Assembly: GCA_965199495.1 (NCBI GenBank)
Contig: CBDASK010000003.1
Location: forward strand, 256,001 to 320,000
DNA length: 64,000 bases
Direction: 5' to 3'
Source: Abditibacterium sp.
GTDB taxonomy: Bacteria; Armatimonadota; Abditibacteriia; Abditibacteriales; Abditibacteriaceae
Shown: positions 1 through 64,000 of the stretch, one piece after another
Numbering within the stretch: the first letter of the stretch is position 1
How the letters are laid out: every line of letters starts with the position of its first letter
Program-made: the position numbers and the translations under genes
The notes under the pieces: generated by a model
Database searches by the model: none
What the model saw: only the letters and a program-made list of their open reading frames with translations
What the model was told of the DNA's origin: nothing

Positions 1-1410
1 GCTTTCGCTCATCAAATCGAACGGGACGCGGCAGTGAATGCAGCCCTGCCCGAAATGTCCATAAACCGAGACATCGTGATAACCGTATTCATCGAACAGT
101 TTTTTCAGGTCGCGCAGATACGGCCCGACTTTAGAGGGCGGCACGGCGCTGTCTTCCCAGCCCGGCCAGTTGAGCGGCACGCCCGGCACAAACGCCGTCG
201 CGCCCAAACCCGATTCGCGCACTTCCCACAATTTTTTCTCTTCGTCGCGGTCATCGAATAATTTCATCGAAGGTGGATTGTCTTTGCCCTTCAACTCGTC
301 CATCAACTTGCGCGCTTTGCCGTCGGATTCTTCCTTGTCTTTGCCGCCGAACTCGACTAAAAGCCAGCCGTTGCCTTCGGGCAACATTTTCACGTCGTCG
401 GGGTGCATCCCGCGCTTTTTCATGTATTCGATCAATTGATCGTCCATGCCTTCCAAGCCAATCGGCTCGTGCTTCATCGCTTCGGGCGCGTGATCTCCGG
501 CGCTGAAAACGTCGGGATAACCCAAAACCAACAGCGAGCGTTCTTTGGGTTGTGGAATCAAATGGAGAGTCGCTTCGAGAATCGTGACGAGGGTGCCTTC
601 GCTTCCGATTAAGGCGCGGGCAACGTTGAAATCGTTTTCCGGCAAAAGTTCGGGCAAGTTATAACCCGAAACGCGGCGCGGAATCATCGGAAATTTATCG
701 CGGATTTCGTCGGCGTTTTTGTCGCGCAGGTTTTTCAAATCGCGGTAAACCTCGCCGCGCCTTCCGCCGTTTTTGATGATTTCTTCCAACTCGCCGGGAG
801 TCGTCGAGGCGACCTCGAATTGCGTGCCGTCATAGAGCAAAATTTCGAGCGATTGAACGTTATCGGCGACGCGCGGGCCGGTTCCGGCGAATTGCGCCAT
901 TACCGAATGGACGCCGCACGAATCGTTGCCCATCATGCCGCCCAGCGTGCAGCGATTATGCGTGGCTGGATCGGGGCCGAAAGTCAGGCCATGTTCGTCG
1001 GCGGCGCGGCGCAAATCGTCCAAAACGATACCGGGCTGAATACGCGCTAATTTCTTTTCGGGGTCAATATACAGGATATGATTGTAATATTTGGTGGTGT
1101 CCATCACCACAGCCACGTTGCAGCACTGGCCCGCCAGCGAAGTGCCACCGCCGCGCGCCAGCAGAGGCGCTTCGTGTTTGCGGCAAATTTCGACAATTTT
1201 GATGATGTCGGCTTTGCTTTTGGGCAAAACGACACCAATCGGCGTCTGGCGATAGTTGGAGCCGTCGGTCGCATAAAGCGCGCGAGCGCCGTCGTCGAAA
1301 CGCACTTCGCCTTCGATTGCGTTCATCAAGTCGTTGGCGAGGTCTTCAATGGCCTGCGTCTGGTCTTTGGGCGCGGTATTGCGGATGTGGAGGGGAATAA
1401 TAGTTGACAT
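1..1410 (-). CDS. FAD-binding/Fe-S oxidoreductase (GlcD/D-lactate dehydrogenase-like), 5' part; runs off the window edge
   Basis: Not in the ORF track. Manual translation from ATG 1410 gives MSTIIPLH...EVRFDDGARALYATDGSNYRQTPIGVVLP...RGGGTSLAGQCCN...FGPDPATHNRCTLGGMMGNDSCG, typical FAD_binding_4 motifs. Confidence 0.85.
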   Translation of the reverse strand, partial: MSTIIPLHIRNTAPKDQTQAIEDLANDLMNAIEGEVRFDDGARALYATDGSNYRQTPIGVVLPKSKADIIKIVEICRKHEAPLLARGGGTSLAGQCCNVAVVMDTTKYYNHILYIDPEKKLARIQPGIVLDDLRRAADEHGLTFGPDPATHNRCTLGGMMGNDSCGVHSVMAQFAGTGPRVADNVQSLEILLYDGTQFEVASTTPGELEEIIKNGGRRGEVYRDLKNLRDKNADEIRDKFPMIPRRVSGYNLPELLPENDFNVARALIGSEGTLVTILEATLHLIPQPKERSLLVLGYPDVFSAGDHAPEAMKHEPIGLEGMDDQLIEYMKKRGMHPDDVKMLPEGNGWLLVEFGGKDKEESDGKARKLMDELKGKDNPPSMKLFDDRDEEKKLWEVRESGLGATAFVPGVPLNWPGWEDSAVPPSKVGPYLRDLKKLFDEYGYHDVSVYGHFGQGCIHCRVPFDLMSES

Positions 1411-1422
1411 GATTGTTTGGGG

Positions 1423-1517
1423 TTCACACAAAGAAACTAAGTTCTCACAAAGAATACAAAGAAACACTTCTTAAATTCCTTTGTATTCTTTGTGAGAACT
1501 TAGTTTCTTTGTGTGAA
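1423..1517. repeat. Perfect 39-bp inverted repeat (REP-like, CACAAAG-type)
   Basis: TTCACACAAAGAAACTAAGTTCTCACAAAGAATACAAAG (1423-1461) and its exact reverse complement (1479-1517), with a 17-nt loop. Confidence 0.9.
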
Positions 1518-1526
1518 ATGAATGTT

Positions 1527-2057
1527 TTAATTTTCTCGCGGCTGAAACCGGCTCGCGCACGCCAGCATTCCCAGCACGCCCAACCCGAAAAACGAGAGCG
1601 GCGCCAGCACCGGCGGATGCTGCAATGCGGCGCCACCATGATGATGTTGCTCACCGCTCGACTGCTCGCCGCTCGATTTGTTATCGCCCGCGTGATCGCT
1701 TTCGTCGCCGCCGTGAACTGGCATTGACCACGCCGAAAGTTCGCGGCTCAAGCCCTGGATGGGCTTTTTGCCCGTGTGCAGCCACAGTCCCAACGGCCCG
1801 ACGATAAGGCCAACTGCGAAGCACCAGAACAAAATTTTGCGCCCGCCTTTGTTCCACCAGATCAGCGCCAAAATGCCCGCGATCAGCATCAGGCCGCTAT
1901 AAATTAAGGGCGTCCACGACAGCGGATGTTCGCCCAAAACTTCGCGGTGCGTGTAGCGGATTTCGAGCAGCAAGCCCAGCAATCCGCCCAGGGCAAACAG
2001 CACGATCCACTGGTTCAAACTCCAGCCGTTACGACGTTCGATGTTAATTTCTTGCAT
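1527..2057 (-). CDS. Hypothetical membrane protein (about 4 TM segments)
   Basis: 176-aa ORF with hydrophobic segments, 3 nt downstream of the enolase-family gene. Confidence 0.7.
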   Translation of the reverse strand: MQEINIERRNGWSLNQWIVLFALGGLLGLLLEIRYTHREVLGEHPLSWTPLIYSGLMLIAGILALIWWNKGGRKILFWCFAVGLIVGPLGLWLHTGKKPIQGLSRELSAWSMPVHGGDESDHAGDNKSSGEQSSGEQHHHGGAALQHPPVLAPLSFFGLGVLGMLACASRFQPREN

Positions 2058-2060
2058 AAT

Positions 2061-3170
2061 TCAAACCTCGACGCGAAACTTTTCCGCGTCCTGTTTTTTA
2101 AATTCCAGCCCCATTCCGGGCCGCGACAAATCCGGCCACAACGCGCCGCCCTGCGGCGTGGCTGCTCCGTCGAACAGCATTTGCTCGATACGAACGTGAT
2201 CGTGAAAATACTCGGCGTGACGCATCGCGGGCAGCGCGCAACCGATGTGCAAATGCAACGCGGGCGCGCAGTGCGACGACATTGGCATCGCGTAACTTTG
2301 GCATAAAGCGCCCACGCCCAGAAAATCGGAAAATCCGCCGCAACGCGTGGCGTCGGCTTGCAAAACGTCAACAGCGTTCGCTTCCAATCGTCGTTTAAAA
2401 TAGGGCAAATCGTAAGCGTATTCGCCATCGGCGATTTCCAGGCGCGCCGGGCCGACTTCGCGCAGCCACGCCATGCCGAAAACGTCGGTCGGATCGAGCG
2501 GTTGTTCCATCCAACGCGCATCGAATTCCCCAGCGAACGTCTCGCACCAATAAAGCGCCTGTTTGCGCGCATAGGCCGAATTGGCGTCCACGAACAGTTC
2601 GACATTTGGCCCAATCGCGTCGCGCGCAACTTGGGCGCGATGCCGGTCGTTTTGCGGGTCGCGCCCGACTTTCATCTTCACGCGCGTAATTCCCTGCGCC
2701 GCCCAATCGCCGAGCTGTTGCGTGAGTTGTTGGTCGGAATACGAGCAAAATCCGCCGCTTCCGTAAATCGGCAAACACGAACGAACCGCACCAAAAAGCG
2801 TAACCAAAGGCACGCCCAATAATCGCGCTTTCAAATCCCACAGCGCGTTGTCAACAGCAGCCACGGCCATCGCGCTCTGGCCGACTTCGCCCGTGTTGCG
2901 CACTTGATTTCGCATCGCCTGATGCGCTCCGGCAATCGCCATCGCGTCGCGGCCTTCGATGCGCGCAATCAACGAATCGGAAATAAACCGTGCTACGGCG
3001 GGCGGCGCGTAAGAATAACCCATGCCGATTTGGTCGCCCGCGTGCGCGTGAACTACGACAATCGTCGTCGAATCCCACGCCAAAGTGCCATCGGATTCGG
3101 GCGCGTCGGTCGGAATCGTATAAGCGGCGACTTCGATTTTGCGGAGGGGAAATTCGGGTTTCATGCTCAA
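2061..3170 (-). CDS. Mandelate racemase/muconate lactonizing enzyme family (enolase superfamily)
   Basis: AVDNALWDLKAR, KMK, VDAN, EQP, DGEY and SHC motifs. Confidence 0.9.
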   Translation of the reverse strand: MSMKPEFPLRKIEVAAYTIPTDAPESDGTLAWDSTTIVVVHAHAGDQIGMGYSYAPPAVARFISDSLIARIEGRDAMAIAGAHQAMRNQVRNTGEVGQSAMAVAAVDNALWDLKARLLGVPLVTLFGAVRSCLPIYGSGGFCSYSDQQLTQQLGDWAAQGITRVKMKVGRDPQNDRHRAQVARDAIGPNVELFVDANSAYARKQALYWCETFAGEFDARWMEQPLDPTDVFGMAWLREVGPARLEIADGEYAYDLPYFKRRLEANAVDVLQADATRCGGFSDFLGVGALCQSYAMPMSSHCAPALHLHIGCALPAMRHAEYFHDHVRIEQMLFDGAATPQGGALWPDLSRPGMGLEFKKQDAEKFRVEV

Positions 3171-3559
3171 ACATCGCCCGCGAAAGCGATTGTCGTCAGC
3201 AACGCGTTTTCCGACTGGCGCGAATCGAGGCGCGTGTGCTGCGCGATAATCGGCACATCCGAAACGATAACGCTCGAATAATCGGTGCCTTTGGGAATCG
3301 GTTCGGGATCAGTCAGATCATTGAAGCGTTGGTGCAGCGTGCGACGTGGCGCAACCGTGAGTTTGTAGGGGCCAACCGGATCGCGGTCGGCGAAGAAAAT
3401 CGTGATTTCAACGTGCGCTTCTTGCTCGGTCGTGTTAAGCAGACAAACCGCTTCGTGAGAAGTCATTGTTGGCGCGGGGCCGTGGCTGGTGGGCGGAATA
3501 TAGCCTTCGGGAATCGCCCATATCGTGCGGCCCAGAACGGGCGGATTTGAGTTCGCCAT
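3167..3559 (-). CDS. Anabaena sensory rhodopsin transducer (ASRT) family protein
   Basis: WAIPEGYIP...SHEAVCLLN...RRTLHQRFNDL...SDVPIIAQHTRLDSRQ signature. Confidence 0.9.
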   Translation of the reverse strand: MANSNPPVLGRTIWAIPEGYIPPTSHGPAPTMTSHEAVCLLNTTEQEAHVEITIFFADRDPVGPYKLTVAPRRTLHQRFNDLTDPEPIPKGTDYSSVIVSDVPIIAQHTRLDSRQSENALLTTIAFAGDV

Positions 3560-3659
3560 AGCGCCAGAAAATGCTGCGAGACCGGCGCCAAGCGATGAGA
3601 AAATTAGGATATTCTCATATCTCTGATTAAAATGCGCGCTTCCAAGGGAAAATTGAAAG

Positions 3660-4736
3660 TCAACGGCCCGGCGTGACGTAAAAAAACGCCATCGCTAAAA
3701 TCCCGTAAACCGCGACTAATAATAAACCCTCGAACCACGTTGTTTCGCCGTCTTGCGCGATGGAATTGACCGCGAAAGCCGCGCCCGCAATCGCGATGAG
3801 TTCGAGCGGATTGGAAAACACCAGGTTCATCGGATGACGGGTAAAATGCGAAATAATAACTAACAATGGCGCGACGAACAGCGCGACTTGAATCGAAGAG
3901 CCGACGGTGATGGTGAAAACCAGACCCATTTGATTTTGGCGCGCGAAGTAAATCGCCGACACGTATTCGGCGGCGTTGCCGATGACCGCCAGCACGATGA
4001 CGCCCAGAAAAAACGCCGAAACGCCCAACGTGCCCGCCGTGGCTTCCAAAGCGCCCGACACTAATTCGGCTTCGAGCGCCACCAAAACCGTCGCGCCCGC
4101 CAGCACGCCCAGAGCTTTGTTGCGACTCCATTTTTTTCCTTTCGTCGGTTCGCTCTCCTCCAACGCGAAAATATCGCGGTGCGTTTTCATCGTATAAATC
4201 AGATTGCCCACATAAACCAGAATGAGAACAATTGAGACGCCCAGACTCAAATGCTCCTCCAAACGACCGGCAGCGGCGGGGGCGACCAAACCGCGCTCGG
4301 TGTAACTAAAAAGCGCGGGCAACAGCAAAGCAATCGTGGTTAAAATCAGCAGACTCGACAACAAACCGGCGCGCTCGCGCTTGAACGTTTGGTTTTCGCG
4401 GCCCCGCGAACCGACCAAAATCGCGATGCCCAAACCCAACAAACTATTGCCGATAATCGAACCCGTCATCTGCCCTTTGACGACGGCGCTTTGCCCAGCC
4501 GCCAAAACGAAAAACGCCAGAATCAGTTCGGCCATATTGCCAAAAGTGACGTTCAATAATCCGCCAATCGCCGGGCCAGCGATGCGCGCCATCTGTTCGG
4601 TCGCACGCCGAATCCCATCGGCCAAAGGCACGATTCCAATAACCGCCGTGATAAAAACCCAAATCGCGCCCGCGTGGAAAACGTAGCCGAGCAACAGCGA
4701 AAGCGGGACGAAAGCTAATAAGATATTCCAGATCAT
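3660..4736 (-). CDS. Ca2+/H+ antiporter (CAX/ChaA family)
   Basis: [12 protein letters not shown] and GNAAEY alpha-repeat motifs; about 11 TM segments. Confidence 0.9.
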
Positions 4737-4746
4737 AAAAGCGATT

Positions 4747-5190
4747 TTAACGCGGCGATTTCTGTCGCGCCATCAACACCAACGTCGAGGGCACGCACGC
4801 GCCGCGATTCCAACCCAAAGTTTCGTTGCCGCCGTAACGATAACCATCGGCAAAACCGTAATGCGTTTCTTCGTCATCGTCGCTCGTCGCCAAAGCGTCA
4901 AGAGCCGCATCGCGTTCAGCGCTGGCGTCGCGTCCGCACGCTTCATCTAAAAGCGCGCCGAAAACTCCCAGCGCGACCGCATCGAACGGCGCGCCGTGAA
5001 TCTGGCAGAGCGCATCAACGACGCCCATTAAATAACCGCCGCCAAACGGTGTCGCGGCGACACCGGCGATTGGCCCCGTCGAAGGCGCCTCGCGCGCCAA
5101 TTCGATTTGCCCGGCCAATAAACGCCGCGCGTCGCGCAAAACGGCGGTTTGCGCAAGGGAAAGCGCGGGCGTTTTATTTGTCGTCGCCAT
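4747..5190 (-). CDS. Hypothetical protein
   Basis: 147-aa ORF overlapping the 3' end of the TPP gene, within the operon. Confidence 0.6.
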
Positions 5191-7033
5191 CTTCGTCCTC
5201 GCCGTGGCTGCTCAAATGCAACGCCTCTTTAACTTCGGAAACTTTCTCCGTCACCAGCGCCTTGACCGAATTCACGATGACGCCCTTTTCGTTGGGATCG
5301 CCTTTCAATAAGGCTTCGGCGGTGTTGCGCGCGAACTCGAACGAAATATGCGCTGGCAACGGCGGCACATTTTTATCGGTGTGAACATCCAAAAGCGTCA
5401 ATCCATCGTGCGCAAAAGCCGCATCCCACGCTTCGCCGATTTTTTCTGGATCGGTAACTTTGATGCCCTTGAACCCCAACATTTCGGCATAAGCCGCGTA
5501 ATCTATGCTCTCGACGTTTTGCGAACCTTCCCAGCGTGGATTGCCGTCTTCGGTGCGCATTTCCCACGAAACCTGCGTCAAATCGTCGTTGTGCAAAACC
5601 ATCACGACCAACTGTTTGTTGGGCCACAAATGCTGATATTTCTTGATCGTAATCAGTTCGTTCATGCCCAACATTTGAAACGCGCCATCGCCAATTGTGC
5701 AGACGACGGGCTTATCGGGAAAGGCGAACTTAGCAGCCACGGCGTAGGGCATCGCCGCCAACATCGTCGCCAAACGGCCCGACAAATCGCCGCGCATTCC
5801 CCTGCGCAAACGAATATGATGACCATACCAATCGGCGGTCGAACCGGCGTCGCAGGTCACAATCACACCGTCGGGCAAACGCTGGTTGAGTTCGTAAAAC
5901 ACGCGGCGCGGATTGATCGGGTCGGCTTTGTCATAGGCCAAATCGTGCAGCACGCCTTCCCATTCGCGCATCCCTTGGGCGACTTTTTCCTGAAAACTCA
6001 GGTCGTCGGTTGGCGAAATCAGCGGCAAAAGCGCCTGAAGCGTGGATTTGGCGTCGCCCCACAAATTGACTTCCATCGGATAGCGCACGCCCAATTGTCC
6101 GGGCCGCAAATCGATCTGAACACCGCGCGCCTGACCCGTCGGCGGCAAATAGCCCCCGTAGGGATAATTGGAGCCGATCATTACAAAGGTGTCGCAATCC
6201 TGCATCATTTTATAGGAAGGCAAGCTGCCCAGAAGTCCCAATTGTTCGCAATTGAAATCAATATCGCCGGGCACGACATCTTTGCCGCGCAACGCCGTCG
6301 TGATGCCCGCGCCGGTTACGCGCGCGAGTTCCAAAACTTCGTCGGTCGCGCCCAAAGCGCCCGCACCGACCAAAAGCGCGACGCGTTGGCCCGCTTTCAA
6401 AATATCGGCGGCGCGCGTCAGTTCTTCCAACGGCGGCGTAATTTTGATCGAAGTCGGCGCCGACGAACTGCGCGAAACATCAAGTTTTTTGGGCGCGTCC
6501 TCGCTTTTCATCTTTTGCACATCGTGCGGAATAACGATAACGCACGGTTGCCGGTGCGTAAGGGCAATGCGACAGGCGCGGTCAACCACGACTTGCGCTT
6601 GCGCGGGCGTCACGATGGTTTGAACGTAAGCCGCGACATCGGAAAAGGTGCGTTCGAGATTATTTTCCTGTTGATAGGCGCTGCCCAATGTTTCCAACGC
6701 CTGTTGCCCAACGATAGCCACGACGGGCTGGTTGTCCATCTGCGCATCGTAGAGACCGTTGAGCATATGAAAAGCGCCGGGGCTGGAAGTCGCCGTGCAG
6801 ACGCCGATTTTGCCCGTCCATTTGGCGTAGGCTGTCGCCATCAACGCGCAAATTTCTTCGTGCGTCGGGCGGATAAATTTCAGCGGCAAATCAGCGTCAT
6901 CGGCGCGGCCCAAGGCGCCATCGAAACCGCCGATGCCGTCGCCGGGAAAGCCGAAAATGTGGTCAACGCCCCATTCGAGGAGGCGGTCAATTACGAAGTC
7001 GCTGACGGTGTCGCGGGAATGAACAATGCTCAT
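5174..7033 (-). CDS. Thiamine pyrophosphate-requiring enzyme (pyruvate oxidase/PoxB-like)
   Basis: FGFPGDG, HEE, and the GDGAFQM...LHN TPP motif. Start placed at ATG 7033 (MSIVHSRDTVSDF). Confidence 0.9.
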   Translation of the reverse strand: MSIVHSRDTVSDFVIDRLLEWGVDHIFGFPGDGIGGFDGALGRADDADLPLKFIRPTHEEICALMATAYAKWTGKIGVCTATSSPGAFHMLNGLYDAQMDNQPVVAIVGQQALETLGSAYQQENNLERTFSDVAAYVQTIVTPAQAQVVVDRACRIALTHRQPCVIVIPHDVQKMKSEDAPKKLDVSRSSSAPTSIKITPPLEELTRAADILKAGQRVALLVGAGALGATDEVLELARVTGAGITTALRGKDVVPGDIDFNCEQLGLLGSLPSYKMMQDCDTFVMIGSNYPYGGYLPPTGQARGVQIDLRPGQLGVRYPMEVNLWGDAKSTLQALLPLISPTDDLSFQEKVAQGMREWEGVLHDLAYDKADPINPRRVFYELNQRLPDGVIVTCDAGSTADWYGHHIRLRRGMRGDLSGRLATMLAAMPYAVAAKFAFPDKPVVCTIGDGAFQMLGMNELITIKKYQHLWPNKQLVVMVLHNDDLTQVSWEMRTEDGNPRWEGSQNVESIDYAAYAEMLGFKGIKVTDPEKIGEAWDAAFAHDGLTLLDVHTDKNVPPLPAHISFEFARNTAEALLKGDPNEKGVIVNSVKALVTEKVSEVKEALHLSSHGEDEDGDDK

Positions 7034-7227
7034 AAGGGTGCTCGATAAAACAGAGATCAGGTCGTTCCAAACGAAGCCTTTGTCTTGTTCTTTATGTGAG
7101 CAACCCGAATGCCTTATCAAACAATTGGAGGTTTTTCAGGCCGAGTTAATCCAACGGAAACCGTTGTAACATCACTATTTTCGGCGTGATTACGGACAAA
7201 CCAACGCGAAAATAAGAGTTTTAGAAG

Positions 7228-8394
7228 TTAAGCCCCAGCCTTGGCGCTCGCCAATTCCAAAACGGCGCGCGCGATGTCGCGGGCGGCGGCGGGTTTGGCG
7301 AGCTTGCGCGCTTCCTCGCCCATTGCCCGCAAATCTTTGGCGTCGCGTAGCATCTCTTCGACTGTTTTGAGCAAGTTCGGCCCATCGCAATCGGACTGAC
7401 GCAGAATGCGGGCGGCACCCGCGTTGACGACCATTTGCGCGTTTTTGGTTTGCTCGTCGCCGCCCGTCGGCACGAGCGGAACGTAAAGCGCCGCTTTGCC
7501 GACCGCGCACATTTCGGTGACGGTTCCAGCGCCCGCGCGCCCGATGACCAAATCGGCGAGGGCCAAAACATCGCGCAGTTCGTGGCGAATGAATTTGCTC
7601 AACGCGTAGCGCCGTTGCAAGTGTTCCGGCAACGCCAGACGTGCCCGCGTTAAACGGTCGAAATCGTTCTCCTTTTCGGCGGATTGTTCGCCGCACTGGT
7701 GAATCACGCGCGCCTTTTCCAATAATTGCGGCAGACAATCTTCGATGGCGCGATTAATCACGCGCGCGCCCAAACTACCGCCGGTAATATAAATCGCGGA
7801 CAGGTTTTCGTCGGATAAACCGAAGTGTTGTGTCGCCGTGGCTGCATCGCCGCCGAAGATCGAGGCGCGCACGGGATTGCCCGCAACCCACGCGATTTCT
7901 TTGGCGCGCGGCGACAAAGAATGGCGCGCGCCTTCCCACGACAGCGCGATGCGCGTGGCAAAACGCGAATTAATGCGGTTGGCCAGACCGATTTGCACGG
8001 TTTGTTCGTGAATCAAAACTGGAATGTGATTCAAACCCGCCGCGACAACCGGCGGAACGGTGACGTAACCACCAGTCGCCAAAACCACATCAGGCTTGAA
8101 CTTCTTGATTTGATAAAGCGACTGCGCCAAACCGACGGGAATGCGAAATTGGTCGAGCAAGTTTTCCGGCGAAATGTAGCGGCGCAGTTTGCCCGTCGAA
8201 ATCGGCACGAACGGAATGCCCGCCGCCTCGACCAAACCGCGCTCCAAACCTTTTTTGGAGCCGATATATAAAAATTGCGCGTCGGGTTTCATCTGGCGTA
8301 GCGTTTCGATGAGCGCGAGGGCGGGCGAAATGTGGCCCGACGTGCCGCCGCCGGTCACCAAGATTCGCGGGGAATCGGAAGAATTGGTTGCCAT
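7228..8394 (-). CDS. murG: UDP-GlcNAc:lipid I GlcNAc transferase MurG
   Basis: TGGGTSGH, ATGGYV, HEQ, GNPVR, GGSLGA, RAGAGTVTE and EQTKNA motifs. Confidence 0.88.
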   Translation of the reverse strand: MATNSSDSPRILVTGGGTSGHISPALALIETLRQMKPDAQFLYIGSKKGLERGLVEAAGIPFVPISTGKLRRYISPENLLDQFRIPVGLAQSLYQIKKFKPDVVLATGGYVTVPPVVAAGLNHIPVLIHEQTVQIGLANRINSRFATRIALSWEGARHSLSPRAKEIAWVAGNPVRASIFGGDAATATQHFGLSDENLSAIYITGGSLGARVINRAIEDCLPQLLEKARVIHQCGEQSAEKENDFDRLTRARLALPEHLQRRYALSKFIRHELRDVLALADLVIGRAGAGTVTEMCAVGKAALYVPLVPTGGDEQTKNAQMVVNAGAARILRQSDCDGPNLLKTVEEMLRDAKDLRAMGEEARKLAKPAAARDIARAVLELASAKAGA

Positions 8395-8444
8395 ATCTTA
8401 GGCCGCGCAGTTTGGCAGAAATAGCCGATAAAGACACGCAGAAA

Positions 8445-9968
8445 CTATCGGCAACTCTTTTCCATTTCCGCCAACAGAGCCACCGCGTGTCGGCCCGGTT
8501 CGCGATAAATCGAATACAACGGCCCGACGACTTTAGCCGCTTCATCGGCATCGAACCATGCCGCTCCGCCTAATTTCGCCTGCGCTTCGACGTTTAATAA
8601 TACCGGCAATGCGCCCGGCATGATGGCACCGATGCCCGCCAAAATCGGCCCGCCCGCCCGCGCGATTTCGATCAAGCGCTCGACGTTGCGCGCGCCGATG
8701 CGGCCATAGGAAAGCGTCTCGACTTCCAAACCGGGCACGATGACTTTAACCGAATAAATGCCTTTATCGGCGGACGAAAAATCGGCGACCAGCACTTCCA
8801 AATCGTCGGCGCGCAATCTTTCGACGACGAAATTTAATAACGCGGTTTTATCGTCGTTAAGCGATTCAGGTTGCGTCGGCACGTCGGCAAAATCAATCCA
8901 ATTTTCGACGCGATGAACCGGCGCCATATTTTCGCGCACCTGTTCTAAATTTAATTTCGACCAATCGCTCAAACTTTGCAGCGCGCGTTGTTCTTCATCT
9001 TGGGGCGCGAAGTTCTGGCGAAACTCGTCCAAATATCCGTCGGGCGCGATTTGCTCGGCAATCGCCAGTGGCCCATGAAAAAACGCGATGCGCGCGCGCG
9101 CCGCCGCGAACTCCAACAACGCTTTGCGCAGCGCCACCACAGCCACCGGGTGACACGCCTCGCCGCCGCCCAGCGCCATCACGTTCGAGGCGCCATTTTC
9201 CGCATCAATTCTGTCAATGCCCGAAACATAAAATCCGGGAATCCCGCGATCTTGGGAAGCGAATTTCACTACGACATCCACGCCCATTCGCTCGAATTTA
9301 TCCAATAATTCGCGCGCGACCGGATCGTGGATCGTGCTTAAATCAAGCGCGTTTGTCGTGGCCAAAGCGCGAATCGAAAGGCCGTTGCCGTCGCGCTGCA
9401 ACAGTTCGAGCAAACCGTGAACGACCGCCATTTCATAAGTTGTCCCGGCGCCCAAACCGTTAGTGATCGGCGTCACCAAAAATCCGCGCCGCGTCTCGCC
9501 CAGCGCCGGATTGCCGTCGAGCGGTAAATCGCTCCAACCGCACGCGACGAATTCGAGCGGCACCCAGACTTTTTCGCCCGAACCAAAGCGGTTAATTTGC
9601 ACCCAATCCAATTCGATATGTTCGTCGTAAAGACTGCCCGCTTCCAAGCATAAATCGAGCGGATCAATGGCGGCGCACTGGCTCGCCTTCATTTCGGCGA
9701 ACGAGGCGCGCGTTTGCGGCCAATTTTCCAGGGCGTGGTGCGCCCAGAAATCTTCGGTTAATTCGCCGTAAGCGCCGCATCTGGCGCTGGCCGGAGTTTG
9801 GCCATAGCCGACGCCGCCTTTGTGCGGCCCGTTCGCGGGATAAAAAATCGCCGAGTGACAGTGAATGCCTAAGCGGTCGGCGCCCGACAACGCGAACTCG
9901 TTGATTTCGCCGTCGGGCAAAGCCGCGTGATATTTTTCAGTCGCGTTTTGGTAAATGGAATCTTGCAT
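8445..9968 (-). CDS. YcaO-like family protein (paralogue 1)
   Basis: GVGYG..PASARCGAYGELTE, ITNGLGAG...GLLELLQRDG, ALRKALLE and KVIVPGLE motifs. Confidence 0.85.
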   Translation of the reverse strand: MQDSIYQNATEKYHAALPDGEINEFALSGADRLGIHCHSAIFYPANGPHKGGVGYGQTPASARCGAYGELTEDFWAHHALENWPQTRASFAEMKASQCAAIDPLDLCLEAGSLYDEHIELDWVQINRFGSGEKVWVPLEFVACGWSDLPLDGNPALGETRRGFLVTPITNGLGAGTTYEMAVVHGLLELLQRDGNGLSIRALATTNALDLSTIHDPVARELLDKFERMGVDVVVKFASQDRGIPGFYVSGIDRIDAENGASNVMALGGGEACHPVAVVALRKALLEFAAARARIAFFHGPLAIAEQIAPDGYLDEFRQNFAPQDEEQRALQSLSDWSKLNLEQVRENMAPVHRVENWIDFADVPTQPESLNDDKTALLNFVVERLRADDLEVLVADFSSADKGIYSVKVIVPGLEVETLSYGRIGARNVERLIEIARAGGPILAGIGAIMPGALPVLLNVEAQAKLGGAAWFDADEAAKVVGPLYSIYREPGRHAVALLAEMEKSCR

Positions 9969-10020
9969 GATGTTTTAAAATCCCCACGATTAGAATCCCC
10001 GATTAAAATCGGAGCCTAAG

Positions 10021-10105
10021 AACGGCTACGCCGCAACTGTCCGCCTGCGCGGACACACAAAATCTGAGCTTGTCCGCGCAGGCGGACAGTTGCGGCGTAG
10101 CCGTT
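10021..10105. repeat. Perfect 35-bp inverted repeat (REP-like) flanked by two small hairpins
   Basis: AACGGCTACGCCGCAACTGTCCGCCTGCGCGGACA (10021-10055) with its reverse complement at 10071-10105. Small hairpins lie at about 9999-10012 and 10111-10130. Confidence 0.9.
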
Positions 10106-10136
10106 TCCAGACCCACAATTTATTGTGGGTTCGTAA

Positions 10137-10880
10137 TTAAACGCCGACGACAAACCGTTCCGCGAACGGTTCGCGCTCGACGCGCTCGGCTTCGGCGCGA
10201 TGAAATTGCGTCAACTGTGAAGCCACGCCATCGGGGTCGCCGAACTGAAAGCCGATTTGCGACGCATAAGCGCAACATCCAGCGATTTTGAGTTGCAACG
10301 ATTCGTCATCGAAAACGACGAATCCACCGCTCAAATTTTTCGGCAACAACTCCGACGGCGTGGCTGCTGGCTGGCGAATGGCGTAGGGCGTATCGCGATA
10401 CCAAAAGGCTGGCTTATCCCAACCGCGCGCGCGCACAGCGCGAATGACTTGCAAATGGTCAACGTGATTGCCCAAACCCTGCGGCGCAAAAACCGTATCG
10501 GGCGTTTGGATTTCGCCTAATTTCTCGGCGATTTCGCGCCAAATCTCGTCGCCGTCGCGAATGCCGCCAAATAAATCAGGCGCCGATTCGTAACCGCGAT
10601 GCGGCGCCTCGAAGAACGGCCAATGTTCGTAGTTTTCGATGCCGATGATTTCGCAAAATTGGTCGTCTTCGGCACGGCGCAATTTCATGTAATCTATGTC
10701 GGGCGCCAAACCTTTATCCAACTGGCACGCCAAAGCAAAACCCTGCGGATTTTCGACCGAACCGGTAAAAATCGTGATTTGTTGCACATCCCAACCGCCG
10801 CGCAACAAATGGCGCGCAGTCGCGGCGCACGAAAATGCGATGTCATCGAGATGGGGCGAAAGTAAAAGGGCGCGGGGCAT
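10137..10880 (-). CDS. PIG-L/LmbE family de-N-acetylase
   Basis: SPHLDD, RRAED, HVDH and YASQ motifs. Confidence 0.9.
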   Translation of the reverse strand: MPRALLLSPHLDDIAFSCAATARHLLRGGWDVQQITIFTGSVENPQGFALACQLDKGLAPDIDYMKLRRAEDDQFCEIIGIENYEHWPFFEAPHRGYESAPDLFGGIRDGDEIWREIAEKLGEIQTPDTVFAPQGLGNHVDHLQVIRAVRARGWDKPAFWYRDTPYAIRQPAATPSELLPKNLSGGFVVFDDESLQLKIAGCCAYASQIGFQFGDPDGVASQLTQFHRAEAERVEREPFAERFVVGV

Positions 10881-10907
10881 AATAGAAAATGGAAGGCGAA
10901 GATATTT

Positions 10908-12155
10908 CTACAACAAATGCGGCGCCTCGCGATATTTACAAGTCAAATCAATCGGTTCATCCAACTGCCAATCGTTATCAGGCGCCATGCCGATAATTTC
11001 CTCATAAACATCCATAATCTGGCGCGCGACGACGGGCCAACTGTATTTCTCGTGCGCGTCTTGAAACGCGGCTTCGGTTAAGCGCGCGCGCAAATCGTCG
11101 TCGCTTAATATGCGTTCTATCGCGCCAGCCAATGCAACCACGTCGCCGGGCTGCACCAATAAACCGTTGACGTTGTCGGTCAAACAATCCACGACACCGA
11201 CGGCTTCGCACGAAACGACCGGCAAACCGCTCGCCATCGCTTCCAGAATCGTGTTACTGAATCCTTCGGCGTAAGTCGGCGACAAAAACACGTCGCCGCG
11301 CCGGTAAATCGCGGGCACATCGGCGTATTCGACGTAACCCAAAACTTGAACCGCATCGCCCAAATCCAATTCGGCAATGCGCTCGTTGACCGCATCGAAA
11401 TCGGGGCCGATACCCGAATAAACGATTTTGACGTTACGCCAGCGCGGGTTCTGGCGCAAAATCACAAACGCATCCAATAAATCTAACGCGCCTTTGCGAC
11501 GATCAACGCGGCCATGATACAGCAAAACCGGCGCATTCGGGTCGCGGAGTTCACCCAGTTTCAAGCCGTCGCGCGGCACGAATCGCGTCGCATCCACGGC
11601 GCCCGGCACGATGGTGAAGCGCGACAACGGCGTGTCGTGGTTTTCCTCGACTTCGCCCGCGAAACTCTGCGAACCGATCAGCAACGCACCCGCGTGATCG
11701 AACACGGTTGTAATCGCTTCTTTGTGCGTGGCGCAGCACAAACCGACCCAATGGCCATCGCCGCCCTGAATCGAAACGACGTTGGGTTTGCCGGTAATTT
11801 TAGACAATTCGAGCGCCGCCAATCCGGTCGGATAACCGTATTGCGCGTGAAACAAATCGAACGGTTTAGTTGCGTGTTCGCGCAACGCGATCTGCACCAT
11901 CGTCTCGATGTCGGCCTCGAAACTGGCGAGCGATTGCTGTTCGCCCAACGCTTCCAGACCGATAACTTTCACGCCTTCGACGGCGGGCGGCGGGCCGCCT
12001 CCGTAAACGCGCGTGCCCGCTTCATCGCCGCGATACTGCGAAATCATCGTGACATCGTGCCCGGCTTTGACTAACTCGCGCAGCAGGTTGATGGCATAAA
12101 CGCTCATGCCGGAAATCGCCGGGAAAAAGCGGCGGGAAATGAAACAAATTTTCAT
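10908..12155 (-). CDS. Glycosyltransferase family 4 (GT-B, retaining)
   Basis: GRVDRRKG and EGFSNTILEAMASGLPVV motifs. Confidence 0.92.
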   Translation of the reverse strand: MKICFISRRFFPAISGMSVYAINLLRELVKAGHDVTMISQYRGDEAGTRVYGGGPPPAVEGVKVIGLEALGEQQSLASFEADIETMVQIALREHATKPFDLFHAQYGYPTGLAALELSKITGKPNVVSIQGGDGHWVGLCCATHKEAITTVFDHAGALLIGSQSFAGEVEENHDTPLSRFTIVPGAVDATRFVPRDGLKLGELRDPNAPVLLYHGRVDRRKGALDLLDAFVILRQNPRWRNVKIVYSGIGPDFDAVNERIAELDLGDAVQVLGYVEYADVPAIYRRGDVFLSPTYAEGFSNTILEAMASGLPVVSCEAVGVVDCLTDNVNGLLVQPGDVVALAGAIERILSDDDLRARLTEAAFQDAHEKYSWPVVARQIMDVYEEIIGMAPDNDWQLDEPIDLTCKYREAPHLL

Positions 12156-12170
12156 AATTGATGATTGGAT

Positions 12171-12297
12171 TTAGCCACAGAGAACGCACAGAGGAACACA
12201 GAAAGAACGAAGAGAAGAGAAGAGAAGAGGGAGTAAAAAAACAATTTTCTCTTCGTTGCCCACTTTCTGTGTTCCTCTGTGTGTCCTCTGTGGCTAA
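12171..12297. repeat. Imperfect 35-bp inverted repeat (CACAGAG-type REP-like) with an internal GAAGA tandem
   Basis: TTAGCCACAGAGAACGCACAGAGGAACACAGAAAG (12171-12205) versus CTTTCTGTGTTCCTCTGTGTGTCCTCTGTGGCTAA (12263-12297). Overlaps the YcaO2 stop codon. Confidence 0.85.
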
Positions 12298-13757
12298 TTT
12301 GCTTCCTCCATGAAGCCCAGAACATGGCGACCCGGTTCGCGATAGAGCGGATACAAATCGCCGATAATCGCGTCCAACTGCGCGCTATCAAACCACGCGC
12401 CGGGAAATCGCGCTTGCGCCTCTTTGGTCAACGCGATTGGGCGCGCCGTGGCTGGTGCGTCGCCAAGGCCGACGAGCGGCGAATCGCGTTCGAGTAAGCG
12501 TTTCAAATTGCGCGCGCCGATGCGCCCGTAAGTCATAGTTTCGACTTCCAAACCCGGCACGACGGCTTTCAAAACGCAAACATCGGCGCCTGGCGGCGTG
12601 AACTGCGCGTAGTAAATTTCTAAATTTTCGGCGTTCAAACGCTGCGTTAAAACTTGGAGGAGTTGCGCATCGTCGCGGATTTGCGTCGTCGGCAATTCGG
12701 AGAATTTGCGCGTTTCGTTCACGGCAAAAATTGGGTCGCGCAACATCTCGAAGAATTGTTGGTGCGTCAAATTCATCCAAGCGCGCATTTCGCTTAAAGC
12801 GCGGTCGTCTTCGCTGCGCATCGTGGCGGGGCGAAACGCGGCCAGATAACCTTCGGGCACGAGCGGACGCACCAAATCGAGCGGCCCGTGATTGAAGGTT
12901 TTGCGCGCGCGCGCCATACAGAATTCGTGGAGCGCCTTGCCCAGCGCGACTTCACGGTCGGGATGAACCGCCTCGCCGCACGCCGAAAGCGCGATTGGCA
13001 ACGGCGCGCGCTGCAAATCGCGGTCGTAGCCGACGACGTAAAGGTTGACCATGCCGAAATCGAGCGCGGCGATTTTGACTGTAACTTCGATGCCCTGCTC
13101 GTCCAGATTCCTGAGCAGAGCGCGCGTTTGCGGGTCGCGCACTTCGTCTAATTCGACGCGCACGCCGCGATCCAAGGCGCGATAACTCACGCTGTTGCCA
13201 TCGCGTTGCAACTGTTCCAAAACGCCGTGCGCGAGGGCGCGCTCGAACGTCGGCCCGGCGCCCAAACCGTTGGTAATCGGCACGCCGACAAAACTCGATG
13301 GATCGGCGCCTGCTTCAATATCGGCGTAGCGCGGCGCGACGAATTCAATCGGACACCACGTTTTTTCGCCATCGGGATGGCGCGCGATTTCGACCCATCC
13401 GAGCGGCATCGCGGGCGTGTAAATCGTGCCGACTTGCAAGTTCAGCGAAACCGGATCGAGCGCGTTTTCGCCGCGCTGGTTCAGTTCGTCGAACGAAGCG
13501 CGGATTCGCGGCATTTGCTTGAGCGCATCGCGCGCGTGAAACCATTCGATGGCCTCGCCCCACGCCGAAGTTTGGGCGCGCTCCAAAGTCGGGCCGTAGC
13601 CAAAACCATCGTTAAGCGCGCCGTCTTGCGTCAACAAAATGACGCTCCAAAGCGGCGCGCTTAAACGGTCAATGGCGCCAAAAGGAAACTCGAAAACCGT
13701 GGCGCTGCGAAGAGCCACGCCGGGCGATTTGCGGTAGAGGTTGAGTGGCAAATTCAT
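12294..13757 (-). CDS. YcaO-like family protein (paralogue 2)
   Basis: GFGYG..LERAQTSAWGEAIE, ITNGLGAG...GVLEQLQRDG and KAVVPGLEVET motifs. ATG 13757 overlaps the upstream stop (ATGA). Confidence 0.85.
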   Translation of the reverse strand: MNLPLNLYRKSPGVALRSATVFEFPFGAIDRLSAPLWSVILLTQDGALNDGFGYGPTLERAQTSAWGEAIEWFHARDALKQMPRIRASFDELNQRGENALDPVSLNLQVGTIYTPAMPLGWVEIARHPDGEKTWCPIEFVAPRYADIEAGADPSSFVGVPITNGLGAGPTFERALAHGVLEQLQRDGNSVSYRALDRGVRVELDEVRDPQTRALLRNLDEQGIEVTVKIAALDFGMVNLYVVGYDRDLQRAPLPIALSACGEAVHPDREVALGKALHEFCMARARKTFNHGPLDLVRPLVPEGYLAAFRPATMRSEDDRALSEMRAWMNLTHQQFFEMLRDPIFAVNETRKFSELPTTQIRDDAQLLQVLTQRLNAENLEIYYAQFTPPGADVCVLKAVVPGLEVETMTYGRIGARNLKRLLERDSPLVGLGDAPATARPIALTKEAQARFPGAWFDSAQLDAIIGDLYPLYREPGRHVLGFMEEAN

Positions 13758-14569
13758 AGACAAATCTCCATTGGCCCGAAAAACGGCGCGCCATTGAGTT
13801 GCGCCTCGAACAATTGCAACGCCGCCGCGCGCGCATGGGCGGGAGCGCGCTCGAACGTGGTGTAAACGTGATCGAATTCGAGCGCGCGCACCACATCGCG
13901 GTAACGGCGCACCTCGGCGTGGCTCATCGGAACTCGGCGGTTAAACGCTTTGTGCGTCGAAATGCCGATGGTTTTGTCGCCGTCGAAATGAAACTTGAGC
14001 ATATCGCCCGCGAACAGAATTTTTTGCTCGCCAAACAAATGCAAAACGCTGTGCCCGGCGAAATGTCCCGCCGTGTGAACCAAACGCGCGCCGGGCGCGA
14101 AACCGACTTGTTCGTCGAACGGAAAATCGGTATGGAGCGTTTGCGTCCAACCCAAATCTTCGACTTGCACTAAAATCTGCGGCGCGAAACGTTGCTGCAA
14201 TTGCCACGCGGCGCCAAACGCGTGCGGATGCGAAAAACTGAGGTGCGCGATGCCGCCGCGCGACTCGATAAAATCGAGCGCGTCGGCATCGTAGAATCCG
14301 CAACTCTCGAAGAAAATGTTGCCCGTCGCGCGCGGAATTAAATAACCGCTCGGCCCGATGCCCAACTTCGGCTCGGTCGAGAAAGTGATAACGCCCAGTT
14401 CGTCTTCGTGCCAGCGCGTTTGATAGCGCGCGGCGACTTCGTTAAACGTTAAAAATTCCCATCCATCTTCGGGTGGCGTATGCCGAAAATCGAGGCAAAT
14501 TGGACAACTTGCGGGCGTCGCGAAATGGAGTTGCCAGAAGCCACAATTGGTGCAAAGATAATGGTTCAC
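13754..14569 (-). CDS. MBL-fold metallo-hydrolase with N-terminal CxxC...CxxC
   Basis: CTNCG...CPIC, SHPH, GHFAGH and FAGD motifs. GTG 14569 follows a GAGGA RBS and overlaps the upstream stop. Confidence 0.82.
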   Translation of the reverse strand: MNHYLCTNCGFWQLHFATPASCPICLDFRHTPPEDGWEFLTFNEVAARYQTRWHEDELGVITFSTEPKLGIGPSGYLIPRATGNIFFESCGFYDADALDFIESRGGIAHLSFSHPHAFGAAWQLQQRFAPQILVQVEDLGWTQTLHTDFPFDEQVGFAPGARLVHTAGHFAGHSVLHLFGEQKILFAGDMLKFHFDGDKTIGISTHKAFNRRVPMSHAEVRRYRDVVRALEFDHVYTTFERAPAHARAAALQLFEAQLNGAPFFGPMEICL

Positions 14570-15618
14570 GAAGTTGATTCCTCGACCAAAGTGCCGCCCG
14601 CGCAATTGATCGCGGTATGTAAAAGTTGCATGGTGTGCAAGTCGCGCGCGGGCGCGAACGGGAAAGTTTCGCCGCTCAACAGCGCGCGCGAAAACGCCTC
14701 GACGCCATTACGAAACGGCGAAACATCGCGCGTTTTATCCAATTCGATGTTGCGAGTTTCGCCGCTTTGCGCATCCACGATTTCGAGAGTGCCGCCGGGC
14801 GTTTGACCCATCGTGTTGCGCGCGCGCGCCATCGCGCGCGTGCCGATGATTTCGAGCGTGCGGCGCGGGTAATTATCCGGGCAATTGTAAGCGACGTTCA
14901 TCGTCAAAAGCGCGTCGTTTTGGAAGCGGCCAATCAACGTCGCGCCGTCGTCCACGGCATAATCGAAGACGCGGCGTTGCAGCAGACACGCGACTTCGAT
15001 GAGCGGCTGGCCCAGCAACATCTGCGTCAAATCCAGACCGTGCGGCGCCAAATCAATCAGCGCGCCACCGCCCGCGCGCGCGGGGTCAACGCGCCAGTTA
15101 TCGTGCGAACCGTCGTCCGAATCGGGCTTCCAAGTTGGCGGCGTCCAGCACGCATAATGCACACGCGCCAGCGTGATGTCGCCCAACTCTCCGCGTTCAA
15201 TCAACGCGCGCAACTGTTCGTGTGCCGCGTGAAATCGTTGGTCGAATGCCGTCGCGTAAACCACGTTATTTTCGGCGCAAACTTCAGTCATGGCGCGCGC
15301 GTCTTCGAGCGTCGTCGCCATCGGTTTTTCGCACAAAACGTGCTTGCCCGCGCGCGCCGCTCTTTCCGTTATCGCCCGATGCAAATGGTTGGGCGTCGCC
15401 ACATAAACCGCGTCAACATCGCATTGGAGCATCGCATTTAAATCGGTAAACGTCGCAGCATCGGGCGTTTGCGATTTAATGCGCTCCAATGCAGCCACGT
15501 CGGGGTCGCACAGCGCGACGAGCGCGGCGGACGGCGCAACGCGCAACGCGGGCGCGACGTAATCGCGCGCGACCCAGCCGCAACCGACGAGGCCCCAGCG
15601 AATAGTTTGTCTTTTCAT
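14566..15618 (-). CDS. Gfo/Idh/MocA family oxidoreductase (inositol dehydrogenase-like fold)
   Basis: GCGWVA, VATPNHLH, HVLCEKPMA and GGGALIDLAPH motifs. Confidence 0.92.
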   Translation of the reverse strand: MKRQTIRWGLVGCGWVARDYVAPALRVAPSAALVALCDPDVAALERIKSQTPDAATFTDLNAMLQCDVDAVYVATPNHLHRAITERAARAGKHVLCEKPMATTLEDARAMTEVCAENNVVYATAFDQRFHAAHEQLRALIERGELGDITLARVHYACWTPPTWKPDSDDGSHDNWRVDPARAGGGALIDLAPHGLDLTQMLLGQPLIEVACLLQRRVFDYAVDDGATLIGRFQNDALLTMNVAYNCPDNYPRRTLEIIGTRAMARARNTMGQTPGGTLEIVDAQSGETRNIELDKTRDVSPFRNGVEAFSRALLSGETFPFAPARDLHTMQLLHTAINCAGGTLVEESTS

Positions 15619-15672
15619 GTTGATTTTCAAATTCGCGCAGAACGTAGCAACGCAGCAACGCGGATTTGAAAC

Positions 15673-16737
15673 TTATTTGAATCCCGCTTCGCGCATAATT
15701 TCCAACTGAAACTTTTGCACCGGGCCGGGATGAATAATATCCATTTCGTCCAAAGCCACGTCGAGCGTGAAGGCGGCGCTACGCGCGTGCCATTCCATTT
15801 CCAAAACGCGGTCGAGCGAATCGGCGACCTGAAACGATTTCGACGTGGGCGTATCAGCGCGATAAACGTTATCGAGCGCCGCGCGCGCTTTTTCGGCCAA
15901 CTCATCGGGCAACTGTGCCAGCGAACGTTCGCGAAATGTTTGTATGAGCGGCGCGTGATATTCACCCAGCAAAACGTCGCCTGCATCGCCCGCGTCGGGC
16001 AAATAAGCATTGTGAAAATGATGGCTTAGCCCGGTGAGAAAACATTCGCCCGCGTCGGCCTTATATAAAGACGACGCCAAAACGCAATTGACCGCGACGA
16101 TTGAGCAATGTTCGGCGTGATTTTCGGTCGGCTCTAACACGACACGCGCATAGCCGGGCCGTGTCGCCCCGGCCCGTGGCTGCGTTGCCAACCGTTCGAC
16201 GAATTCCGCTTCTTTTACAGATTTATAGCCCTTCACATTGGATTGGCTACACCTGTTCAAGGGCGGGGCTTGCGCCCTCTTCCAATCGTGACTTCTCTTC
16301 GCGCCCCGATTGGAAGAGGGCGCAAGCCCCGCCCTTGGAGCCTTCGCACTGTGAAGGGCTATATCAACAGATGAATTTCCATCATCTTGAATTGTGAGCG
16401 AATCGGACGAGAGTTGGGCGCGCAGTTTTCGGGCGAATTCGTCGGGCAAAACGTTCGCGCTGGCATCGAACGCGCGTTGCAGAATTTGCAGACGCGCGTC
16501 GGCTGCGATGTCGCCATCGTCCAAAACGTGCGCGTCAATGCCCGCCAACTTCGCCGCGACGACGGCGTTGGCCGTTTCGCTCAAAGCGACAATTTCGAGC
16601 GATTCGCCCGCGACTAAACGCGCCCAACTGCAACGAAACAAACGCTCCGCGATGGAGCCGTCAAGACCAGCCACGCGCAGGCGCTTGAGATCGTTGAGTT
16701 CGCGAAACAAAGGCAATAGCGAGGAAACGGAAGCCAT
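15673..16737 (-). CDS. HD-domain-like protein carrying an in-frame 46-aa palindromic insertion
   Basis: ELNDLKR, ENHAEH, SHHFHNAYLPD and ADSLD resemble YfbR-type HD motifs. The ORF stays open across the element at 16224-16363. Confidence 0.7.
   Translation of the reverse strand: MASVSSLLPLFRELNDLKRLRVAGLDGSIAERLFRCSWARLVAGESLEIVALSETANAVVAAKLAGIDAHVLDDGDIAADARLQILQRAFDASANVLPDEFARKLRAQLSSDSLTIQDDGNSSVDIALHSAKAPRAGLAPSSNRGAKRSHDWKRAQAPPLNRCSQSNVKGYKSVKEAEFVERLATQPRAGATRPGYARVVLEPTENHAEHCSIVAVNCVLASSLYKADAGECFLTGLSHHFHNAYLPDAGDAGDVLLGEYHAPLIQTFRERSLAQLPDELAEKARAALDNVYRADTPTSKSFQVADSLDRVLEMEWHARSAAFTLDVALDEMDIIHPGPVQKFQLEIMREAGFK
16224..16363. mobile_element. MITE-like nested palindromic element inserted in a CDS
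   Basis: Outer inverted repeat TATAGCCCTTCACA (16224-16237) / TGTGAAGGGCTATA (16350-16363). Inner perfect 31-bp inverted repeat at 16258-16288 / 16307-16337. Consistent with a TA target duplication. Confidence 0.8.
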
Positions 16738-17925
16738 TTATGCCTCGACCAACTCGTGCGCGTTGGCGCGCGCTTTCATCTTTTCAATCGCTTGCATCAT
16801 CAACTCTTCGTCCACTTCGTGAACATTGAAACCTTCGCCAATCGAGCGCAACATTTGAATCGTCAGCTCGCCGCCCAAATGTTCGCGAAATTCGCGCAAG
16901 CCGCGAAACACCGAGTCGGGATGATCCAAATCATCGGCGTGATTATCCAATTCGGGCGTGTATAAATCGAAGCCGACGGCTTCGAGCGTTTGCAAAACGC
17001 GTTCGGCGTCTTCGTCGCAAATCCAACCTTGCAACGCCGAATACGTCACATCCAATGCCAGACCAATCGCGACGGCTTCGGCGTGACGCAACCGATAATC
17101 AGTGACTTGTTCCAATTTATGCGCCGACCAATGGCCGAAATCCAAGGGGCGCGAACTGCCCATTTCAAACGGATCGCCACCCTCGCAAATGTGGCGGACG
17201 TGCAATTGCGCGCAACGATGAATCAGTTCGCCCATCGCGCCCATGTCGCGCGCGGCGAGCTTGTCGGCGTTGGCTTCGATGAAATCGAAAAAATCGGCGT
17301 CTTTGATCAAAGCGACTTTAATCGCTTCGGCGATGCCGCCGCGCCATTCGCGGTCGGGCAAAGTTTCCAAAAACTTGAAATCGTTTAACACGGCATAAGC
17401 GGGCGCGAAGGTGCCGATGAAGTTCTTTTTGCCGAAGAAATTAATGCCGTTTTTCACGCCGACGCCCGAATCGTTCTGGCTTAAAGTTGTCGTTGGCACG
17501 CGCAATAAACGGATGCCCCGGTGCGCCGTGGCTGCGGCGTAGCCGACCAAATCGAGAATCGCGCCGCCGCCGATGACGGCGAGGTAAGAATGCCGGTCTA
17601 AACCGGTTTCGTTGACGGCGGTTTGAATTTCCAAAACCAGTTCGGGCCGGTTCTTGATATTTTCGCCGCCTTCCAAAAGCAAAACTTCGCCCACCAATTC
17701 GAGTTCGTTGTGGGCGGCAAAATAAGACTCGATGCGCGTTTTCACGTCGCAAAAATCGTTGACGGATTGGTCAACAACCCACAAAATGCGCGTCGGTTTG
17801 GCGAGCGCATCGTCGCCGCGCACGACTTGAATCAAAAGGGAATTTTCGGGAGCAAACAGGTCGGTAGTGAAATGAACGTCGTAATTAAAAGCGACTTGAA
17901 CGTGTCCTTGAATAGGTTGCAACAT
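16738..17925 (-). CDS. Sugar-phosphate cyclase, 3-dehydroquinate synthase-like (EboD-type)
   Basis: GGGAILD, AATAHRG, PTTTLSQNDSGVGVKNGIN, KVALIKD and GDPFEMGSSRPLDFGHWSAHKLE match the EboD-like subgroup rather than canonical AroB (LNxGHTxGHAxE). Confidence 0.85.
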   Translation of the reverse strand: MLQPIQGHVQVAFNYDVHFTTDLFAPENSLLIQVVRGDDALAKPTRILWVVDQSVNDFCDVKTRIESYFAAHNELELVGEVLLLEGGENIKNRPELVLEIQTAVNETGLDRHSYLAVIGGGAILDLVGYAAATAHRGIRLLRVPTTTLSQNDSGVGVKNGINFFGKKNFIGTFAPAYAVLNDFKFLETLPDREWRGGIAEAIKVALIKDADFFDFIEANADKLAARDMGAMGELIHRCAQLHVRHICEGGDPFEMGSSRPLDFGHWSAHKLEQVTDYRLRHAEAVAIGLALDVTYSALQGWICDEDAERVLQTLEAVGFDLYTPELDNHADDLDHPDSVFRGLREFREHLGGELTIQMLRSIGEGFNVHEVDEELMMQAIEKMKARANAHELVEA

Positions 17926-18149
17926 GAGACTTTTCGCGCCAAGTTTTGCCGTTTGCGGACGACAAGAGTCGGCGGCAAACGAACGATAAATTGGGGTTGG
18001 GCGCGAGCCATTTCATTTAACAAATGGCGTGCCTTTTCCGGCAGAGAATTCCCTTGCTAAGCGGGGAGAAACCCTTGATTTCCAAAACTTTTTGCAATAA
18101 CAGAAAACGTTAAACTCAGCGGCGCTTCGCTTGCGAAGAGAAACTTTCC

Positions 18150-19082
18150 ATGAAAATTTTAGTCACTGGCGGCGCCGGTTTTATTGGCTCCCACCTCTGC
18201 GACGCGTTTGCCCGCGATAACCACGTAGTCGCGGCTTTGGACAACCTATCGAGCGGCGAAAATCTGGCGCCGCAAACCCGATTATTTCAAATTGATATTC
18301 GCGACGCCGACGCGGTCGCGCGCGCGATGCGCGAGTTCGCGCCCGATTGCGTGGTTCACTGCGCGGCGCAAATGGATGTGCGAACCTCGGTCGCCGACCC
18401 GGCGTTCGATGCGAGCGTAAATATCGTCGGCGGCTTGAACGTGTTGGGGGCGGCGCAAAGCGCGGGCGCGACGCGGTTCATTTTTGCCTCGACGGGCGGC
18501 GCGATTTATGGCGAACCCGCGCAGATGCCGGTGCCCGAAAGCGCGCCCAAAAATCCCGAATCGCCTTATGGTTTGAGCAAAGCGAGCTTCGAGAATTATC
18601 TCGCGCTGACGAGCAAACGCGGCGAGATCGTGCCGGTTGTTTTGCGCTACTCCAACGTTTATGGCCCGCGTCAGGGCGTGGGCGGCGAGGCGGGCGTCGT
18701 CGCGGTTTTCGCCCAACGATTGTTGAACGGCCAAACCTGCACGATTTTCGGCGATGGCACGTCAGCCCGCGATTACGTTTATGTCGGCGATGTCGTCGCT
18801 GCCAATGTCGCCGCTTTGACGCGCGGCGATAATCAGCAAATCAACATCGGCACGGGCGAATTGACAACTATCGAAGAAGTTTTCGCCCAAGTGCGCGCCG
18901 CCGTGGCTGATGTCACGGGCCACGCCGTCGAAAGCGCGCCGGAATATGCGCCGCTTCGTGCGGGCGAAGTCGAAAAAATCAGTCTTGATGCCAGTCGCGC
19001 GCGCGAAGTTTTGGGTTGGACGCCGCAAATGAAGTTCGCCGACGGCGTGCGCAACGCGGTGGATTGGTTGGCGAAACATTAA
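18150..19082 (+). CDS. NAD-dependent epimerase/dehydratase (UDP-glucose 4-epimerase-like)
   Basis: TGGAGFIG, YGLSK, RYSNVYGPRQ and RDYVYV motifs. Confidence 0.9.
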   Translation: MKILVTGGAGFIGSHLCDAFARDNHVVAALDNLSSGENLAPQTRLFQIDIRDADAVARAMREFAPDCVVHCAAQMDVRTSVADPAFDASVNIVGGLNVLGAAQSAGATRFIFASTGGAIYGEPAQMPVPESAPKNPESPYGLSKASFENYLALTSKRGEIVPVVLRYSNVYGPRQGVGGEAGVVAVFAQRLLNGQTCTIFGDGTSARDYVYVGDVVAANVAALTRGDNQQINIGTGELTTIEEVFAQVRAAVADVTGHAVESAPEYAPLRAGEVEKISLDASRAREVLGWTPQMKFADGVRNAVDWLAKH

Positions 19083-19092
19083 TGGTGATTAG

Positions 19093-19124
19093 TTGATTTT
19101 TATAACGCTCTGCATTATAAAAAT
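19093..19124 (+). promoter_or_regulatory. Putative sigma70 promoter overlapped by a palindromic operator, upstream of the TA pair
   Basis: TTGATT (19093) - 17 nt - TATAAA (19116). Inverted repeat ATTTTTATAA-N9-TTATAAAAAT at 19096-19124. Confidence 0.6.
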
Positions 19125-19148
19125 TGGAGCGTAGACGGGAGGTTAAAC

Positions 19149-19535
19149 GTGAAAATTTACAAGAACAAGCTCTTTGCGACTTTCGCTCGCAAACAAAACA
19201 TCAGCGACGCCGATTTGTGCGACGCCATCGAGCGCGCGGAAAGCGGGTTAATCGATGCTGATATGGGCGGAGGCGTGATTAAACAGCGCATCGCGCGACC
19301 GAACGAAGGCAGATCGGGCGGTTTTCGCACCATCGTTTTCTTTCGCGTGGCAGAGCGCGCGTTTTTCGTTTTTGGCTTTGCCAAAAATCAGCGAGATAAC
19401 ATCAGTCCAAAGGATTTGAAGATATTCAAAGATGCGGCTCAGGTGACTTTGAATTTTACGTCTGAAGAGATAGAAGCGGCTATCGAAGCCGCAAAACTTA
19501 TCGAGGTGAATTGCGATGAAGACCTACAAAAGTGA
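19149..19535 (+). CDS. Type II toxin, RelE/ParE superfamily (DUF1044-like)
   Basis: ADMGGGVIKQRIAR..EGRSGGFRTI...FVFGFAKN motifs. Confidence 0.88.
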   Translation: MKIYKNKLFATFARKQNISDADLCDAIERAESGLIDADMGGGVIKQRIARPNEGRSGGFRTIVFFRVAERAFFVFGFAKNQRDNISPKDLKIFKDAAQVTLNFTSEEIEAAIEAAKLIEVNCDEDLQK

Positions 19536-19830
19536 AATCGCCGGGGCGATGCACGAAATGATGTCCGACTTTCACGAAATCGGCATTGTGTCAAAAAGCA
19601 CGATGCGCGAGTTCGATGAGTTGTGTCTGACGACCATCGAAAAGTTGGCGCCCGACGAAATCAAAGCGGTGCGCGAGCAAACGGCGGTCAGCCAGACCGT
19701 TTTCGCGCGCTATCTGGGCGTGACGCCCGGTTTGGTTTCGCAGTGGGAGCGCGGCGAGCGCAAGCCGAGCGGCCCGGCGCTCAAATTGTTGAATCTGGTC
19801 AAAAACAAAGGTTTAGATTGCATCGCGTGA
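19516..19830 (+). CDS. HTH (Xre) antitoxin, HigA-like
   Basis: TMREFDELC, SQTVFARYLGV...VSQWERGERKPSG; overlaps the toxin gene. Confidence 0.88.
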   Translation: MKTYKSEIAGAMHEMMSDFHEIGIVSKSTMREFDELCLTTIEKLAPDEIKAVREQTAVSQTVFARYLGVTPGLVSQWERGERKPSGPALKLLNLVKNKGLDCIA

Positions 19831-19839
19831 ATCCAAACC

Positions 19840-19874
19840 AAAGCGGCGAACCTTCAGGCGTTCGCCGCTTTTTT
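19840..19874 (+). terminator. Rho-independent terminator
   Basis: AAAGCGGCGAAC-loop-GTTCGCCGCTTTTTT. Confidence 0.7.
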
Positions 19875-21170
19875 GTGGGAGGCTCGTTTGTCCAACGCGT
19901 CCGAAATCGGTTCGGAGAAACGCGTGAGAACCGGGCCGACGACCGCGAGAATTAAGACGTAAGCCGCCGCAATCGGCGCCAGTTGCGGCTCGGCGCTCGC
20001 GCCCAATCCGGCGATAATGATGGAAAACTCGCCGCGCGAAACCAAAGTCAAGCCCGCGCGCAAGCAGCCACGGGCGCCGATGCCTTCCCATTTGGCGACT
20101 TTCCAGCCGGTAAATATTTTGGTCGAAGCCGTAAAAATCGCTAATCCAATCGCGACGGGCAATGCGGGCGGCAAAGTGCCGGGATCGATTTGCAAACCGA
20201 CGAACAGGAAAAAGGTCGCCGCGAACAAATCGCGGAGCGGCGATAATAATTCGCGCGCTTTGTCGGCGACGCTGCCCGACAAAGCGAGGCCAACCAGAAA
20301 TGCGCCGACGCCCGCCGAAACTTGCAGCATTTGCGAGACGCCCGCGACCACCAAAATCAAGCCGAACACCGACAGCAAAACGACTTCGTCCGAGGCGTGC
20401 GAGACCGCTTTGGACAAGCGTTCGCCGAACTTGAGCGCCAATAGCAACACAACTGAAACCGTGACGAGGGCGATGCCGATGGAAATCGAGCCGCGCAAAA
20501 AGCCCTGGCCCAATAACAAAACCGCGACGAGCGGCAGATAGACCGCCATCGCCAAATCTTCCAAAACCAAAAGCGTTAGAATCGGCGGCGTTTCGCGGTT
20601 GCCGACGCGGTTGAGGTCGCCCAGAACTTTGGCGATAATCGAAGACGACGAAATATAAGTCACGCCACCGAGCAAAAGCGCGCCGACGAACGACCAACCG
20701 AGCAAAAATCCCAGCGCCATTCCGGGCAATAAATTGAGCGCCAAATCCAAAGCGCCGCCGCGCGCGCCGCGTTTTAATCCGTTGGATAATTCTTCGCCGG
20801 TATATTCGAGGCCGAGCATGAAGAGCAGCAAAACCACGCCGATTTCGGCGCCGGTTTCGATGAACCCGGCGCTGACCGGCAGTTTGACGAATCCGCCGAC
20901 GCCCAAAAATAAGCCCGCCAATAAATAAAGTGGAATTGGCGTGAGGCCGACGCGCGAGGCCAAGCGCGCCAGAAACGCGAGTGCGATGATGACGATGCCC
21001 AGTTCGACAAACAGTTCGGCGGTGTGCGCCAGCGTTTCGGCGGCGGGCGAGGGCGCGCCACCAACGGGCGCGTTGGCCACGCCGACGGCATTAGCCACGG
21101 CGTCGGCCACCGATTCGGGCGGAGCCGCGTTTTCCAGAACGCCGTCATCGGCGATGAATTGAAGCGGCAT
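19854..21170 (-). CDS. Cation:proton antiporter, CPA2 family (KhtU/YhaU-like)
   Basis: LLFMLGLEY, ISSSSIIAKVL, LVLEDL, PLRDLF and RGEFSI motifs. Confidence 0.9.
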   Translation of the reverse strand: MPLQFIADDGVLENAAPPESVADAVANAVGVANAPVGGAPSPAAETLAHTAELFVELGIVIIALAFLARLASRVGLTPIPLYLLAGLFLGVGGFVKLPVSAGFIETGAEIGVVLLLFMLGLEYTGEELSNGLKRGARGGALDLALNLLPGMALGFLLGWSFVGALLLGGVTYISSSSIIAKVLGDLNRVGNRETPPILTLLVLEDLAMAVYLPLVAVLLLGQGFLRGSISIGIALVTVSVVLLLALKFGERLSKAVSHASDEVVLLSVFGLILVVAGVSQMLQVSAGVGAFLVGLALSGSVADKARELLSPLRDLFAATFFLFVGLQIDPGTLPPALPVAIGLAIFTASTKIFTGWKVAKWEGIGARGCLRAGLTLVSRGEFSIIIAGLGASAEPQLAPIAAAYVLILAVVGPVLTRFSEPISDALDKRASHKKAANA

Positions 21171-21179
21171 GAACTTCCT

Positions 21180-21677
21180 TTAGTCGCAACGCCCGTTTTG
21201 CAACAGTTGATGCGCGCGCACGACGCACGACGGCGCGCCGACAATAACCGCCGTATCGCCCGCGCGCAAACGAAAATTGCCGTCGTTAATTGGAATCGGC
21301 TCGCCGTGACGCATAATCGCGACGACAACCACGCCGGTTTCGTCGTAGATGCGCGTATCGGCGATGGAAAGCCCGCTGCACTTCCAATCGGGCGCAATCA
21401 TCAGCCAGTCCAAAGCCATGCCGTCCACTTCGTTGCGCACGCGATGCTGCTCGATTTGCACTTGGGGGCGCGCGCCCAACAAATCGGCGAGCGTTTCGGC
21501 ATCGTCGGAGTCCAAACGGATCGAGCGCGCGCATGCGTCGGGATCGTTGGCCGAGAAAATCAACAAATCTAAACGGCCCGAACGATGGGTAATCGCGCCC
21601 AAACGCTCGCCACTTTTGGTCTCAAATTCGTGCCGCACGCCCACGCCGGGGAGGGTGGTTTCCTTAATTCTGGTCAT
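21180..21677 (-). CDS. Antiporter regulatory subunit with TrkA-C domain (KhtT/YhaT-like)
   Basis: IKETTLPGVGVRHEF N-terminus and a C-terminal RCK_C-like segment; adjacent to the CPA2 gene. Confidence 0.88.
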   Translation of the reverse strand: MTRIKETTLPGVGVRHEFETKSGERLGAITHRSGRLDLLIFSANDPDACARSIRLDSDDAETLADLLGARPQVQIEQHRVRNEVDGMALDWLMIAPDWKCSGLSIADTRIYDETGVVVVAIMRHGEPIPINDGNFRLRAGDTAVIVGAPSCVVRAHQLLQNGRCD

Positions 21678-21749
21678 AGTGATAGGGGAAGCATAACCGA
21701 TACAGCGCGTTCCGGCAGCAGTTGCAAGACAGCAGTAAAATAGAAAGCC

Positions 21750-22655
21750 ATGTCATTATCGCTTCATAACGCCGTCGTGCCGGTGGCTGGTCTGGGCACG
21801 CGGATGTTGCCCGCCACCAAATCGCAGCCCAAAGAGATGCTGCCCGTCGGCAAACGTCCGGTCGTGCAATATATCGTCGAGGAACTCGAAAGCAACGGCT
21901 TCAACCGTATCTGTTTCGTGACGGGCGCGGGCAAACATTCCATCGAAAATCACTTCGATTTCGACCCGACATTAATTCGGCATCTGCGCGAAACCGGCAA
22001 AGAAGAGTTGCTCGAAGAACTCGAATTCGAGCGCAAAGATTTGCGGTTTTTCTACACGCGCCAACGCACGCAGGCCGGTTTGGGCGACGCGATTAAGCAC
22101 GCGCGCGAGTTCGCCGGACGCGCGCCGTTCGCGGTCGCGCTGGGCGATTCGATTCTGGGCCGTCACGCGCAAAGCCGCACGCTTTCGATGATGCGCGATG
22201 TGTTTCTCGATAACTCGTGCGCCGCCGTCGTGGCGTTCGAGACGGTGCCCATCGAAGAAGTCCACCAATACGGCATCGCCGCGCCAGCAGCCACGCCGGA
22301 GCCGGGCGCGGCATTTCGCCTCCGCGATGTCATCGAAAAGCCCGCGCGCGCAGACGCACCCTCGCAACTGGCGATTGCCGCGCGCTACATTTTCGCGCCG
22401 CAAATCTTCGAGGCTTTGGACGAAACCAAACCGGGCAAAGGCGGCGAAATCCAATTGACCGACGCGATTCGCTTGCTCATTCGTGGCGGCGAAACCGTGT
22501 TGGGCGTGAGTTTGCCGCCGGGCGAAATGCGCTACGACATCGGCAACTTCACCTCGTATTTCGAGGCGTTCATCGAGTTCGCGTTGACCGATCCGCAATT
22601 AGGCGCAAAAATGCGCGATTTCACCCGCGATTTGTTGGAGCGCGAAGGGGCGTAA
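21750..22655 (+). CDS. UTP-sugar-1-phosphate uridylyltransferase (GalU-like)
   Basis: PVAGLGTRMLPATKSQPKEMLP, GLGDAI, LGD and GEIQLTDAI motifs. Confidence 0.9.
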   Translation: MSLSLHNAVVPVAGLGTRMLPATKSQPKEMLPVGKRPVVQYIVEELESNGFNRICFVTGAGKHSIENHFDFDPTLIRHLRETGKEELLEELEFERKDLRFFYTRQRTQAGLGDAIKHAREFAGRAPFAVALGDSILGRHAQSRTLSMMRDVFLDNSCAAVVAFETVPIEEVHQYGIAAPAATPEPGAAFRLRDVIEKPARADAPSQLAIAARYIFAPQIFEALDETKPGKGGEIQLTDAIRLLIRGGETVLGVSLPPGEMRYDIGNFTSYFEAFIEFALTDPQLGAKMRDFTRDLLEREGA

Positions 22656-22656
22656 T

Positions 22657-23658
22657 ATGAAAATTATCACCGAACGCGCTTACGCCCGCGCGGCGTTAGC
22701 TGGCAATCCGTCCGACGGTTACGGTGGCAAAACCATCTCGCTGACGATGAATAATTACGCCGCCAAAGTCGTCGTTTACGAGTGGCCCGAACTCGAAATT
22801 ATTCCCTCGGCTTCGGAAGGCGTGCAGTTTCGCTCGCTGGCCGATTTAAATCTCGATGTCGGGCGCAACGGCTATTACGGCGCGTTGCGCTTGGTCAAGG
22901 CTTCGATTAAACGCTTTTACGATTATTGCGTCGAACACAACGTGGATTTGCCCGACCAAAATTTCTCGATTCGTTACGAAACCGATGTGCCGCGCGGCGT
23001 CGGCATGGCGGGCAGTTCGGCGATTATCGTGGCGACGTTTCGCGCCTTGATGCACTTTTATGGCGTCGAAATTCCCCAGCCGATTTTGCCGAATTGGATT
23101 TTGAGCGTTGAGAAATCCGAATTGGGCATCGAAGGCGGTTTGCAGGATCGCGTCGCGCAGGTTTACGGCGGATTGACCTATATGAATTTCGACGCCGACT
23201 TCACCGCGCGCCACAGCCACGGCGACTACATTTCGCTCGATGCGGCGCGGTTGCCGCCGCTTTATCTGGCGTATCAAACCGAATTGGCCGAACCATCGGA
23301 TGTCGTTCACAACGATTTGCGCGCGCGCTACAACGCGGGCGACAAAGCCGTTCACGCCGCGATGGACGAACTGGCGAACATTACCGAAGCGGCGCGCGCT
23401 GCCATCGAAGGCGGTGACGTGGCTGCTCTTGCGCGCCAGATCAACGCGAATTTTGATGTGCGCGACCGCATCATGAAAGTCGTGCCCGGCCACAAAGCGA
23501 TGATTATGGCGGCGCGTGGCGCGGGCGCCAGCGCCAACTTCGCCGGGTCGGGTGGCGCGATTTTGGGCACATGGAGTGGCGAGCGCATTGACTTCGAGCG
23601 TTTAAAAGAAGCGTTGGGCGCGTTGGGTTGCAAAGTTATCGTGCCGGTTGTCGAATGA
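22657..23658 (+). CDS. GHMP kinase, glucuronokinase-like
   Basis: AYARAALAGNPSDGYGGKTIS, PRGVGMAGSSA, GLQDRVAQVYGGL and FAGSGGA motifs. Confidence 0.8.
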   Translation: MKIITERAYARAALAGNPSDGYGGKTISLTMNNYAAKVVVYEWPELEIIPSASEGVQFRSLADLNLDVGRNGYYGALRLVKASIKRFYDYCVEHNVDLPDQNFSIRYETDVPRGVGMAGSSAIIVATFRALMHFYGVEIPQPILPNWILSVEKSELGIEGGLQDRVAQVYGGLTYMNFDADFTARHSHGDYISLDAARLPPLYLAYQTELAEPSDVVHNDLRARYNAGDKAVHAAMDELANITEAARAAIEGGDVAALARQINANFDVRDRIMKVVPGHKAMIMAARGAGASANFAGSGGAILGTWSGERIDFERLKEALGALGCKVIVPVVE

Positions 23659-23685
23659 AAACATATAGAAAATTATATTATTAAT

Positions 23686-24330
23686 TTACAAAGTCATCGT
23701 CTCCACAATCCCCGCGACTCCCTCGCCGTCAAAGGCGTAAAATTCGACCGCGCCCGCATCAAAATCGGCGAGGGCGAAACATGGATTGCTCCAAGCGGGC
23801 AATGCGCCCGCGTTGATCCAAGTGAGCGGCCCAAACCGCTTGACCATTCGTTGATGCGTATGTCCACCGACGGCAAATCGAAATGTGCCCGCCCACATCA
23901 ACGATTGCAGTTCTTCGTTGCATTCGAGCGCATATCCATAATCGTTGGGCGTCAGTTTGTTCATGTCGTTTTCGCCGACGCCGTGGCACAGCAACAGCGA
24001 ACCGCGTATCGTCTCGAAACTCAAAGTGCGCGGCAGATTTCGCAGAAACGCCAGCGCGTTTGCGCTTAAAAGTTCGCGCGCGACCGAACCTTCGAGATCG
24101 CGCATTTCGTTGTTCAAAAGCCAACGGTCGTGATTGCCGCGCACCGTAGCCACGTCGAAGGCGCGTAATAATTCGCAACACCTTTCGCCATCGCCAAATC
24201 CGTCCACGATGTCGCCGGCGCACAAAATTCGCTCGATATTTTGCGCATTCAGAAAGCGCAACGCGTTTTCTAATTTAAGGTCGCACGCGTGAACATCGCC
24301 GATAAGACCGACGCGAGAAAAGGATTTCAT
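23686..24330 (-). CDS. Calcineurin-like metallophosphoesterase
   Basis: GDVH, AGDIVD, GNHD, HG and GHTH motifs. Start at ATG 24330. Confidence 0.85.
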   Translation of the reverse strand: MKSFSRVGLIGDVHACDLKLENALRFLNAQNIERILCAGDIVDGFGDGERCCELLRAFDVATVRGNHDRWLLNNEMRDLEGSVARELLSANALAFLRNLPRTLSFETIRGSLLLCHGVGENDMNKLTPNDYGYALECNEELQSLMWAGTFRFAVGGHTHQRMVKRFGPLTWINAGALPAWSNPCFALADFDAGAVEFYAFDGEGVAGIVETMTL

Positions 24331-24412
24331 TGACTTTAGTTTAAATCGTCTTTTTATTAACGATTGTTCACCTGCGCCCTGCGTTCTCTGCGCACCATTC
24401 CATTTTTTGAAA

Positions 24413-25624
24413 TCAATTTCCGATATGAAACTTGCGCGCGTCCTTGTCGAACGTAGCAGCCACGCCCAAGGCCTTGGCGCTTTCGACGAGTGGCACATAA
24501 AGCGATTTTTCGCCGCGCGTGTTGGGAATCAGAATTGGAGCGGCGGGTAAATTGACTTCGCTCGCCAACTTGCCGGTTTGCATCGTGACCATCGAAGCCG
24601 AACCGGGCGTGAAGCTAATGCGCTTGGCGCCGCGCCGAATCGAGGCGCGTCCAGTTTTGGCGTCGTAAGTCGTGATGGGCTGCGATTTGTCGCCGCTTTG
24701 CCCGACGCGTTGGGCCAGATAGCTGAAACTTACGAATGCCACGCCTTCTTTAACAAAACCCTGCGGCGCGTTGTCAGCCACCTTTTCGATGGTGCCCGCG
24801 CCGTTGCCCACACGCACCGTCACCAAATTATCGAACGTTTTCTCATCCAACATCAGGCTATTGACGGGCCACTCGACCATCCAGAACGGCATGACGCGCT
24901 TGATGCCGATGGTCGCCGTGGATTGCGCTTGCCAGTTCGTCCAACTGTGCCGCAAAATCGCCACGCCGTTTTTGGTTTCGACCGTCGGCTTCCAATGCGT
25001 CGGACGCTCGGCGTTTTCGGGCCATTCCGACGCGCTGACCATCCACAAACCCGACAATGGAATCCGCACTTCGAGATCGGAGCGCCCAACCAAACCCTTC
25101 CAATTTTTGCCGGTAAAATTGTAGGACATCGCTTCATTGACCGCCCATTCGACCGAACCACCCAACGCGGAAAGTGCTGTCACGCGCACTTTTTTGGTTT
25201 CGCGCGGACGAAACGCGACAGTTTTGATCCACCAAATATCGTGATCCGAATCCTTGCCTTTGACGACGGTGCGCGTGGCTTTAACCGTCGCGCCATTGAC
25301 CGTTGTAGCGAAACGCAGAAAGCCCGATTGCTTTTTATCCTCGTTTTCTTCCCAACCGTCGCCATAATTGCTTTCGGGAAACCCCATGCGCACCGTCACC
25401 GCGCGCGACGAATCGTTGACGAACACGAAATTGGCGTCCGTCGCGAATTGCGTCTCATTTTTGAGGGTGAGAATCACTTTCTCGCTTTCCATGCGAATGG
25501 CCGAATTTTCGCCCGTGGAAAGCGTCGGCGAACCCAGAACGCCGGAAAATGAGGCGTCGTTGGCTTTGACTGAAACGGTTAAAAGTAGCAGCGAAAGAGT
25601 AGCCGTGAAATAGGAAAGTTTCAT
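24413..25624 (-). CDS. Secreted protein (DUF4424-like N-terminus; C-terminus resembles copper amine oxidase N-domain)
   Basis: Signal peptide, IRMESEKV...F.FVN...MGFP, and a C-terminal YVPL...ALG...FD segment. Confidence 0.6.
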   Translation of the reverse strand: MKLSYFTATLSLLLLTVSVKANDASFSGVLGSPTLSTGENSAIRMESEKVILTLKNETQFATDANFVFVNDSSRAVTVRMGFPESNYGDGWEENEDKKQSGFLRFATTVNGATVKATRTVVKGKDSDHDIWWIKTVAFRPRETKKVRVTALSALGGSVEWAVNEAMSYNFTGKNWKGLVGRSDLEVRIPLSGLWMVSASEWPENAERPTHWKPTVETKNGVAILRHSWTNWQAQSTATIGIKRVMPFWMVEWPVNSLMLDEKTFDNLVTVRVGNGAGTIEKVADNAPQGFVKEGVAFVSFSYLAQRVGQSGDKSQPITTYDAKTGRASIRRGAKRISFTPGSASMVTMQTGKLASEVNLPAAPILIPNTRGEKSLYVPLVESAKALGVAATFDKDARKFHIGN

Positions 25625-25838
25625 AATCTGATTTCACATTGTAACACGAAACAAATCAAATGTTTTGAGAAATTTAACGGAGAGAAGATAAGACACATAT
25701 TTCGCGAGGAGCGAATTAAACCGACAACAGCGCCGTGGCTGCTGTATCATTCCACAAACTTCGCGCGAAAATGAGACGACAAACGCGCGAGTTTCGCTGC
25801 GGTGCATCCGGCAGAAACGAGCGATATTCACTGAGATT

Positions 25839-26252
25839 TCACCCATTTTCGTTTGGAAGAAAATAAAGGTCGAGATCAATCGAAAGATTCATATCGGCGA
25901 CGAGTTTCAAAGTTTTCGCGGATAAATGAATACCGGGCGTGAAATCTTGATGGTAGTAGACCGCTGCATTAAGCCCGCTACTCCAAAGTTCCGTTGCGGC
26001 TTTTATCGCTTCTTTGTGAGATTCAATTAAATGAAGTAACGCCTCGAAATGCCGCTCAATGTGAGCCGATGAATCCAAAGGGCTATACAATTGCCATTTA
26101 TGAACGCGATGAATCATCTTTGGAAATTGCGCGTTAGGCTGGCCCGGAATTCCAATGGAAGTTGGCTTCATACCAATCAGACGCGTAACCCCAGTAGCAT
26201 CTTCGCCGTAGTTCATAAACCATAAATAAACGCGAGTTTCGTCTTGTTTCAT
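25839..26252 (-). CDS. DUF4279-like protein
   Basis: VTRLIGMKPT...W.L.S...PGIHLS...LVADMNLSIDLDLY; visibly more AT-rich than its neighbours. Confidence 0.7.
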   Translation of the reverse strand: MKQDETRVYLWFMNYGEDATGVTRLIGMKPTSIGIPGQPNAQFPKMIHRVHKWQLYSPLDSSAHIERHFEALLHLIESHKEAIKAATELWSSGLNAAVYYHQDFTPGIHLSAKTLKLVADMNLSIDLDLYFLPNENG

Positions 26253-26265
26253 AATTTTCGCTTAC

Positions 26266-26304
26266 AAAAAAGCGAGGCCGGAAACTTTCGTTTCCGACCT
26301 CGCT
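26266..26304 (-). terminator. Rho-independent terminator after the RRM gene
   Basis: AGCGAGG.CGGAAAC / GTTTCCG.CCTCGCT hairpin followed by a U-tract on the minus strand. Confidence 0.7.
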
Positions 26305-26355
26305 TGCGAAGTTGATTTTTAAATCGCCCTTGAGCGACTTTGCCAATCGGTTTGA

Positions 26356-26823
26356 CTAACGGCGTCCGCCGCGTCCGCCGCCGCCGTAGCCGCCGCCGTC
26401 GCCACCTTCGTCGCGCTCGAAGCCACGATCATAACGGGGGCCGCTATCACGCTTGCCGCCGCCACCGCCGTAGCCGCCGCCACCGCCGCCGTAACCGCCA
26501 CCGCCGCCGCCGTAACCGCCACCGCCGCCACTACCACCGTAGCCACCGCCGCCGCCGCCAGTGCGCGGACGATCTTCTTTGGGACGGGCTTCGTTGACGA
26601 CCAACTGCAAACCATTAATGGAGTAGCCGTTGAACATCGAAACGGCGCCATCGGCCTCTTCGTCGCTGGACATTTCCACGAAGCCGAAGCCCTTGGAACG
26701 ACCGGAATCGCGTTCGGTGATAACCTGCGCGAAAGTAACGCTACCCGCCTGCGCGAAGAGTTCACTCAATTCGCCGTCACGGAAGCTATAGGGCAATTTG
26801 CCCACAAACAATCTCTTTCCCAT
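26356..26823 (-). CDS. RRM RNA-binding protein with Gly/Tyr-rich tail
   Basis: RNP2 LFVGKL, RNP1 KGFGFVEM, VNEARP and GGGGY repeats. Start at ATG 26823. Confidence 0.93.
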   Translation of the reverse strand: MGKRLFVGKLPYSFRDGELSELFAQAGSVTFAQVITERDSGRSKGFGFVEMSSDEEADGAVSMFNGYSINGLQLVVNEARPKEDRPRTGGGGGGYGGSGGGGGYGGGGGGYGGGGGGYGGGGGKRDSGPRYDRGFERDEGGDGGGYGGGGRGGRR

Positions 26824-27033
26824 ACTCGTATTTTTCTCGCTCTGTAATTGTCCGTCCGACTCTTTCAAAAGACTAACTCTCGCGCGGGAATTGGAACTTG
26901 CCTCTTCACACATCGGGCCACTCACTTCGAGCCGAAACGGGTCTCGCTTGCACTGTTCCCCAGCACCGCGAAACCGTCGCCCAGTGTATCACAAACGCGC
27001 GTAGCGCGTTGCAATCTTTAATTTTTTGCTTCC

Positions 27034-27130
27034 CGTAGAGACGCCGATTTATCGCGTCTAAAAACGTAGAAATTGCTTCAACACAACGACAATTCTGACG
27101 TTTTAGACGCGATAAATCGGCGTCTCTACG
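27034..27130. repeat. GTAG-type REP doublet
   Basis: CGTAGAGACGCCGATTTATCGCGTCTAAAA ... TTTTAGACGCGATAAATCGGCGTCTCTACG. Confidence 0.88.
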
Positions 27131-28822
27131 TTAGTTTTCTGCCCGATTGAGCGCGCTCAAAACCGCGCGAATCGAAGCGCGTTCAATCGAAGCATCCACG
27201 CCCGCGCCGAACACGCGCTCGCCGCCTTTCTCGATTTCGACATAAGCCGCCGCTTTGGCATCGGCGCCGCCCGACAACGAATGCTCGGAATACGAGACAA
27301 ACTTAAAATTCGGCGCGCCCGCCTCGTGCAATGCCGCGACAAACGCATCTATCGGGCCGTTGCCACTGCCGCAAAGTTCCAACGTTTCGCCGTCGCGCTG
27401 CACGCGCGCCTTGATATTCACGCCGTCATCGTCTTCGTTGGAGCGAAAGCTCTCGAACGCATAGGGCGAAGTTTTCTCCAAATACTCGCGTTTGAACAGC
27501 TCGTAAACCTCTTCTGCCGTGACTTCGGCGCCCGATTCATCGGCGTATTGGTTCATCAACTTGCCGAAATTGATTTTCATCGGTTTGGGCAAATCGAAAC
27601 CGTAGTTCTGTTCGAGCAGCCACGCCGCGCCGCCCTTGCCACTTTGCGAGTTATAGCGAATAATCGCCTTGTAATCGCGGCCAATATCGCGCGGGTCAAT
27701 CGGCAAATACGGCACGGCCCACGCGCCATCTTCGCTTTCTTTCTGCGCTTTCAAACCTTTGTCAATCGCATCTTGATGCGAACCCGAAAACGCCGTGAAC
27801 ACCAACTCGCCCGCATACGGCGAACGCGGCGACACTTCCATGCGCGTGGTGCGCTCGTAAACTTCGCGCACGCGCGGCAAATCCGAAAAATCCAATTTCG
27901 GATCAACGCCCTGCGAATACAAATTCAACGCCACGGTCACAATATCTAAATTGCCCGTCCGTTCTCCGTTGCCAAACAGCGTGCCCTCGACGCGCTGCGC
28001 GCCTGCCAGCAATGCCAGCTCGGTCGAAGCGACGCCGGTTCCCCGGTCGTTGTGCGTGTGCAGCGAAATAATCGCGCTTTCACGATTGGGCAAGTGGCGG
28101 CAAAACCATTCGATTTGATCAGCGTGAACGTTGGGCGTGGAACTTTCGACGGTCGTCGGCAAATTGATAATAATTTTCCGATCCGGCGTCGGCTCCCAGA
28201 CAGCAGCCACGGCGCTGCAAACTTCGAGCGAGAAATCTAACTCGGTCAAAACGAACGATTCGGGCGTGTATTCAAAAATCCAATCGGTTTCGGGATTTTC
28301 CGACGCCAATTGCTTCACCAGACGCGCGCCTTCGACGGCGATGTCGCGGATTTGCTCGCGCGTCATGCCGAACACGATGCGGCGTTGCGCCGGATTGGTC
28401 GAATTATAAATGTGAACGATGGCGCGCGTGGCTCCCTTCAGCGCCTCGAAAGTGCGACGAATGAGCGGTTCGCGGCACTGCACCAAAACCTGAACCGAAA
28501 CGTCATCGGGAACCCGATTTTCTTCGATCAAGCGGCGGCAAAACTCGAACTCGATGTCGGAAGCCGAAGGAAAACCGATCTCGATTTCCTTGAAGCCGAT
28601 TTCGCACAACAGCGCGAACATTTCCAATTTCTCTTCGACGCTCATCGGAATCGCCAGCGCCTGATTGCCGTCGCGCAAATCCACGCTGCACCAAATCGGC
28701 GCGTGAGTAATGTGCTTGTCGGGCCATGTTCTGTCGGGCAAGTCAACGCGCGGGAAAGCGCGATATTTCGCGGCGGGCGGAAGTTTGCCGCCCACCTTTT
28801 TTTGGTCAAATGTGTTGTTCAT
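27131..28822 (-). CDS. leuA: 2-isopropylmalate synthase (yeast/actinobacterial type)
   Basis: WCSVDLRDGNQAL, HTHNDRG, GNGERTGN, AFSGSHQDAI and NSQSGKGG motifs. Confidence 0.95.
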   Translation of the reverse strand: MNNTFDQKKVGGKLPPAAKYRAFPRVDLPDRTWPDKHITHAPIWCSVDLRDGNQALAIPMSVEEKLEMFALLCEIGFKEIEIGFPSASDIEFEFCRRLIEENRVPDDVSVQVLVQCREPLIRRTFEALKGATRAIVHIYNSTNPAQRRIVFGMTREQIRDIAVEGARLVKQLASENPETDWIFEYTPESFVLTELDFSLEVCSAVAAVWEPTPDRKIIINLPTTVESSTPNVHADQIEWFCRHLPNRESAIISLHTHNDRGTGVASTELALLAGAQRVEGTLFGNGERTGNLDIVTVALNLYSQGVDPKLDFSDLPRVREVYERTTRMEVSPRSPYAGELVFTAFSGSHQDAIDKGLKAQKESEDGAWAVPYLPIDPRDIGRDYKAIIRYNSQSGKGGAAWLLEQNYGFDLPKPMKINFGKLMNQYADESGAEVTAEEVYELFKREYLEKTSPYAFESFRSNEDDDGVNIKARVQRDGETLELCGSGNGPIDAFVAALHEAGAPNFKFVSYSEHSLSGGADAKAAAYVEIEKGGERVFGAGVDASIERASIRAVLSALNRAEN

Positions 28823-28983
28823 AGTTGTAGCAAACCTCCTTTTTCAGCGTTGCTTAGGAAGGGAGCAAATGGCGAATTTCTTCGCTCACCCGAAAGTATG
28901 GCAAAAAACCGCGACAAGACTGCCGCATTCGCGCGCCCAGAAATGGAAATAACGCCGGAAAATCGTCGGCTTCGTTGGAAATT

Positions 28984-29490
28984 TCAGCCTGACGAATTCA
29001 ATAATCGTTTGTTTTCAGCGCTTACGCGAAGCGAAGAAAAACACTCGCGGCAAGATTCCCGTAAATTCTCACCCATAAAGGGCAACAACTTTGGCAGACA
29101 ATCAGGACGGTTGCCCAACAATTGCTCGCAAATGCTGATGCCGACCAAATCTCTGACTTTCTGCTCATCGTCGCCCTGTAACTCTTCGATCCAATCCATA
29201 ATCTCCTGCAAGCGCACATGATTTTCCCCATCTTCAAGCAACTCAATCAGAAGAGCAAAAAGATTAATCTCGAAAACTAAATACGGCAATGACGGATTAA
29301 TTTCATCGTGACAAAGTTCGGGATTGCTGAATTGCAGTTCGCGCAAATACGCGATGTCTGTGGGCGAAAGCGGTTCTTTGCTTCCGCGCTGACACTGCGC
29401 CAGAAACGTTTCAATTTCGGGCTGACATTCGTCGGCGATTTCGGGCACGCGTTGGGCGAGTTCGGCGACTATGTTGTCGTAGTGGCTCAT
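28984..29490 (-). CDS. Hypothetical protein, translationally coupled to the PemK-like toxin
   Basis: ATG 29490 overlaps the toxin stop (ATGA); 168 aa, acidic and predicted helical. Confidence 0.65.
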   Translation of the reverse strand: MSHYDNIVAELAQRVPEIADECQPEIETFLAQCQRGSKEPLSPTDIAYLRELQFSNPELCHDEINPSLPYLVFEINLFALLIELLEDGENHVRLQEIMDWIEELQGDDEQKVRDLVGISICEQLLGNRPDCLPKLLPFMGENLRESCRECFSSLRVSAENKRLLNSSG

Positions 29491-29912
29491 GTTTCGCCGT
29501 CGCTTTCTTCGGGAAAAATCACGCCAACAATCAGAGCCAACGTGCGCGCGCTGACTTCGACTTCGGCATCGTGAGCGCGTCCATCGCGGCGCACAAAACG
29601 CGACAAATCCAGCGCGCGCGTCTGGCTCAAATCGGCGCAACTCAGTTTGCTTAGGCCGCTCGTCGAGCCATCACCAACTGGCACGCGCCAAACGCGGAGT
29701 CCGTCGCGTTGAGGTTGGTAATCGGTCATCGGCGCGCAAAGCCGAACTGTGCGTTCACCGATACCGGGGAGAGAGAGAACAAGCATTGGGCGCGTGTCGC
29801 CGCGTCCGCCTTTGTCACTGCTCATTTCGCTTCCCTGCGTTGGCTCCAAATCAACGCGCCAAATCTCGCCTCGGCGCGGATTGATGGCAGGCGGTTGTTT
29901 GGGAAGTTTCAA
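29487..29912 (-). CDS. Type II toxin, PemK/MazF family
   Basis: RGEIWRVDLEPTQGSE, RPMLVLS, PMT, GL...S.A..SQTRALD..R motifs. Confidence 0.88.
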   Translation of the reverse strand: MKLPKQPPAINPRRGEIWRVDLEPTQGSEMSSDKGGRGDTRPMLVLSLPGIGERTVRLCAPMTDYQPQRDGLRVWRVPVGDGSTSGLSKLSCADLSQTRALDLSRFVRRDGRAHDAEVEVSARTLALIVGVIFPEESDGET

Positions 29913-30367
29913 ATCTTCTCCCCTTCGATATTATCGGCACGGTAAAGTCCGTCCAAATAATCGGGCGCTTCGTCGGGAAATATGGGTGCGCTTCCTATCG
30001 CGTGCCAATCGGCGAAATCATCGTCTGGGCCGTCCCAATCTTCGACCGCTTTTTGTGCGGCGGCCATGACGATTTCGATGGTGCGAGCCTCGCTTTTCGT
30101 GAGCCGAATAATCGCCGCATTACGCCGCTTCATATCGCCGCTATCAAGTTCCGCCAATATCGCCGCCGCACGCGTTTCGGGGGTATCTTGCGCAACAACT
30201 GGCGGCGTGGCTTCTTGCAATGCGCTTTCAGGCACGCGCCACACGCGGCCCCGCTTCACCGCACGCAACTGCCCGCGCTTAATCTGGCGCCGCACGGTAT
30301 CGCGGTGCAACTGCAATCGTTCGGCGGTCTGCTCGACGGTGAGAAGTGATTCCATAATGGATTGCAT
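29909..30367 (-). CDS. Excisionase-type helix-turn-helix protein, putative antitoxin
   Basis: LLTVEQTAERLQLHRDTVRRQIKRGQLRAVKRGRVWRV; acidic C-terminus; stop overlaps the toxin start. Confidence 0.78.
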   Translation of the reverse strand: MQSIMESLLTVEQTAERLQLHRDTVRRQIKRGQLRAVKRGRVWRVPESALQEATPPVVAQDTPETRAAAILAELDSGDMKRRNAAIIRLTKSEARTIEIVMAAAQKAVEDWDGPDDDFADWHAIGSAPIFPDEAPDYLDGLYRADNIEGEKI

Positions 30368-30409
30368 TTTACTATAAAGTCGTCTTATGCAAGCTAAAGT
30401 CGGCTCGAA

Positions 30410-30808
30410 CTATAATTCGTGCCAGATTACGCTTTCAATTCCGCGCTCGCGATTCATCTTCTGTTGGCGCGTGGCTGCATCCGGCGAACTGTGAAAGGCT
30501 CGCGTTAAATCCGCGCAAATTGGAGATAAGGTGAATTCTTCAACTCTCGGCTCCGCTTGCAGCCACGCCGCGAGGCGCTCGCGTTTTTCTCGTGAAACTT
30601 CTAAATCGGCGTTACAATCAACGACGAAACTCCACTTTCCATCTTTGCCGCCACCGGCGCACATCATATCGTTGGCTTCGACTTCATCAATCCAACTATC
30701 AAGAAACGCATCCTGATCGACATGAGTGGCATCAGTTTGAATTTCGACTTTTACCAAAATTTCCTGAAACTCGCCCAGAAACAACTTCTTGCGCAAACGC
30801 TTTTTGAT
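30410..30808 (-). CDS. YggL (DUF469) family ribosome-binding protein
   Basis: KKRLRKKLFLGEFQE...D.WIDEVEAN....GGG...WL motifs. The expected start position holds ATC, 8 nt after GGAG. Confidence 0.75.
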   Translation of the reverse strand: MKKRLRKKLFLGEFQEILVKVEIQTDATHVDQDAFLDSWIDEVEANDMMCAGGGKDGKWSFVVDCNADLEVSREKRERLAAWLQAEPRVEEFTLSPICADLTRAFHSSPDAATRQQKMNRERGIESVIWHEL

Positions 30809-30826
30809 TGCTATTTCTCCAAACAG

Positions 30827-30984
30827 AAAAGGCACGGAGAACCCAATCTCCGTGCCTTTTGCGCGCAAACCAAATCTTACGCTTTGTCTTTCATCCACGA
30901 CATATCGCCGCGCAGTTTCTCGCCGACTTTCTCGATCTGGTGTTCCTTGTCCGCTTCCAATTTCTCGTCGAAATTATGGCGACG
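30827..30984 (-). pseudogene. Diverged duplicate of the ilvC 3' end plus terminator
   Basis: Encodes [34 protein letters not shown] versus ilv[35 protein letters not shown]. Carries the same AAGGCACGGAGAACCCAATCTCCGTGCCTT hairpin. Confidence 0.92.
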
Positions 30985-30991
30985 GAAAAGC

Positions 30992-31186
30992 TCACTTCGC
31001 TTTGATGCTGGGAATGCCCAAATCCTTGCAAATTTTGATCGTCAAATCATCCACGACTTCGCTATGACGCGGCACCGAGGTCGTTTCGCCATTATCGTCG
31101 CAAATCCAAATCGAGTGTTTTGAGCCTTCACGAAACAAGCGGCAATTGTGTTCCTTCAGATATTTGAGAAGTTGGCGCCGTTTCAT
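30992..31186 (-). CDS. hicA: HicA family toxin
   Basis: MKRRQLLKYL...REGSKHSIW...VPRHSEV...ICKDLGI. Start at ATG 31186. Confidence 0.9.
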   Translation of the reverse strand: MKRRQLLKYLKEHNCRLFREGSKHSIWICDDNGETTSVPRHSEVVDDLTIKICKDLGIPSIKAK

Positions 31187-31194
31187 AAAGTGTT

Positions 31195-31413
31195 TTAAGC
31201 AGCCAGAGCAAATTCTTCCACAATTTCGCGGCCCTGCAACTTCTGGCGCGCCAGTTCGCGGCGCGCGGCGAATAATTCCTGCACCGCGTCCATTAAGTTT
31301 TCGCGCGCTTCTTCGAGCGTGCGGCCCTGCGTATTTGCGCCCGGAATCTCTTCGATCCAGGCCATCCACCAATCGCCCTTTTGTTCGTAAACCGCCGTGA
31401 ATTTTGATTGCAT
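31195..31413 (-). CDS. hicB: HicB family antitoxin (short form, no DNA-binding domain)
   Basis: FTAVYEQ...EEIPGANTQGRTLEEARENLMDAV. Confidence 0.9.
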   Translation of the reverse strand: MQSKFTAVYEQKGDWWMAWIEEIPGANTQGRTLEEARENLMDAVQELFAARRELARQKLQGREIVEEFALAA

Positions 31414-31437
31414 TCGCCCCAGTTTACTTCATAAAAC

Positions 31438-31470
31438 AAAAAGGCACGGAGAACCCAATCTCCGTGCCTT
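31438..31470 (-). terminator. ilvC terminator
   Basis: AAGGCACGGAGA / TCTCCGTGCCTT hairpin followed by a U-tract on the minus strand. Confidence 0.8.
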
Positions 31471-31475
31471 CGTTT

Positions 31476-32471
31476 CTACTGTTTGTCTTTCATCCACGAC
31501 ATATCGCCGCGCAGTTTCTCGCCGACTTTCTCGATCTGATGCTCTTTATCGGCGTTCAATTTCGCATCGAAATTGTGGCGACCGCTTTTGTTTTCCGCCA
31601 TCCATTCGTGGGCGAACTGGCCGCTCTGAATTTCGCTTAACACTTTCTTCATTTCTTCTTTGGTGGCGGGCGTGATGATGCGGCGACCGATGTTCACGTC
31701 GCCCCATTTCGCTGTGTCCGAGATCGCGGCGCGCATTCCGGTGATGCCTTTTTCATACATCAAGTCCACGATGAGTTTCATCTCGTGCAAGCACTCGAAG
31801 TAGGCCATTTCGGGCGCGTAACCGGCCTCGACCAGAGTCTCGAAACCGGCGCGAATCAGTTCGGAACAACCGCCGCACAAAACAGCCTGTTCGCCGAACA
31901 AGTCGGATTCGGTCTCTTCTTTGAACGTGGTTTCGTAGACCGCCGCGCGCGTGGCTCCCAGTCCCTTGGCGTAGGCCAAACCGATTTGGCGCGCGTTGCC
32001 AGTCGCGTCCTGCTCAATCGCGATCAGAGCGGGCACGCCTTTGCCTTCTTCGTATTGGCGGCGCACGAACGGGCCGGGGCCTTTGGGCGCGACCATCAAA
32101 ATGTCGATGTCCTCTTGGGGCTTGATGAAGCCGTAGTGAATGTTGAAGCCGTGCGAAAACAAGACCGCTTTGCCCGCCGTGAGATGAGACAAAACTTCTT
32201 TTTCGTAGATTTCGGCCTGCAAGTGATCTTGCGCCAAAATCTGAATCACGTCGGCGCGCTCGGCGGCTTCTGAGGCCGAGACGACTTCAAAGCCGTCTTC
32301 TTTGGCCCGGTCGAACGACTTGCCCGGACGGGCGCCGATAATAACGTCCAAACCGGAATCGCGCAGACACAGCGATTGGCCGCGCCCCTGGGAACCGTAG
32401 CCGATAACGGCGATTGTCTTGCCTTCGAGGACTTTCAAGTCCGCATCAGCATCGTAGTAAATTTGAGCCAT
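31476..32471 (-). CDS. ilvC: Ketol-acid reductoisomerase
   Basis: [36 protein letters not shown] and YFECLHE motifs. Confidence 0.97.
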
Positions 32472-32495
32472 GATTTGTTTTGTAGAGCGTTATCC

Positions 32496-32595
32496 CCGTA
32501 GAGACACCGACTTGTCGTGTCTAAAACGTCGAATCCACCGCGTAAGTTTGCGGATTCATTGACGTTTTAGACACGACAAGTCGGTGTCTCTACGG
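32496..32595. repeat. GTAG-type REP doublet (same family as 27034-27130)
   Basis: CCGTAGAGACACCGACTTGTCGTGTCTAAAACGTC ... GACGTTTTAGACACGACAAGTCGGTGTCTCTACGG. Confidence 0.88.
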
Positions 32596-32604
32596 ATAAC
32601 GCCA

Positions 32605-32937
32605 TTAGTTTTTCTCCAACTGGATTTCCCCGGATTGTTCTTCTCGTTTCGTTCCGATAATTGCGCTCCACGCCAATCCCAAAGCCGCGCCCGCAACAAC
32701 GGCAAACGCCGCTTCGCCCAACAGCAGCCACAGCGAGTCCATGCCGAATTTCGCGGTTAAAACTCCGTGGATTTGCCACAAAACGTAGACGAGCGGCCCG
32801 CCCAGCGCGGCGACTAAACCGCGCGCGCGCGCCGCGACAAATCCCCAAATCGCGCCGATAAGTGTCAGGGCAATCGCCGTAGCTATCACTAAAATTTGCG
32901 ATTGCGCGGGCGTAATCAGTTCTTGCAGTTGAGACAT
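32605..32937 (-). CDS. Small membrane protein (about 3 TM segments)
   Basis: MSQLQELITPAQSQILV...; hydrophobic. The longer ORF-track version overlaps the opposite-strand kinase gene. Confidence 0.6.
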   Translation of the reverse strand: MSQLQELITPAQSQILVIATAIALTLIGAIWGFVAARARGLVAALGGPLVYVLWQIHGVLTAKFGMDSLWLLLGEAAFAVVAGAALGLAWSAIIGTKREEQSGEIQLEKN

Positions 32938-33135
32938 CGGGAGCGCAACAAAAAGCCCGCGTCCACAACCGAACGGGGCCACATCGAGAAAAGGAAATGC
33001 GAGGGTGCAGTCTAAAGGCGCGCTGGGCGCAATGTCAACTTTGAAAGTGGACATTTCCCACAATTCAAATCTATCGCTCGCCTTGAATCCATATCTCTGG
33101 CTAAACTCACGCGCGCATTTAACGGGATTTCGCAA

Positions 33136-36100
33136 ATGAATATTCTGGCTGGCTGCCGTGTGCTGGAAACGCTGCACGAAGATCCGAAAACGGGGATTTA
33201 CCGCGCTCTGCGCAATACCGAAAACGGCGAACAACGCGTCGTCCTCAAAACTTTGCGCGCCGCGCATCCGCCGCTCGAAGATGTCGCGCAACTGCGCCAC
33301 GAGTTTCAGATCGCGCGCAATTTGCCGCTCGACGGCGTTTTGCAGCCGCTCGATTTGTTACAGCACGAAAATAGTTTCGTGCTGCTGCTCGAAGATTTCG
33401 ATGGCGTTTCGCTCCACCAATATCTCAAAAAACACGCGCCAGACGGACTCAGTCTCGACGGGTTTTTCCCGCTCGCGCTCAACTTGGCCGAAACCATCGG
33501 TCAAGTTCACGCGCACGGCGTGATTCATAAAGATATTAAACCCGACAATATCTTTGTCAACGCGCAAACCGGGCAGTTGAAATTGGGCGATTTCGGCATC
33601 GCCTCGCAGTTGGCCAGCGAAACGCCCGTCGCCCAGAGCTTGCGCCAGATGCAGGGCACGCTCGCCTATATGTCGCCCGAACAGACCGGGCGCATGAATC
33701 AGCCCTTGGACTATCGCAGCGATTTTTATTCTCTCGGCGTCACGTTTTACCAAATGCTGACGGGCCGCTTGCCTTTTGAGTCGGACGACGCGATGGAATT
33801 GGTTCACGCGCATCTGGCCCGCACACCAGCCACGCCGCCCGATGTTGCGCCGATGCTGAGCGCAATCGTCCTGAAATTGCTCGCCAAAACAGCCAATGAA
33901 CGTTATCAAAGCGCCGCCGGACTGCGCGCCGATTTGGAGGAGTGCCGCGCGCAGTGGACAAGTAACCAAACAATCGAACCATTTAAATTGGCGCGCTTTG
34001 ATCGCTCCGACGAACTGCATATTTCGACGCGCATTTATGGGCGCGACGCTGAAATCGCCATTTTGCTGGACGCCTTCGAGAGCGCGGCGCGTGGCGCGCG
34101 CGAACTGGTGATGGTCGCGGGCTATTCGGGCATCGGCAAAACTTCGGTTGTCGGCGAAATTCATAAACCGATTGTGGCACGGCGCGGCTGGTTCGCGCAG
34201 GGCAAATTCGACCAGTTCCGCCGCGACTCGCCTTACACGGCTTTGATTCAGGCGTTTCGCGAATTGATTCGGCAAGTGCTGACCGAAAGCGAGGAACAGT
34301 TGGTGCGCTTCAAAGCCGAATTGCTCGAAGCGTTGGGGGCAAACGGCCAACTGCTCATCGAAGTTATCCCTGAAATCGAACTAATTACCGGGCCGCAACC
34401 GCCGGTGGCTGCATTAGGGCCGCAGGAATCGCTCAATCGCTTCAACTTTGTTTTGGGCCAGTTCGTGCGCGTGTGGGCGCAAGAACAGCATCCGTTGGTT
34501 TTGTTCCTCGACGATTTGCAATGGGCGTCCGACGCGTCGCTGCGACTTTTGCAATCGCTAATCACTGACCGGCAATCGCATCATTTGTTGATCGTCGGCG
34601 CCTACCGCGACAACGAGGTTTCGGCCTCGCATCCGCTCGTTCTGACGCTCGATGAAATTCGCGAAAGCGGCTTGTCGCCACGCGAAATCACGTTGGGGCC
34701 GCTCCCACCGCAGTGCATCGAACAGTTGGTCGAGGACAGCCTACACTGCTCGCCCGAACAATCGAAACCGTTGGCGGCGCTACTGGAGCAGCGCACGCAG
34801 GGCAATCCGTTTTTTCTCAATCAACTGCTCAAATCATGGTATGAGAACAAGTTAATCGTCAGCATAAATGGGCGTTGGAGTTGGGATTTGGAAGTTTTGG
34901 GCGCGCTGAACCTCATCGGCGATGTCGTCGAATTGATGGTTGGCAAAATCCAGACTTTGCCCGCCGCGACGCAGGAAGTGACGAAGCTGGCGGCGTGCAT
35001 CGGCAACCGTTTCGACGCGCGCACCCTGGCGACGGTGCGCGAGACCGAGGCCGCGCAGGTCGCCGCCGATTTGTGGGACGCGCTGCGCGCCGGATTGATT
35101 TCGCCTCTGGGTGGCAATTATCAAAGCGCGCAATTGGCCGACGAATCGAACGTCGCTTATAAGTTTCTGCACGACCGAGTGCAACAGGCGGCTTATTCGC
35201 TGGTGAGCGACGACGAGCGCGGTGCCCTTCATCTCCAAATCGGGCGTTTGCTGTTGGCCGACGCAGCCACGCGCGACGAGCGATTGTTCGATATCGTCGG
35301 ACATCTCAACGAGGCGCGCGCGCTGATAACCGACGGCGACGAACGGCACAACGTCGTGCGCTTGAACTTGGAAGCGGGCCTCAAAGCCAAAGAAAGCGCC
35401 GCTTATGGCGCGGCCATCCGTTATTTCGCCATCGCGCAGGAAATCGCGCCCGCGATGTTGTGGCAAAGCGATTACGCTCTGATGTTCCAAATGGCGCGCG
35501 AGCGTTCGCAGTGCGAGTATTTGGAAGGCCATTTCGAGCAGGCCGAAGCGCAGTTTGAACTCGCCTTGAAGCACGCGCGCAATACGTTGGATCGAGCGGC
35601 GATTGAGACGATTCGCGTCAGTCTTTACACGACACGCAACGATTACGAGCGGGCGATTGCAGTGGGATTGGAGGGACTGGCGGCGCTGGGATTGCGTCTG
35701 CCACCCGATCCCACTCAGATGGCGGTGATGCGAGCATTACTCACGGCCAAGTGGCTTCAGGGACGCCGCGCCATTCCTGACATTATAAATCTTCCGCAGT
35801 TGCAAGACGCGCGGATGCTGGCCCAAATGGAACTGCTGTCTTCGATGACACCAGCGCTTTATCTCAATAATAGTCAGGGTCTCTTCGCGCTGACGAACTT
35901 AGTTATCGTCAATATTTCTTTGCGACACGGCAACGCGTTGTGGTCGGCTCACGGCTACTCGCTTTATGGCGTGTTGCTGGCTTCGGCGCTGGGCGATGCC
36001 AAAAAGGGCATTGCGTTCGGCGAAATGGCGATGCGACTTTCCGATCAATTCGATGGCGTCGCCGAACGTTGCAAGGCGCATTTCTCGACGGCGTGTTACC

Positions 36101-38478
36101 TACTCCACCATCACCGTCCCTTACGTGAAACCAACGCTCCCTTGGAAGAATGCTACCGTTTGGGAATTGAAGCGGGCAACACGGTTTACGCGGGTTACTC
36201 TTTGATGAATGCGTCTTCTCATATCTCGTTGCAGGGCACGAATTTAGAAAGCGCGGATGAAGAATTTGAAAAGTATCTGCCGTTTTTACGCGAAGCAAAC
36301 GACGCCGATCAGATCATGATGACGCTCATCAGTCAGCAGATGGGACGCAATCTGCGCGGATTGACCGAAAATCAGGGTTCTTTGAGTAGCGACGACTATG
36401 ATGAAGCTGCGGTTGTCGCCGCGATAGCAGCCGGCAAACACGCGCCCTCGACTGAGTGTTGGTATTACATCACTAAAGCGCGCCAGCATTATTTCTGGGG
36501 CGAATATCCCGCCGCGCTCGCAATGGCGCGTGAGGCGCAGCGCTTGAGTTCCGCATTGCTGGCGACGCCCTACATACCGGAGCTGAATTTTTTCCACTCA
36601 CTGACGTTGGCCGCGCTTTACTCCGACGCCGACGAAAAAGAGCGGGTAAGATTTTGGAAGCAGTTGCGCAAAAACCAGATTCAGATGGAAAAGTGGGCGG
36701 CCAACTCGCCCGCAAATTATCGGCATAAATACCTGCTCGTCAAAGCCGAAATGAACCGGCTCAAAGGCTGCGACAGCGAAGCCGCCGCATTGTATGACGC
36801 CGCGATTCGCGCCGCGCGCGACGCCGAATATACGCAGAACGAAGCCCTCGCCAACGAACTCGCCGCGCGCTTTTACCAATCGCACGACCGCAAGACGCTG
36901 GCAAGTTCTTACTTTGATGAGGCGCGCTATCTCTACGCAAAGTGGGGCGCCCATGCCAAAGTCGCGGCGCTCGATGCAGCCACGTCGCCCGACATTGCGC
37001 CGCAATCGCTCAACCCACAACGCACAACGGGCGGTGCGAACGTAGATAAATCGTCTCAACTCGATTTGTCCACGGTCATCAAAGCCTCGCAAGCGATTTC
37101 AGGCGAGATTGATCTGGGCCGCTTGCTGCAACAACTTTTGCGATTTGCTTTAGAAAACGCCGGAGCCACGCGCGGCGCGCTGATTTTGCGCCGCGACAAT
37201 CAATTTTTCGTCGAAGCCGTCGGCGCCAGCGAAGAAACCGAGATGGCTTTGCCGTCGCAGCCGCTCGAAGAATGCGGAAATTATCTGCCGCTTTCGGTTG
37301 TGCAGTTCGTGGCGCGCACGCGCGAAAACGTGATGCTCAACGACACGGCGCATCAGAAAATTTTCGCGGGCGATCCGTATCTGGCCAAGCGCGATATCAA
37401 ATCGCTATTGTGCGCGCCGATTGTGCATCAAACCAAACTCAACGGCCTGATTTATCTGGAAAACCATCTGGTCGCGGGCGCCTTCACGCCGCAGCGATTG
37501 GAAGTTTTGGGCGTGCTGTCGGCCCAAGCCGCGATTTCGCTGCAAAACGCGCGCTTGTATGAACAGCTCATGGATTACAGCCTGACGCTCAAACAACGCG
37601 TGGCCGAACGCACCGCCGAGTTAAGCGCCAAAAATGGCGAGTTGGAGGACACGTTGCGCGAACTTCAACAGATGCAAGAGCGAATTATTGTGCAGGAAAA
37701 AATGGCGTCTTTGGGCGCGTTGACGGCGGGCATCGCGCACGAAATCAAAAATCCGCTCAACTTCGTTAATAATTTCGCCCTGCTTTCGGTGGATTTGGCG
37801 GGCGAACTGCGCGAAGAAACCGACAAATTGATGGCCGATGCGGACGACGAAACGCGCGCTTATCTGGGCGAAATCTTGGACGATTTGCAGGGCAACGCGC
37901 GCAAAATCAGCGAACACGGCAAGCGCGCCGATAGCATCGTGCGCGGAATGCTGTTGCACTCGCGCGGCCAAGTCGGCGCGCCGGAACCGACCGACATCAA
38001 TGCCCTCGTTCACGAAGCCGTGCAGTTGGCCTATCACGGCCAACGCGCCCACGATTCGAGTTTCAATATTTCCATCGAAGAAAATTATGACGAGAATATC
38101 GGGAAAGTCAAAGTTTTGCCGCACGAAATTAGCCGCGTGATTTTGAATTTGGCCAACAACGCCTGTTATGCGGCTGGCAAAAAAGCCGAGCGTCTGCGCG
38201 GCGCAGGCGACACCGCGTTCGCGCCGACGATGCGGGCGACAACGCGCATGATCGGCGAGAACGTGGAAATTCGCGTGAGCGATAATGGCGACGGCATTCC
38301 CGATGAGGCGCGCAAAAATATCTTCACGCCGTTTTTCACCACCAAGCCGACGGGCGAAGGCACGGGACTGGGCCTTTCGATGAGCTACGAAATCGTAGTG
38401 CAACAGCACGGCGGGCAAATGAGATTCGAGAGTTCGGTTGACGCGGGCACTGTATTCATCATACAATTGCCGTGCTAA
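33136..38478 (+). CDS. Trifunctional Ser/Thr kinase - AAA ATPase - GAF - histidine kinase
   Basis: [17 protein letters not shown] kinase motifs; GYSGIGKT Walker A and LDDLQW; GAF segment; AHEIKNPL H-box; DNGDG and GTGLGL. Confidence 0.93.
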
Positions 38479-38539
38479 TTAAATTTAGTTTGTAACAACT
38501 TTAATTTTCTATCGCCAAATTGGCGACGGAAACGAAAAT

Positions 38540-40285
38540 ATGTCCCACAAAATTATAATCTTGGGCGGCGGCGTGGCTGGTATGAGTGCCGCGCACGAAT
38601 TGGCCGAGCGCGGCTTTGAAGTCGAAGTTTTCGAGCAAAACACGGTCGCTGGCGGCAAGGCGCGCAGCGTCGAAGTGCCGGGCACCGCGCAAGACGGGCG
38701 GCCCGGTTATCCGGGCGAACACGGTTTTCGCTTTTTCCCGCGCTTTTATAAGCACGTCACCGACACGATGAAGCGCATTCCGTTCGGCGATGGCGGCGCC
38801 AGCGTTTATCACAATTTGGTCGGCACCAGCCGCATCGAAATGGCGCGTTTCGATTTGCCACCGTTCACCATGAGCGCGCGTTTTCCGCAGAGTCTGGAAG
38901 ATTTTCTGCTAATTATTCACAACACTTTCGGCGATAGTCTGGGCGTGAGCAAAGACGACCGCGAATTTTTCGCCGCGCGCGTCTGGCAAATTCTCTCCAG
39001 TTGCCAGCAGCGCCGCGACGACGAATACGAAAAAATAGATTGGTGGAAATTCATCGAAGCCGACACGCGGAGCGAAGCCTATCAACACGTTTTCGGGTAT
39101 GGTCTGACGCGCTCGCTCGTGGCTTCTAAGGCGAATTTGGCTTCGACCAAAACCGTCGGCGATATTTTGGTGCAACTGCTTTTTGATGCGCTCGAACCGG
39201 GCATTTCCAGCGACCGCGTTTTAAACGGCCCGACCAACGATGTCTGGATCGAGCCGTGGATGAAGCATCTCGAATCAATGGGCGTGAAGTATCATCGCGG
39301 CGCCAAAGTCGTGGGCATGAGCATCGAAGGAAATCAAATTACCGGCGCGACAATCGAGAAAAATGGCGAGAAATTGGAAGTCGCGGGCGATTATTTTATT
39401 GCGGCGTTTCCCGTCGAAGTGATGGCGCAGTTCATCCGCGAGACGCCCGCGCTGAACGACAATCCGAATTTTGCCAGCATCGTCAAGCTGGGCTGTAACG
39501 TGGCCTGGATGAACGGCGCGCAGTTTTACTTGCGGAGCGATGTGCCGATTTGCAACGGCCACGTCATCTACATTGATGCGCCGTGGGCGTTGACTTCGGT
39601 TTCGCAGCACCAGTTTTGGCCCGATGTGGACTTGAGCCAATACGGCGACGGCAAAGTCAAAGGCATTTTGTCGGTTGATATTTCCGAGTGGGGCGAGCCG
39701 GGTTTAAACGGCAAAGCTGCGCGCGACTGCACACGCGAAGAAATCAAAGCCGAAGTCTGGGCGCAACTTCAACGCAGCCTAAACACCGATGGGCAAATGG
39801 TTTTGCGCGACGAAGATTTGCACGATTGGAGTTTGGACAGCGACATCGTGTTCGACGAAGAACACGCGCAGGGCGAATTGGCCTGTCACGCGGCGCAGAC
39901 GTTGAGCGCGCAGACTTCGAGCAACAAAACCAAAAATCGCGAGCCGTTGCTGGTAAATTTGATTAATACGTGGCAACTGCGACCCAAGGCGCACACGGCG
40001 ATTGAGAATTTGTATCTGGCTTCGGATTACGTGCAGACTTTCACCGACTTGGCGACGATGGAAGGCGCCAACGAAGCCGCGCGCCGCGCGACCAACGCCA
40101 TCATTGACGCGGCGGGCGTGGCTGTTGCGCCGTGTACATTGTGGCAGTTGCATGAGCCGGATGTTTTGATCCCGTTTCGCGCCTACGATTGGGCGCGCTA
40201 CAAGTTAGGGTTGCCGTGGCAAAAGCCGCTGGGCGCGAGCGCGAAAACGTTGGATACGCTGGAAGAGCTGAAAGAAATTTTGTAG
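38540..40285 (+). CDS. FAD-dependent oxidoreductase (phytoene desaturase/HpnE-like flavoprotein superfamily)
   Basis: GGGVAG, GGKARS, PGEHGFRFFP, LASDYV and ATMEGANEAAR motifs. Confidence 0.8.
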   Translation: MSHKIIILGGGVAGMSAAHELAERGFEVEVFEQNTVAGGKARSVEVPGTAQDGRPGYPGEHGFRFFPRFYKHVTDTMKRIPFGDGGASVYHNLVGTSRIEMARFDLPPFTMSARFPQSLEDFLLIIHNTFGDSLGVSKDDREFFAARVWQILSSCQQRRDDEYEKIDWWKFIEADTRSEAYQHVFGYGLTRSLVASKANLASTKTVGDILVQLLFDALEPGISSDRVLNGPTNDVWIEPWMKHLESMGVKYHRGAKVVGMSIEGNQITGATIEKNGEKLEVAGDYFIAAFPVEVMAQFIRETPALNDNPNFASIVKLGCNVAWMNGAQFYLRSDVPICNGHVIYIDAPWALTSVSQHQFWPDVDLSQYGDGKVKGILSVDISEWGEPGLNGKAARDCTREEIKAEVWAQLQRSLNTDGQMVLRDEDLHDWSLDSDIVFDEEHAQGELACHAAQTLSAQTSSNKTKNREPLLVNLINTWQLRPKAHTAIENLYLASDYVQTFTDLATMEGANEAARRATNAIIDAAGVAVAPCTLWQLHEPDVLIPFRAYDWARYKLGLPWQKPLGASAKTLDTLEELKEIL

Positions 40286-40403
40286 AATCGCGGATTTTTC
40301 GTCAAACTTACGCGGACAAGTAACTGGCCCCGATTTTTGGAAAGGGGCAACCATTTAACAATCGTGCGAGCGGGCTATCAGTTTTGAAGCAAAGTAGCAT
40401 CTT

Positions 40404-41579
40404 ATGTCGAACAAAATTTTGATCGTTGATGACGAGCCGGACTTGGAAGTACTGATGCGCCAACGGTTTCGGCGCTCGATTCGCAGTGGCGAATACGAGT
40501 TTTTGTTCGCCCACAACGGCATCGAAGCGCTGAAAAAACTGCGCGAAAACTGGGACATCGCCGTGATGCTGACCGACATCAATATGCCGCACATGGACGG
40601 TTTGACGTTGCTCGCTGAACTGGAAAAATTCAACGAGGAAGCGGGACATTTGACTAAAGCGGTTGTCGTATCGGCCTATGGCGACATGGAAAATATTCGC
40701 ACCGCGATGAATCGGGGCGCCTTTGATTTTCTGACCAAGCCGATTGATTTTCAGGACGTGGAAATCACCATCAACAAAACGCTCGATTTCGTTCATCAAA
40801 TCAAAGAAAGCCAGCGCGCCGAAGAATATCGCATCGCCAAAATTGTCGCCGAAGAGAATTACGCGAAGCTTCAAGAACTCGAATTACTGCGCGACAGTCT
40901 GGTTCACATGATCGTCCACGATTTGCGCACGCCCCTGACGGGCGTCATTGGGGCAATACAACTGCTGGAAATGGGAACGGCTGGCGAGTTGAACGAGTTG
41001 CAGGCCGAAGTCGTGGAAATGTCACTTTATAGCGCGCAAACGTTGCTCGATATGATCAACGATTTGCTGGGCATCAGCAAAATGGAGAGCGGCACACTGA
41101 CAATTCAGCCCGCCGCAATTCACTCGCACGAAGTCGCACAAAAGGCGCTAAATCAGGTGCGCGCGCTGGCATCGGGCAAAGAGGTCGAACTGCACGATGA
41201 GTTCGCCAGCGATTTACCGATGTTGCTGGCCGACGCCGAAATGCTCTGTCGCATTCTGGTGAATTTGGTGGGTAACGCCATCAAATTTACGCCTTACAAA
41301 GGCCGCGTTAAATTAACCATCGCGCTCGACGCGAGTGGCACCAACCTCCATTTCGCGATTCAAGACAGTGGCATCGGCATTCCACCCGAAGCCTTCGAGC
41401 GTATTTTCGACAAATTCGGCCAAGTCGAGGCCCAATCGGGCGCGCGCACTTCGACCGGTCTGGGCCTCACCTTTTGCAAAATGGCGGTCGAAGCGCACGG
41501 CGGGCGCATCTGGGTCGAAAGCACGGTTGACAAGGGCAGCACTTTTAGTTTCGTGCTGCCAATTGGATCGAGCGCGTGA
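40404..41579 (+). CDS. Hybrid receiver-histidine kinase
   Basis: VDDE, TDINMP and KP receiver motifs; HDLRTPL, NAIKF, DSGIG and GLGL. Confidence 0.92.
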
Positions 41580-41598
41580 ATCGAACGCGAAATCTATT

Positions 41599-41709
41599 TT
41601 CGTAGCTTAAAAGCTACGGCAGAGGGCTGGCGCCGAACGTGCTTCGCACTGGAAATAAGTGCGAAGCACGTTCGGCGCCAGCCCTCTGCCGTAGGCTTTA
41701 GCCTACGAA
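41599..41709. repeat. Long REP-like inverted repeat (37-bp perfect core) between convergent genes
   Basis: CTACGGCAGAGGGCTGGCGCCGAACGTGCTTCGCACT (41614-41650) with its reverse complement at 41658-41694. A solo GTAG-REP arm (GACGCGATCAATCGGCGTCTCTACG) follows at about 41731-41755. Confidence 0.88.
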
Positions 41710-41757
41710 CTGCGTAATTCCTAATTATCGGACGCGATCAATCGGCGTCTCTACGAT

Positions 41758-42596
41758 TCACGCTCGCCGCAACGTAAACACTGCGATTTCGGGCCGCACG
41801 CCCAAACGCATCGGCACGCCGATTGTGCCCGCGCCGGTCGAAACGTAAAGTTTGGCGTCACCAACGCAATACCAGCCACGTTGAAGGAACGATTGGCCCG
41901 CATCAACTGGCGATATCCGAAAACGCGCGGGCAAAGCGACTTGTCCGCCGTGCGTATGTCCGCTCAAAATCAGAGCGTTGCGATTACGCACAATAACGCT
42001 AATCGTGGATTGTGACTGAGAATAAGGTGCGCTTCATCGGGCGATACGCCCGCCGTGGCTGCATGAAGGTTGGGGAAACCGGCGCGCAAATCGTCAGCGC
42101 CAATTATCGGCAAACCGTTGGGCAAACGCGTATTTTTATTCAAAAGTGAAACGACGTTGGCGAGCGCCAGAATGTCGGCGATGGGGCCGAAATCTCCATT
42201 CCACAAATCGTGATTGCCCGGCACGGCGTAAATACCAAGTTGCGGATTTAAAATTTCGAGTTCACACGCTAAATCAGCGGCGTAGTCCGTGACAGTGCGC
42301 GCCAATTTGCGCAGGCCCGGCGGATAGGAATTGCGACGTGTGACGACATCGCCGGTTAAAACGACGGCATCGGTGTTTTGTGACGCGCAGAGTTTTATAA
42401 TGCGGCGAATAAGCGCGCCTGGCATCCATAAACCGGCGTGAATATCGGAAATTTGAGCGACGCGTAAACCGTCGCATTCCGTTGGTAGATTGGGCAGCTC
42501 GACATCGAATTTGCGCACAGCCACGCGCCACGGTTCGGCGAGCGCGTAGGCGAATGTTGCGGCGGCGGCGTATTTTATTAACTGCAACGTGGGCAT
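41758..42596 (-). pseudogene. YkuE/YaeI-type metallophosphoesterase, frameshifted near 41990
   Basis: SDIH, TGD, GNHD and SHNP lie in ORF 41970-42596, while LSGHTHGGQ, YVSTGAG and RPEI lie in another frame (41758-41991). Confidence 0.8.
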
Positions 42597-42605
42597 AACG
42601 TTTTA

Positions 42606-42789
42606 GCCCCCTCCCCAACCCTCCCCCGTGCCGGGAGAGGGAGCTATCTCTCGGTCGCCGAAATACTACTGAGTTTTCTTCAAAGTAGAAAAACGGCGCC
42701 GTCCCATAATGTTCAAGCAAGTTGCGATACCTAACAGCGGCCTTGACGTGGCTCCCTCTCCCGGCACGGGGGAGGGCTGGGGTGGGGGC
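42606..42789. repeat. CCCTCCCC-type REP-like inverted repeat
   Basis: GCCCCCTCCCCAACCCTCCCCCGTGCCGGGAGAGGGAGC (42606-42644) versus GCTCCCTCTCCCGGCACGGGGGAGGGCTGGGGTGGGGGC (42751-42789). Confidence 0.85.
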
Positions 42790-42808
42790 AAACCTCATGC
42801 TCACTTCA

Positions 42809-43513
42809 TCATTTACAAGCCGCTTTAAAGGCCTCGAACAATCGTTGCGTCGCATTCGATTCCGGCGCGCGTTCGGGATGCCATTGCACACCCAACATCC
42901 ACTCTGGGCCGCTCCATTCGACGGCTTCTAAAACGCCATCGGGCGCGACTGCCGAAATTAATGCGTTTTCCGCCGGGCGAGAAATCGCCTGATGATGAAA
43001 CGATGGCACGTCAAATTCTTCTTCGCCGACGATTTTATAAAGTTTGGAATTGCGATCTAAACGAACGCTGTGAATGTTGCCATCGGCGTGTTCCAATTGC
43101 GGCGCACGATTGGGCAATTGCAAATCAATGTCTTGAATCAAAGCGCCGCCGCGATAAACGTTGAGAAATTGCGCGCCGTAACAGATGCCCAGAACCGGTT
43201 TATCGCGCGCCAAAAATTCGTCGCAGATTTCGCGCTCGAATTTGGGACGGACATCGGAAACTAAATCTAATCCAGCGCCTTCGAGCGGCGTTTCGCCATA
43301 CCAATCGGGGGGCAAATCGGCGCCGCCCGCCAGAGCCACGCCGTCGAAGCTCTTGGCGGCGTGGCTGGCATTGGCGGCCCATTCATCGAGAAATAATAAC
43401 TCGATTTCCATGCCCGCGTTGCGAATCACGGCGCTATATTTTTCTAAGCGCCACAAATCTTTTTCATCGGAAGGCGGCGCTGGATAAGAAATCGTGAGGG
43501 CGATACGTTTCAT
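42809..43513 (-). CDS. Peptidase C26 / gamma-glutamyl-GABA hydrolase family
   Basis: GGAD, LGICYGAQ, SFHHQA and GVQWHPE motifs. Start at ATG 43513. Confidence 0.9.
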   Translation of the reverse strand: MKRIALTISYPAPPSDEKDLWRLEKYSAVIRNAGMEIELLFLDEWAANASHAAKSFDGVALAGGADLPPDWYGETPLEGAGLDLVSDVRPKFEREICDEFLARDKPVLGICYGAQFLNVYRGGALIQDIDLQLPNRAPQLEHADGNIHSVRLDRNSKLYKIVGEEEFDVPSFHHQAISRPAENALISAVAPDGVLEAVEWSGPEWMLGVQWHPERAPESNATQRLFEAFKAACK

Positions 43514-43517
43514 TTCA

Positions 43518-43615
43518 AGGTGGCAGGTGACAGGTAGCAAGAGGGAGCAAGCTGATGGTATCGTTCTAAAACGAATGCGCTTCCACTTGCCACCTGTTAC
43601 TTGCCACCTGCCACC
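43518..43615. repeat. Inverted arrays of heptamer tandem repeats
   Basis: AGGTGGC AGGTGAC AGGTAGC ... CTTGCCA CCTGTTA CTTGCCA CCTGCCA. Confidence 0.75.
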
Positions 43616-43618
43616 CCG

Positions 43619-44713
43619 TTACTGTCCACGACGCAAGAACGACGGCACGTCAATATCCACGTTCTGTCCGCCTGCGCCTCCGCGATTACCGGCATTGCCG
43701 CCCATCGAGTTAATGGCGCCCGAAGGCGTTTTGGGAAATGGCATCGAAGCGGGCAAATTGCCGTGTCCGTTGTCATAGCCGGTCGCGACGACCGTCACGC
43801 GAAGTTCGTTTTCCATCGAAGGATTGAAGGCCAAGCCCCAGTAAACGTTGGTATCGGTGCCCGCCGCTTGGCGCACCATGTCCACGATTTCCTCGACTTC
43901 ACCGATGCCCAAATCGTCGCCCGCCGTGACGTTAATCAGCAGATTGCGCGCGCCAGAAATCGGGATTTCCAAGTAGGGCGAAGAAATCGCGGCGCTGGCC
44001 GCGTCGGTCGCGCGGTTTTCGCCGCTTCCCATGCCGATGCCCATCAAAGCCGGGCCAGCATCGCCCATGACACTTCTTACGTCTTGAAAGTCCAAATTGA
44101 CTTCGCCGGGAATCGTGATCAAATCCGAAATGCCCTGCACGCCCTGACGCAAAACGTCGTCGGCCTTGTCGAAAGCCTCGCGAATGCGGGCTTTGCGTTG
44201 CATGGTTTCGAGCAATTTGTCGTTGGGCACAACGATGAACGAATCCACCACGTTACGCAATTTCTCGACGCCATATTCGGCGTTGCTTTTGCGTTGCGGC
44301 CCCTCGAAATTAAACGGCTTGGTGACAACAGCCACCGTCAAGGCGCCCGATTGTTTGGCGACTTCGGCGATGACGGGCGCGGCGCCGGTTCCGGTGCCTC
44401 CGCCCATGCCAGCGGTCACGAAAACCAGATCGGCTTTGGCGATGGCGTCCACGATTTCGTCGCGCGATTCTTCGGCGCTACGGTGCCCAACTTCGGGGTT
44501 GCCGCCCGCGCCCAGACCCGACGTGACGCCGGTGCCGACCTGAATCTTCTGCTCGGCCTGCGAGGCGTCGAGCGCCTGTTTGTCGGTGTTAACGACGATA
44601 AATTCAACGCCGGTCAAACCGGCTTCGATCATGCGATTGACCGCGTTGGAGCCGCCGCCTCCAACACCGATGACCTTGATGACGGCTTGTCCACTGGGTC
44701 GCGATAGTGCCAT
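43619..44713 (-). CDS. ftsZ: Cell division protein FtsZ
   Basis: [25 protein letters not shown] and the C-terminal DVPSFLRR. Alternative start at 44740. Confidence 0.97.
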
Positions 44714-45009
44714 TCCTGTAAGTTCTCCTGTTCCTTGCATTCCTATGAATTAAGCCCATCTAAAATGAGCTTGAGATGAGAGGGTTTTCGCTCTTGAATT
44801 TATCGCAAACACGCGTTAGAGCGTCGCCGCAAACAATTTCAAAAGCCGCTTGCAATTTTACTTTAAATCCAAAAGCCGCGCGCAGTTTGCCCGCTTTTGG
44901 CACGTCGTGCCGCAAAATTTTTGGACAAAAGCCCAATTCAACGATTATAAAAGAATTTTTACGCGCGGAATCAGGGCACGGTCACAAGAATTCACGTTTT
45001 GTCGAAAAT

Positions 45010-45557
45010 TTAATCCGCGTTGACCTTTCGTCCCTTCAACAAAAAGCGCGCGTCGAACTTCCCGCCATTATATAAATTGCAACAACTCGCGCACGCACCG
45101 ACGCGGCTGATGCGCCGCCGCCGCGAAATTTGTGAATTGCAATGCGCGCACGAATAAATCCAACCGTTTTTCGGCGTCGGAAGCGCGATGCCATGCCGCG
45201 TTTTGGGTTGGCCAATGGCGCGCGCTTTGGCACGAAACGCTGCCGTATGTCCGCACGGCAATTTTTGAATATGCAGCCATAAATGAATCATTTCGTGTTT
45301 GAGAATTTCGCGCAACGCCGTTTCGCCATCGCAAGCAGCCACGCCGCAGACTTCGTGCGTCGCGCCGTCTTTAAATGCGTCAATTAAAAGTGGAATCGAA
45401 AGAGTGATGACACGCGATTGCACGCGAATATTGCCCGCCGCACGCGTGAGGCGGCGGCTCCAGCGAATTTCGCACGCGGGCAGAATGTCATCGAACCATT
45501 CGGTGTTGAATTTTTGATAAAGCGCGTTTGCGTCGCAAATGGAGTTGATGAGAGAAA
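45010..45557 (-). CDS. SprT-like zinc metalloprotease domain protein (start uncertain)
   Basis: HEMIH, GHTAAF and YxCxxC...CxxC motifs. The frame continues upstream of GTG 45423 with LYQKFNTEWF...IRWSRRLTRAAG. Confidence 0.75.
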
Positions 45558-45718
45558 TTTTACCAAGCGGGCGAACGCCGAATCAATCAGCGAGCGGAAA
45601 ATACGGGGCTAAACTGTTGCTAAAACGTCTTTGATACCGTGGCAAATCGAGAAGTCTGCGCCGATACTTTTGCGGCGCAGGGGCCGCGCTTCTTATACTC
45701 TGCCATTCGGAGGTCTCT

Positions 45719-46171
45719 ATGAACAAACCTATTGTGCGTTGTCGCTGCGGTCATCAGGTGTTGGGACGCGAAGTTTTGCGCACGCAACCCTGCGAGAAGC
45801 CTTCGGGCGCCGAAGCTGTTTACGTGAAATATCGCTGTCGTCGCTGCAAGAAGATCGGCGAGTCCTTCATCCCGCACGACGAATGGAATCCCGACATCTT
45901 CGACGTGCCCCACAACGAAATGAAAGCGGACGAACGCGACCGTTTCATCGGCGCGGGCGCCATCGAAAGCGGCGATGTCATCTCGTTTCACCGGGCGCTG
46001 CAAAAAGCGAACACTCTCGCCGAACTGTTGCGGCCCGAACCAACCAAAAGCGAAACGCGTCGTAAAATTGAACCGCGTGGGAGCAACGCAACGCCGCGCG
46101 AAAGCGATAAAACTAAAAACGATAAATCGCAGGGCGATAAACCACCGCGCAGTTTTCGGCGTGGGAAATAA
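45719..46171 (+). CDS. Hypothetical protein with zinc-ribbon-like CxC/CxxC
   Basis: GGAGG RBS; CRCGH...YRCRRCKK. Confidence 0.65.
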   Translation: MNKPIVRCRCGHQVLGREVLRTQPCEKPSGAEAVYVKYRCRRCKKIGESFIPHDEWNPDIFDVPHNEMKADERDRFIGAGAIESGDVISFHRALQKANTLAELLRPEPTKSETRRKIEPRGSNATPRESDKTKNDKSQGDKPPRSFRRGK

Positions 46172-46246
46172 ATGTTTATTTCCAAGCGGTAGTTAAGTTG
46201 CAACTGTGTTCCCCGCGCGACGCTTCGTTGCGCTCCTTTTTCTGGC

Positions 46247-48049
46247 ATGAGCCACTCTTTCGATTTCCCCCAATTCTTTTCCGCCCGCGATGACATCACG
46301 GGCGGATTTGGCGATTTGGGGAACAATGAGGAGCCAGAGAAAAATCCGCCGGACGAAATAAGCGAAATCACCGCCGACTCTTTCGCCAGTTTGCCTTCGG
46401 ACAATCCCGCCGATAATCCGCTTGGCTCGTCAGTGGAAGAGGGTAGCGGCTTGCCTTCGGCTGCGGAACTTGAGCAAACTTTGCAACGTTTGATGCGCCG
46501 CGTTTCGATGTTGGTGCAGGCCGAAAAGTGCGTGTTTCTGCTGCACGACCGCGACAGCCACGAGCTGGTGGCTCGTCCGCCAGCATTGGGATTTTCGCGC
46601 GAGCAGTTGCGGGCTTTGCGCTTGCCGCTCGACGAGGGCGTGGCTGCTCAGGCGTTTCGCGGCGGCACAGCGATTGTTGTCGAGAACGAGGCCAGCTTTA
46701 GCGAAAGCGACGCCGCGTGGGCCAAGGCGTTGGATGCGCGCAACCTCATCGCGTACCCGTTGGTGTTGGAGCGCCGCGACGAACACGAACACATCGCAAC
46801 TAATGTGACTGTCGGCGTGTTTCTGGTTCTCAATAAGCGCGGCAAATCGGGATTCACGCCCGAAGATTTGCATCTGCTTTCGGTGATGGCGCGCCAAGTC
46901 ACGGCGGTTATCGCCGACGCGCAGATTTATCTGCAACTCACCGAAGAAAAAGAGCAGCTCGCCGCCACGCTGCAAAGTCTGGGTTCGGGCGTGCTGATGA
47001 TCGAACCGACCGGCCATATCTCGCAGTTCAACGCCGCCGCGCGCGCTCTCTTTGGCGTGCCCGAAGGCATCGGCTTGGGGCGTCCCTTCGATGAAGTGAT
47101 TCACGAACCACAAATCGTTGAACTGCTGCACACCACGCTCAAGGACGGCAAAGAGGGGCGCGCCGAACTCGAAATCGAATTGCCCGGCAACCACGAGCCG
47201 CGCATATATCAGGCGCAGACGACTTTGGTGCGCGGTGAAAAAGGCGGATTTCCAGAGGTTTTGGGGTTGGCGACGATCTTCACCGACATCACCGAAATTC
47301 GCAACGTCGAAAGGATGAAAACCGCCTTCGTCTCGACGGTTTCGCACGAGTTGCGCACGCCGCTCACTTCAATCAAAGGTTTCGTTTCGACGCTGTTACA
47401 AGATACCGAAGGCTACTTCGATACCGAAACGCGACAGGAATTTTATGGGATTATAGATAACGAATGTGACCGATTGAAGCGTTTAATTGATGATTTACTC
47501 AACGTCTCGCGCATCGAATCGGGGCGCGCGTTGCAGATGCAGTGGGGCACGTTCGAGCCGTTAGCCATCATCGAAAAGGTGATGCAGGCGCAACGTTCTT
47601 ACACCGACAAACACCGCTTGATTTTAGATTTCAACGGCGAAGTGCCGCAGATCGTCGGCGACGCGGACAAGTTCGATCAGATTTTGACGAATCTGATTTC
47701 TAACGCCATCAAATATTCGCCGCTCGGCGGCGAAGTGCGCGTCGAAGTGGACGCTTCCGATCACGATCTCACCCTCAGCGTTAGCGATCAGGGCATCGGC
47801 TTGCCCGCCGATAAATTGTCGCGCATCTTCGAGAAATTCGAGCGCATTGACAACCGCGATACCCGTCAGGCGGGCGGTACAGGCATTGGTCTTTTTTTAG
47901 TCAAACATTTGGTCGAGCGCCACGAAGGCACGATTTCGGTGAGTTCGACAGTCGGTAAAGGCACGACTTTTACGGTTCATTTGCCTCTGCGCCCCAGAGA
48001 AGCCGCCGCCGAAGCGCAGGCCGACGCCGACGAAGATGCGCGCAAATAG
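46247..48049 (+). CDS. GAF-PAS histidine kinase
   Basis: GAF segment, FNAAA PAS motif, SHELRTPL, NAIKYS, DQGIG and GGTGIGL. Confidence 0.92.
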   Translation: MSHSFDFPQFFSARDDITGGFGDLGNNEEPEKNPPDEISEITADSFASLPSDNPADNPLGSSVEEGSGLPSAAELEQTLQRLMRRVSMLVQAEKCVFLLHDRDSHELVARPPALGFSREQLRALRLPLDEGVAAQAFRGGTAIVVENEASFSESDAAWAKALDARNLIAYPLVLERRDEHEHIATNVTVGVFLVLNKRGKSGFTPEDLHLLSVMARQVTAVIADAQIYLQLTEEKEQLAATLQSLGSGVLMIEPTGHISQFNAAARALFGVPEGIGLGRPFDEVIHEPQIVELLHTTLKDGKEGRAELEIELPGNHEPRIYQAQTTLVRGEKGGFPEVLGLATIFTDITEIRNVERMKTAFVSTVSHELRTPLTSIKGFVSTLLQDTEGYFDTETRQEFYGIIDNECDRLKRLIDDLLNVSRIESGRALQMQWGTFEPLAIIEKVMQAQRSYTDKHRLILDFNGEVPQIVGDADKFDQILTNLISNAIKYSPLGGEVRVEVDASDHDLTLSVSDQGIGLPADKLSRIFEKFERIDNRDTRQAGGTGIGLFLVKHLVERHEGTISVSSTVGKGTTFTVHLPLRPREAAAEAQADADEDARK

Positions 48050-48131
48050 AAGCCAAGTGTCAGCGTGAAAATTTAAAGTTTTGCTGTTTAACTTTTCGTG
48101 TGTCCTCGTCTTCTGTATCCTAATTAAAACC

Positions 48132-48578
48132 ATGAAAATAGCCATTGGCGGCGATCACGCCGGATTTCCCCTTAAAACTGAACTGATTCCGCTTATCATC
48201 GAGATGGGCCACGAAGTCATTGACTGCGGCACCGATTCCACGGTCGCTGTAGATTATCCCGATTTTTCGCGCGCCGTCGGCGAATTGGTGCGCGACGGTG
48301 CCGTTGATCGCGGCATCGTGATTTGCGGTTCGGGCGCAGGAGCCACCGTGGCCGCCAACAAAATCAAAGGCGTGCGCGCGGCGCTGGCCCACGATCACTA
48401 TTCGGCGCATCAGGGCGTCGAACACGACGACATAAACGTGCTAACAATGGGTTCACGCGTTATCGGAACCGCGATTGCCACCGAAGTGACACAAGCGTTT
48501 CTAAACGCGAATTTTAGCGGTGAGGAGCGTCATGTGCGGCGTTTGAAGAAAGTGATGGAAATTGAAGCGGAGAATTAA
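48132..48578 (+). CDS. rpiB: Ribose-5-phosphate isomerase B
   Basis: [27 protein letters not shown] and RHVRR motifs. Confidence 0.93.
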
Positions 48579-48606
48579 GGGAACAATGTCCGCTATTGCC
48601 AAAAAC

Positions 48607-48641
48607 AAAAAACCGCGCTGACCCAAATCAGCGCGGTTTTT
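48607..48641. terminator. Bidirectional terminator
   Basis: AAAAAACCGCGCTGA-CCCAAA-TCAGCGCGGTTTTT between convergent genes. Confidence 0.8.
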
Positions 48642-48656
48642 CGTTCTATTCCAACT

Positions 48657-49433
48657 CTATTTTTCGATTTCGCTATCGGGCGCGCCCGGCACTGGCGCGG
48701 GCACGGCGCCGCCGGTGGCTTTGACTTTGGGCAGCAATTGTTGAATCGCCGCGACGCGCTTTTTGCCTTCGGGGTGATCGCTGAGCCATTGAAACGCGCT
48801 GTCGCCATCGTCCTCGTTGGACAAACGTTGAAGCACCGTCACCATCGCGTTGGGATCGAAACCGGCGCGCTCCATGCGCGCCAAGCCTTCTCGGTCGGCC
48901 TGATATTCGTTGGCTCGACTATATTTCTGCGTCATCGCGTCGCTACCGATGCTGAGCGCCTGACCTAAAGCGGGCGGAATTCCCAGCAAAATCGAGCCGA
49001 CGGCCAACAATGTCCCGCGTCCGTTGGCTTTGGCCGAAGACTTGGCGTAATGATGATCTTCGGCGTGCGTGATTTCGTGGCCTAACACGGCGGCCAGTTC
49101 GTCATCGGTTTTGACGACTTTGCGCAAACCGGTGTAAACGAAAACGTGGCCGCCCGGCAAACAAAACGCGTTGATTTCGGGCGAGTCAATGACGTGAAAA
49201 TCGTATTGAAATTCGGGATTAGAAACCGCCGCCAAGCGCTTGCCAACGCGCTCGACCCAATCGGCGACCGGGCCAGTCACAATCGGCGCATTTTTCTCGA
49301 TGTCTGCGGCGGCTTCCTGCCCGACGCGCCGCTCTTTGGCGGGCGAAACCGAGAACGGCCCGGCATGAGCCACGCGCGGCGCCAACGGCATCACGGCTGA
49401 AATGGCAAGAGTGAAAACAAGCGTTTTTTTCAT
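48657..49433 (-). CDS. M48 family metallopeptidase, secreted
   Basis: Signal peptide; NAFCLPGG, HEITH, EYQAD and DHP motifs. Confidence 0.9.
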   Translation of the reverse strand: MKKTLVFTLAISAVMPLAPRVAHAGPFSVSPAKERRVGQEAAADIEKNAPIVTGPVADWVERVGKRLAAVSNPEFQYDFHVIDSPEINAFCLPGGHVFVYTGLRKVVKTDDELAAVLGHEITHAEDHHYAKSSAKANGRGTLLAVGSILLGIPPALGQALSIGSDAMTQKYSRANEYQADREGLARMERAGFDPNAMVTVLQRLSNEDDGDSAFQWLSDHPEGKKRVAAIQQLLPKVKATGGAVPAPVPGAPDSEIEK

Positions 49434-49500
49434 GGAAGTCAGTTGAAGATTTTGAGTAAGAAGCAAAAGTGCCCAGCGAGCGATGTTACCGCCTCCTAAT

Positions 49501-49711
49501 TAACCCTGTGTGCAAGTTCTATTCACGTTCAATCTCTCCCTTTTGTCATTCTGAGCGAAGAGAGGAACGAACGCAGTCGAAGAAACCATAACGTTGAACT
49601 CGCGACGAACGTCAAACTCCGTCGCAACCTGTGGATTCTTCGACTGCGTTCGTTCCTCACTACGCTCAGAATGACAACGACGGCAAGTTCTAAATCTTGC
49701 ACATAGGGTTA
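49501..49711. mobile_element. MITE/REP-like nested palindromic element, copy 1
   Basis: Ends TAACCCTGTGTGCAAG / CTTGCACATAGGGTTA. Inner GTCATTCTGAGCG...CGCTCAGAATGAC and GAGGAACGAACGCAGTCGAAGAA...TTCTTCGACTGCGTTCGTTCCTC. Confidence 0.8.
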
Positions 49712-49730
49712 ATTAGAATCAATTGCGAAC

Positions 49731-50795
49731 TTACGGCACCAAGCGCAAGCCCAGCGTGCCGGTAAAGTCCACCCACGACGGATCGCTTTTGCGCCCGGCG
49801 GCGTTGATGGTGCGGCTTTGGCCGCGCGCGTCAATCGCCATTTGGCCGCGCACGATTTGACCTTTGGCAGCGTCGAACCACAAATCGCCGTCCACGGTTT
49901 GAGAAACGTTGTCCAACTGCGGCGTAAATTTCGCGCCGTTTTTGGGCGCGGTCGGCGCGGGCAAATTCTTGCCGTCCAACTCGATACCGCCGACGATACC
50001 CACGCGCCACAACGAAACGCCGTCCACAACTTCCTGGTCTTTGAGCGTCATCGTCCATTTGCTGAGCGGCGGCGCGGTTTTCGCGATTTCAGGCGTGCGC
50101 GCGATAAACGCGGGCAACGCCAATTCGGTTTGCCAAGTGTCGCCGGGTTTGACATCGCCTTTGGGCCACAACGTCGGCAACGCGTTCAAAATCGTCGAAG
50201 CGATCAAACCGCCTTTATCCGCCGCCATTTTCGAGTTATCTTCCTCAGCGACCAATTTCAACGGCGCCGTGGCTGCTGTTGCCGCGACCGTCGGCAATAA
50301 CTGGCCGTCTTTGCCGACTTGTTTCACGCCTTTAACGCGGCCATCTTTGCTCACGATTAACGCGTAGGCTTTGTTATCGGCTTTATCGCCCGGTTTTTTG
50401 TCGGGCACAACGCCGCCCATTGGCTTGCCGTTGAACAAAACACGCGGTTTGCCATCGCGCAGTTCGAGCAAAACTTTCTGGCCGAAAGAGCTGCCGTTCA
50501 AATCGAATTTCGGCAACTGCGCCAATAAAGTTCCATCCCCAGTCGGACTCACTTCGAGCGTTTTGAGCGTTGCCGTGCCTTTGCCGTTCAACTCGACTTC
50601 GAGCGGCACGCCCGCAAAGACAACCGGCATTTCGGACGGCACTTTCAAATTGGCGGTGCCGTCCATCGCGATGTCATAGTTGAGCGATTGGCCCGCCTGA
50701 AATTTTTGCTGGAGTTCGACGGCGCGCGCCGGAGTTAAAGCGACCGTCGCCAAAACGCCAGCAGCCAACAGGGAAAGAATGGGTTTGTGTTTCAT
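49731..50795 (-). CDS. Secreted hypothetical protein (beta-rich)
   Basis: MKHKPILSLLAAGVLATVALTPARA signal peptide; LWPKGDVKPGDTW and WFDAAKG segments. Confidence 0.7.
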   Translation of the reverse strand: MKHKPILSLLAAGVLATVALTPARAVELQQKFQAGQSLNYDIAMDGTANLKVPSEMPVVFAGVPLEVELNGKGTATLKTLEVSPTGDGTLLAQLPKFDLNGSSFGQKVLLELRDGKPRVLFNGKPMGGVVPDKKPGDKADNKAYALIVSKDGRVKGVKQVGKDGQLLPTVAATAATAPLKLVAEEDNSKMAADKGGLIASTILNALPTLWPKGDVKPGDTWQTELALPAFIARTPEIAKTAPPLSKWTMTLKDQEVVDGVSLWRVGIVGGIELDGKNLPAPTAPKNGAKFTPQLDNVSQTVDGDLWFDAAKGQIVRGQMAIDARGQSRTINAAGRKSDPSWVDFTGTLGLRLVP

Positions 50796-50915
50796 GGCAA
50801 ATAATGAACTTAATTTTCGACGTTTCCAGACGCGAAAAAGCGGTGAGCAGACCAAAAAATTTGACGGTCAAATGTCAAGTTAATTAAGGCCGATAATAAC
50901 GGCAAATTTAAATAA

Positions 50916-50946
50916 CAAACACCGAGACGACTGGTCTCGGTGTTTG
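50916..50946 (-). terminator. Hairpin, probable terminator after the NYN gene
   Basis: CAAACACCGAGAC-N5-GTCTCGGTGTTTG. Confidence 0.65.
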
Positions 50947-50993
50947 AACTTTTATTTAAGGGAGAGTTGCATCTCGACAAATTAATCCCTGAA

Positions 50994-51650
50994 TTAATTG
51001 CTCAAGGGCGCGTCTTCATACTCTTGCGATTCGGAATCTTCGTCGTCTTCCAAATCATCTTCATCGCTTTGAGTTTCGGATGTCGCGGCCTCATCGTCGT
51101 CCTGCATCTCGAATTCGCCGGGGAAGCCACGGCCAATCGGTCGCTGCAACTGGCCGGGGTTAAGCACGACTTCCGGCCCCATCTGAATAAATTCGGTGGC
51201 CGATAACCGCAACTCTTCGGCGGTCGAATAGGGAAACGAGTAGACCTCGACGCGCACGCCGCGCGCCTTGAGAAAATTGACCAATTCGACGAAATCGCCG
51301 TCGCCCGAAACAATCGCGATAACGTCCAGGCGGTCGCTCATCGCCATCGCGTCCAAGGCCATGCCCATGTCCCAATCGCCTTTGGCGGTCCCGTCGGGAC
51401 GTTGCTTGAGGTCTTTGATGCGCACTTCGTAGCCGTTGGAGCGCAGCATCGTGAGGAAATTGCTTTGGTCAATTTCGGGCGTGCGCACGATATAAGCGAT
51501 GGCGCGGCACAAAGGGCGACCTTTGGCGATATAATCCAGCAGTTTGGTAAAGTTCAGTTTGGAGCCATACAAATGTTTGGCTGCATAGAACATGTTCTGG
51601 ACGTCGATAAAAATACCGACGCGCTGTTCAAAGGGAATCTGTCTTGGCAC
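50994..51650 (-). CDS. NYN domain protein (LabA/DUF88)
   Basis: FIDVQN, KGDWD...ALD and SGDGDF motifs. GTG 51650 follows an AGGAG RBS. Confidence 0.9.
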   Translation of the reverse strand: MPRQIPFEQRVGIFIDVQNMFYAAKHLYGSKLNFTKLLDYIAKGRPLCRAIAYIVRTPEIDQSNFLTMLRSNGYEVRIKDLKQRPDGTAKGDWDMGMALDAMAMSDRLDVIAIVSGDGDFVELVNFLKARGVRVEVYSFPYSTAEELRLSATEFIQMGPEVVLNPGQLQRPIGRGFPGEFEMQDDDEAATSETQSDEDDLEDDEDSESQEYEDAPLSN

Positions 51651-52006
51651 TATTTTTTCTCCTGAAATTCTGATACAACTCACCCAATCAAATGCAAATG
51701 CGTTTCGTTTTCTATCCGCGATTGCGAGGTATGACTATGGATTCGTGATGCTTGGATAGAGACGCAAACATTCTCTGTTTCCACAAAGAATCCGCGACTT
51801 GAGACGCGCTATTTTGCTCTGGCAATAAACGGGCGCGCCGTGGCTGCTTCGCGCGTTAATTTCCGTTCAACTCACATTTTGACAGAATTAGCCAACGCGC
51901 GTCGAGTTGAATTGTGAATTTTATTTGCAGAATCAATTCGGAGGCGTTGTTTTAAGCGCGAGGAAAAGAATAAGTTTGTTCTCAAATATCATTAGAAAAA
52001 CTAAAA

Positions 52007-52816
52007 ATGAATTTCAATCTCTACTGGAAAGTCGCTCTGCTCGGCTGGCAAGATTCGCTGGTTTACCGCCTCAACGCTCTCGTCTGGGTGCTTTACGCCG
52101 TCGTGCCTTCGCTCACGCTGATGCTTGTCTGGCTCGCCGCTTACTCGGACAGCCACGGCGCCTCGATTGGCGGTTACAACCTGAGCGAAATGCTGACGTA
52201 TTATTTGTTCGTCACCGCATTGAGCGTCGCGATTACGCCGCATCCCGAATGGGACATCGCCGCCACAATTCGCGACGGCAAACTGACGCCGTTTCTGCTG
52301 CGTCCCGTCGGTTATTTCGGCTACCGTTTCTCGTGGGAAAGCGCCTATCAAATCGTCAAATCGTTCATGATGCTGCCCGCCATCGCGCTGTTGTGGTGGC
52401 TATTTCGCGATTATATCGCTCTGCCCCATTTAACTTTTGCGCGCGGAATTTTATTCGTTTTATCGGCACTGGGCGCTTACGTCGTGTTGAGCCAACTCAA
52501 ATTTCTGCTGGGAATTTCGGCGTTCTGGATTCTCGAACCCGGCGGCTTAATGGAAATCTGGAACGTTCTCAACGGCCTGTTCGCCGGTCGCTTATTGCCG
52601 CTCACGCTTTTGCCGATGTGGGCGCAAACATTGGCGAATATTCTGCCGTTTTCGATTCTCTACGCGTTCCCGATGTCAATTTTGCTGGGTCGCGCGACAC
52701 CCGAAGAATTAATCTGGGGTTTCGCGCGCCAAATCGTATGGATTGGATTGTTATCGTTGGCCGTGCGCTGGACGTGGAATCGCGGTTTATTGGCTTACGA
52801 GTCAGTCGGCGGGTAG
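52007..52816 (+). CDS. ABC-2 family permease (DUF990-like)
   Basis: IRDGKL..FLLRP, LLPL.LLP.W and YESVGG; about 6 TM segments. Confidence 0.85.
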   Translation: MNFNLYWKVALLGWQDSLVYRLNALVWVLYAVVPSLTLMLVWLAAYSDSHGASIGGYNLSEMLTYYLFVTALSVAITPHPEWDIAATIRDGKLTPFLLRPVGYFGYRFSWESAYQIVKSFMMLPAIALLWWLFRDYIALPHLTFARGILFVLSALGAYVVLSQLKFLLGISAFWILEPGGLMEIWNVLNGLFAGRLLPLTLLPMWAQTLANILPFSILYAFPMSILLGRATPEELIWGFARQIVWIGLLSLAVRWTWNRGLLAYESVGG

Positions 52817-52851
52817 TTTCGGATTTTTGAAATACCTCAAACTAAACAGAC

Positions 52852-53607
52852 ATGAAAATTCTGGTTTTGTCCGATGTTCACGGCAATCGTTTCGGCTTGG
52901 AAGCCGTTTTAGAATATGGCGCGCAGTGCGATAAAATTTTGTGTCTGGGCGACATCGTCGGCTACGGCGCGCATCCCAACGAATGTTGCGAGATGCTGCG
53001 CGAGCGCGCGGCGATTTGTCTGTCGGGCAACCACGACGCGGCGGTTTTGGGCGAGATTTCGACGGAGTGGTTCAACGACATCGCAGCCACCGCCGCCTTG
53101 TGGACGCGCCGCCAGATGACGCCCGACAACTTGGCGTGGCTGGGAACATTACCGGCGGGTTTGGAATTTCCCGACTGGAATTTTCAGGCAGTTCATGCCA
53201 GTTTGAGATCGCCGTGGGAAGAATATATTTTGAGCGATGACATCGCGCTGGGTTCGTTCAAGGAAATGGTGCGTCCACTGTTGTTCTTTGGCCACACGCA
53301 TCAGGCGATGTGCGCGACGATCACCGCCGACCGCGCGCGCTGGCACAGTTATCTCGATGTCGAGTGGCACGATTTGCCCGCAGGCGCCGTCATCGAGTTA
53401 GACGAACAAGAGATGGCAATGATCAATCCCGGTTCGTGCGGCCAACCGCGCGACCGCGTGCCGCTCGCCAAAGCCGCGATTTTCGATGTGGACGCTCAAA
53501 TGGTGGATATTTTCACGACGCCCTACGACGTGGAAGCGGCGCGCGAAGCGATCATCGAAGCGGGTTTGCCCACGTCTTTGGGCGACCGTTTGTTGAAGGG
53601 ACGCTAA
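52852..53607 (+). CDS. Metallophosphoesterase family protein
   Basis: SDVHGN, GDIVGYG, GNHD, GHTH and NPGSCGQPRD motifs. Confidence 0.9.
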   Translation: MKILVLSDVHGNRFGLEAVLEYGAQCDKILCLGDIVGYGAHPNECCEMLRERAAICLSGNHDAAVLGEISTEWFNDIAATAALWTRRQMTPDNLAWLGTLPAGLEFPDWNFQAVHASLRSPWEEYILSDDIALGSFKEMVRPLLFFGHTHQAMCATITADRARWHSYLDVEWHDLPAGAVIELDEQEMAMINPGSCGQPRDRVPLAKAAIFDVDAQMVDIFTTPYDVEAAREAIIEAGLPTSLGDRLLKGR

Positions 53608-53616
53608 AGCTAAAAT

Positions 53617-53654
53617 AAAAAAGCCAATCGCGAATGTCGCGATTGACTTTTTTT
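53617..53654. terminator. Bidirectional terminator
   Basis: AAAAAAG.CAATCGCGA-ATG-TCGCGATTG.CTTTTTTT. Confidence 0.8.
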
Positions 53655-53663
53655 GTTTTATCG

Positions 53664-53738
53664 GGCGAGAGATGGGGCTCGAACCCACGACCTCCTGAAC
53701 CACAATCAGGCGCTCTAACCAGCTGAGCTACACCCGCC
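53664..53738 (-). tRNA. tRNA-His (GTG)
   Basis: Cloverleaf GGCGGGTGTAGCTCAGCTGGTTAGAGCGCCTGATTGTGGTTCAGGAGGTCGTGGGTTCGAGCCCCATCTCTCGCC with G-1:C73 and anticodon GTG. Confidence 0.95.
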
Positions 53739-53825
53739 GTTTTGCTCAAGAGATATTACCGCAAATCGAAGCCAATTTCAAGGGCTATTGCCAAGAAAAT
53801 TTCGAGCGGCACGTTTATCACCGCT

Positions 53826-54635
53826 TCAAAACATCGCCACGCGTCTGCCGCGTCCGATAACGCGCGCGTCGCGCCATTGCGTCGTCATCCAAATTTTGGC
53901 ACGGCGCGTCGCTTCGAGCGGCTCGACATTTTGAGCCAACTGCGCGGCTAAAGCCGAGGCCAACAGACAGCCCGTTCCACGCACACCTTCGCCGGGAATA
54001 CGTGGCGCACTTAACAGTTCGATTTGGTTTTCGGCGCAGTAAACATCAATTGATTCGTCGGGCGAATTTTCCAAATGTCCGCCTTTGAGCAACACGATTT
54101 GGGCGCCGCAGTTCGCGCGCAAATCGCGCGCGACGCTTTGCATCGCGGCTTCATCGTTAATGACGCGACCAGACAAAATTTGCGCTTCGGGCACGTTAGG
54201 TATCAGCATCGTGGCGAGCGGAAATATCTGCGCGCGCATCGCGGCGAGGGTCGCATCGTCGCTCCAAACCGGGCCGCGCGTGGGCGCCAAAACCGGGTCA
54301 ACGACAATTGGAACATCGTGGCGCGCGGTAAATTCGGCGACGACCTCGATAGCAGCCACGTCGGGTAACAGTCCGATTTTTATGGCGTCAAACGCGATGT
54401 CGGCGGCCAAAGTTTCGAGTTGCAACTTCAACAAATTGGGCGCCGTGGCTGCAACGGCGCACACGCCGACGGTATTTTGCGGCACCAGGGCGGTTTGCAC
54501 ACCCAATGCGTAGGCGCCAAAGGCGGCGACGGCGCGCGCGTCGGCCAAAAGTCCGGCGCCGCCGCACGGATCGAATCCGGCGATAGACAAAACAATCGCG
54601 GTTTTTGGTGGGAGATTTCCATGAGCGAGGGACAT
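53826..54635 (-). CDS. thiD: Hydroxymethylpyrimidine/phosphomethylpyrimidine kinase
   Basis: SIAGFDPCGGAGLLAD, QNT, KIG, VDPVL, KGGH and RGTGC motifs. Confidence 0.88.
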   Translation of the reverse strand: MSLAHGNLPPKTAIVLSIAGFDPCGGAGLLADARAVAAFGAYALGVQTALVPQNTVGVCAVAATAPNLLKLQLETLAADIAFDAIKIGLLPDVAAIEVVAEFTARHDVPIVVDPVLAPTRGPVWSDDATLAAMRAQIFPLATMLIPNVPEAQILSGRVINDEAAMQSVARDLRANCGAQIVLLKGGHLENSPDESIDVYCAENQIELLSAPRIPGEGVRGTGCLLASALAAQLAQNVEPLEATRRAKIWMTTQWRDARVIGRGRRVAMF

Positions 54636-54684
54636 AAACGAAATTTGGGAAACCGTTTTGCAATTCCCGGCAGCTCCTTTTATT

Positions 54685-55572
54685 ATGTCACAATCGTTTT
54701 CTTTGTTCGAACCTTTGACCGATCTCGAACCCAAACGGCGGCGCGTTTTGGTGACGGGCGCGGCGGGCCGCATCGGTTCGTTTTTCGCCTCCAAAACATA
54801 TGAGAAATATGATTTGCGTTTGATGGTGCGCGAAGACGACGAAGACGTGGACGCCATACAAGAATTCGGCGAAGTCGTGGTTTGCGATTTGTCCGAATTG
54901 CGCCGTCTCGAAACGCTGTGCGAGGGCATGGATACCGTCGTGCATCTGGCGGGCAATCCGTCACCCGAACAAACCTGGGATAGCGTGATCGCCAACAACA
55001 TTACCGGGACTTATAACGCGTTCGTCGCGGCCAAAGCGGCGGGCTGTCGGCGCGTGGTTTACGCGTCTTCGATTCACGCGGTTTCGGGTTATCCGCAGGG
55101 CGTGCAGGTCAAAACCAGCGAGCCGGTCAATCCCGGCGATTTGTATGGCGTCTCCAAATGTTTCGGCGAAGCGCTGGGCCGTTACATGGCGCAGCAGGAA
55201 AATTTGTCAGTTATTGCGCTACGTATCGGCGGCTTTCAACCCGAAACGACCGCGCGTAAACCTGAACTGAGCCTGATGGACGGCTGGGTTTCGCGCGAAG
55301 ATTTGATTCAACTCATCGAACGTTGCATTGACGTGCGCCAATTGAAGTGGGCGGTTTTTCACGCGCTCTCGAACAACACGTTCAATTGTCTCGATATTTC
55401 CGATGCGCGCGAATTGGTCGGTTACAATCCGCAGGACAATTTTACTCGCGAGAATCCGTTGCTCAAAGATTTGCATATTGACGAAGAATTGATGACTCAT
55501 GCTTTAACAGATGAAAGCAAATCGGGATTGCGCGATGAAGTCGCGGCGGCCAAAGGAGAAAACGCAGCTTAA
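54685..55572 (+). CDS. NAD-dependent epimerase/dehydrogenase (uronate dehydrogenase-like)
   Basis: TGAAGRIG, YASSIHAVSGY, YGVSKCFGE and LRIG motifs. Confidence 0.8.
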   Translation: MSQSFSLFEPLTDLEPKRRRVLVTGAAGRIGSFFASKTYEKYDLRLMVREDDEDVDAIQEFGEVVVCDLSELRRLETLCEGMDTVVHLAGNPSPEQTWDSVIANNITGTYNAFVAAKAAGCRRVVYASSIHAVSGYPQGVQVKTSEPVNPGDLYGVSKCFGEALGRYMAQQENLSVIALRIGGFQPETTARKPELSLMDGWVSREDLIQLIERCIDVRQLKWAVFHALSNNTFNCLDISDARELVGYNPQDNFTRENPLLKDLHIDEELMTHALTDESKSGLRDEVAAAKGENAA

Positions 55573-55665
55573 CGGAAACGGAGTTTGGCATTATATCTGC
55601 TTTTTTCTGGGCCACCCCAATTCAAAGGCGAGACCAATCATCGTCTATTTCAAGGAGATAAAATC

Positions 55666-56670
55666 ATGTCAACAGATAACATTAACGATCCGATCATCGA
55701 AAGCACACAGGCGCGTATCGAACAAATCAACCACCCCAACGATCCCGTGGTCGTCACTAACCGCGACGTGGTTGTGGGAACCGATCATGCGCGTCACGGT
55801 TTGGACGACGACCCCAACAACGACGCCGAGAAGGGCGCGGCGTTGGGCGGCCTGGGCGGCGCCGCAGTCGGTGCGGCGGCGGGTTCGATTGCCGGGCCAA
55901 TCGGCACGCTGGTTGGCGCCATCGCTGGCGGATTGGTCGGCGCGGGCGCGTCGGGCGCCGCCGTGGCTGCTGTTGACTCGATGGATAACGACAATACCGT
56001 CACCGGCATCGGCGATGGAGTCACGCTCGATAGCGATGGACGCCGCGTGGATACGGGCTATGCGCAACGCACGGGCGTCGTGATGGACGCGGACGCTCAC
56101 GGCCATAACATCGTGACGGGTGGCGAAGCGCACACCGAAGCGGGCGACACCGGCTTGGCGGGCGGCGCGGTTATCGGCGGCGTCGTTGGCGCGGTTGTTG
56201 GTGGGCCAGTTGGCGCAGTTGTTGGCGGCACTCTGGGTTCGCTGGCGGGCGGCGTGGCGGGCGATGCCACCGAAGCGGCGGACGAAGAGGGTTTGACCCG
56301 TCCCTCGGTTTACAACAGCCCAACCGAAACCAACATGGCGATCAATCCCGCCGCTTACACCGAAGGTTCGACAGCGATGGGCAATGCGGTTGTGCCGCCA
56401 GTCTCCACACCGATGGCCGATTCGGTTGTTGTCGGCGATAATTCGATTGGCGATGGGCACAACATCGTGACGGGCGGCCCAGCCACGACCGAGGCGGGCG
56501 ACGACGGATTGGCGGGCGGCGCCGTTGTTGGTGGCGTTATCGGAGCGGCGGTCGGCGGCCCGGTCGGCGCGGTCGTTGGCGGCACTTTGGGTTCGCTGGC
56601 GGGCGGCGTGGCTGGCGATGCGGCGGAAGCCGCCGCCGACGATGAGGTGACGCGCACCGATGTCCGTTAA
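55666..56670 (+). CDS. Acidic glycine-zipper repeat protein
   Basis: AAGGAG RBS; three GxxxG zipper segments, two of them within a duplicated unit of about 60 aa. Confidence 0.8.
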   Translation: MSTDNINDPIIESTQARIEQINHPNDPVVVTNRDVVVGTDHARHGLDDDPNNDAEKGAALGGLGGAAVGAAAGSIAGPIGTLVGAIAGGLVGAGASGAAVAAVDSMDNDNTVTGIGDGVTLDSDGRRVDTGYAQRTGVVMDADAHGHNIVTGGEAHTEAGDTGLAGGAVIGGVVGAVVGGPVGAVVGGTLGSLAGGVAGDATEAADEEGLTRPSVYNSPTETNMAINPAAYTEGSTAMGNAVVPPVSTPMADSVVVGDNSIGDGHNIVTGGPATTEAGDDGLAGGAVVGGVIGAAVGGPVGAVVGGTLGSLAGGVAGDAAEAAADDEVTRTDVR

Positions 56671-57061
56671 AGAAGAAGACATCGCCCGCGCTAACAATTA
56701 CGCGGGCGAGGCTTTTCAAGCCGATGCCGCGATGAACGAGGCGGTTCGTCCGATGGATCAAACTCCATCGGACGACGAAGTTAAACCCTCGGAGCAGACC
56801 GATTATCGCAGCGTAGACAATGGCCTGACCAGCATCGGTTCAACGAGCGAAAATGCCGACACCGCCATTTTGGGCCAGACCGATACGCCCGGAGTGCGCA
56901 CAGGCAGCGATGGAAATGCGCCCGGTGTCGAAGTCGTCGGACGCACGCAACAAGGGCCAGATGCCGAAGAGATCGTCGCCAGCGAATCCGATCCGATTAG
57001 CGGCGATAACGTAGACGACAAAACGGGCGGTGGCTTCGTCAACGACCCAGAAAATCGTTGA
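56660..57061 (+). CDS. Acidic, probably disordered hypothetical protein
   Basis: Overlaps the upstream gene; GAGGTG RBS-like sequence; rich in D, E, G and T. Confidence 0.65.
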   Translation: MSVKEEDIARANNYAGEAFQADAAMNEAVRPMDQTPSDDEVKPSEQTDYRSVDNGLTSIGSTSENADTAILGQTDTPGVRTGSDGNAPGVEVVGRTQQGPDAEEIVASESDPISGDNVDDKTGGGFVNDPENR

Positions 57062-57085
57062 TTTTCACCACAAGGAGAAAATAAC

Positions 57086-57262
57086 ATGGAAAATCCAAAA
57101 ACCGAAGAAACTACGCACAGCGATTCTACCGAACCGATTATCTCATGGTCGGGTGTGCAGGGAGAAACTCAAAGCGAAGACGTTGAAATTCCCAATGCGC
57201 AAGAACTCGATGTCGAAGAAAACAGAAGTGAAGATGGAGTTTCGGACACGAAAACAAATTAG
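57086..57262 (+). CDS. Small acidic protein (58 aa), missed by the ORF track
   Basis: AAGGAG RBS, then MENPKTEETTHSDSTEPIISWSGVQGETQSEDVEIPNAQELDVEENRSEDGVSDTKTN*, followed by a terminator. Confidence 0.7.
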   Translation: MENPKTEETTHSDSTEPIISWSGVQGETQSEDVEIPNAQELDVEENRSEDGVSDTKTN

Positions 57263-57271
57263 CCAATTGAG

Positions 57272-57307
57272 AAAAGCCGCGAATGGACTGTCCATTCGCG
57301 GCTTTTT
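57272..57307 (+). terminator. Rho-independent terminator
   Basis: AAAAGCCGCGAATGGAC-T-GTCCATTCGCGGCTTTTT. Confidence 0.85.
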
Positions 57308-57340
57308 GCGTTCTGCTTTTAATCAGATTTCTTCAAACCC

Positions 57341-57382
57341 AATAAAACCTCCGCCTTCATCAGAGAAAGCGGAGGTTTTATT
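57341..57382 (-). terminator. Rho-independent terminator
   Basis: AATAAAACCTCCGC...GCGGAGGTTTTATT. Confidence 0.75.
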
Positions 57383-57392
57383 TGATCGAACT

Positions 57393-58211
57393 CTATCGGC
57401 GTCCGCCCCACCAGCCGTTGGGACTGGCCGAGGGATTGAAAAGCTGTCCGCCGTCCGACTTACTCTTGGTTTCAAGATAGGCCGATACGCCCGACCAGAC
57501 GCCCTCACTGGCTAACGCCTGATAATCGCCGACATCGAGTTTGCCGCCCTTATGGAGAGCCTGATACTTTTGAAACGTCTTTGCAGAAGCGGGGTCGTTA
57601 AACACCAAGACCTGCATTGTCGTCCAACGGCCACCGGGAGCAATCGCCTGTCTGGCAGATCTCGCGAGTTGCCCCGCTTGAACATCTGAGAGACCGGGCG
57701 TATTCGACATGATCGCCACCGTTCCGTTAGACCAGCGCGGATTGGGCGGCACCACGATTTTGAATGTCGCTACTCGCGGCGTGCCTCCATCCGTCGGGTT
57801 TCCACTGGGACCAATCGTCGGCGGGCTTATGACTGGCGCTTGTTGAAGCGGTTGCACCTGTTGCACAGTTGTTACTGTTTCGTTTGGGCCATCTGGCAAT
57901 GTGGGCAAATCGGTGGAAGTGTTTCCGCCTCCGCCACCACCGAACATTCCAGTAGTGAACCCTCCGATGATGAGCGCGGCCACCAGCAGACCAGCAACTA
58001 AAAATATCTTTGGATCGATCGCTTTTTTCTCGTCGTCCGCGTGGGCGGCAGTGGCAGCGGGTGTCACTGCGGCTGCGCCTCCACGGGGTGCGACTAAACC
58101 TCCTCCTGCAACGGCGGCGGCGCCACCAGCTAATGGCGTATAGCACGCCCAACACATCACGGCCTCAGCCGGATTTTCTTCCCCACATTTGGGGCATTTT
58201 TTATTGGCCAC
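57393..58211 (-). CDS. Zinc-ribbon, single-TM, proline-rich hypothetical protein
   Basis: CPKCG...CWAC, one TM segment and a Pro/Gln-rich linker. Confidence 0.7.
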   Translation of the reverse strand: MANKKCPKCGEENPAEAVMCWACYTPLAGGAAAVAGGGLVAPRGGAAAVTPAATAAHADDEKKAIDPKIFLVAGLLVAALIIGGFTTGMFGGGGGGNTSTDLPTLPDGPNETVTTVQQVQPLQQAPVISPPTIGPSGNPTDGGTPRVATFKIVVPPNPRWSNGTVAIMSNTPGLSDVQAGQLARSARQAIAPGGRWTTMQVLVFNDPASAKTFQKYQALHKGGKLDVGDYQALASEGVWSGVSAYLETKSKSDGGQLFNPSASPNGWWGGRR

Positions 58212-58522
58212 GGAACTCCTTGGTATGATGAAAATTAAAAAACCGCTTTTATTTTACCCATCTTGACAACTATTTAAACAGGCAACCGAAAAACGATACC
58301 CTCAATATAACTAAAATCCCCAAACAAAACCGGGTTTTCAGGCGATTTTCGTTGGTATTGATGAATGAATTTCGGTTTTTCTGTGATTAGTCCCTTTTTT
58401 GAAAACTCTGACAACACAATGATGCGCAGAATCGAATTTTTCGCTTTCGAGGCTCACTGATCTAAAAACAATCGGATGTCCCGCAAAATAATTATTCAGA
58501 GGGTAAACGGTATGCCTTCAGT

Positions 58523-59971
58523 TTAACGCGAAAGCACATCATTTTCACCTACACGATGCAATTTCATCAGATTGGTTGAACCTGACAGCGTCACGGGCGC
58601 GCCCAAGATAACCACGACCTTGTCGCCCGGCGCCACCAAACCCGACGCCAACAACTCTTTGTCGGCCAAGCCAATCATTTCGTCGGTCGAAAAACTCGGC
58701 GCGATGGGCATGGCCCGCACGCCCCACGCCATATTCAACTGGCGCACGACCCACGGATAAGGTGTCATCGCCAAAACCGGGACGGGCGGACGAAATTTGG
58801 CCAGTTTGCGCGCCGTACTGCCGCGCTCGGTGAAGCAGACGATGGCCTTGGCATTGAGATTTCCCGCCGCGCTGGCCGCCGCCTGACAGATCGCCGACGC
58901 AAAATCGTCTTCGCCATAAGAAAACAGATACGGCCCGGCCTTGCCGTCTTCGATAGCGCCTTCGGTTTTGGAAACGATGCGCGCCATCGTTTTCACGGCG
59001 TCAATGGGATGACTGCCCGCCGCCGTTTCGCCCGAAAGCATCACCGCATCCGTTCCGTCAATGATGGCATTAGCCACGTCGGATGCCTCGGCGCGCGTCG
59101 GGCGCGGATTCACCGTCATGCTTTCCAGCATTTGAGTGGCTGTGATAACCATTTTGCCCAGCGCGTTGGCGCGGCTGATGATGCGTTTTTGCAGCATCGG
59201 CACATCTTCGGGTGCCATCTCGACGCCCAAATCGCCGCGCGCCACCATCACGCCGTCCGACGCTTCGATAATCTCGTCGAGATTATCCATCGCTTCGGGT
59301 TTTTCCAATTTGGAAATCAACTTGATATTGCTCATCGAGCCGTTGATAATATCGCGGAGTTGCATCACGTCTTCGACGCGGCGCACAAACGAAAGCGCGA
59401 CGTAATCCAATTTTTGCGCGATGGCCCATTCGACATCGTGCAAATCTTTGTCGCTGAGGGCGGGCGCCGAAACGTTGACGCCGGGCAAATTGATGCCCTT
59501 GCTATTTTTCAAAATGCCGCCGTCCACGACAACGCATTTGACATCGGTATCGGTCGTGGCTTCGACGCGCAGCGACAGATTGCCATCGTCTAATAAAATC
59601 GAATCGTTGACGCGGCAATCGCGCGGCAGAGCGTGATAGGTCGTCGAAACCTCGCTTTCGTCGCCCTCGACGTTGCGCGTGGTGAGCGTGAAAGAGCGGC
59701 CCGCGACCAATTCGATGGGGCCACAGGCCAAGTTGCCGGTGCGAATTTTTGGGCCTTGCAGGTCTTGCAGCAGAGCCACCGGGCGTCCTTCTTCGCGCGA
59801 GATTTCGCGCAGTTGCTCGACATGCGGCGCATGAGCCAACGGGCCGCCATGCGAAAAATTGAAGCGCGCCACGTCCATGCCCGAAAGCACGAGCGCGCGC
59901 ATGACTTGATGCCCTTGCGAAGCCGGGCCGAGCGTAGCGATGATTTTGGCGCGACGAGAATGTAAATCCAT
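58523..59971 (-). CDS. pyk: Pyruvate kinase
   Basis: KIIATLGPAS, RFNFSHG, DLQGPKIR, VARGDLG and DAVMLSGETA motifs. Confidence 0.97.
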   Translation of the reverse strand: MDLHSRRAKIIATLGPASQGHQVMRALVLSGMDVARFNFSHGGPLAHAPHVEQLREISREEGRPVALLQDLQGPKIRTGNLACGPIELVAGRSFTLTTRNVEGDESEVSTTYHALPRDCRVNDSILLDDGNLSLRVEATTDTDVKCVVVDGGILKNSKGINLPGVNVSAPALSDKDLHDVEWAIAQKLDYVALSFVRRVEDVMQLRDIINGSMSNIKLISKLEKPEAMDNLDEIIEASDGVMVARGDLGVEMAPEDVPMLQKRIISRANALGKMVITATQMLESMTVNPRPTRAEASDVANAIIDGTDAVMLSGETAAGSHPIDAVKTMARIVSKTEGAIEDGKAGPYLFSYGEDDFASAICQAAASAAGNLNAKAIVCFTERGSTARKLAKFRPPVPVLAMTPYPWVVRQLNMAWGVRAMPIAPSFSTDEMIGLADKELLASGLVAPGDKVVVILGAPVTLSGSTNLMKLHRVGENDVLSR

Positions 59972-60074
59972 AAATAACTCCGAAAGCGAAAACGCACTTC
60001 GCCCCCGCAAATTGTAACGCGATTGGGCCTTTGGTTTCAAGCGCAAATTAAGAAGCAGAACTGACATACACATA

Positions 60075-60112
60075 CGAAAGGGCAGCGACTTGGTCAAGTC
60101 GCTGCCCTTTCG
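60075..60112. terminator. Stable hairpin, probable terminator
   Basis: CGAAAGGGCAGCGACTTG-GT-CAAGTCGCTGCCCTTTCG. Confidence 0.75.
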
Positions 60113-60129
60113 TTATTTTTCGAGAATGC

Positions 60130-61062
60130 TTAGCCGTCGCCGCCCAGATCGCCCTGACCAATCGAATCGAACGAATTCGACGGTTGATTGAGACCTTTTT
60201 GCATCGGAGAATATTCGACGGTGTAAGCGCCCGCGTTGAAGTAGCGTTGGTTGGCTTTGTCGCTGGTGTAACTCTTCAAAAGTTCCTTAACGCCGTCGCC
60301 CTTGCGCTTGCGTTTGGTGGGCTGAAAATAATCGTCAATGGTCTCCAGCCACGGCGAGACCACAACTTCGCCCGTGTTGCTCAGGCGCGACGGCGGATTG
60401 ACGCGCAATGGATCGTTGATATAGGACGTGATGGCGGCGTTGAGTTCGCTGTCAAGGTTAAATCCCAGAATCGAGCCGCTCACGGCACGCGGCCCAGATT
60501 TGGTGCCGTCCATCAACACGAACAAAGCGCGTGGGTCAATGGCGATGATTTTCTTGCGCAGTTCGTCCAGACTCATCTGTTCGCCAGCGACTTTATGCTT
60601 TTGCGTAGTTAGACCGGCGATGTCGCCGACATTGCTCACCGGATACGCCTGCGCGACGGCTTGCAGAAACAGACCGTTATAGGCGTTGATATAAAATGAC
60701 AACGGCTGGCGCTGATCGAGATAAGGTGCGCCTGTTTCATCTTTGTCTTTGAAGACCGGAAAATTGTTCATATCCGCCTCGCCGACCGCGCGCACGAAAA
60801 CGGCGAGGTCGTCGTTGTTGCGGGCGAAACCGTAATTCACTTCGCCCGCTTTATTAACGACTTTGGACATCACGCGATTGAGAATTTCGTAGGGAAACGC
60901 CACGCCCTGCCCCAACGCTTTGATCTGTTCGATGGTCATATCGGCGGCGGCGGGCCGCGTAGGCGCGACAGTCACGATGCCGGTGGCTTGTGCGTGCGCT
61001 GCTAAGGAGAGCGGTGCCAGCAGACCGATGGCGAGTAAGGCGGGAAGAATTCGGGTTTTCAT
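60130..61062 (-). CDS. Secreted DUF547-like protein
   Basis: Signal peptide; SFYINAYN, SLDEL and DPRALFVL motifs. Confidence 0.72.
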   Translation of the reverse strand: MKTRILPALLAIGLLAPLSLAAHAQATGIVTVAPTRPAAADMTIEQIKALGQGVAFPYEILNRVMSKVVNKAGEVNYGFARNNDDLAVFVRAVGEADMNNFPVFKDKDETGAPYLDQRQPLSFYINAYNGLFLQAVAQAYPVSNVGDIAGLTTQKHKVAGEQMSLDELRKKIIAIDPRALFVLMDGTKSGPRAVSGSILGFNLDSELNAAITSYINDPLRVNPPSRLSNTGEVVVSPWLETIDDYFQPTKRKRKGDGVKELLKSYTSDKANQRYFNAGAYTVEYSPMQKGLNQPSNSFDSIGQGDLGGDG

Positions 61063-61169
61063 GGGAATTATGCGTTGTATTTTCTTTTGTTGGAGTTTGA
61101 GTTGGGCCAGACGTTGCATCCGCGCTCAGAGTTCGCGAGTTTTTGACTAAGTCTCTTTAACATAACAAT

Positions 61170-61832
61170 TTATCGCTCGCGGTAACTCGCGCCCAACTCG
61201 CGAATCGCGTTTTGCCAACGCCGCCCGATCTCTTCCAACACTTCGCGGCTGGCGCGTTGCGCATACAAATCGTTCAACTCCAACGGTTTGCCGATGCGAA
61301 TTTCGGTGCGCACGAGTTTAAATTTCGGGTTCATCGGCGAAAGCGCGCGGTTGGTGCCACCCAGAAATATCGGCACAATCGCGGCTTTGGCGCCGTGCGC
61401 CATCATCGCCACGCCGATTTCGGGCGCTTGCAGTTGGCCATCGCGCGAGCGTGTGCCTTCGGGGAAAATAATGATCGCCTCGCCCTCTTTGAGCAACCTG
61501 CGCGCGGTGCGCATCGCGCGGCGGTCGGCCTCGCCGCGATGAACGGGAAAGGTGCCCATCTGCTCGATGACCCAGCCGAAGGCGCCTTTGAACAGTTCGG
61601 CTTTGGCCATCGTGTAGGGCCAGCGCCCGCACGAAACGCCGACGATGGGCGGATCTAAATCGGAAACGTGATTGGGCGCCAAAATCACCGGGCCGCTCTG
61701 CGGAACATTGCGCCGACCGTAAACGCGCGAACGGCCCAAACGCAGATAGCCTTTATAGAGCGCGGTCATAATCGCGAAGACAACGGTATGGCGTGGCACG
61801 AAATCGGGAGCAAAGGCTTTGTTGGGTTTCAT
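61170..61832 (-). CDS. plsC: 1-acyl-sn-glycerol-3-phosphate acyltransferase (PlsC family)
   Basis: NHVSDLD, MAKAELF and FPEGTRS motifs. Confidence 0.88.
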   Translation of the reverse strand: MKPNKAFAPDFVPRHTVVFAIMTALYKGYLRLGRSRVYGRRNVPQSGPVILAPNHVSDLDPPIVGVSCGRWPYTMAKAELFKGAFGWVIEQMGTFPVHRGEADRRAMRTARRLLKEGEAIIIFPEGTRSRDGQLQAPEIGVAMMAHGAKAAIVPIFLGGTNRALSPMNPKFKLVRTEIRIGKPLELNDLYAQRASREVLEEIGRRWQNAIRELGASYRER

Positions 61833-61918
61833 CGAAAGGTCGGCTTCTTCGTTTACCAAATTTCGCGACGCGTGTTCGCGAATTTCTCGTTACGCGCGAA
61901 AATCGCTGAGAATTGAGT

Positions 61919-62141
61919 TAACGCTGTGTGCAAGTTCTAAAACCGCTTGGATTGTCATGGGTGCGCAGTGAGGAACGAACGAAGTCGAAGAATCCACCAA
62001 TTGCGCGTTGACTTCGCTTTGGTTTCGACTCTAAATTATGGATTCTTCGACTTCGTTCGTTCCTGCTGCCCAGAGGGCGCCCGCGCTCAGAATGACAAAG
62101 GGGGAGAGAGTGAACGTGAATAGAACTTGTACACGGAGTCA
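61919..62141. mobile_element. MITE/REP-like nested palindromic element, copy 2 (inverted relative to 49501)
   Basis: The right end, reverse-complemented, reads CCGTGTACAAGTTCTATTCACGTTCACTCTCTCCCCCTTTGTCATTCTGAGCG, nearly identical to 49505-49557. Same inner GAGGAACGAACG.AGTCGAAGAA palindrome. Confidence 0.8.
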
Positions 62142-62158
62142 CCTCCAATTTATTAACC

Positions 62159-62839
62159 ATGAGATTTCTTGATAATCAATCGCCCCAGGCGCGCGCAAAG
62201 CAACTGTTGCTGGCGTGGGGCTTGGTGCTGGCGCCGTTTTTATTGTGGGGCGGGCTGGCCGAAAATATTTGGAAGCGCGAATCGTTTCGCTTCGACAACC
62301 CGATTTTGCTGTGGCTGCACGCGCACTCTAACACCTTTCTCGACCGCCTGATGGTGGGATTGTCGCTCGTCGGCGGGTACCCGTTGCTCGTCGCATCGGT
62401 GCTGTTGTGCGTGGGTTTTTGGCTGGCGCACAAACATCGCGAGGCGCTTTTTGTCGCGCTGTGCATGGGCGGCGCGAGCGCGCTCAACGTCACCGCAAAA
62501 ATTATCTTTCATCGCACGCGGCCCGATTTGTGGGTTTCGCTGGCGCCCGAACACGATTATAGTTTTCCCAGTGGGCACGCGATGGTTTCGAGCGCATTTA
62601 TCGCCACGATTTTGGCGCTGATCTGGGCGGCGACCAGCACTACAGCCACCGGCAGGATGTGGCGCTCGATTGCGGCGCCAATTGGCGTTGTGTTCGTGCT
62701 GGCGGTGGGTTTATCGCGGCTTTATTTGGGCGTGCATTATCCGTCGGATATTTTGGCGGGTTGGCTGGCCTCGCTGGGTTGGGTCGCCATGATTCGGATC
62801 TTTCAGATTTTGCCGAAGTTTGTGAGACAAAACAAATAA
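62159..62839 (+). CDS. PAP2 family phosphatase
   Basis: KIIFHRTRP, SFPSGH and SRLYLGVHYPSD motifs. Confidence 0.92.
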   Translation: MRFLDNQSPQARAKQLLLAWGLVLAPFLLWGGLAENIWKRESFRFDNPILLWLHAHSNTFLDRLMVGLSLVGGYPLLVASVLLCVGFWLAHKHREALFVALCMGGASALNVTAKIIFHRTRPDLWVSLAPEHDYSFPSGHAMVSSAFIATILALIWAATSTTATGRMWRSIAAPIGVVFVLAVGLSRLYLGVHYPSDILAGWLASLGWVAMIRIFQILPKFVRQNK

Positions 62840-63017
62840 AGCCCACGCTTGGCCAAATTGGAGAGATATTTGGATCGGCGCGGGCTTTACTGTTTTCAAG
62901 ACGAGCAAAGAGCGTCCCATCGTTCCTTGGCGTGAGAAACTTCTTAGCCGAAAACTGCGGGATTTATCAAGAAAAAGCACAATTCGTTGGTTGAACGGGT
63001 CACACTCTAACCTAATT

Positions 63018-63683
63018 ATGAACGTTCTCATTGTCGAAGATGAACCCGGTGTCGCGCGCTTTCTCAATCAGGCGTGTCAGGAAGCCGGTTATATGGCGCG
63101 CGTTGAAACCGATGGTGCGCGCGCGTTGGATGCGGCCAAAGCGCAGAATTTCGATCTGATTTTATTGGATGTGATGCTGCCTTCGATGGACGGATTTGAA
63201 GTCTGTCGGCGCTTGCGCACGGCGGAGATAGATTCGCGCGTTTTGATGATTACCGCGCGCGACACGCTCGAAGACAAAGTCGCCGGATTGGACGCGGGCG
63301 CCGATGATTACGTTTGCAAACCGTTTCGCGTCGCCGAAATTCTGGCGCGTATGCGGGCTTTGCTGCGCCGCAAAGATTCGGGCGCGGCGATGTTGGAAGT
63401 CGGCGATTTGTTGCTCGATCCGGTCACGCGTCTGGCCACGCGCGATGGCAAACAAATTCGGCTGTCGGCCACCGAATATTCTCTGCTCGAATTTCTGATG
63501 CGACACGCCGGAAAAACCATGCCGCGCAGCGTGATTTTAGAACACGTCTGGCAATACGATTTCGCCGGTCACGACAACGTTTTGGACGTTTATATCGGCT
63601 ACCTGCGCGCCAAAATAGACAAGGGTTACGCGCCGCTCATTCACACCGCGCGCGGCGTCGGCTACCGTTTGGGCGTAGAGTAA
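63018..63683 (+). CDS. OmpR-family response regulator
   Basis: VEDE, LDVMLP, GADDY.CKPF and winged-helix HTARGVGY motifs. Confidence 0.93.
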   Translation: MNVLIVEDEPGVARFLNQACQEAGYMARVETDGARALDAAKAQNFDLILLDVMLPSMDGFEVCRRLRTAEIDSRVLMITARDTLEDKVAGLDAGADDYVCKPFRVAEILARMRALLRRKDSGAAMLEVGDLLLDPVTRLATRDGKQIRLSATEYSLLEFLMRHAGKTMPRSVILEHVWQYDFAGHDNVLDVYIGYLRAKIDKGYAPLIHTARGVGYRLGVE

Positions 63684-63693
63684 ATGTAAATGC

Positions 63694-63803
63694 TGGATAA
63701 TCGGATGCCAGATTTCGGATTTCGGATAGATCAAAGAGATTTATAAGAAGGCGATTTCTTCAAACCGTCCGAGTTCCGATTATCTGCTATCCGACATCCG
63801 AAA
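63694..63803. repeat. Inverted arrays of degenerate heptamer repeats (TCGGATT / ATCCGA)
   Basis: TCGGATG CCAGATT TCGGATT TCGGATA ... GTCCGAG TTCCGAT TATCTGC TATCCGA CATCCGA. Confidence 0.65.
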
Positions 63804-63805
63804 CC

Positions 63806-64000
63806 ATGCTTTCTGAATTGCGTTCGATGCGCGCGCGCATGACGGCTTTATTTGCATTATTTGTCGCGTTGCTGATGGCGGTGGCTGGTGGCGCGGTGCA
63901 GCGACACGAAAGTCGGCGCGCGGAAAATCGGGTCAATGAGATATTGGATGTCGCGACGGTGCGCGCGCGCGCCGAAATCGCCAGAGATATGGGGCGCGGC
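63806..64000 (+). CDS. Probable cognate sensor kinase, 5' fragment
   Basis: MLSELRSMRARMTALFALFVALLMAVAGG...; N-terminal TM segment directly after the response regulator. Confidence 0.6.
   Translation, partial: MLSELRSMRARMTALFALFVALLMAVAGGAVQRHESRRAENRVNEILDVATVRARAEIARDMGRG

What the first reader, a model, noticed from the sequence alone, without database searches (positions are those of the whole stretch)
1778..62318. Highly iterated, strand-symmetric octamer GTGGCTGC/GCAGCCAC: candidate DNA uptake or recognition sequence
Seen by eye, at least 33 exact copies. GCAGCCAC at 1778, 2462, 2857, 5733, 15491, 22287, 24456, 27616, 28203, 30559, 32724, 35263, 36976, 45335, 53083, 54352. GTGGCTGC at 2158, 5204, 7838, 10360, 16176, 17528, 23419, 25735, 30471, 34405, 42055, 46640, 50269, 51840, 54445, 55963, 62311. 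Most extend to CGTGGCTGC, and near-matches such as CGTGGCTGG are common. A rough independent-base estimate gives about 3 copies. It occurs in different reading frames (V-A-A, A-A-T, W-L) and intergenically (25735, 51840), and it uses GCT/GCA codons in a genome that appears to favour GCG/GCC. The 16:17 strand split argues against Chi/KOPS. Inference: a DUS/USS-like uptake signal, a HIP1-like or methyltransferase-linked motif, or a nucleoid-protein site.
Basis: partly seen in the sequence, partly recalled or inferred. Interest (0 to 1): 0.72.

Follow-up and report, generated by a model that had tools for sequence, protein, structure and literature searches.

The report
Strand-tiled self-DNA word in Abditibacterium
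This Abditibacterium chromosome carries about 2,800 copies of one 10-letter DNA word, written into genes by point changes and spaced so that each strand is covered separately about every 3 kb; it is likely a 'self' tag for DNA uptake like those of Neisseria and Haemophilus, but its function and its reader are untested.

Summary
Confirmed, and larger than reported. The octamer is part of a non-palindromic word CGVCGTGGCT(GCW): 34 octamers in the window, 2,801 ten-base cores genome-wide, 21-fold above a synonymous-codon shuffle. The genome is an Abditibacterium. Sites arose by substitution, are kept in the sister species (32 of 42), are nearly absent from a plasmid, a phage and several islands, and are enriched in 3 of 31 class genomes, one clade.

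The new feature: copies on the same strand avoid each other out to about 1.2 kb (80 pairs against 327 expected), while opposite-strand copies are independent (357 against 355). Pasteurellaceae uptake sequences, run as a control, show the same asymmetry more weakly (0.54 against 0.85). At least five other genomes of the family carry different iterated words, as palindromes or inverted doublets.

Best reading (0.5): a DUS/USS-like uptake tag read per strand. Competence genes are present but also in non-carriers. No known Chi reader was found; no receptor was identified. An intracellular directional repair signal remains open (0.25). The scan has noted strand-tiled words before in other bacteria, phages and a giant virus.

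The parts
2154..55970 (+). 11 full 12-mers CGVCGTGGCTGC on +, starting at 2154, 5200, 7834, 10356, 17524, 25731, 42051, 50265, 51836, 54441, 55959
5733..54363 (-). 9 full 12-mers on -, low coordinates 5733, 15491, 22287, 27616, 28203, 30559, 36976, 45335, 54352
4035..56613 (+).
13713..60356 (-).
16176..62318 (+). 6 octamer-only (weaker) sites on +: 16176, 23419, 30471, 34405, 46640, 62311
1778..53090 (-).
25731..25742 (+). Intergenic full site
   Evidence: own gene calls
45335..45346 (-). Intergenic full site
   Evidence: own gene calls
51836..51847 (+). Intergenic full site
   Evidence: own gene calls
43334..43366 (.). Close inverted pair of cores (- then +, 23 bp apart) inside a peptidase C26 gene
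31476..32471 (-). ilvC, used only to place the genome: 94% identical to the Abditibacterium utsteinense protein

Best explanation
The word CGVCGTGGCT(GCW) tiles each strand of the chromosome independently and is likely a self-DNA tag for natural transformation, read in one orientation. Shown: about 1,400 copies per strand; a second copy on the same strand is fully redundant at zero distance and fully favoured beyond about 1.2 kb; a copy on the other strand is unaffected. Inferred: a sequence-specific protein of the uptake pathway (a minor pilin, or a step at ComEC or later, when one strand is imported) commits the strand or direction set by the word, over a tract of roughly 1.2 kb. Alleles that carry the word would be taken up and recombined more often, so the word accumulates by drive wherever codons allow, until each strand is covered. 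Relatives would meet the same two-strand need with palindromes or inverted doublets of other words. The receptor is not identified.
For: Enrichment 21-50 fold over codon-preserving shuffles. Sharp consensus: best 13-mer 349 copies, single changes at core positions 2 and 4-10 give 0-8. Sites arise without indels (0 of 42 near gaps against G011, 5 of 172 against G004) and are kept in G011 in 32 of 42 cases against 28% for all in-frame 10-mers and 20 of 68 for peptide-matched controls. Proteins are bent: DVA 810 against AVD 373, ATP 829 against PTA 377; site codons are less conserved in relatives (0.71 against 0.83; 0.52 against 0.69), as reported for uptake sequences (PMC2817400, passages). Contigs C1 and C2 hold 2 cores against 53 expected; six of the seven largest gaps read by eye are islands or a prophage, the seventh a polysaccharide cluster. 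No replichore bias. The Pasteurellaceae USS control shows the same kind of asymmetry: unpaired sites at 30-500 bp, same strand 67 of 124.5 expected, opposite 102 of 119.4, binomial p=0.002. A strand preference of single-stranded DUS is reported (cited in PMC12061091, passage). Dialect shift in G004 (GGACGTGGCTGSTGT). ComEC in 13 of 13 genus genomes, DprA in 25 of 27 family genomes, ComEA and seven PilB/PilT-type ATPases in 5 of 5 tested. No AddA, RecC or NurA in G000.
Against: No experiment shows competence or sequence-biased uptake here. Competence genes are equally present in genomes without any word, so they do not discriminate. USS uptake is reported to be independent of orientation (PMC1939737, passage), and in the control the asymmetry is weaker and shorter (about 0.5 kb); with inverted pairs kept, USS repel in both orientations (88 of 196 and 116 of 198 at 100-500 bp). 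Unlike DUS/USS there is no intergenic enrichment (0.30 per kb against 0.65 coding; ratio within the range of control words), and only 62 opposite pairs lie under 30 bp among 2,799 sites, 15 of them intergenic hairpins. The family's words share no common core (G000, G001 and G017 are unrelated), whereas all Neisseriaceae dialects share CTG (PMC3630211, passages). The retron island region has normal density (5+5 in 14 kb). Unchecked scan notes report strand-tiled words in phages and a giant virus, which cannot be uptake tags.
Confidence: 0.5

Rival explanations
1. An intracellular directional signal for break repair or recombination (Chi-like). An enzyme loads at a DNA end or gap, travels, and acts at the first correctly oriented word. 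Two-ended breaks need both orientations, so each strand is tiled. One candidate reader is a 1,421-aa PD-(D/E)xK nuclease with a Dna2-type SF1 helicase.
For: A first-encounter process predicts the observed linear rise of same-strand pair density (slope 0.72 per kb, intercept 0.05) and gamma shape 2.0 per strand. Within the genus the nuclease-helicase is in 3 of 3 carriers and 0 of 10 others, and AddA shows the reverse. HIP1 has been proposed to act partly like Chi (bioRxiv 2024.09.10.611283, abstract). Phage and giant-virus cases in the scan notes would fit an internal reader (unchecked).
Against: The carriers are one clade, so that correlation is one event. Family-wide it fails: G001, G020, G022 and G014 have words but no match to the nuclease-helicase; G016 has it and no word in 125 kb; G001 has a word and AddAB. 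No RecBCD, AddAB or NurA in G000. No one-sided skew or GC footprint at four-fold sites within 3 kb of the word. Known Chi words are 5-8 bases and replichore-skewed (recalled; skew of such motifs stated in the abstract of PMC3384302).
Confidence: 0.25
2. A methylation or nicking site used for strand discrimination (Dam/MutH logic) or a HIP1-type methylated tag. A non-palindromic site marks one strand only, so each strand needs its own set within about 1 kb.
For: The range and the per-strand redundancy fit. Relatives carry palindromes built on AGTACT, which look like methyltransferase targets (target status recalled). HIP1 raises transformation in a methylation-dependent way (abstract).
Against: A 10-13 base graded consensus is long for a methyltransferase. 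Among PF01555 hits in 5 genomes none is shared by G000 and G004 and absent from the non-carrier G012 except a Type II-like enzyme next to a restriction gene. Other methyltransferase families were not searched. No methylome was available.
Confidence: 0.1
3. Binding sites of a nucleoid or chromosome-organising protein that polymerises or loops in one orientation.
For: Regular spacing, sharp consensus, and equal strand counts more even than binomial (0.46-0.55 of expected variance).
Against: A double-stranded spacing factor should also separate opposite-strand sites, which are independent. Rapid replacement by unrelated words within one family is hard to square with a structural role. No candidate protein.
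Confidence: 0.07
4. Debris or targets of a REP/RAYT system.
For: In G004 the word lies inside intergenic GTAG-headed inverted doublets, and some G004 coding sites align to gaps in G000. G017 and G001 words often form doublets. Y1 transposases are present in 12 of 13 genus genomes.
Against: In G000 91% of cores are coding, in frame, without insertions or hairpins. G000's own REP families have other sequences, and its Y1 loci are not flanked by clusters of the word.
Confidence: 0.05
5. Codon or peptide bias, or purging of close direct repeats by slippage deletion.
For: Avoidance is strongest between the longest matches (0.12 for 12-mer pairs).
Against: Codon shuffles. Codon-context null: 44 same-strand pairs against 224+-14, minimum 180 in 500 draws. 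Avoidance is the same whether the variable base matches or not (0.15-0.30), holds across genes on opposite strands (12 same, 48 opposite), and generic coding 10-mers are in excess as direct repeats (1.69).
Confidence: 0.02

Closest known systems
USS of Pasteurellaceae (9-bp core) and DUS of Neisseriaceae (10-12 bp, read by the minor pilin ComP; ComN predicted for USS, PMC12616744 abstract)
   Same: Non-palindromic 9-13 base word, 0.6-0.9 per kb, no replichore bias, preferred reading frames, tripeptide enrichment, gain by point mutation, low in mobile DNA, lineage dialects, under-dispersed spacing; same-strand avoidance stronger than opposite-strand also seen in my USS control.
   Different: Different phylum and sequence. 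Strand-specific avoidance is complete and reaches 1.2 kb. No intergenic enrichment; about 4% of sites in close inverted pairs. No core shared across the family. No receptor or uptake data.
HIP1 of cyanobacteria (GCGATCGC)
   Same: Highly iterated, coding and non-coding, proposed uptake tag (PMC13756078, abstract and one section); relatives G020, G022 and G014 carry iterated palindromes.
   Different: This word is not a palindrome, is longer, and has no identified methyltransferase.
Chi (RecBCD/AddAB) and KOPS (FtsK)
   Same: Orientation matters; a first-encounter logic would give the same spacing.
   Different: No replichore skew; RecC and AddA not found in the carriers; far higher enrichment and a longer word.
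REP/REPIN elements with RAYT
   Same: G004 doublets and G017 palindromic doublets resemble them (GTAG head recalled).
   Different: G000 sites are single, coding, in frame and made by substitution.

Membership tests
DUS/USS | Non-palindromic 9-12 base word in about 1,000-2,000 or more copies, far above codon-aware background | tested here: met
   2,801 cores; 21-50 fold
DUS/USS | [quoted passage not shown] | tested here: met
   Equal counts in all 19 bins of 250 kb; replichores are only weakly visible in this genome
DUS/USS | Gain by point mutation, frame bias, tripeptide enrichment | tested here: met
DUS/USS | Low density in recently acquired DNA | tested here: met
   2 against 53 on C1+C2; largest gaps are islands and a prophage; one retron island is an exception
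DUS/USS | Enriched between genes, often as inverted pairs in terminators | tested here: not met
   0.30 against 0.65 per kb; 15 intergenic hairpins. Met by the different word of G017 (71 doublets in 200 kb)
DUS/USS | Dialects with a shared core across the family | tested here: inconclusive
   G000, G011 and G004 share CGTGGCT; G017, G020, G022 and G014 share AGTAC; G001 shares neither
DUS/USS | Intact competence machinery | tested here: met
   ComEC 859 aa, DprA, ComEA, pilus ATPases, prepilin peptidase and minor pilins; also present in non-carriers
DUS/USS | Word-dependent DNA uptake by a cognate receptor | not testable with these tools
   Needs binding and transformation assays
Chi | RecBCD or AddAB present | tested here: not met
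   RecC 0 of 5 genomes incl. all 3 carriers; AddA 0 of 3 carriers with one protein query
Chi / KOPS | Skew with replication direction | tested here: not met
HIP1 | Palindrome | tested here: not met
   sequence
HIP1 | Methylated by a cognate methyltransferase | tested here: inconclusive
   Only PF01555 searched, in 5 genomes; no methylome
REP/RAYT | Extragenic hairpin with GTAG/GTGG head, clustered at a RAYT gene | tested here: not met
   G000: 91% coding, no clusters at Y1 loci; partly met in G004

The most novel reading that the evidence does not exclude
Abditibacteriaceae are a third family with sequence-specific DNA uptake and have reinvented the tag at least three times, as a tiled asymmetric word, an inverted doublet or a palindrome. 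All obey one rule, that each strand must carry the word every 1-3 kb, and this rule also holds for Haemophilus USS, which would mean uptake sequences act per strand at a step after surface binding.
Probability: 0.3. Interest if true: 0.85.

Novelty: new variant of a known kind. Interest (0 to 1): 0.68.

Why it matters
Sequence-specific uptake tags are established in two families only (bioRxiv 2025.10.24.684340, passages), with HIP1 as a debated third case. A tag system in a distant phylum, with unrelated words in close relatives, gives a natural series for finding the receptor and for asking how specificity changes. If the word turns out to be an internal repair signal, it points to an unknown directional enzyme in bacteria lacking RecBCD and AddAB. 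In practice, adding the word could make these hard-to-culture soil bacteria transformable.

Tried and rejected
Codon, peptide and Markov artefacts: rejected. Direct-repeat slippage: rejected. An mRNA- or gene-level effect: rejected; sense 56%, flat along genes, avoidance crosses opposite-strand gene pairs. One-sided mutational footprint: none. Loss of AddAB as cause: fits the genus at first but G001 has both a word and AddAB, and 14 other family genomes lack AddA with or without words. The Dna2-like nuclease-helicase as general reader: fails family-wide; not excluded for this clade alone. RAYT flanking: none. A carrier-specific methyltransferase: none among PF01555 hits. ComEA, ComEC and DprA show no carrier-specific domain. 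Minor pilins diverge fast between G000 and G004 (57, 41, 59% against a median 84%), which is compatible with a changing receptor but usual for surface proteins. Compensatory turnover between G000 and G004 was weak: lineage-specific sites do not avoid each other (11 same, 14 opposite) while they avoid shared sites (2 same, 13 opposite), small numbers. Weaker GC skew or more genome shuffling in carriers: no clear difference. G001, G004, G011 and G017 samples are too small or too rich in doublets to prove per-strand tiling on their own; G011 and G004 trend the same way. Cluster membership and source names for the nuclease-helicase could not be looked up. No structure, complex or read-mapping job was run.
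Full report
Observation. The window holds 34 exact octamers, 17 per strand, against a shuffle mean of 1.74. It is C3:256001-320000 of a 4.81-Mb, 3-contig genome. Its genes are ordinary metabolic and signalling genes. IlvC is 94% identical to the Abditibacterium utsteinense protein, which agrees with the genus named in earlier scan notes. All coding/intergenic statements rest on my own gene caller (4,003 genes, 83% coding).

The word. Genome-wide there are 2,073 octamers. Flank profiles and single-mismatch counts give a core CGVCGTGGCT with a graded extension GCW; the best 13-mer has 349 copies and most single changes inside the core have 0-8. The core has 2,801 copies, 1,392 + and 1,407 - on C3. 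In genes, 2,548 are seen against 119+-11 in 20 synonymous shuffles. Two frames dominate (x-V-A sense 1,200; A-T-x antisense 830), and all six occur. About 41% of places where synonymous codons allow the word in these two frames carry it (2,028 of 5,011). Counts are equal on both strands in every 250-kb bin.

Origin and upkeep. In aligned orthologues, 32 of 42 G000 sites are present in G011 (background 28-29%), 21 of 172 in G004 and 1 of 106 in non-carriers; gaps near sites are rare (0, 5 and 12), so sites come from substitutions. Site codons are less conserved than the rest of the protein, and word-encoded tripeptides are up to about twice their reversed controls. C1 and C2 carry 2 cores against 53 expected. 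The largest gaps on C3 contain recombinases, ParB, phage structural genes or a polysaccharide cluster (identified by eye). Against a simple rule, the retron region has normal density, and the bare octamer is still 3-4 fold above Markov expectation in C1, C2 and the prophage.

The spacing rule. Same-orientation pairs are depleted: relative density 0.11 in the first 100 bp, 0.33 at 400-500 bp, 0.95 at 1.2 kb, a near-linear rise with intercept 0.05, which equals the chance level. Opposite-orientation pairs are at expectation, apart from an excess under 30 bp. At 30-500 bp without close inverted pairs the counts are 80 of 327 and 357 of 355. A synonymous opportunity is occupied in 7% of cases if a same-strand site lies within 150 bp and in 51-55% at 1-5 kb; distance to an opposite-strand site makes no difference (37-46%; both fall beyond 5 kb). 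A codon-context null gives 224+-14 same-strand pairs against 44 seen, and 215+-14 opposite pairs against 205. Avoidance scales with site strength (0.12, 0.31, 1.15), ignores the variable base, and crosses opposite-strand gene boundaries; 60 control 7-mers (0.79-1.72) and generic 10-mers (1.69) do not show it. It is therefore a DNA-level, strand-specific redundancy with a range of about 1.2 kb. There is no one-sided compositional footprint.

Control with true uptake sequences. One search returned 130 Pasteurellaceae-type loci, about 80 with flanks. I used 52 of them (at least 9 kb, named Pasteurellaceae, overlaps and non-family rows dropped) plus 400 kb of one Haemophilus influenzae chromosome. 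Unpaired USS at 30-500 bp: same strand 67 of 124.5, opposite 102 of 119.4 (p=0.002). With pairs kept, both orientations are depleted. The loci were chosen around an inverted pair, which may bias this set. So USS show the same sign of asymmetry, weaker and over about 0.5 kb. Even spacing of USS is known (Karlin et al., cited in PMC1939737); whether a per-strand effect was reported in those older papers I could not check.

Distribution. The core is enriched in 3 of 31 class genomes: G000 2,801, G011 2,548, G004 912, against 41-211 elsewhere; a 12-mer search over 41 genomes of the phylum agrees. These three form one clade by FtsZ identity and on a DprA tree. G004 has shifted to GGACGTGGCTGSTGT, both in genes and in intergenic inverted doublets with a GTAG head. 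Sampling other genomes de novo showed further words: AGTACGGTCGA in G017 (2,412 copies, 0-5 in the other 26; mostly 24-bp doublets with A/T tails), TCGAGTACTCGA in G020, GAGTACTC in G022, GCAAGTACTTGC in G014, about 0.7-1.1 per kb and evenly spaced, and CCACAAAAAATGA in G001 (49 in 55 kb, in genes and as pairs). Of 27 family genomes, 8 clearly carry a word, 3 are tentative (G024, G043, G042), 13 show none in 16-139 kb, and 3 were not adequately sampled. A palindrome or a doublet covers both strands at once, so these fit the same two-strand need; that link is inference.

ComEC, DprA, ComEA and the pilus genes are intact but universal. RecC, AddA and NurA were not found in G000; there is one FtsK. 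A nuclease-helicase of Dna2 type marks the three carriers within the genus and has distant relatives in other phyla, but it does not track words across the family. Methyltransferase and RAYT searches gave no carrier-specific link.

Mechanism. Shown: enrichment, selection on the DNA, per-strand redundancy, clade restriction, dialects. Inferred: drive through biased uptake and recombination, with a reader that commits one strand or direction for about 1.2 kb (0.5). Drive best explains protein-altering gains, absence from newcomers and fast replacement of words, and the USS control points the same way. The main rival is an internal first-encounter signal for repair (0.25), which predicts the same curve; strand-tiled words noted by this scan in phages and a giant virus would favour it if they hold (unchecked, one partly withdrawn).

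Literature. Searches for Abditibacterium genomes, new uptake-like words, Armatimonad motifs and same-strand spacing returned no description of this word or of the per-strand rule; the library lacks most subscription papers, and supplements were not read. Seen: passages of PMC1939737, PMC7811141, bioRxiv 2025.10.24.684340, PMC12061091, PMC2817400, PMC3630211; abstract and one section of PMC13756078; abstracts of PMC12616744 and bioRxiv 2024.09.10.611283; only reference-list hits in PMC12378983. Chi lengths, Dam/MutH range and REP heads are recalled.

Verdict. A real, selected, clade-specific DNA word that works like an uptake sequence on most genomic tests, fails the terminator test and adds a strict per-strand spacing rule. 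It is not filed as a DUS/USS member because uptake is untested. New variant of a known kind; interest 0.68.

Noticed in passing
G017:C14:640001-840000 (L295-L304): 24-bp palindromic doublet of AGTACGGTCGA with A/T tails about every 1.5 kb, almost no neighbours under 500 bp; 2,412 copies genome-wide.
   Followed up: partly
G020 (L313-L316), G022 (L320-L322), G014 (L317-L319), G024 (L343), G043 (L342): HIP-like iterated palindromes built on AGTACT, about one per kb, evenly spaced, differing by lineage.
   Followed up: partly
G001 (L258, L360, L361 and others): A third, unrelated word CCACAAAAAATGA, about 0.9 per kb, inside genes (including addAB) and as inverted pairs.
   Followed up: partly
G004:C8:860001-1260000 (L015-L034): REP-like GTAG-headed inverted doublets that contain the word; some coding copies align to gaps in G000.
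   Followed up: partly
L249:11365-15630 (G000:C3:4111365-4115630): 1,421-aa PD-(D/E)xK nuclease fused to a Dna2-type SF1 helicase, present where AddAB is absent in this clade; broken or split in the G011 assembly; family uncharacterised in the hits seen.
   Followed up: partly
L253-L260: AddAB pair found in 10 of 13 genus genomes and in 0 of 14 other family genomes with one query.
   Followed up: partly
G000:C3, about 294 sites from 83229 on; C3:1873449-1874480: Two REP families (GTAGAGAC..., 276 of 294 intergenic; GTAGGGGCTTGCC... around a short Y1 transposase gene).
   Followed up: partly
G000:C3:about 2766.5-2775 kb: CRISPR array with 131 exact repeats.
   Followed up: no
G000:C3:about 4229.7-4270 kb: Prophage with portal, capsid and 7-deazaguanine (queC, folE, queE, queD-like) genes, by eye.
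   Followed up: no
L372 and L066 (G012): ComEA reduced to a 62-aa frame and ComEC to 558 aa in a near-complete non-carrier genome, possibly decaying competence.
   Followed up: partly
window 7228-8358 and 43619-44713: murG and ftsZ stand apart, outside a cell-division cluster; the ftsZ context is shared across the genus.
   Followed up: partly
window 8445-9968 and 12294-13757: Two YcaO genes in a cluster with glycosyltransferase, PIG-L, oxidoreductase and a DHQ-synthase-like gene; possible biosynthetic locus.
   Followed up: no
L269-L288 and 52 Pasteurellaceae loci: Unpaired USS avoid same-strand neighbours more than opposite-strand ones (0.54 against 0.85 at 30-500 bp).
   Followed up: partly

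Follow-up and report, generated by a model that had tools for sequence, protein, structure and literature searches.

A YcaO-containing operon of Abditibacterium sp. and other bacteria as a candidate pathway for an amino-sugar/cyclitol stress protectant

What might a YcaO enzyme modify when its gene is embedded among those of sugar and cyclitol enzymes? Every YcaO protein characterised so far acts on peptides or proteins. The question is raised by an operon in the 64,000-nucleotide stretch of Abditibacterium sp. DNA analysed here (the window), whose eight ORFs all lie on the minus strand between positions 8445 and 17925. They encode, in this order, an EboD-type sugar-phosphate cyclase (16738..17925), a YfbR/HDDC2/OxsA-type HD-fold protein whose metal site is altered (15673..16737), a Gfo/Idh/MocA NAD(P) oxidoreductase (14566..15618), an MBL-fold protein (13754..14569), the YcaO protein at the core position of the operon (YcaO2; 12294..13757), a GT4 glycosyltransferase (10908..12155), a PIG-L de-N-acetylase (10137..10880), and a second YcaO protein of the same subfamily (YcaO1; 8445..9968). 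ORF positions and family searches thus confirmed the co-directional arrangement, gene order and family labels proposed in a previous sequence-only reading of this DNA. The openly accessible literature searched contained no description of this operon, and within that coverage the eight-gene cluster is undescribed.

The cyclase and HD genes abut (0 bp), 54 bp separate the HD and Gfo genes, and the Gfo/MBL and MBL/YcaO2 junctions are overlaps of 4 bp each, with MBL starting at a GTG codon at 14569 and YcaO2 at an ATG codon at 13757. The remaining junctions measure 138 bp (YcaO2-GT4), 27 bp (GT4-PIG-L) and 168 bp (PIG-L-YcaO1); the two longer ones are occupied by dispersed palindromic repeats (12171..12297 and 9989..10137) that recur at 42 and 12 genomic sites, respectively. 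No Rfam match was obtained between positions 6000 and 20000, and the counts of predicted promoters and terminators did not rise above those of shuffled sequence. The MurG gene (7228-8394) was considered as a further member and rejected, as it is not conserved in related loci. Divergently on the plus strand (18150..19082) lies a gene for a GalE-type UDP-hexose 4-epimerase, an uncertain member of the system, whose product has UDP-glucose 4-epimerases as its nearest solved proteins (E 1e-78) and which possibly supplies a galacto-configured donor.

The HD, Gfo, YcaO, GT4 and PIG-L genes occur together in 86 of 151 fetched loci, distributed over eight phyla as judged from the record titles. That the gene order would be conserved had been anticipated, and because the identical order recurs across phyla, it cannot be ascribed to chance. 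The range is patchy, with 2 of 151 in the window's own phylum and 3 of 401 in an Alphaproteobacteria sample, and the operon is missing from five of the six other genomes of the window's genus. The EboD-type cyclase is encoded in 28 of the 151 loci and an inositol-phosphate synthase (MIPS) in 59, while no locus has both; a TIM-barrel gene accompanies all 59 MIPS genes and none of the 28 cyclase genes. The two entry enzymes are hence interchangeable, just as the sequence-only reading had asked. Its emphasis on twin YcaO proteins as the core of the system did not survive, since most operons carry a single YcaO together with a methyltransferase gene (an O-methyltransferase is found in 71 of 151 loci); the twin arrangement is a variant confined to one lineage. 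Whether the second YcaO replaces the methyltransferase was considered and is not established: both co-occur in only one locus (L127), but the twin-YcaO operons represent a single lineage, and three Bacteroidota loci contain neither gene. MBL is missing from 18 of the 86 complete operons, and the idea that it is dispensable was dropped when orthologues were detected outside the operon in all five Methylobacterium-type genomes examined that have an MBL-less operon; the ORFs around these orthologues revealed no shared neighbours.

Both YcaO proteins are bona fide members of the superfamily. Their PF02624 scores are 185 and 167 bits at a cut-off of 25.7; the E-values are 9.5e-49 for YcaO2 and 2.1e-54 for YcaO1, and the predicted structure of YcaO2 (pLDDT 95.8) has the YcaO of M. 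jannaschii (6PEU; Foldseek E 1.3e-21) as its best fold match. The two proteins, which are 40% identical to each other, are the sole YcaO matches in the genome, and a midpoint-rooted FastTree phylogeny places YcaO1 with solo YcaOs of Chloroflexota, apart from YcaO2; the notion of YcaO1 as a recent duplicate was dropped for this reason. The ExxER and ExxERD residues of YcaO proteins function in the binding of Mg and ATP. Solved YcaOs read EAIER or EAVER and E..ERD at these positions; neither canonical string is present in the operon proteins, which have ExxEW for ExxER and ExxQRD for ExxERD while keeping the other motif residues. Glutamine occupies its place in ExxQRD in 92 of 93 sequences and in 239 of 240, and none of those matched has the arginine after ExxE. 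An invariant YxxYRE is present near the C-terminus, and the C-terminal PxP end that is the rule among azoline-forming YcaOs is absent from 238 of 240 sequences. Judged by these sequence features, the YcaOs of the operon constitute a subfamily of their own in which two residues of the ATP motif are changed, substitutions that could reduce or change the YcaO activity. The characterised thioamide- (MjYcaO/MkYcaO), azoline- (TruD/LynD/McbD) and amidine-forming (ItfB) enzymes have the same fold and largely the same ATP motif and differ in these very features, and also in their association with a precursor, an E1 partner or TfuA.

Nothing in the surroundings of the operon points to a RiPP pathway. 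The azoline RiPP model TIGR03604 was reached with 102 and 95 bits only, at a cut-off of 219; no E1 partner, azoline dehydrogenase or protease was found among the conserved neighbours, and TfuA (PF07812) was detected neither there nor in the 95% complete genome. When 2348 small ORFs from 75 loci were clustered, none proved to be conserved within 1.5 kb of the operon or in its gaps, the largest clusters (spanning 9 loci) being shadows of flanking genes. As regards linked ORFs, the predicted absence of a precursor peptide was therefore borne out, and the linked precursor expected of a stand-alone amidine RiPP was likewise not found. Solo YcaO genes offer a further view: sugar ABC transporter genes are present in 12 of 18 such loci, one of which also contains IolB/KduI, and another solo locus has a BadF/BadG sugar-kinase-type gene. 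These neighbourhoods support the earlier proposal that the YcaOs operate in a small-molecule rather than a peptide context.

The cyclase belongs to the DHQ_synthase family (PRK06203, 566 bits at a cut-off of 333), shares 49-55% identity with the EboD proteins of annotated ebo operons across some 95% of its length and 33% with sedoheptulose-7-phosphate cyclases, and falls in the EboD clade, separate from these cyclases and from AroB; the genome contains another gene that is AroB-like (36%). In published accounts, EboD converts mannose-6-phosphate into DEI, and the replacement of EboD by an inositol-phosphate synthase with partner genes is described for the ebo pathway. The operon shares with the ebo/thallusin system (EboD, Ino1-Ino2/3) the EboD-clade cyclase and its exchange for inositol-phosphate synthase plus isomerase/dehydratase genes; eboB, C, E and F were not found beside the cyclase in the operon gene maps, EboA is not alongside either, and where thallusin synthesis follows a prenyltransferase route, the operon has GT4, PIG-L, YcaO, HD and MBL.

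Among the other enzymes, the HD protein occurs only together with YcaO. It matched HD_3 weakly and below the cut-off, carries H239-H240 in place of the H-D pair, and has invariant H207, H210, N243, D306 and H336; its model (pLDDT 85) superimposes on 4DMB with a Z-score of 11.6 (rmsd 2.6 over 143 residues), and Foldseek gave no match at E<0.001. An in-frame palindromic repeat within the gene (16224..16363; inverted repeats I3 and I10; 67 genome sites) corresponds to a disordered insert at residues ~116-167 with pLDDT under 50. Modelling YcaO2 together with the HD protein, ATP and Mg gave a score of 0.00, which counts neither way, and all clusters obtained from the ESM Atlas were YcaO or HD clusters, none with functional names. 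Gfo has the conserved EKP and D193-x3-H197, its nearest solved protein being 1,5-anhydro-D-fructose reductase (E 5e-39). The MBL protein, which is fused to YcaO in Chthoniobacterales, matched Lactamase_B weakly, below the cut-off; it carries CxxC..CxxC at its N-terminus, and its HxHxDH motif is incomplete. GT4 retains E297-x7-E305, resembles MshA and BshA weakly, with scores below the cut-offs, and is predicted to transfer HexNAc to a cyclitol; PIG-L retains PHLDD and HxDH, and the deacetylases acting on GlcNAc of the teicoplanin pseudoaglycone are its nearest solved proteins.

On balance, we consider it somewhat probable that the operon directs the synthesis of an amino-sugar/cyclitol UV or stress protectant in which YcaO serves as a non-peptide C=N ligase. 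Such a soluble molecule would combine a six-carbon cyclitol with an amino-hexose, the intermediate on which YcaO would act. By analogy with their relatives, the EboD-type cyclase would turn mannose-6-phosphate into a deoxy-inosose, or MIPS and the TIM-barrel dehydratase would arrive at the same level. Gfo may then shift the redox state of the ring; from the formulae, a single oxidation would take both routes to a trihydroxy-cyclohexanedione. GT4 would attach HexNAc and PIG-L free its 2-amino group, whereupon the amine could close onto the neighbouring carbonyl to form a pyrano-oxazine. YcaO, using ATP, might O-phosphorylate an amide-like or vinylogous carbonyl whose oxygen is then replaced by nitrogen, yielding an N-C=C-C=N chromophore and fulfilling the task of the ATP-grasp ligase in mycosporine synthesis. 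A methyltransferase or, in the window, the second YcaO would tailor the product, and HD and MBL are putative metal enzymes, perhaps for phosphate removal, hydrolysis or ring opening. Against this scheme counts the retention of the HD gene in EboD operons although the product of an EboD-type cyclase carries no phosphate. With the pathway of mycosporine-like amino acids (MysA-D) the operon has in common a sugar-phosphate cyclase, an O-methyltransferase and, presumably, one or two ATP-dependent enzymes, provided that the YcaOs form C=N bonds. The mycosporine route uses DDGS and an ATP-grasp enzyme with glycine or serine, whereas the operon has a C6 EboD/inositol ring, YcaO, and an amino-sugar from GT4 and PIG-L; no ATP-grasp gene appears in the operon maps.

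The product most likely is a UV-A screen or a related stress protectant, perhaps methylobamine or a relative. A UV or desiccation protectant was the last-listed option of the sequence-only reading and is now favoured by the evidence, its chemical nature being deduced from the enzymes. Of 146 genomes of a Methylobacterium-type genus, 144 contain the YcaO, as against 3 of the 301 genomes in a sample of its order; the operon order was seen in all ten regions of this type that were checked (nine complete), and named Methylobacterium/Methylorubrum records carry the operon. Contigs from four RNA-library runs covered all 30 bins of one such operon, a kind of material that cannot show transcription or its level. 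Methylobamine of Methylobacterium sp. W-213 is described as a compound that absorbs UVA and contains galactopyranose, pyranooxazine and iminoacetic acid units along with a linear five-carbon chain. The operon thus occurs in the methylobamine-producing genus, and GT4 plus PIG-L could yield the pyrano-oxazine ring system, the amino-galactose-type and imine parts fitting a GT4/PIG-L/YcaO logic. The five-carbon chain is not accounted for by an intact cyclitol; it requires ring cleavage and loss of a carbon, for neither of which the operon has an assigned gene, and GalE-like genes (25 of 151 loci) are beside none of the ten Methylobacterium-type operons. In Methylobacterium, numerous genes occur throughout the genus for unrelated reasons, and the literature searched contained no link between methylobamine and any gene. 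Seven of 133 operon loci have a photolyase, SPL or UvdE gene in their flanks, where ~0.64 would be expected, an enrichment tested after it had been noticed and comprising about five independent events; it may reflect general stress islands, and in the window's genome UV-repair genes are more than 800 kb away. That the operon makes methylobamine itself is a tentative suggestion. Equally speculative is the wider idea of a methylobamine-type UV-A sunscreen cluster by which bacteria of at least eight phyla would reach mycosporine-like chromophores along a second route, with YcaO as the ATP-dependent C=N ligase on the amino-sugar/cyclitol and ring opening by the His-rich HD or by MBL; solo YcaOs linked to sugar transporters would enable non-producers to import and degrade the compound.

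The same chemistry might lead to a product with no UV role, such as a compatible solute, a signal or an aminoglycoside-like inhibitor, which we regard as rather unlikely. Synthesis of 2-deoxystreptamine aminoglycosides (BtrC/BtrN/BtrM/BtrD) also starts with a DHQS-like deoxy-inosose synthase, a dehydrogenase, a GT4 and a PIG-L deacetylase; the patchy range, and solo YcaOs whose neighbouring sugar transporters hint at import of a compound from the environment, would suit such a product as well. The operon adds YcaO, HD and MBL to that set, but a PLP aminotransferase for the cyclitol, resistance genes and exporters are not among its conserved families, and near-universal retention in one genus and the UV-repair neighbours also speak against it. 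It is quite unlikely that YcaO modifies an unlinked peptide or protein, for example by linking the amino-sugar cyclitol through an amidine at a backbone amide. Such a substrate would escape the small-ORF search, and precedent is on its side, including the protein-thioamidating M. jannaschii YcaO as nearest fold; yet the RiPP partners are missing, the solo copies sit in sugar-uptake clusters, and the operon travels between phyla as a self-contained block.

Decoration of a periplasmic glucan or envelope glycoconjugate instead of a free metabolite appears very unlikely. An MdoH-like glucosyltransferase is encoded in 46 of 153 loci, often immediately downstream, and additional GT4 and GalE-like genes border some of the operons, but MdoH is found neither in the window nor in the other twin-YcaO loci or any of the ten Methylobacterium-type regions, and the core has no membrane or export protein. 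Highly improbable, finally, is a mycothiol- or bacillithiol-like thiol or thioamide, in which YcaO would replace the cysteine ligase or thioamidate an N-acyl group. The variant operons with MIPS, GT4 and PIG-L resemble the Ino1/MshA/MshB set, the nearest fold is that of a thioamide-forming YcaO, and BshC was not found in the window's genome. The analogy drawn in the sequence-only reading stops after GT4 and PIG-L: scores remained far below the cut-offs for MshA (89 vs 462 bits), BshA (98 vs 274) and BshB1 (16.5 vs 182), the operon maps show neither a cysteine ligase nor a sulfur-carrier or sulfur-delivery gene, and the acceptor in the EboD variant would be non-phosphorylated. YcaO enzymes activate an amide oxygen and do not ligate carboxylates; two glutathione-synthetase-like genes (below cut-off) are present in the genome, and absence of the operon from five of the six other genomes of the genus also argues against a thiol.

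If the favoured reading of an amino-sugar/cyclitol protectant is true, the YcaO family, defined by its peptide backbone chemistry, would extend to small-molecule synthesis, and genome-mining tools would mislabel such clusters as RiPP-like. The EboD/inositol entry module would gain a second downstream pathway besides thallusin, in an operon that is near-universal in Methylobacterium, a main leaf-surface genus with genetic tools.

Eight minus-strand ORFs occupy positions 8445-17925 of the window in the order claimed by the sequence-only reading (EboD-type cyclase, HD, Gfo, MBL, YcaO2, GT4, PIG-L, YcaO1), and all match the claimed families in profile comparisons, so that its description of the operon holds; the HD and MBL proteins score under the Pfam cut-offs and are supported by profile and fold comparisons. 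The gene junctions measure, in operon order, 0, 54, -4, -4, 138, 27 and 168 bp. The 138 and 168 bp gaps consist of dispersed palindromic repeats (12171-12297 and 9989-10137) with 42 and 12 genomic sites, respectively, and a third palindrome (16224-16363; 67 genomic sites) lies in frame within the HD gene, where the HD model is disordered. Since a second genomic site matches the HD protein over 55 residues, repeats of this kind appear to be inserted in further coding sequences. Downstream of YcaO1, at a distance of 50 bp, lies a MurG-like gene (7228-8394; TIGR01133 above cut-off) that belongs to no cell-division cluster and whose adjacency to the operon is not conserved; an overlapping pair of small genes at 19149-19830 resembles a RelE/helix-turn-helix toxin-antitoxin pair.

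The operon recurs in three layouts. Scans of GTDB (best 80 of 324 confirmed stretches, giving 72 loci) and of metagenomes (best 80 of 316, giving 77 loci), together with two annotated plasmid loci, provided 151 loci, whose counts are not independent because many are close kin. HD, Gfo, YcaO, GT4 and PIG-L occur together in 86 of these, 18 hold the YcaO alone, and the remainder carry a partial gene set, mostly at contig ends. By record title, the loci belong to the Armatimonadota, Verrucomicrobiota, Actinomycetota, Acidobacteriota, Myxococcota, Bacteroidota, Pseudomonadota and Planctomycetota; the named relative nearest to the window's locus comes from an Abditibacterium assembly, where all eight genes are present at 65-86% identity. 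Besides the window's layout (cyclase-HD-Gfo-MBL-YcaO-GT4-PIG-L-YcaO), there is the commonest one, MIPS-HD-methyltransferase-Gfo-(MBL)-YcaO-TIM barrel-GT4-PIG-L, where MIPS is the inositol-phosphate synthase, and a third, cyclase-HD-methyltransferase-Gfo-MBL-YcaO-GT4-PIG-L. In the Chthoniobacterales, which have the window's layout, MBL is fused to YcaO; fusion loci (L015, L016, L019-L030, L038) comprise this order and one Bacteroidota locus. Of the 86 complete operons, 18 lack MBL, and all five tested genomes with such an operon keep it elsewhere. The HD family tracks the YcaO: both occur in the same four plasmid-collection records, and HD is absent from four of four genomes without the YcaO.

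Several loci show peculiarities of their own. In L120:425-5358, an operon closely related to that of the window has a truncated HD gene and lacks Gfo, MBL and YcaO2, which reflects either a deletion or an assembly error; in L190, the TIM barrel is not followed by GT4 and PIG-L. Beside a methyltransferase-type operon, L127:12049-15183 carries a further YcaO (37%), which is encoded on the other strand and adjoins an acyltransferase gene. An MdoH-like glucosyltransferase lies near the operon in 46 loci (e.g., L129:14371-16245), often with DUF4864 and a beta-helix protein coming after it. A uracil-DNA-glycosylase-superfamily gene is found near 20 loci (e.g., L053:13984-14889, L172:14257-14853, L186-L195) and directly downstream of nine of ten Methylobacterium-type operons.

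The operon is rare overall and common in two genera. It was detected in 2 of 151 genomes of the window's phylum and in 3 of 401 of an Alphaproteobacteria sample, and HD in 1 of 301 genomes of a Bacteroidota-centred sample; a Roseomonas-type genus has the operon in 17 of 25 genomes. The YcaO is present in 144 of 146 genomes of the Methylobacterium-type genus of genome G563, in which the YcaO shares 99% identity with its M. bullatum counterpart; across the order of this genus it was found in 3 of 301 sampled genomes, all three from the genus itself. Named Methylobacterium and Methylorubrum species populate the list of homologues, and the ten Methylobacterium-type regions checked all show the operon order, nine of them completely.

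YcaO1 (8445-9968) and YcaO2 (12294-13757) are 40% identical and are the only YcaO copies in the window's genome. The YcaO model (pLDDT 95.8) is closest in fold to the M. jannaschii YcaO, and two motif positions deviate from solved YcaOs across the whole subfamily: 92 of 93 locus proteins and 239 of 240 database proteins have ExxQRD in place of ExxERD, and no matched member has the Arg that follows ExxE. A YxxYRE motif is conserved at the C-terminus, and the invariance of the word PITNG is partly a product of the scan pattern. RiPP-mining papers, in the parts consulted, give YcaO peptide chemistry only (PMC10352776; PMC8120280). The claim that the operon lacks RiPP parts is borne out as regards linked ones: 2348 small ORFs from 75 loci yielded neither a linked precursor peptide nor a conserved short ORF, and no TfuA match was found in the window's genome (95% complete).

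YcaO1 groups with solo Chloroflexota YcaOs, away from YcaO2. The 18 solo loci, which represent about six arrangements, contain sugar ABC transporter genes in 12 cases (one with IolB/KduI) and a GalE-like gene plus a BadF/BadG kinase-type gene in one further case; of the remaining five, four are short or truncated at the gene and the fifth has no sugar link. Among the independent signs that a sugar-like small molecule is what the family handles, this context is the best; such loci could possibly serve as uptake or breakdown modules for the operon's product. Solo YcaOs of the same subfamily with sugar ABC transporters, IolB/KduI or BadF/BadG genes include L046, L056, L099, L107, L134, L163, L164 and L171, and solo locus L047 stems from the unpublished genome G014; three such genomes have one YcaO each and no HD match.

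The proposed interchange of the cyclase with inositol-phosphate synthase was confirmed, with 28 and 59 of the 151 loci carrying one or the other and none both; the TIM barrel accompanies all 59 MIPS loci and none of the 28 cyclase loci. The cyclase clusters with EboD and is 49-55% identical to EboD of annotated ebo operons. We infer every reaction of the pathway. Inositol minus 2H and water would have the formula of DEI, the EboD product, minus 2H, and one Gfo oxidation could lead both entry routes to one trihydroxy-cyclohexanedione; since the nearest solved relative of Gfo is a keto-sugar reductase, its reaction may run in either direction. GT4 and PIG-L retain their catalytic motifs, and the nearest solved relatives of PIG-L deacetylate GlcNAc on a small-molecule glycoside. 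An aminoglycoside- or mycothiol-type start followed by mycosporine-type C=N formation provides analogies for the operon's logic, but by their membership tests the operon belongs to none of these pathways. The product is very probably an amino-sugar/cyclitol small molecule, and the YcaO probably acts on it.

Of 133 operon loci (0.99 Mb), 7 have photolyase, spore-photoproduct-lyase (SPL) or UvdE genes in their flanks. The number expected is at most 0.64, given 61 matches to photolyase domains and 36 to SPL across 36 carrier genomes (about 209 Mb), with one UvdE assumed per carrier genome. In this post hoc test, the Poisson P is 5e-6 for seven events and 5e-4 for five independent ones. In the window's genome, genes of these types lie far from the operon. 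A further light-related neighbour is the gene for a microbial rhodopsin in L014 (17628-18410), at a distance of 2.5 kb.

Methylobacterium makes the UVA absorber methylobamine (PMC9664959; PMC12573535), to which a review (PMC13567104) assigns a linear five-carbon chain as well as galactopyranose, pyranooxazine and iminoacetic acid parts. Such a pyrano-oxazine would result from a 2-amino-galactoside by ring closure of the amine onto the adjacent carbon of the aglycone, and a GalE-like gene occurs in 25 of the 151 loci, with a divergent copy in the window. Against this stand the ten Methylobacterium-type operons, none of which has a GalE-like gene beside it, and the five-carbon chain, which would require ring opening; methylobamine or a close relative is a possible, though not a probable, product. 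The operon is not treated in the parts consulted of PMC10875822, PMC8561711 and PMC8776678, and no published description was found in the literature searched, outside which most subscription journals lie. For the organisms that carry the operon, we lean slightly towards a product that would act as a UV or related stress protectant.
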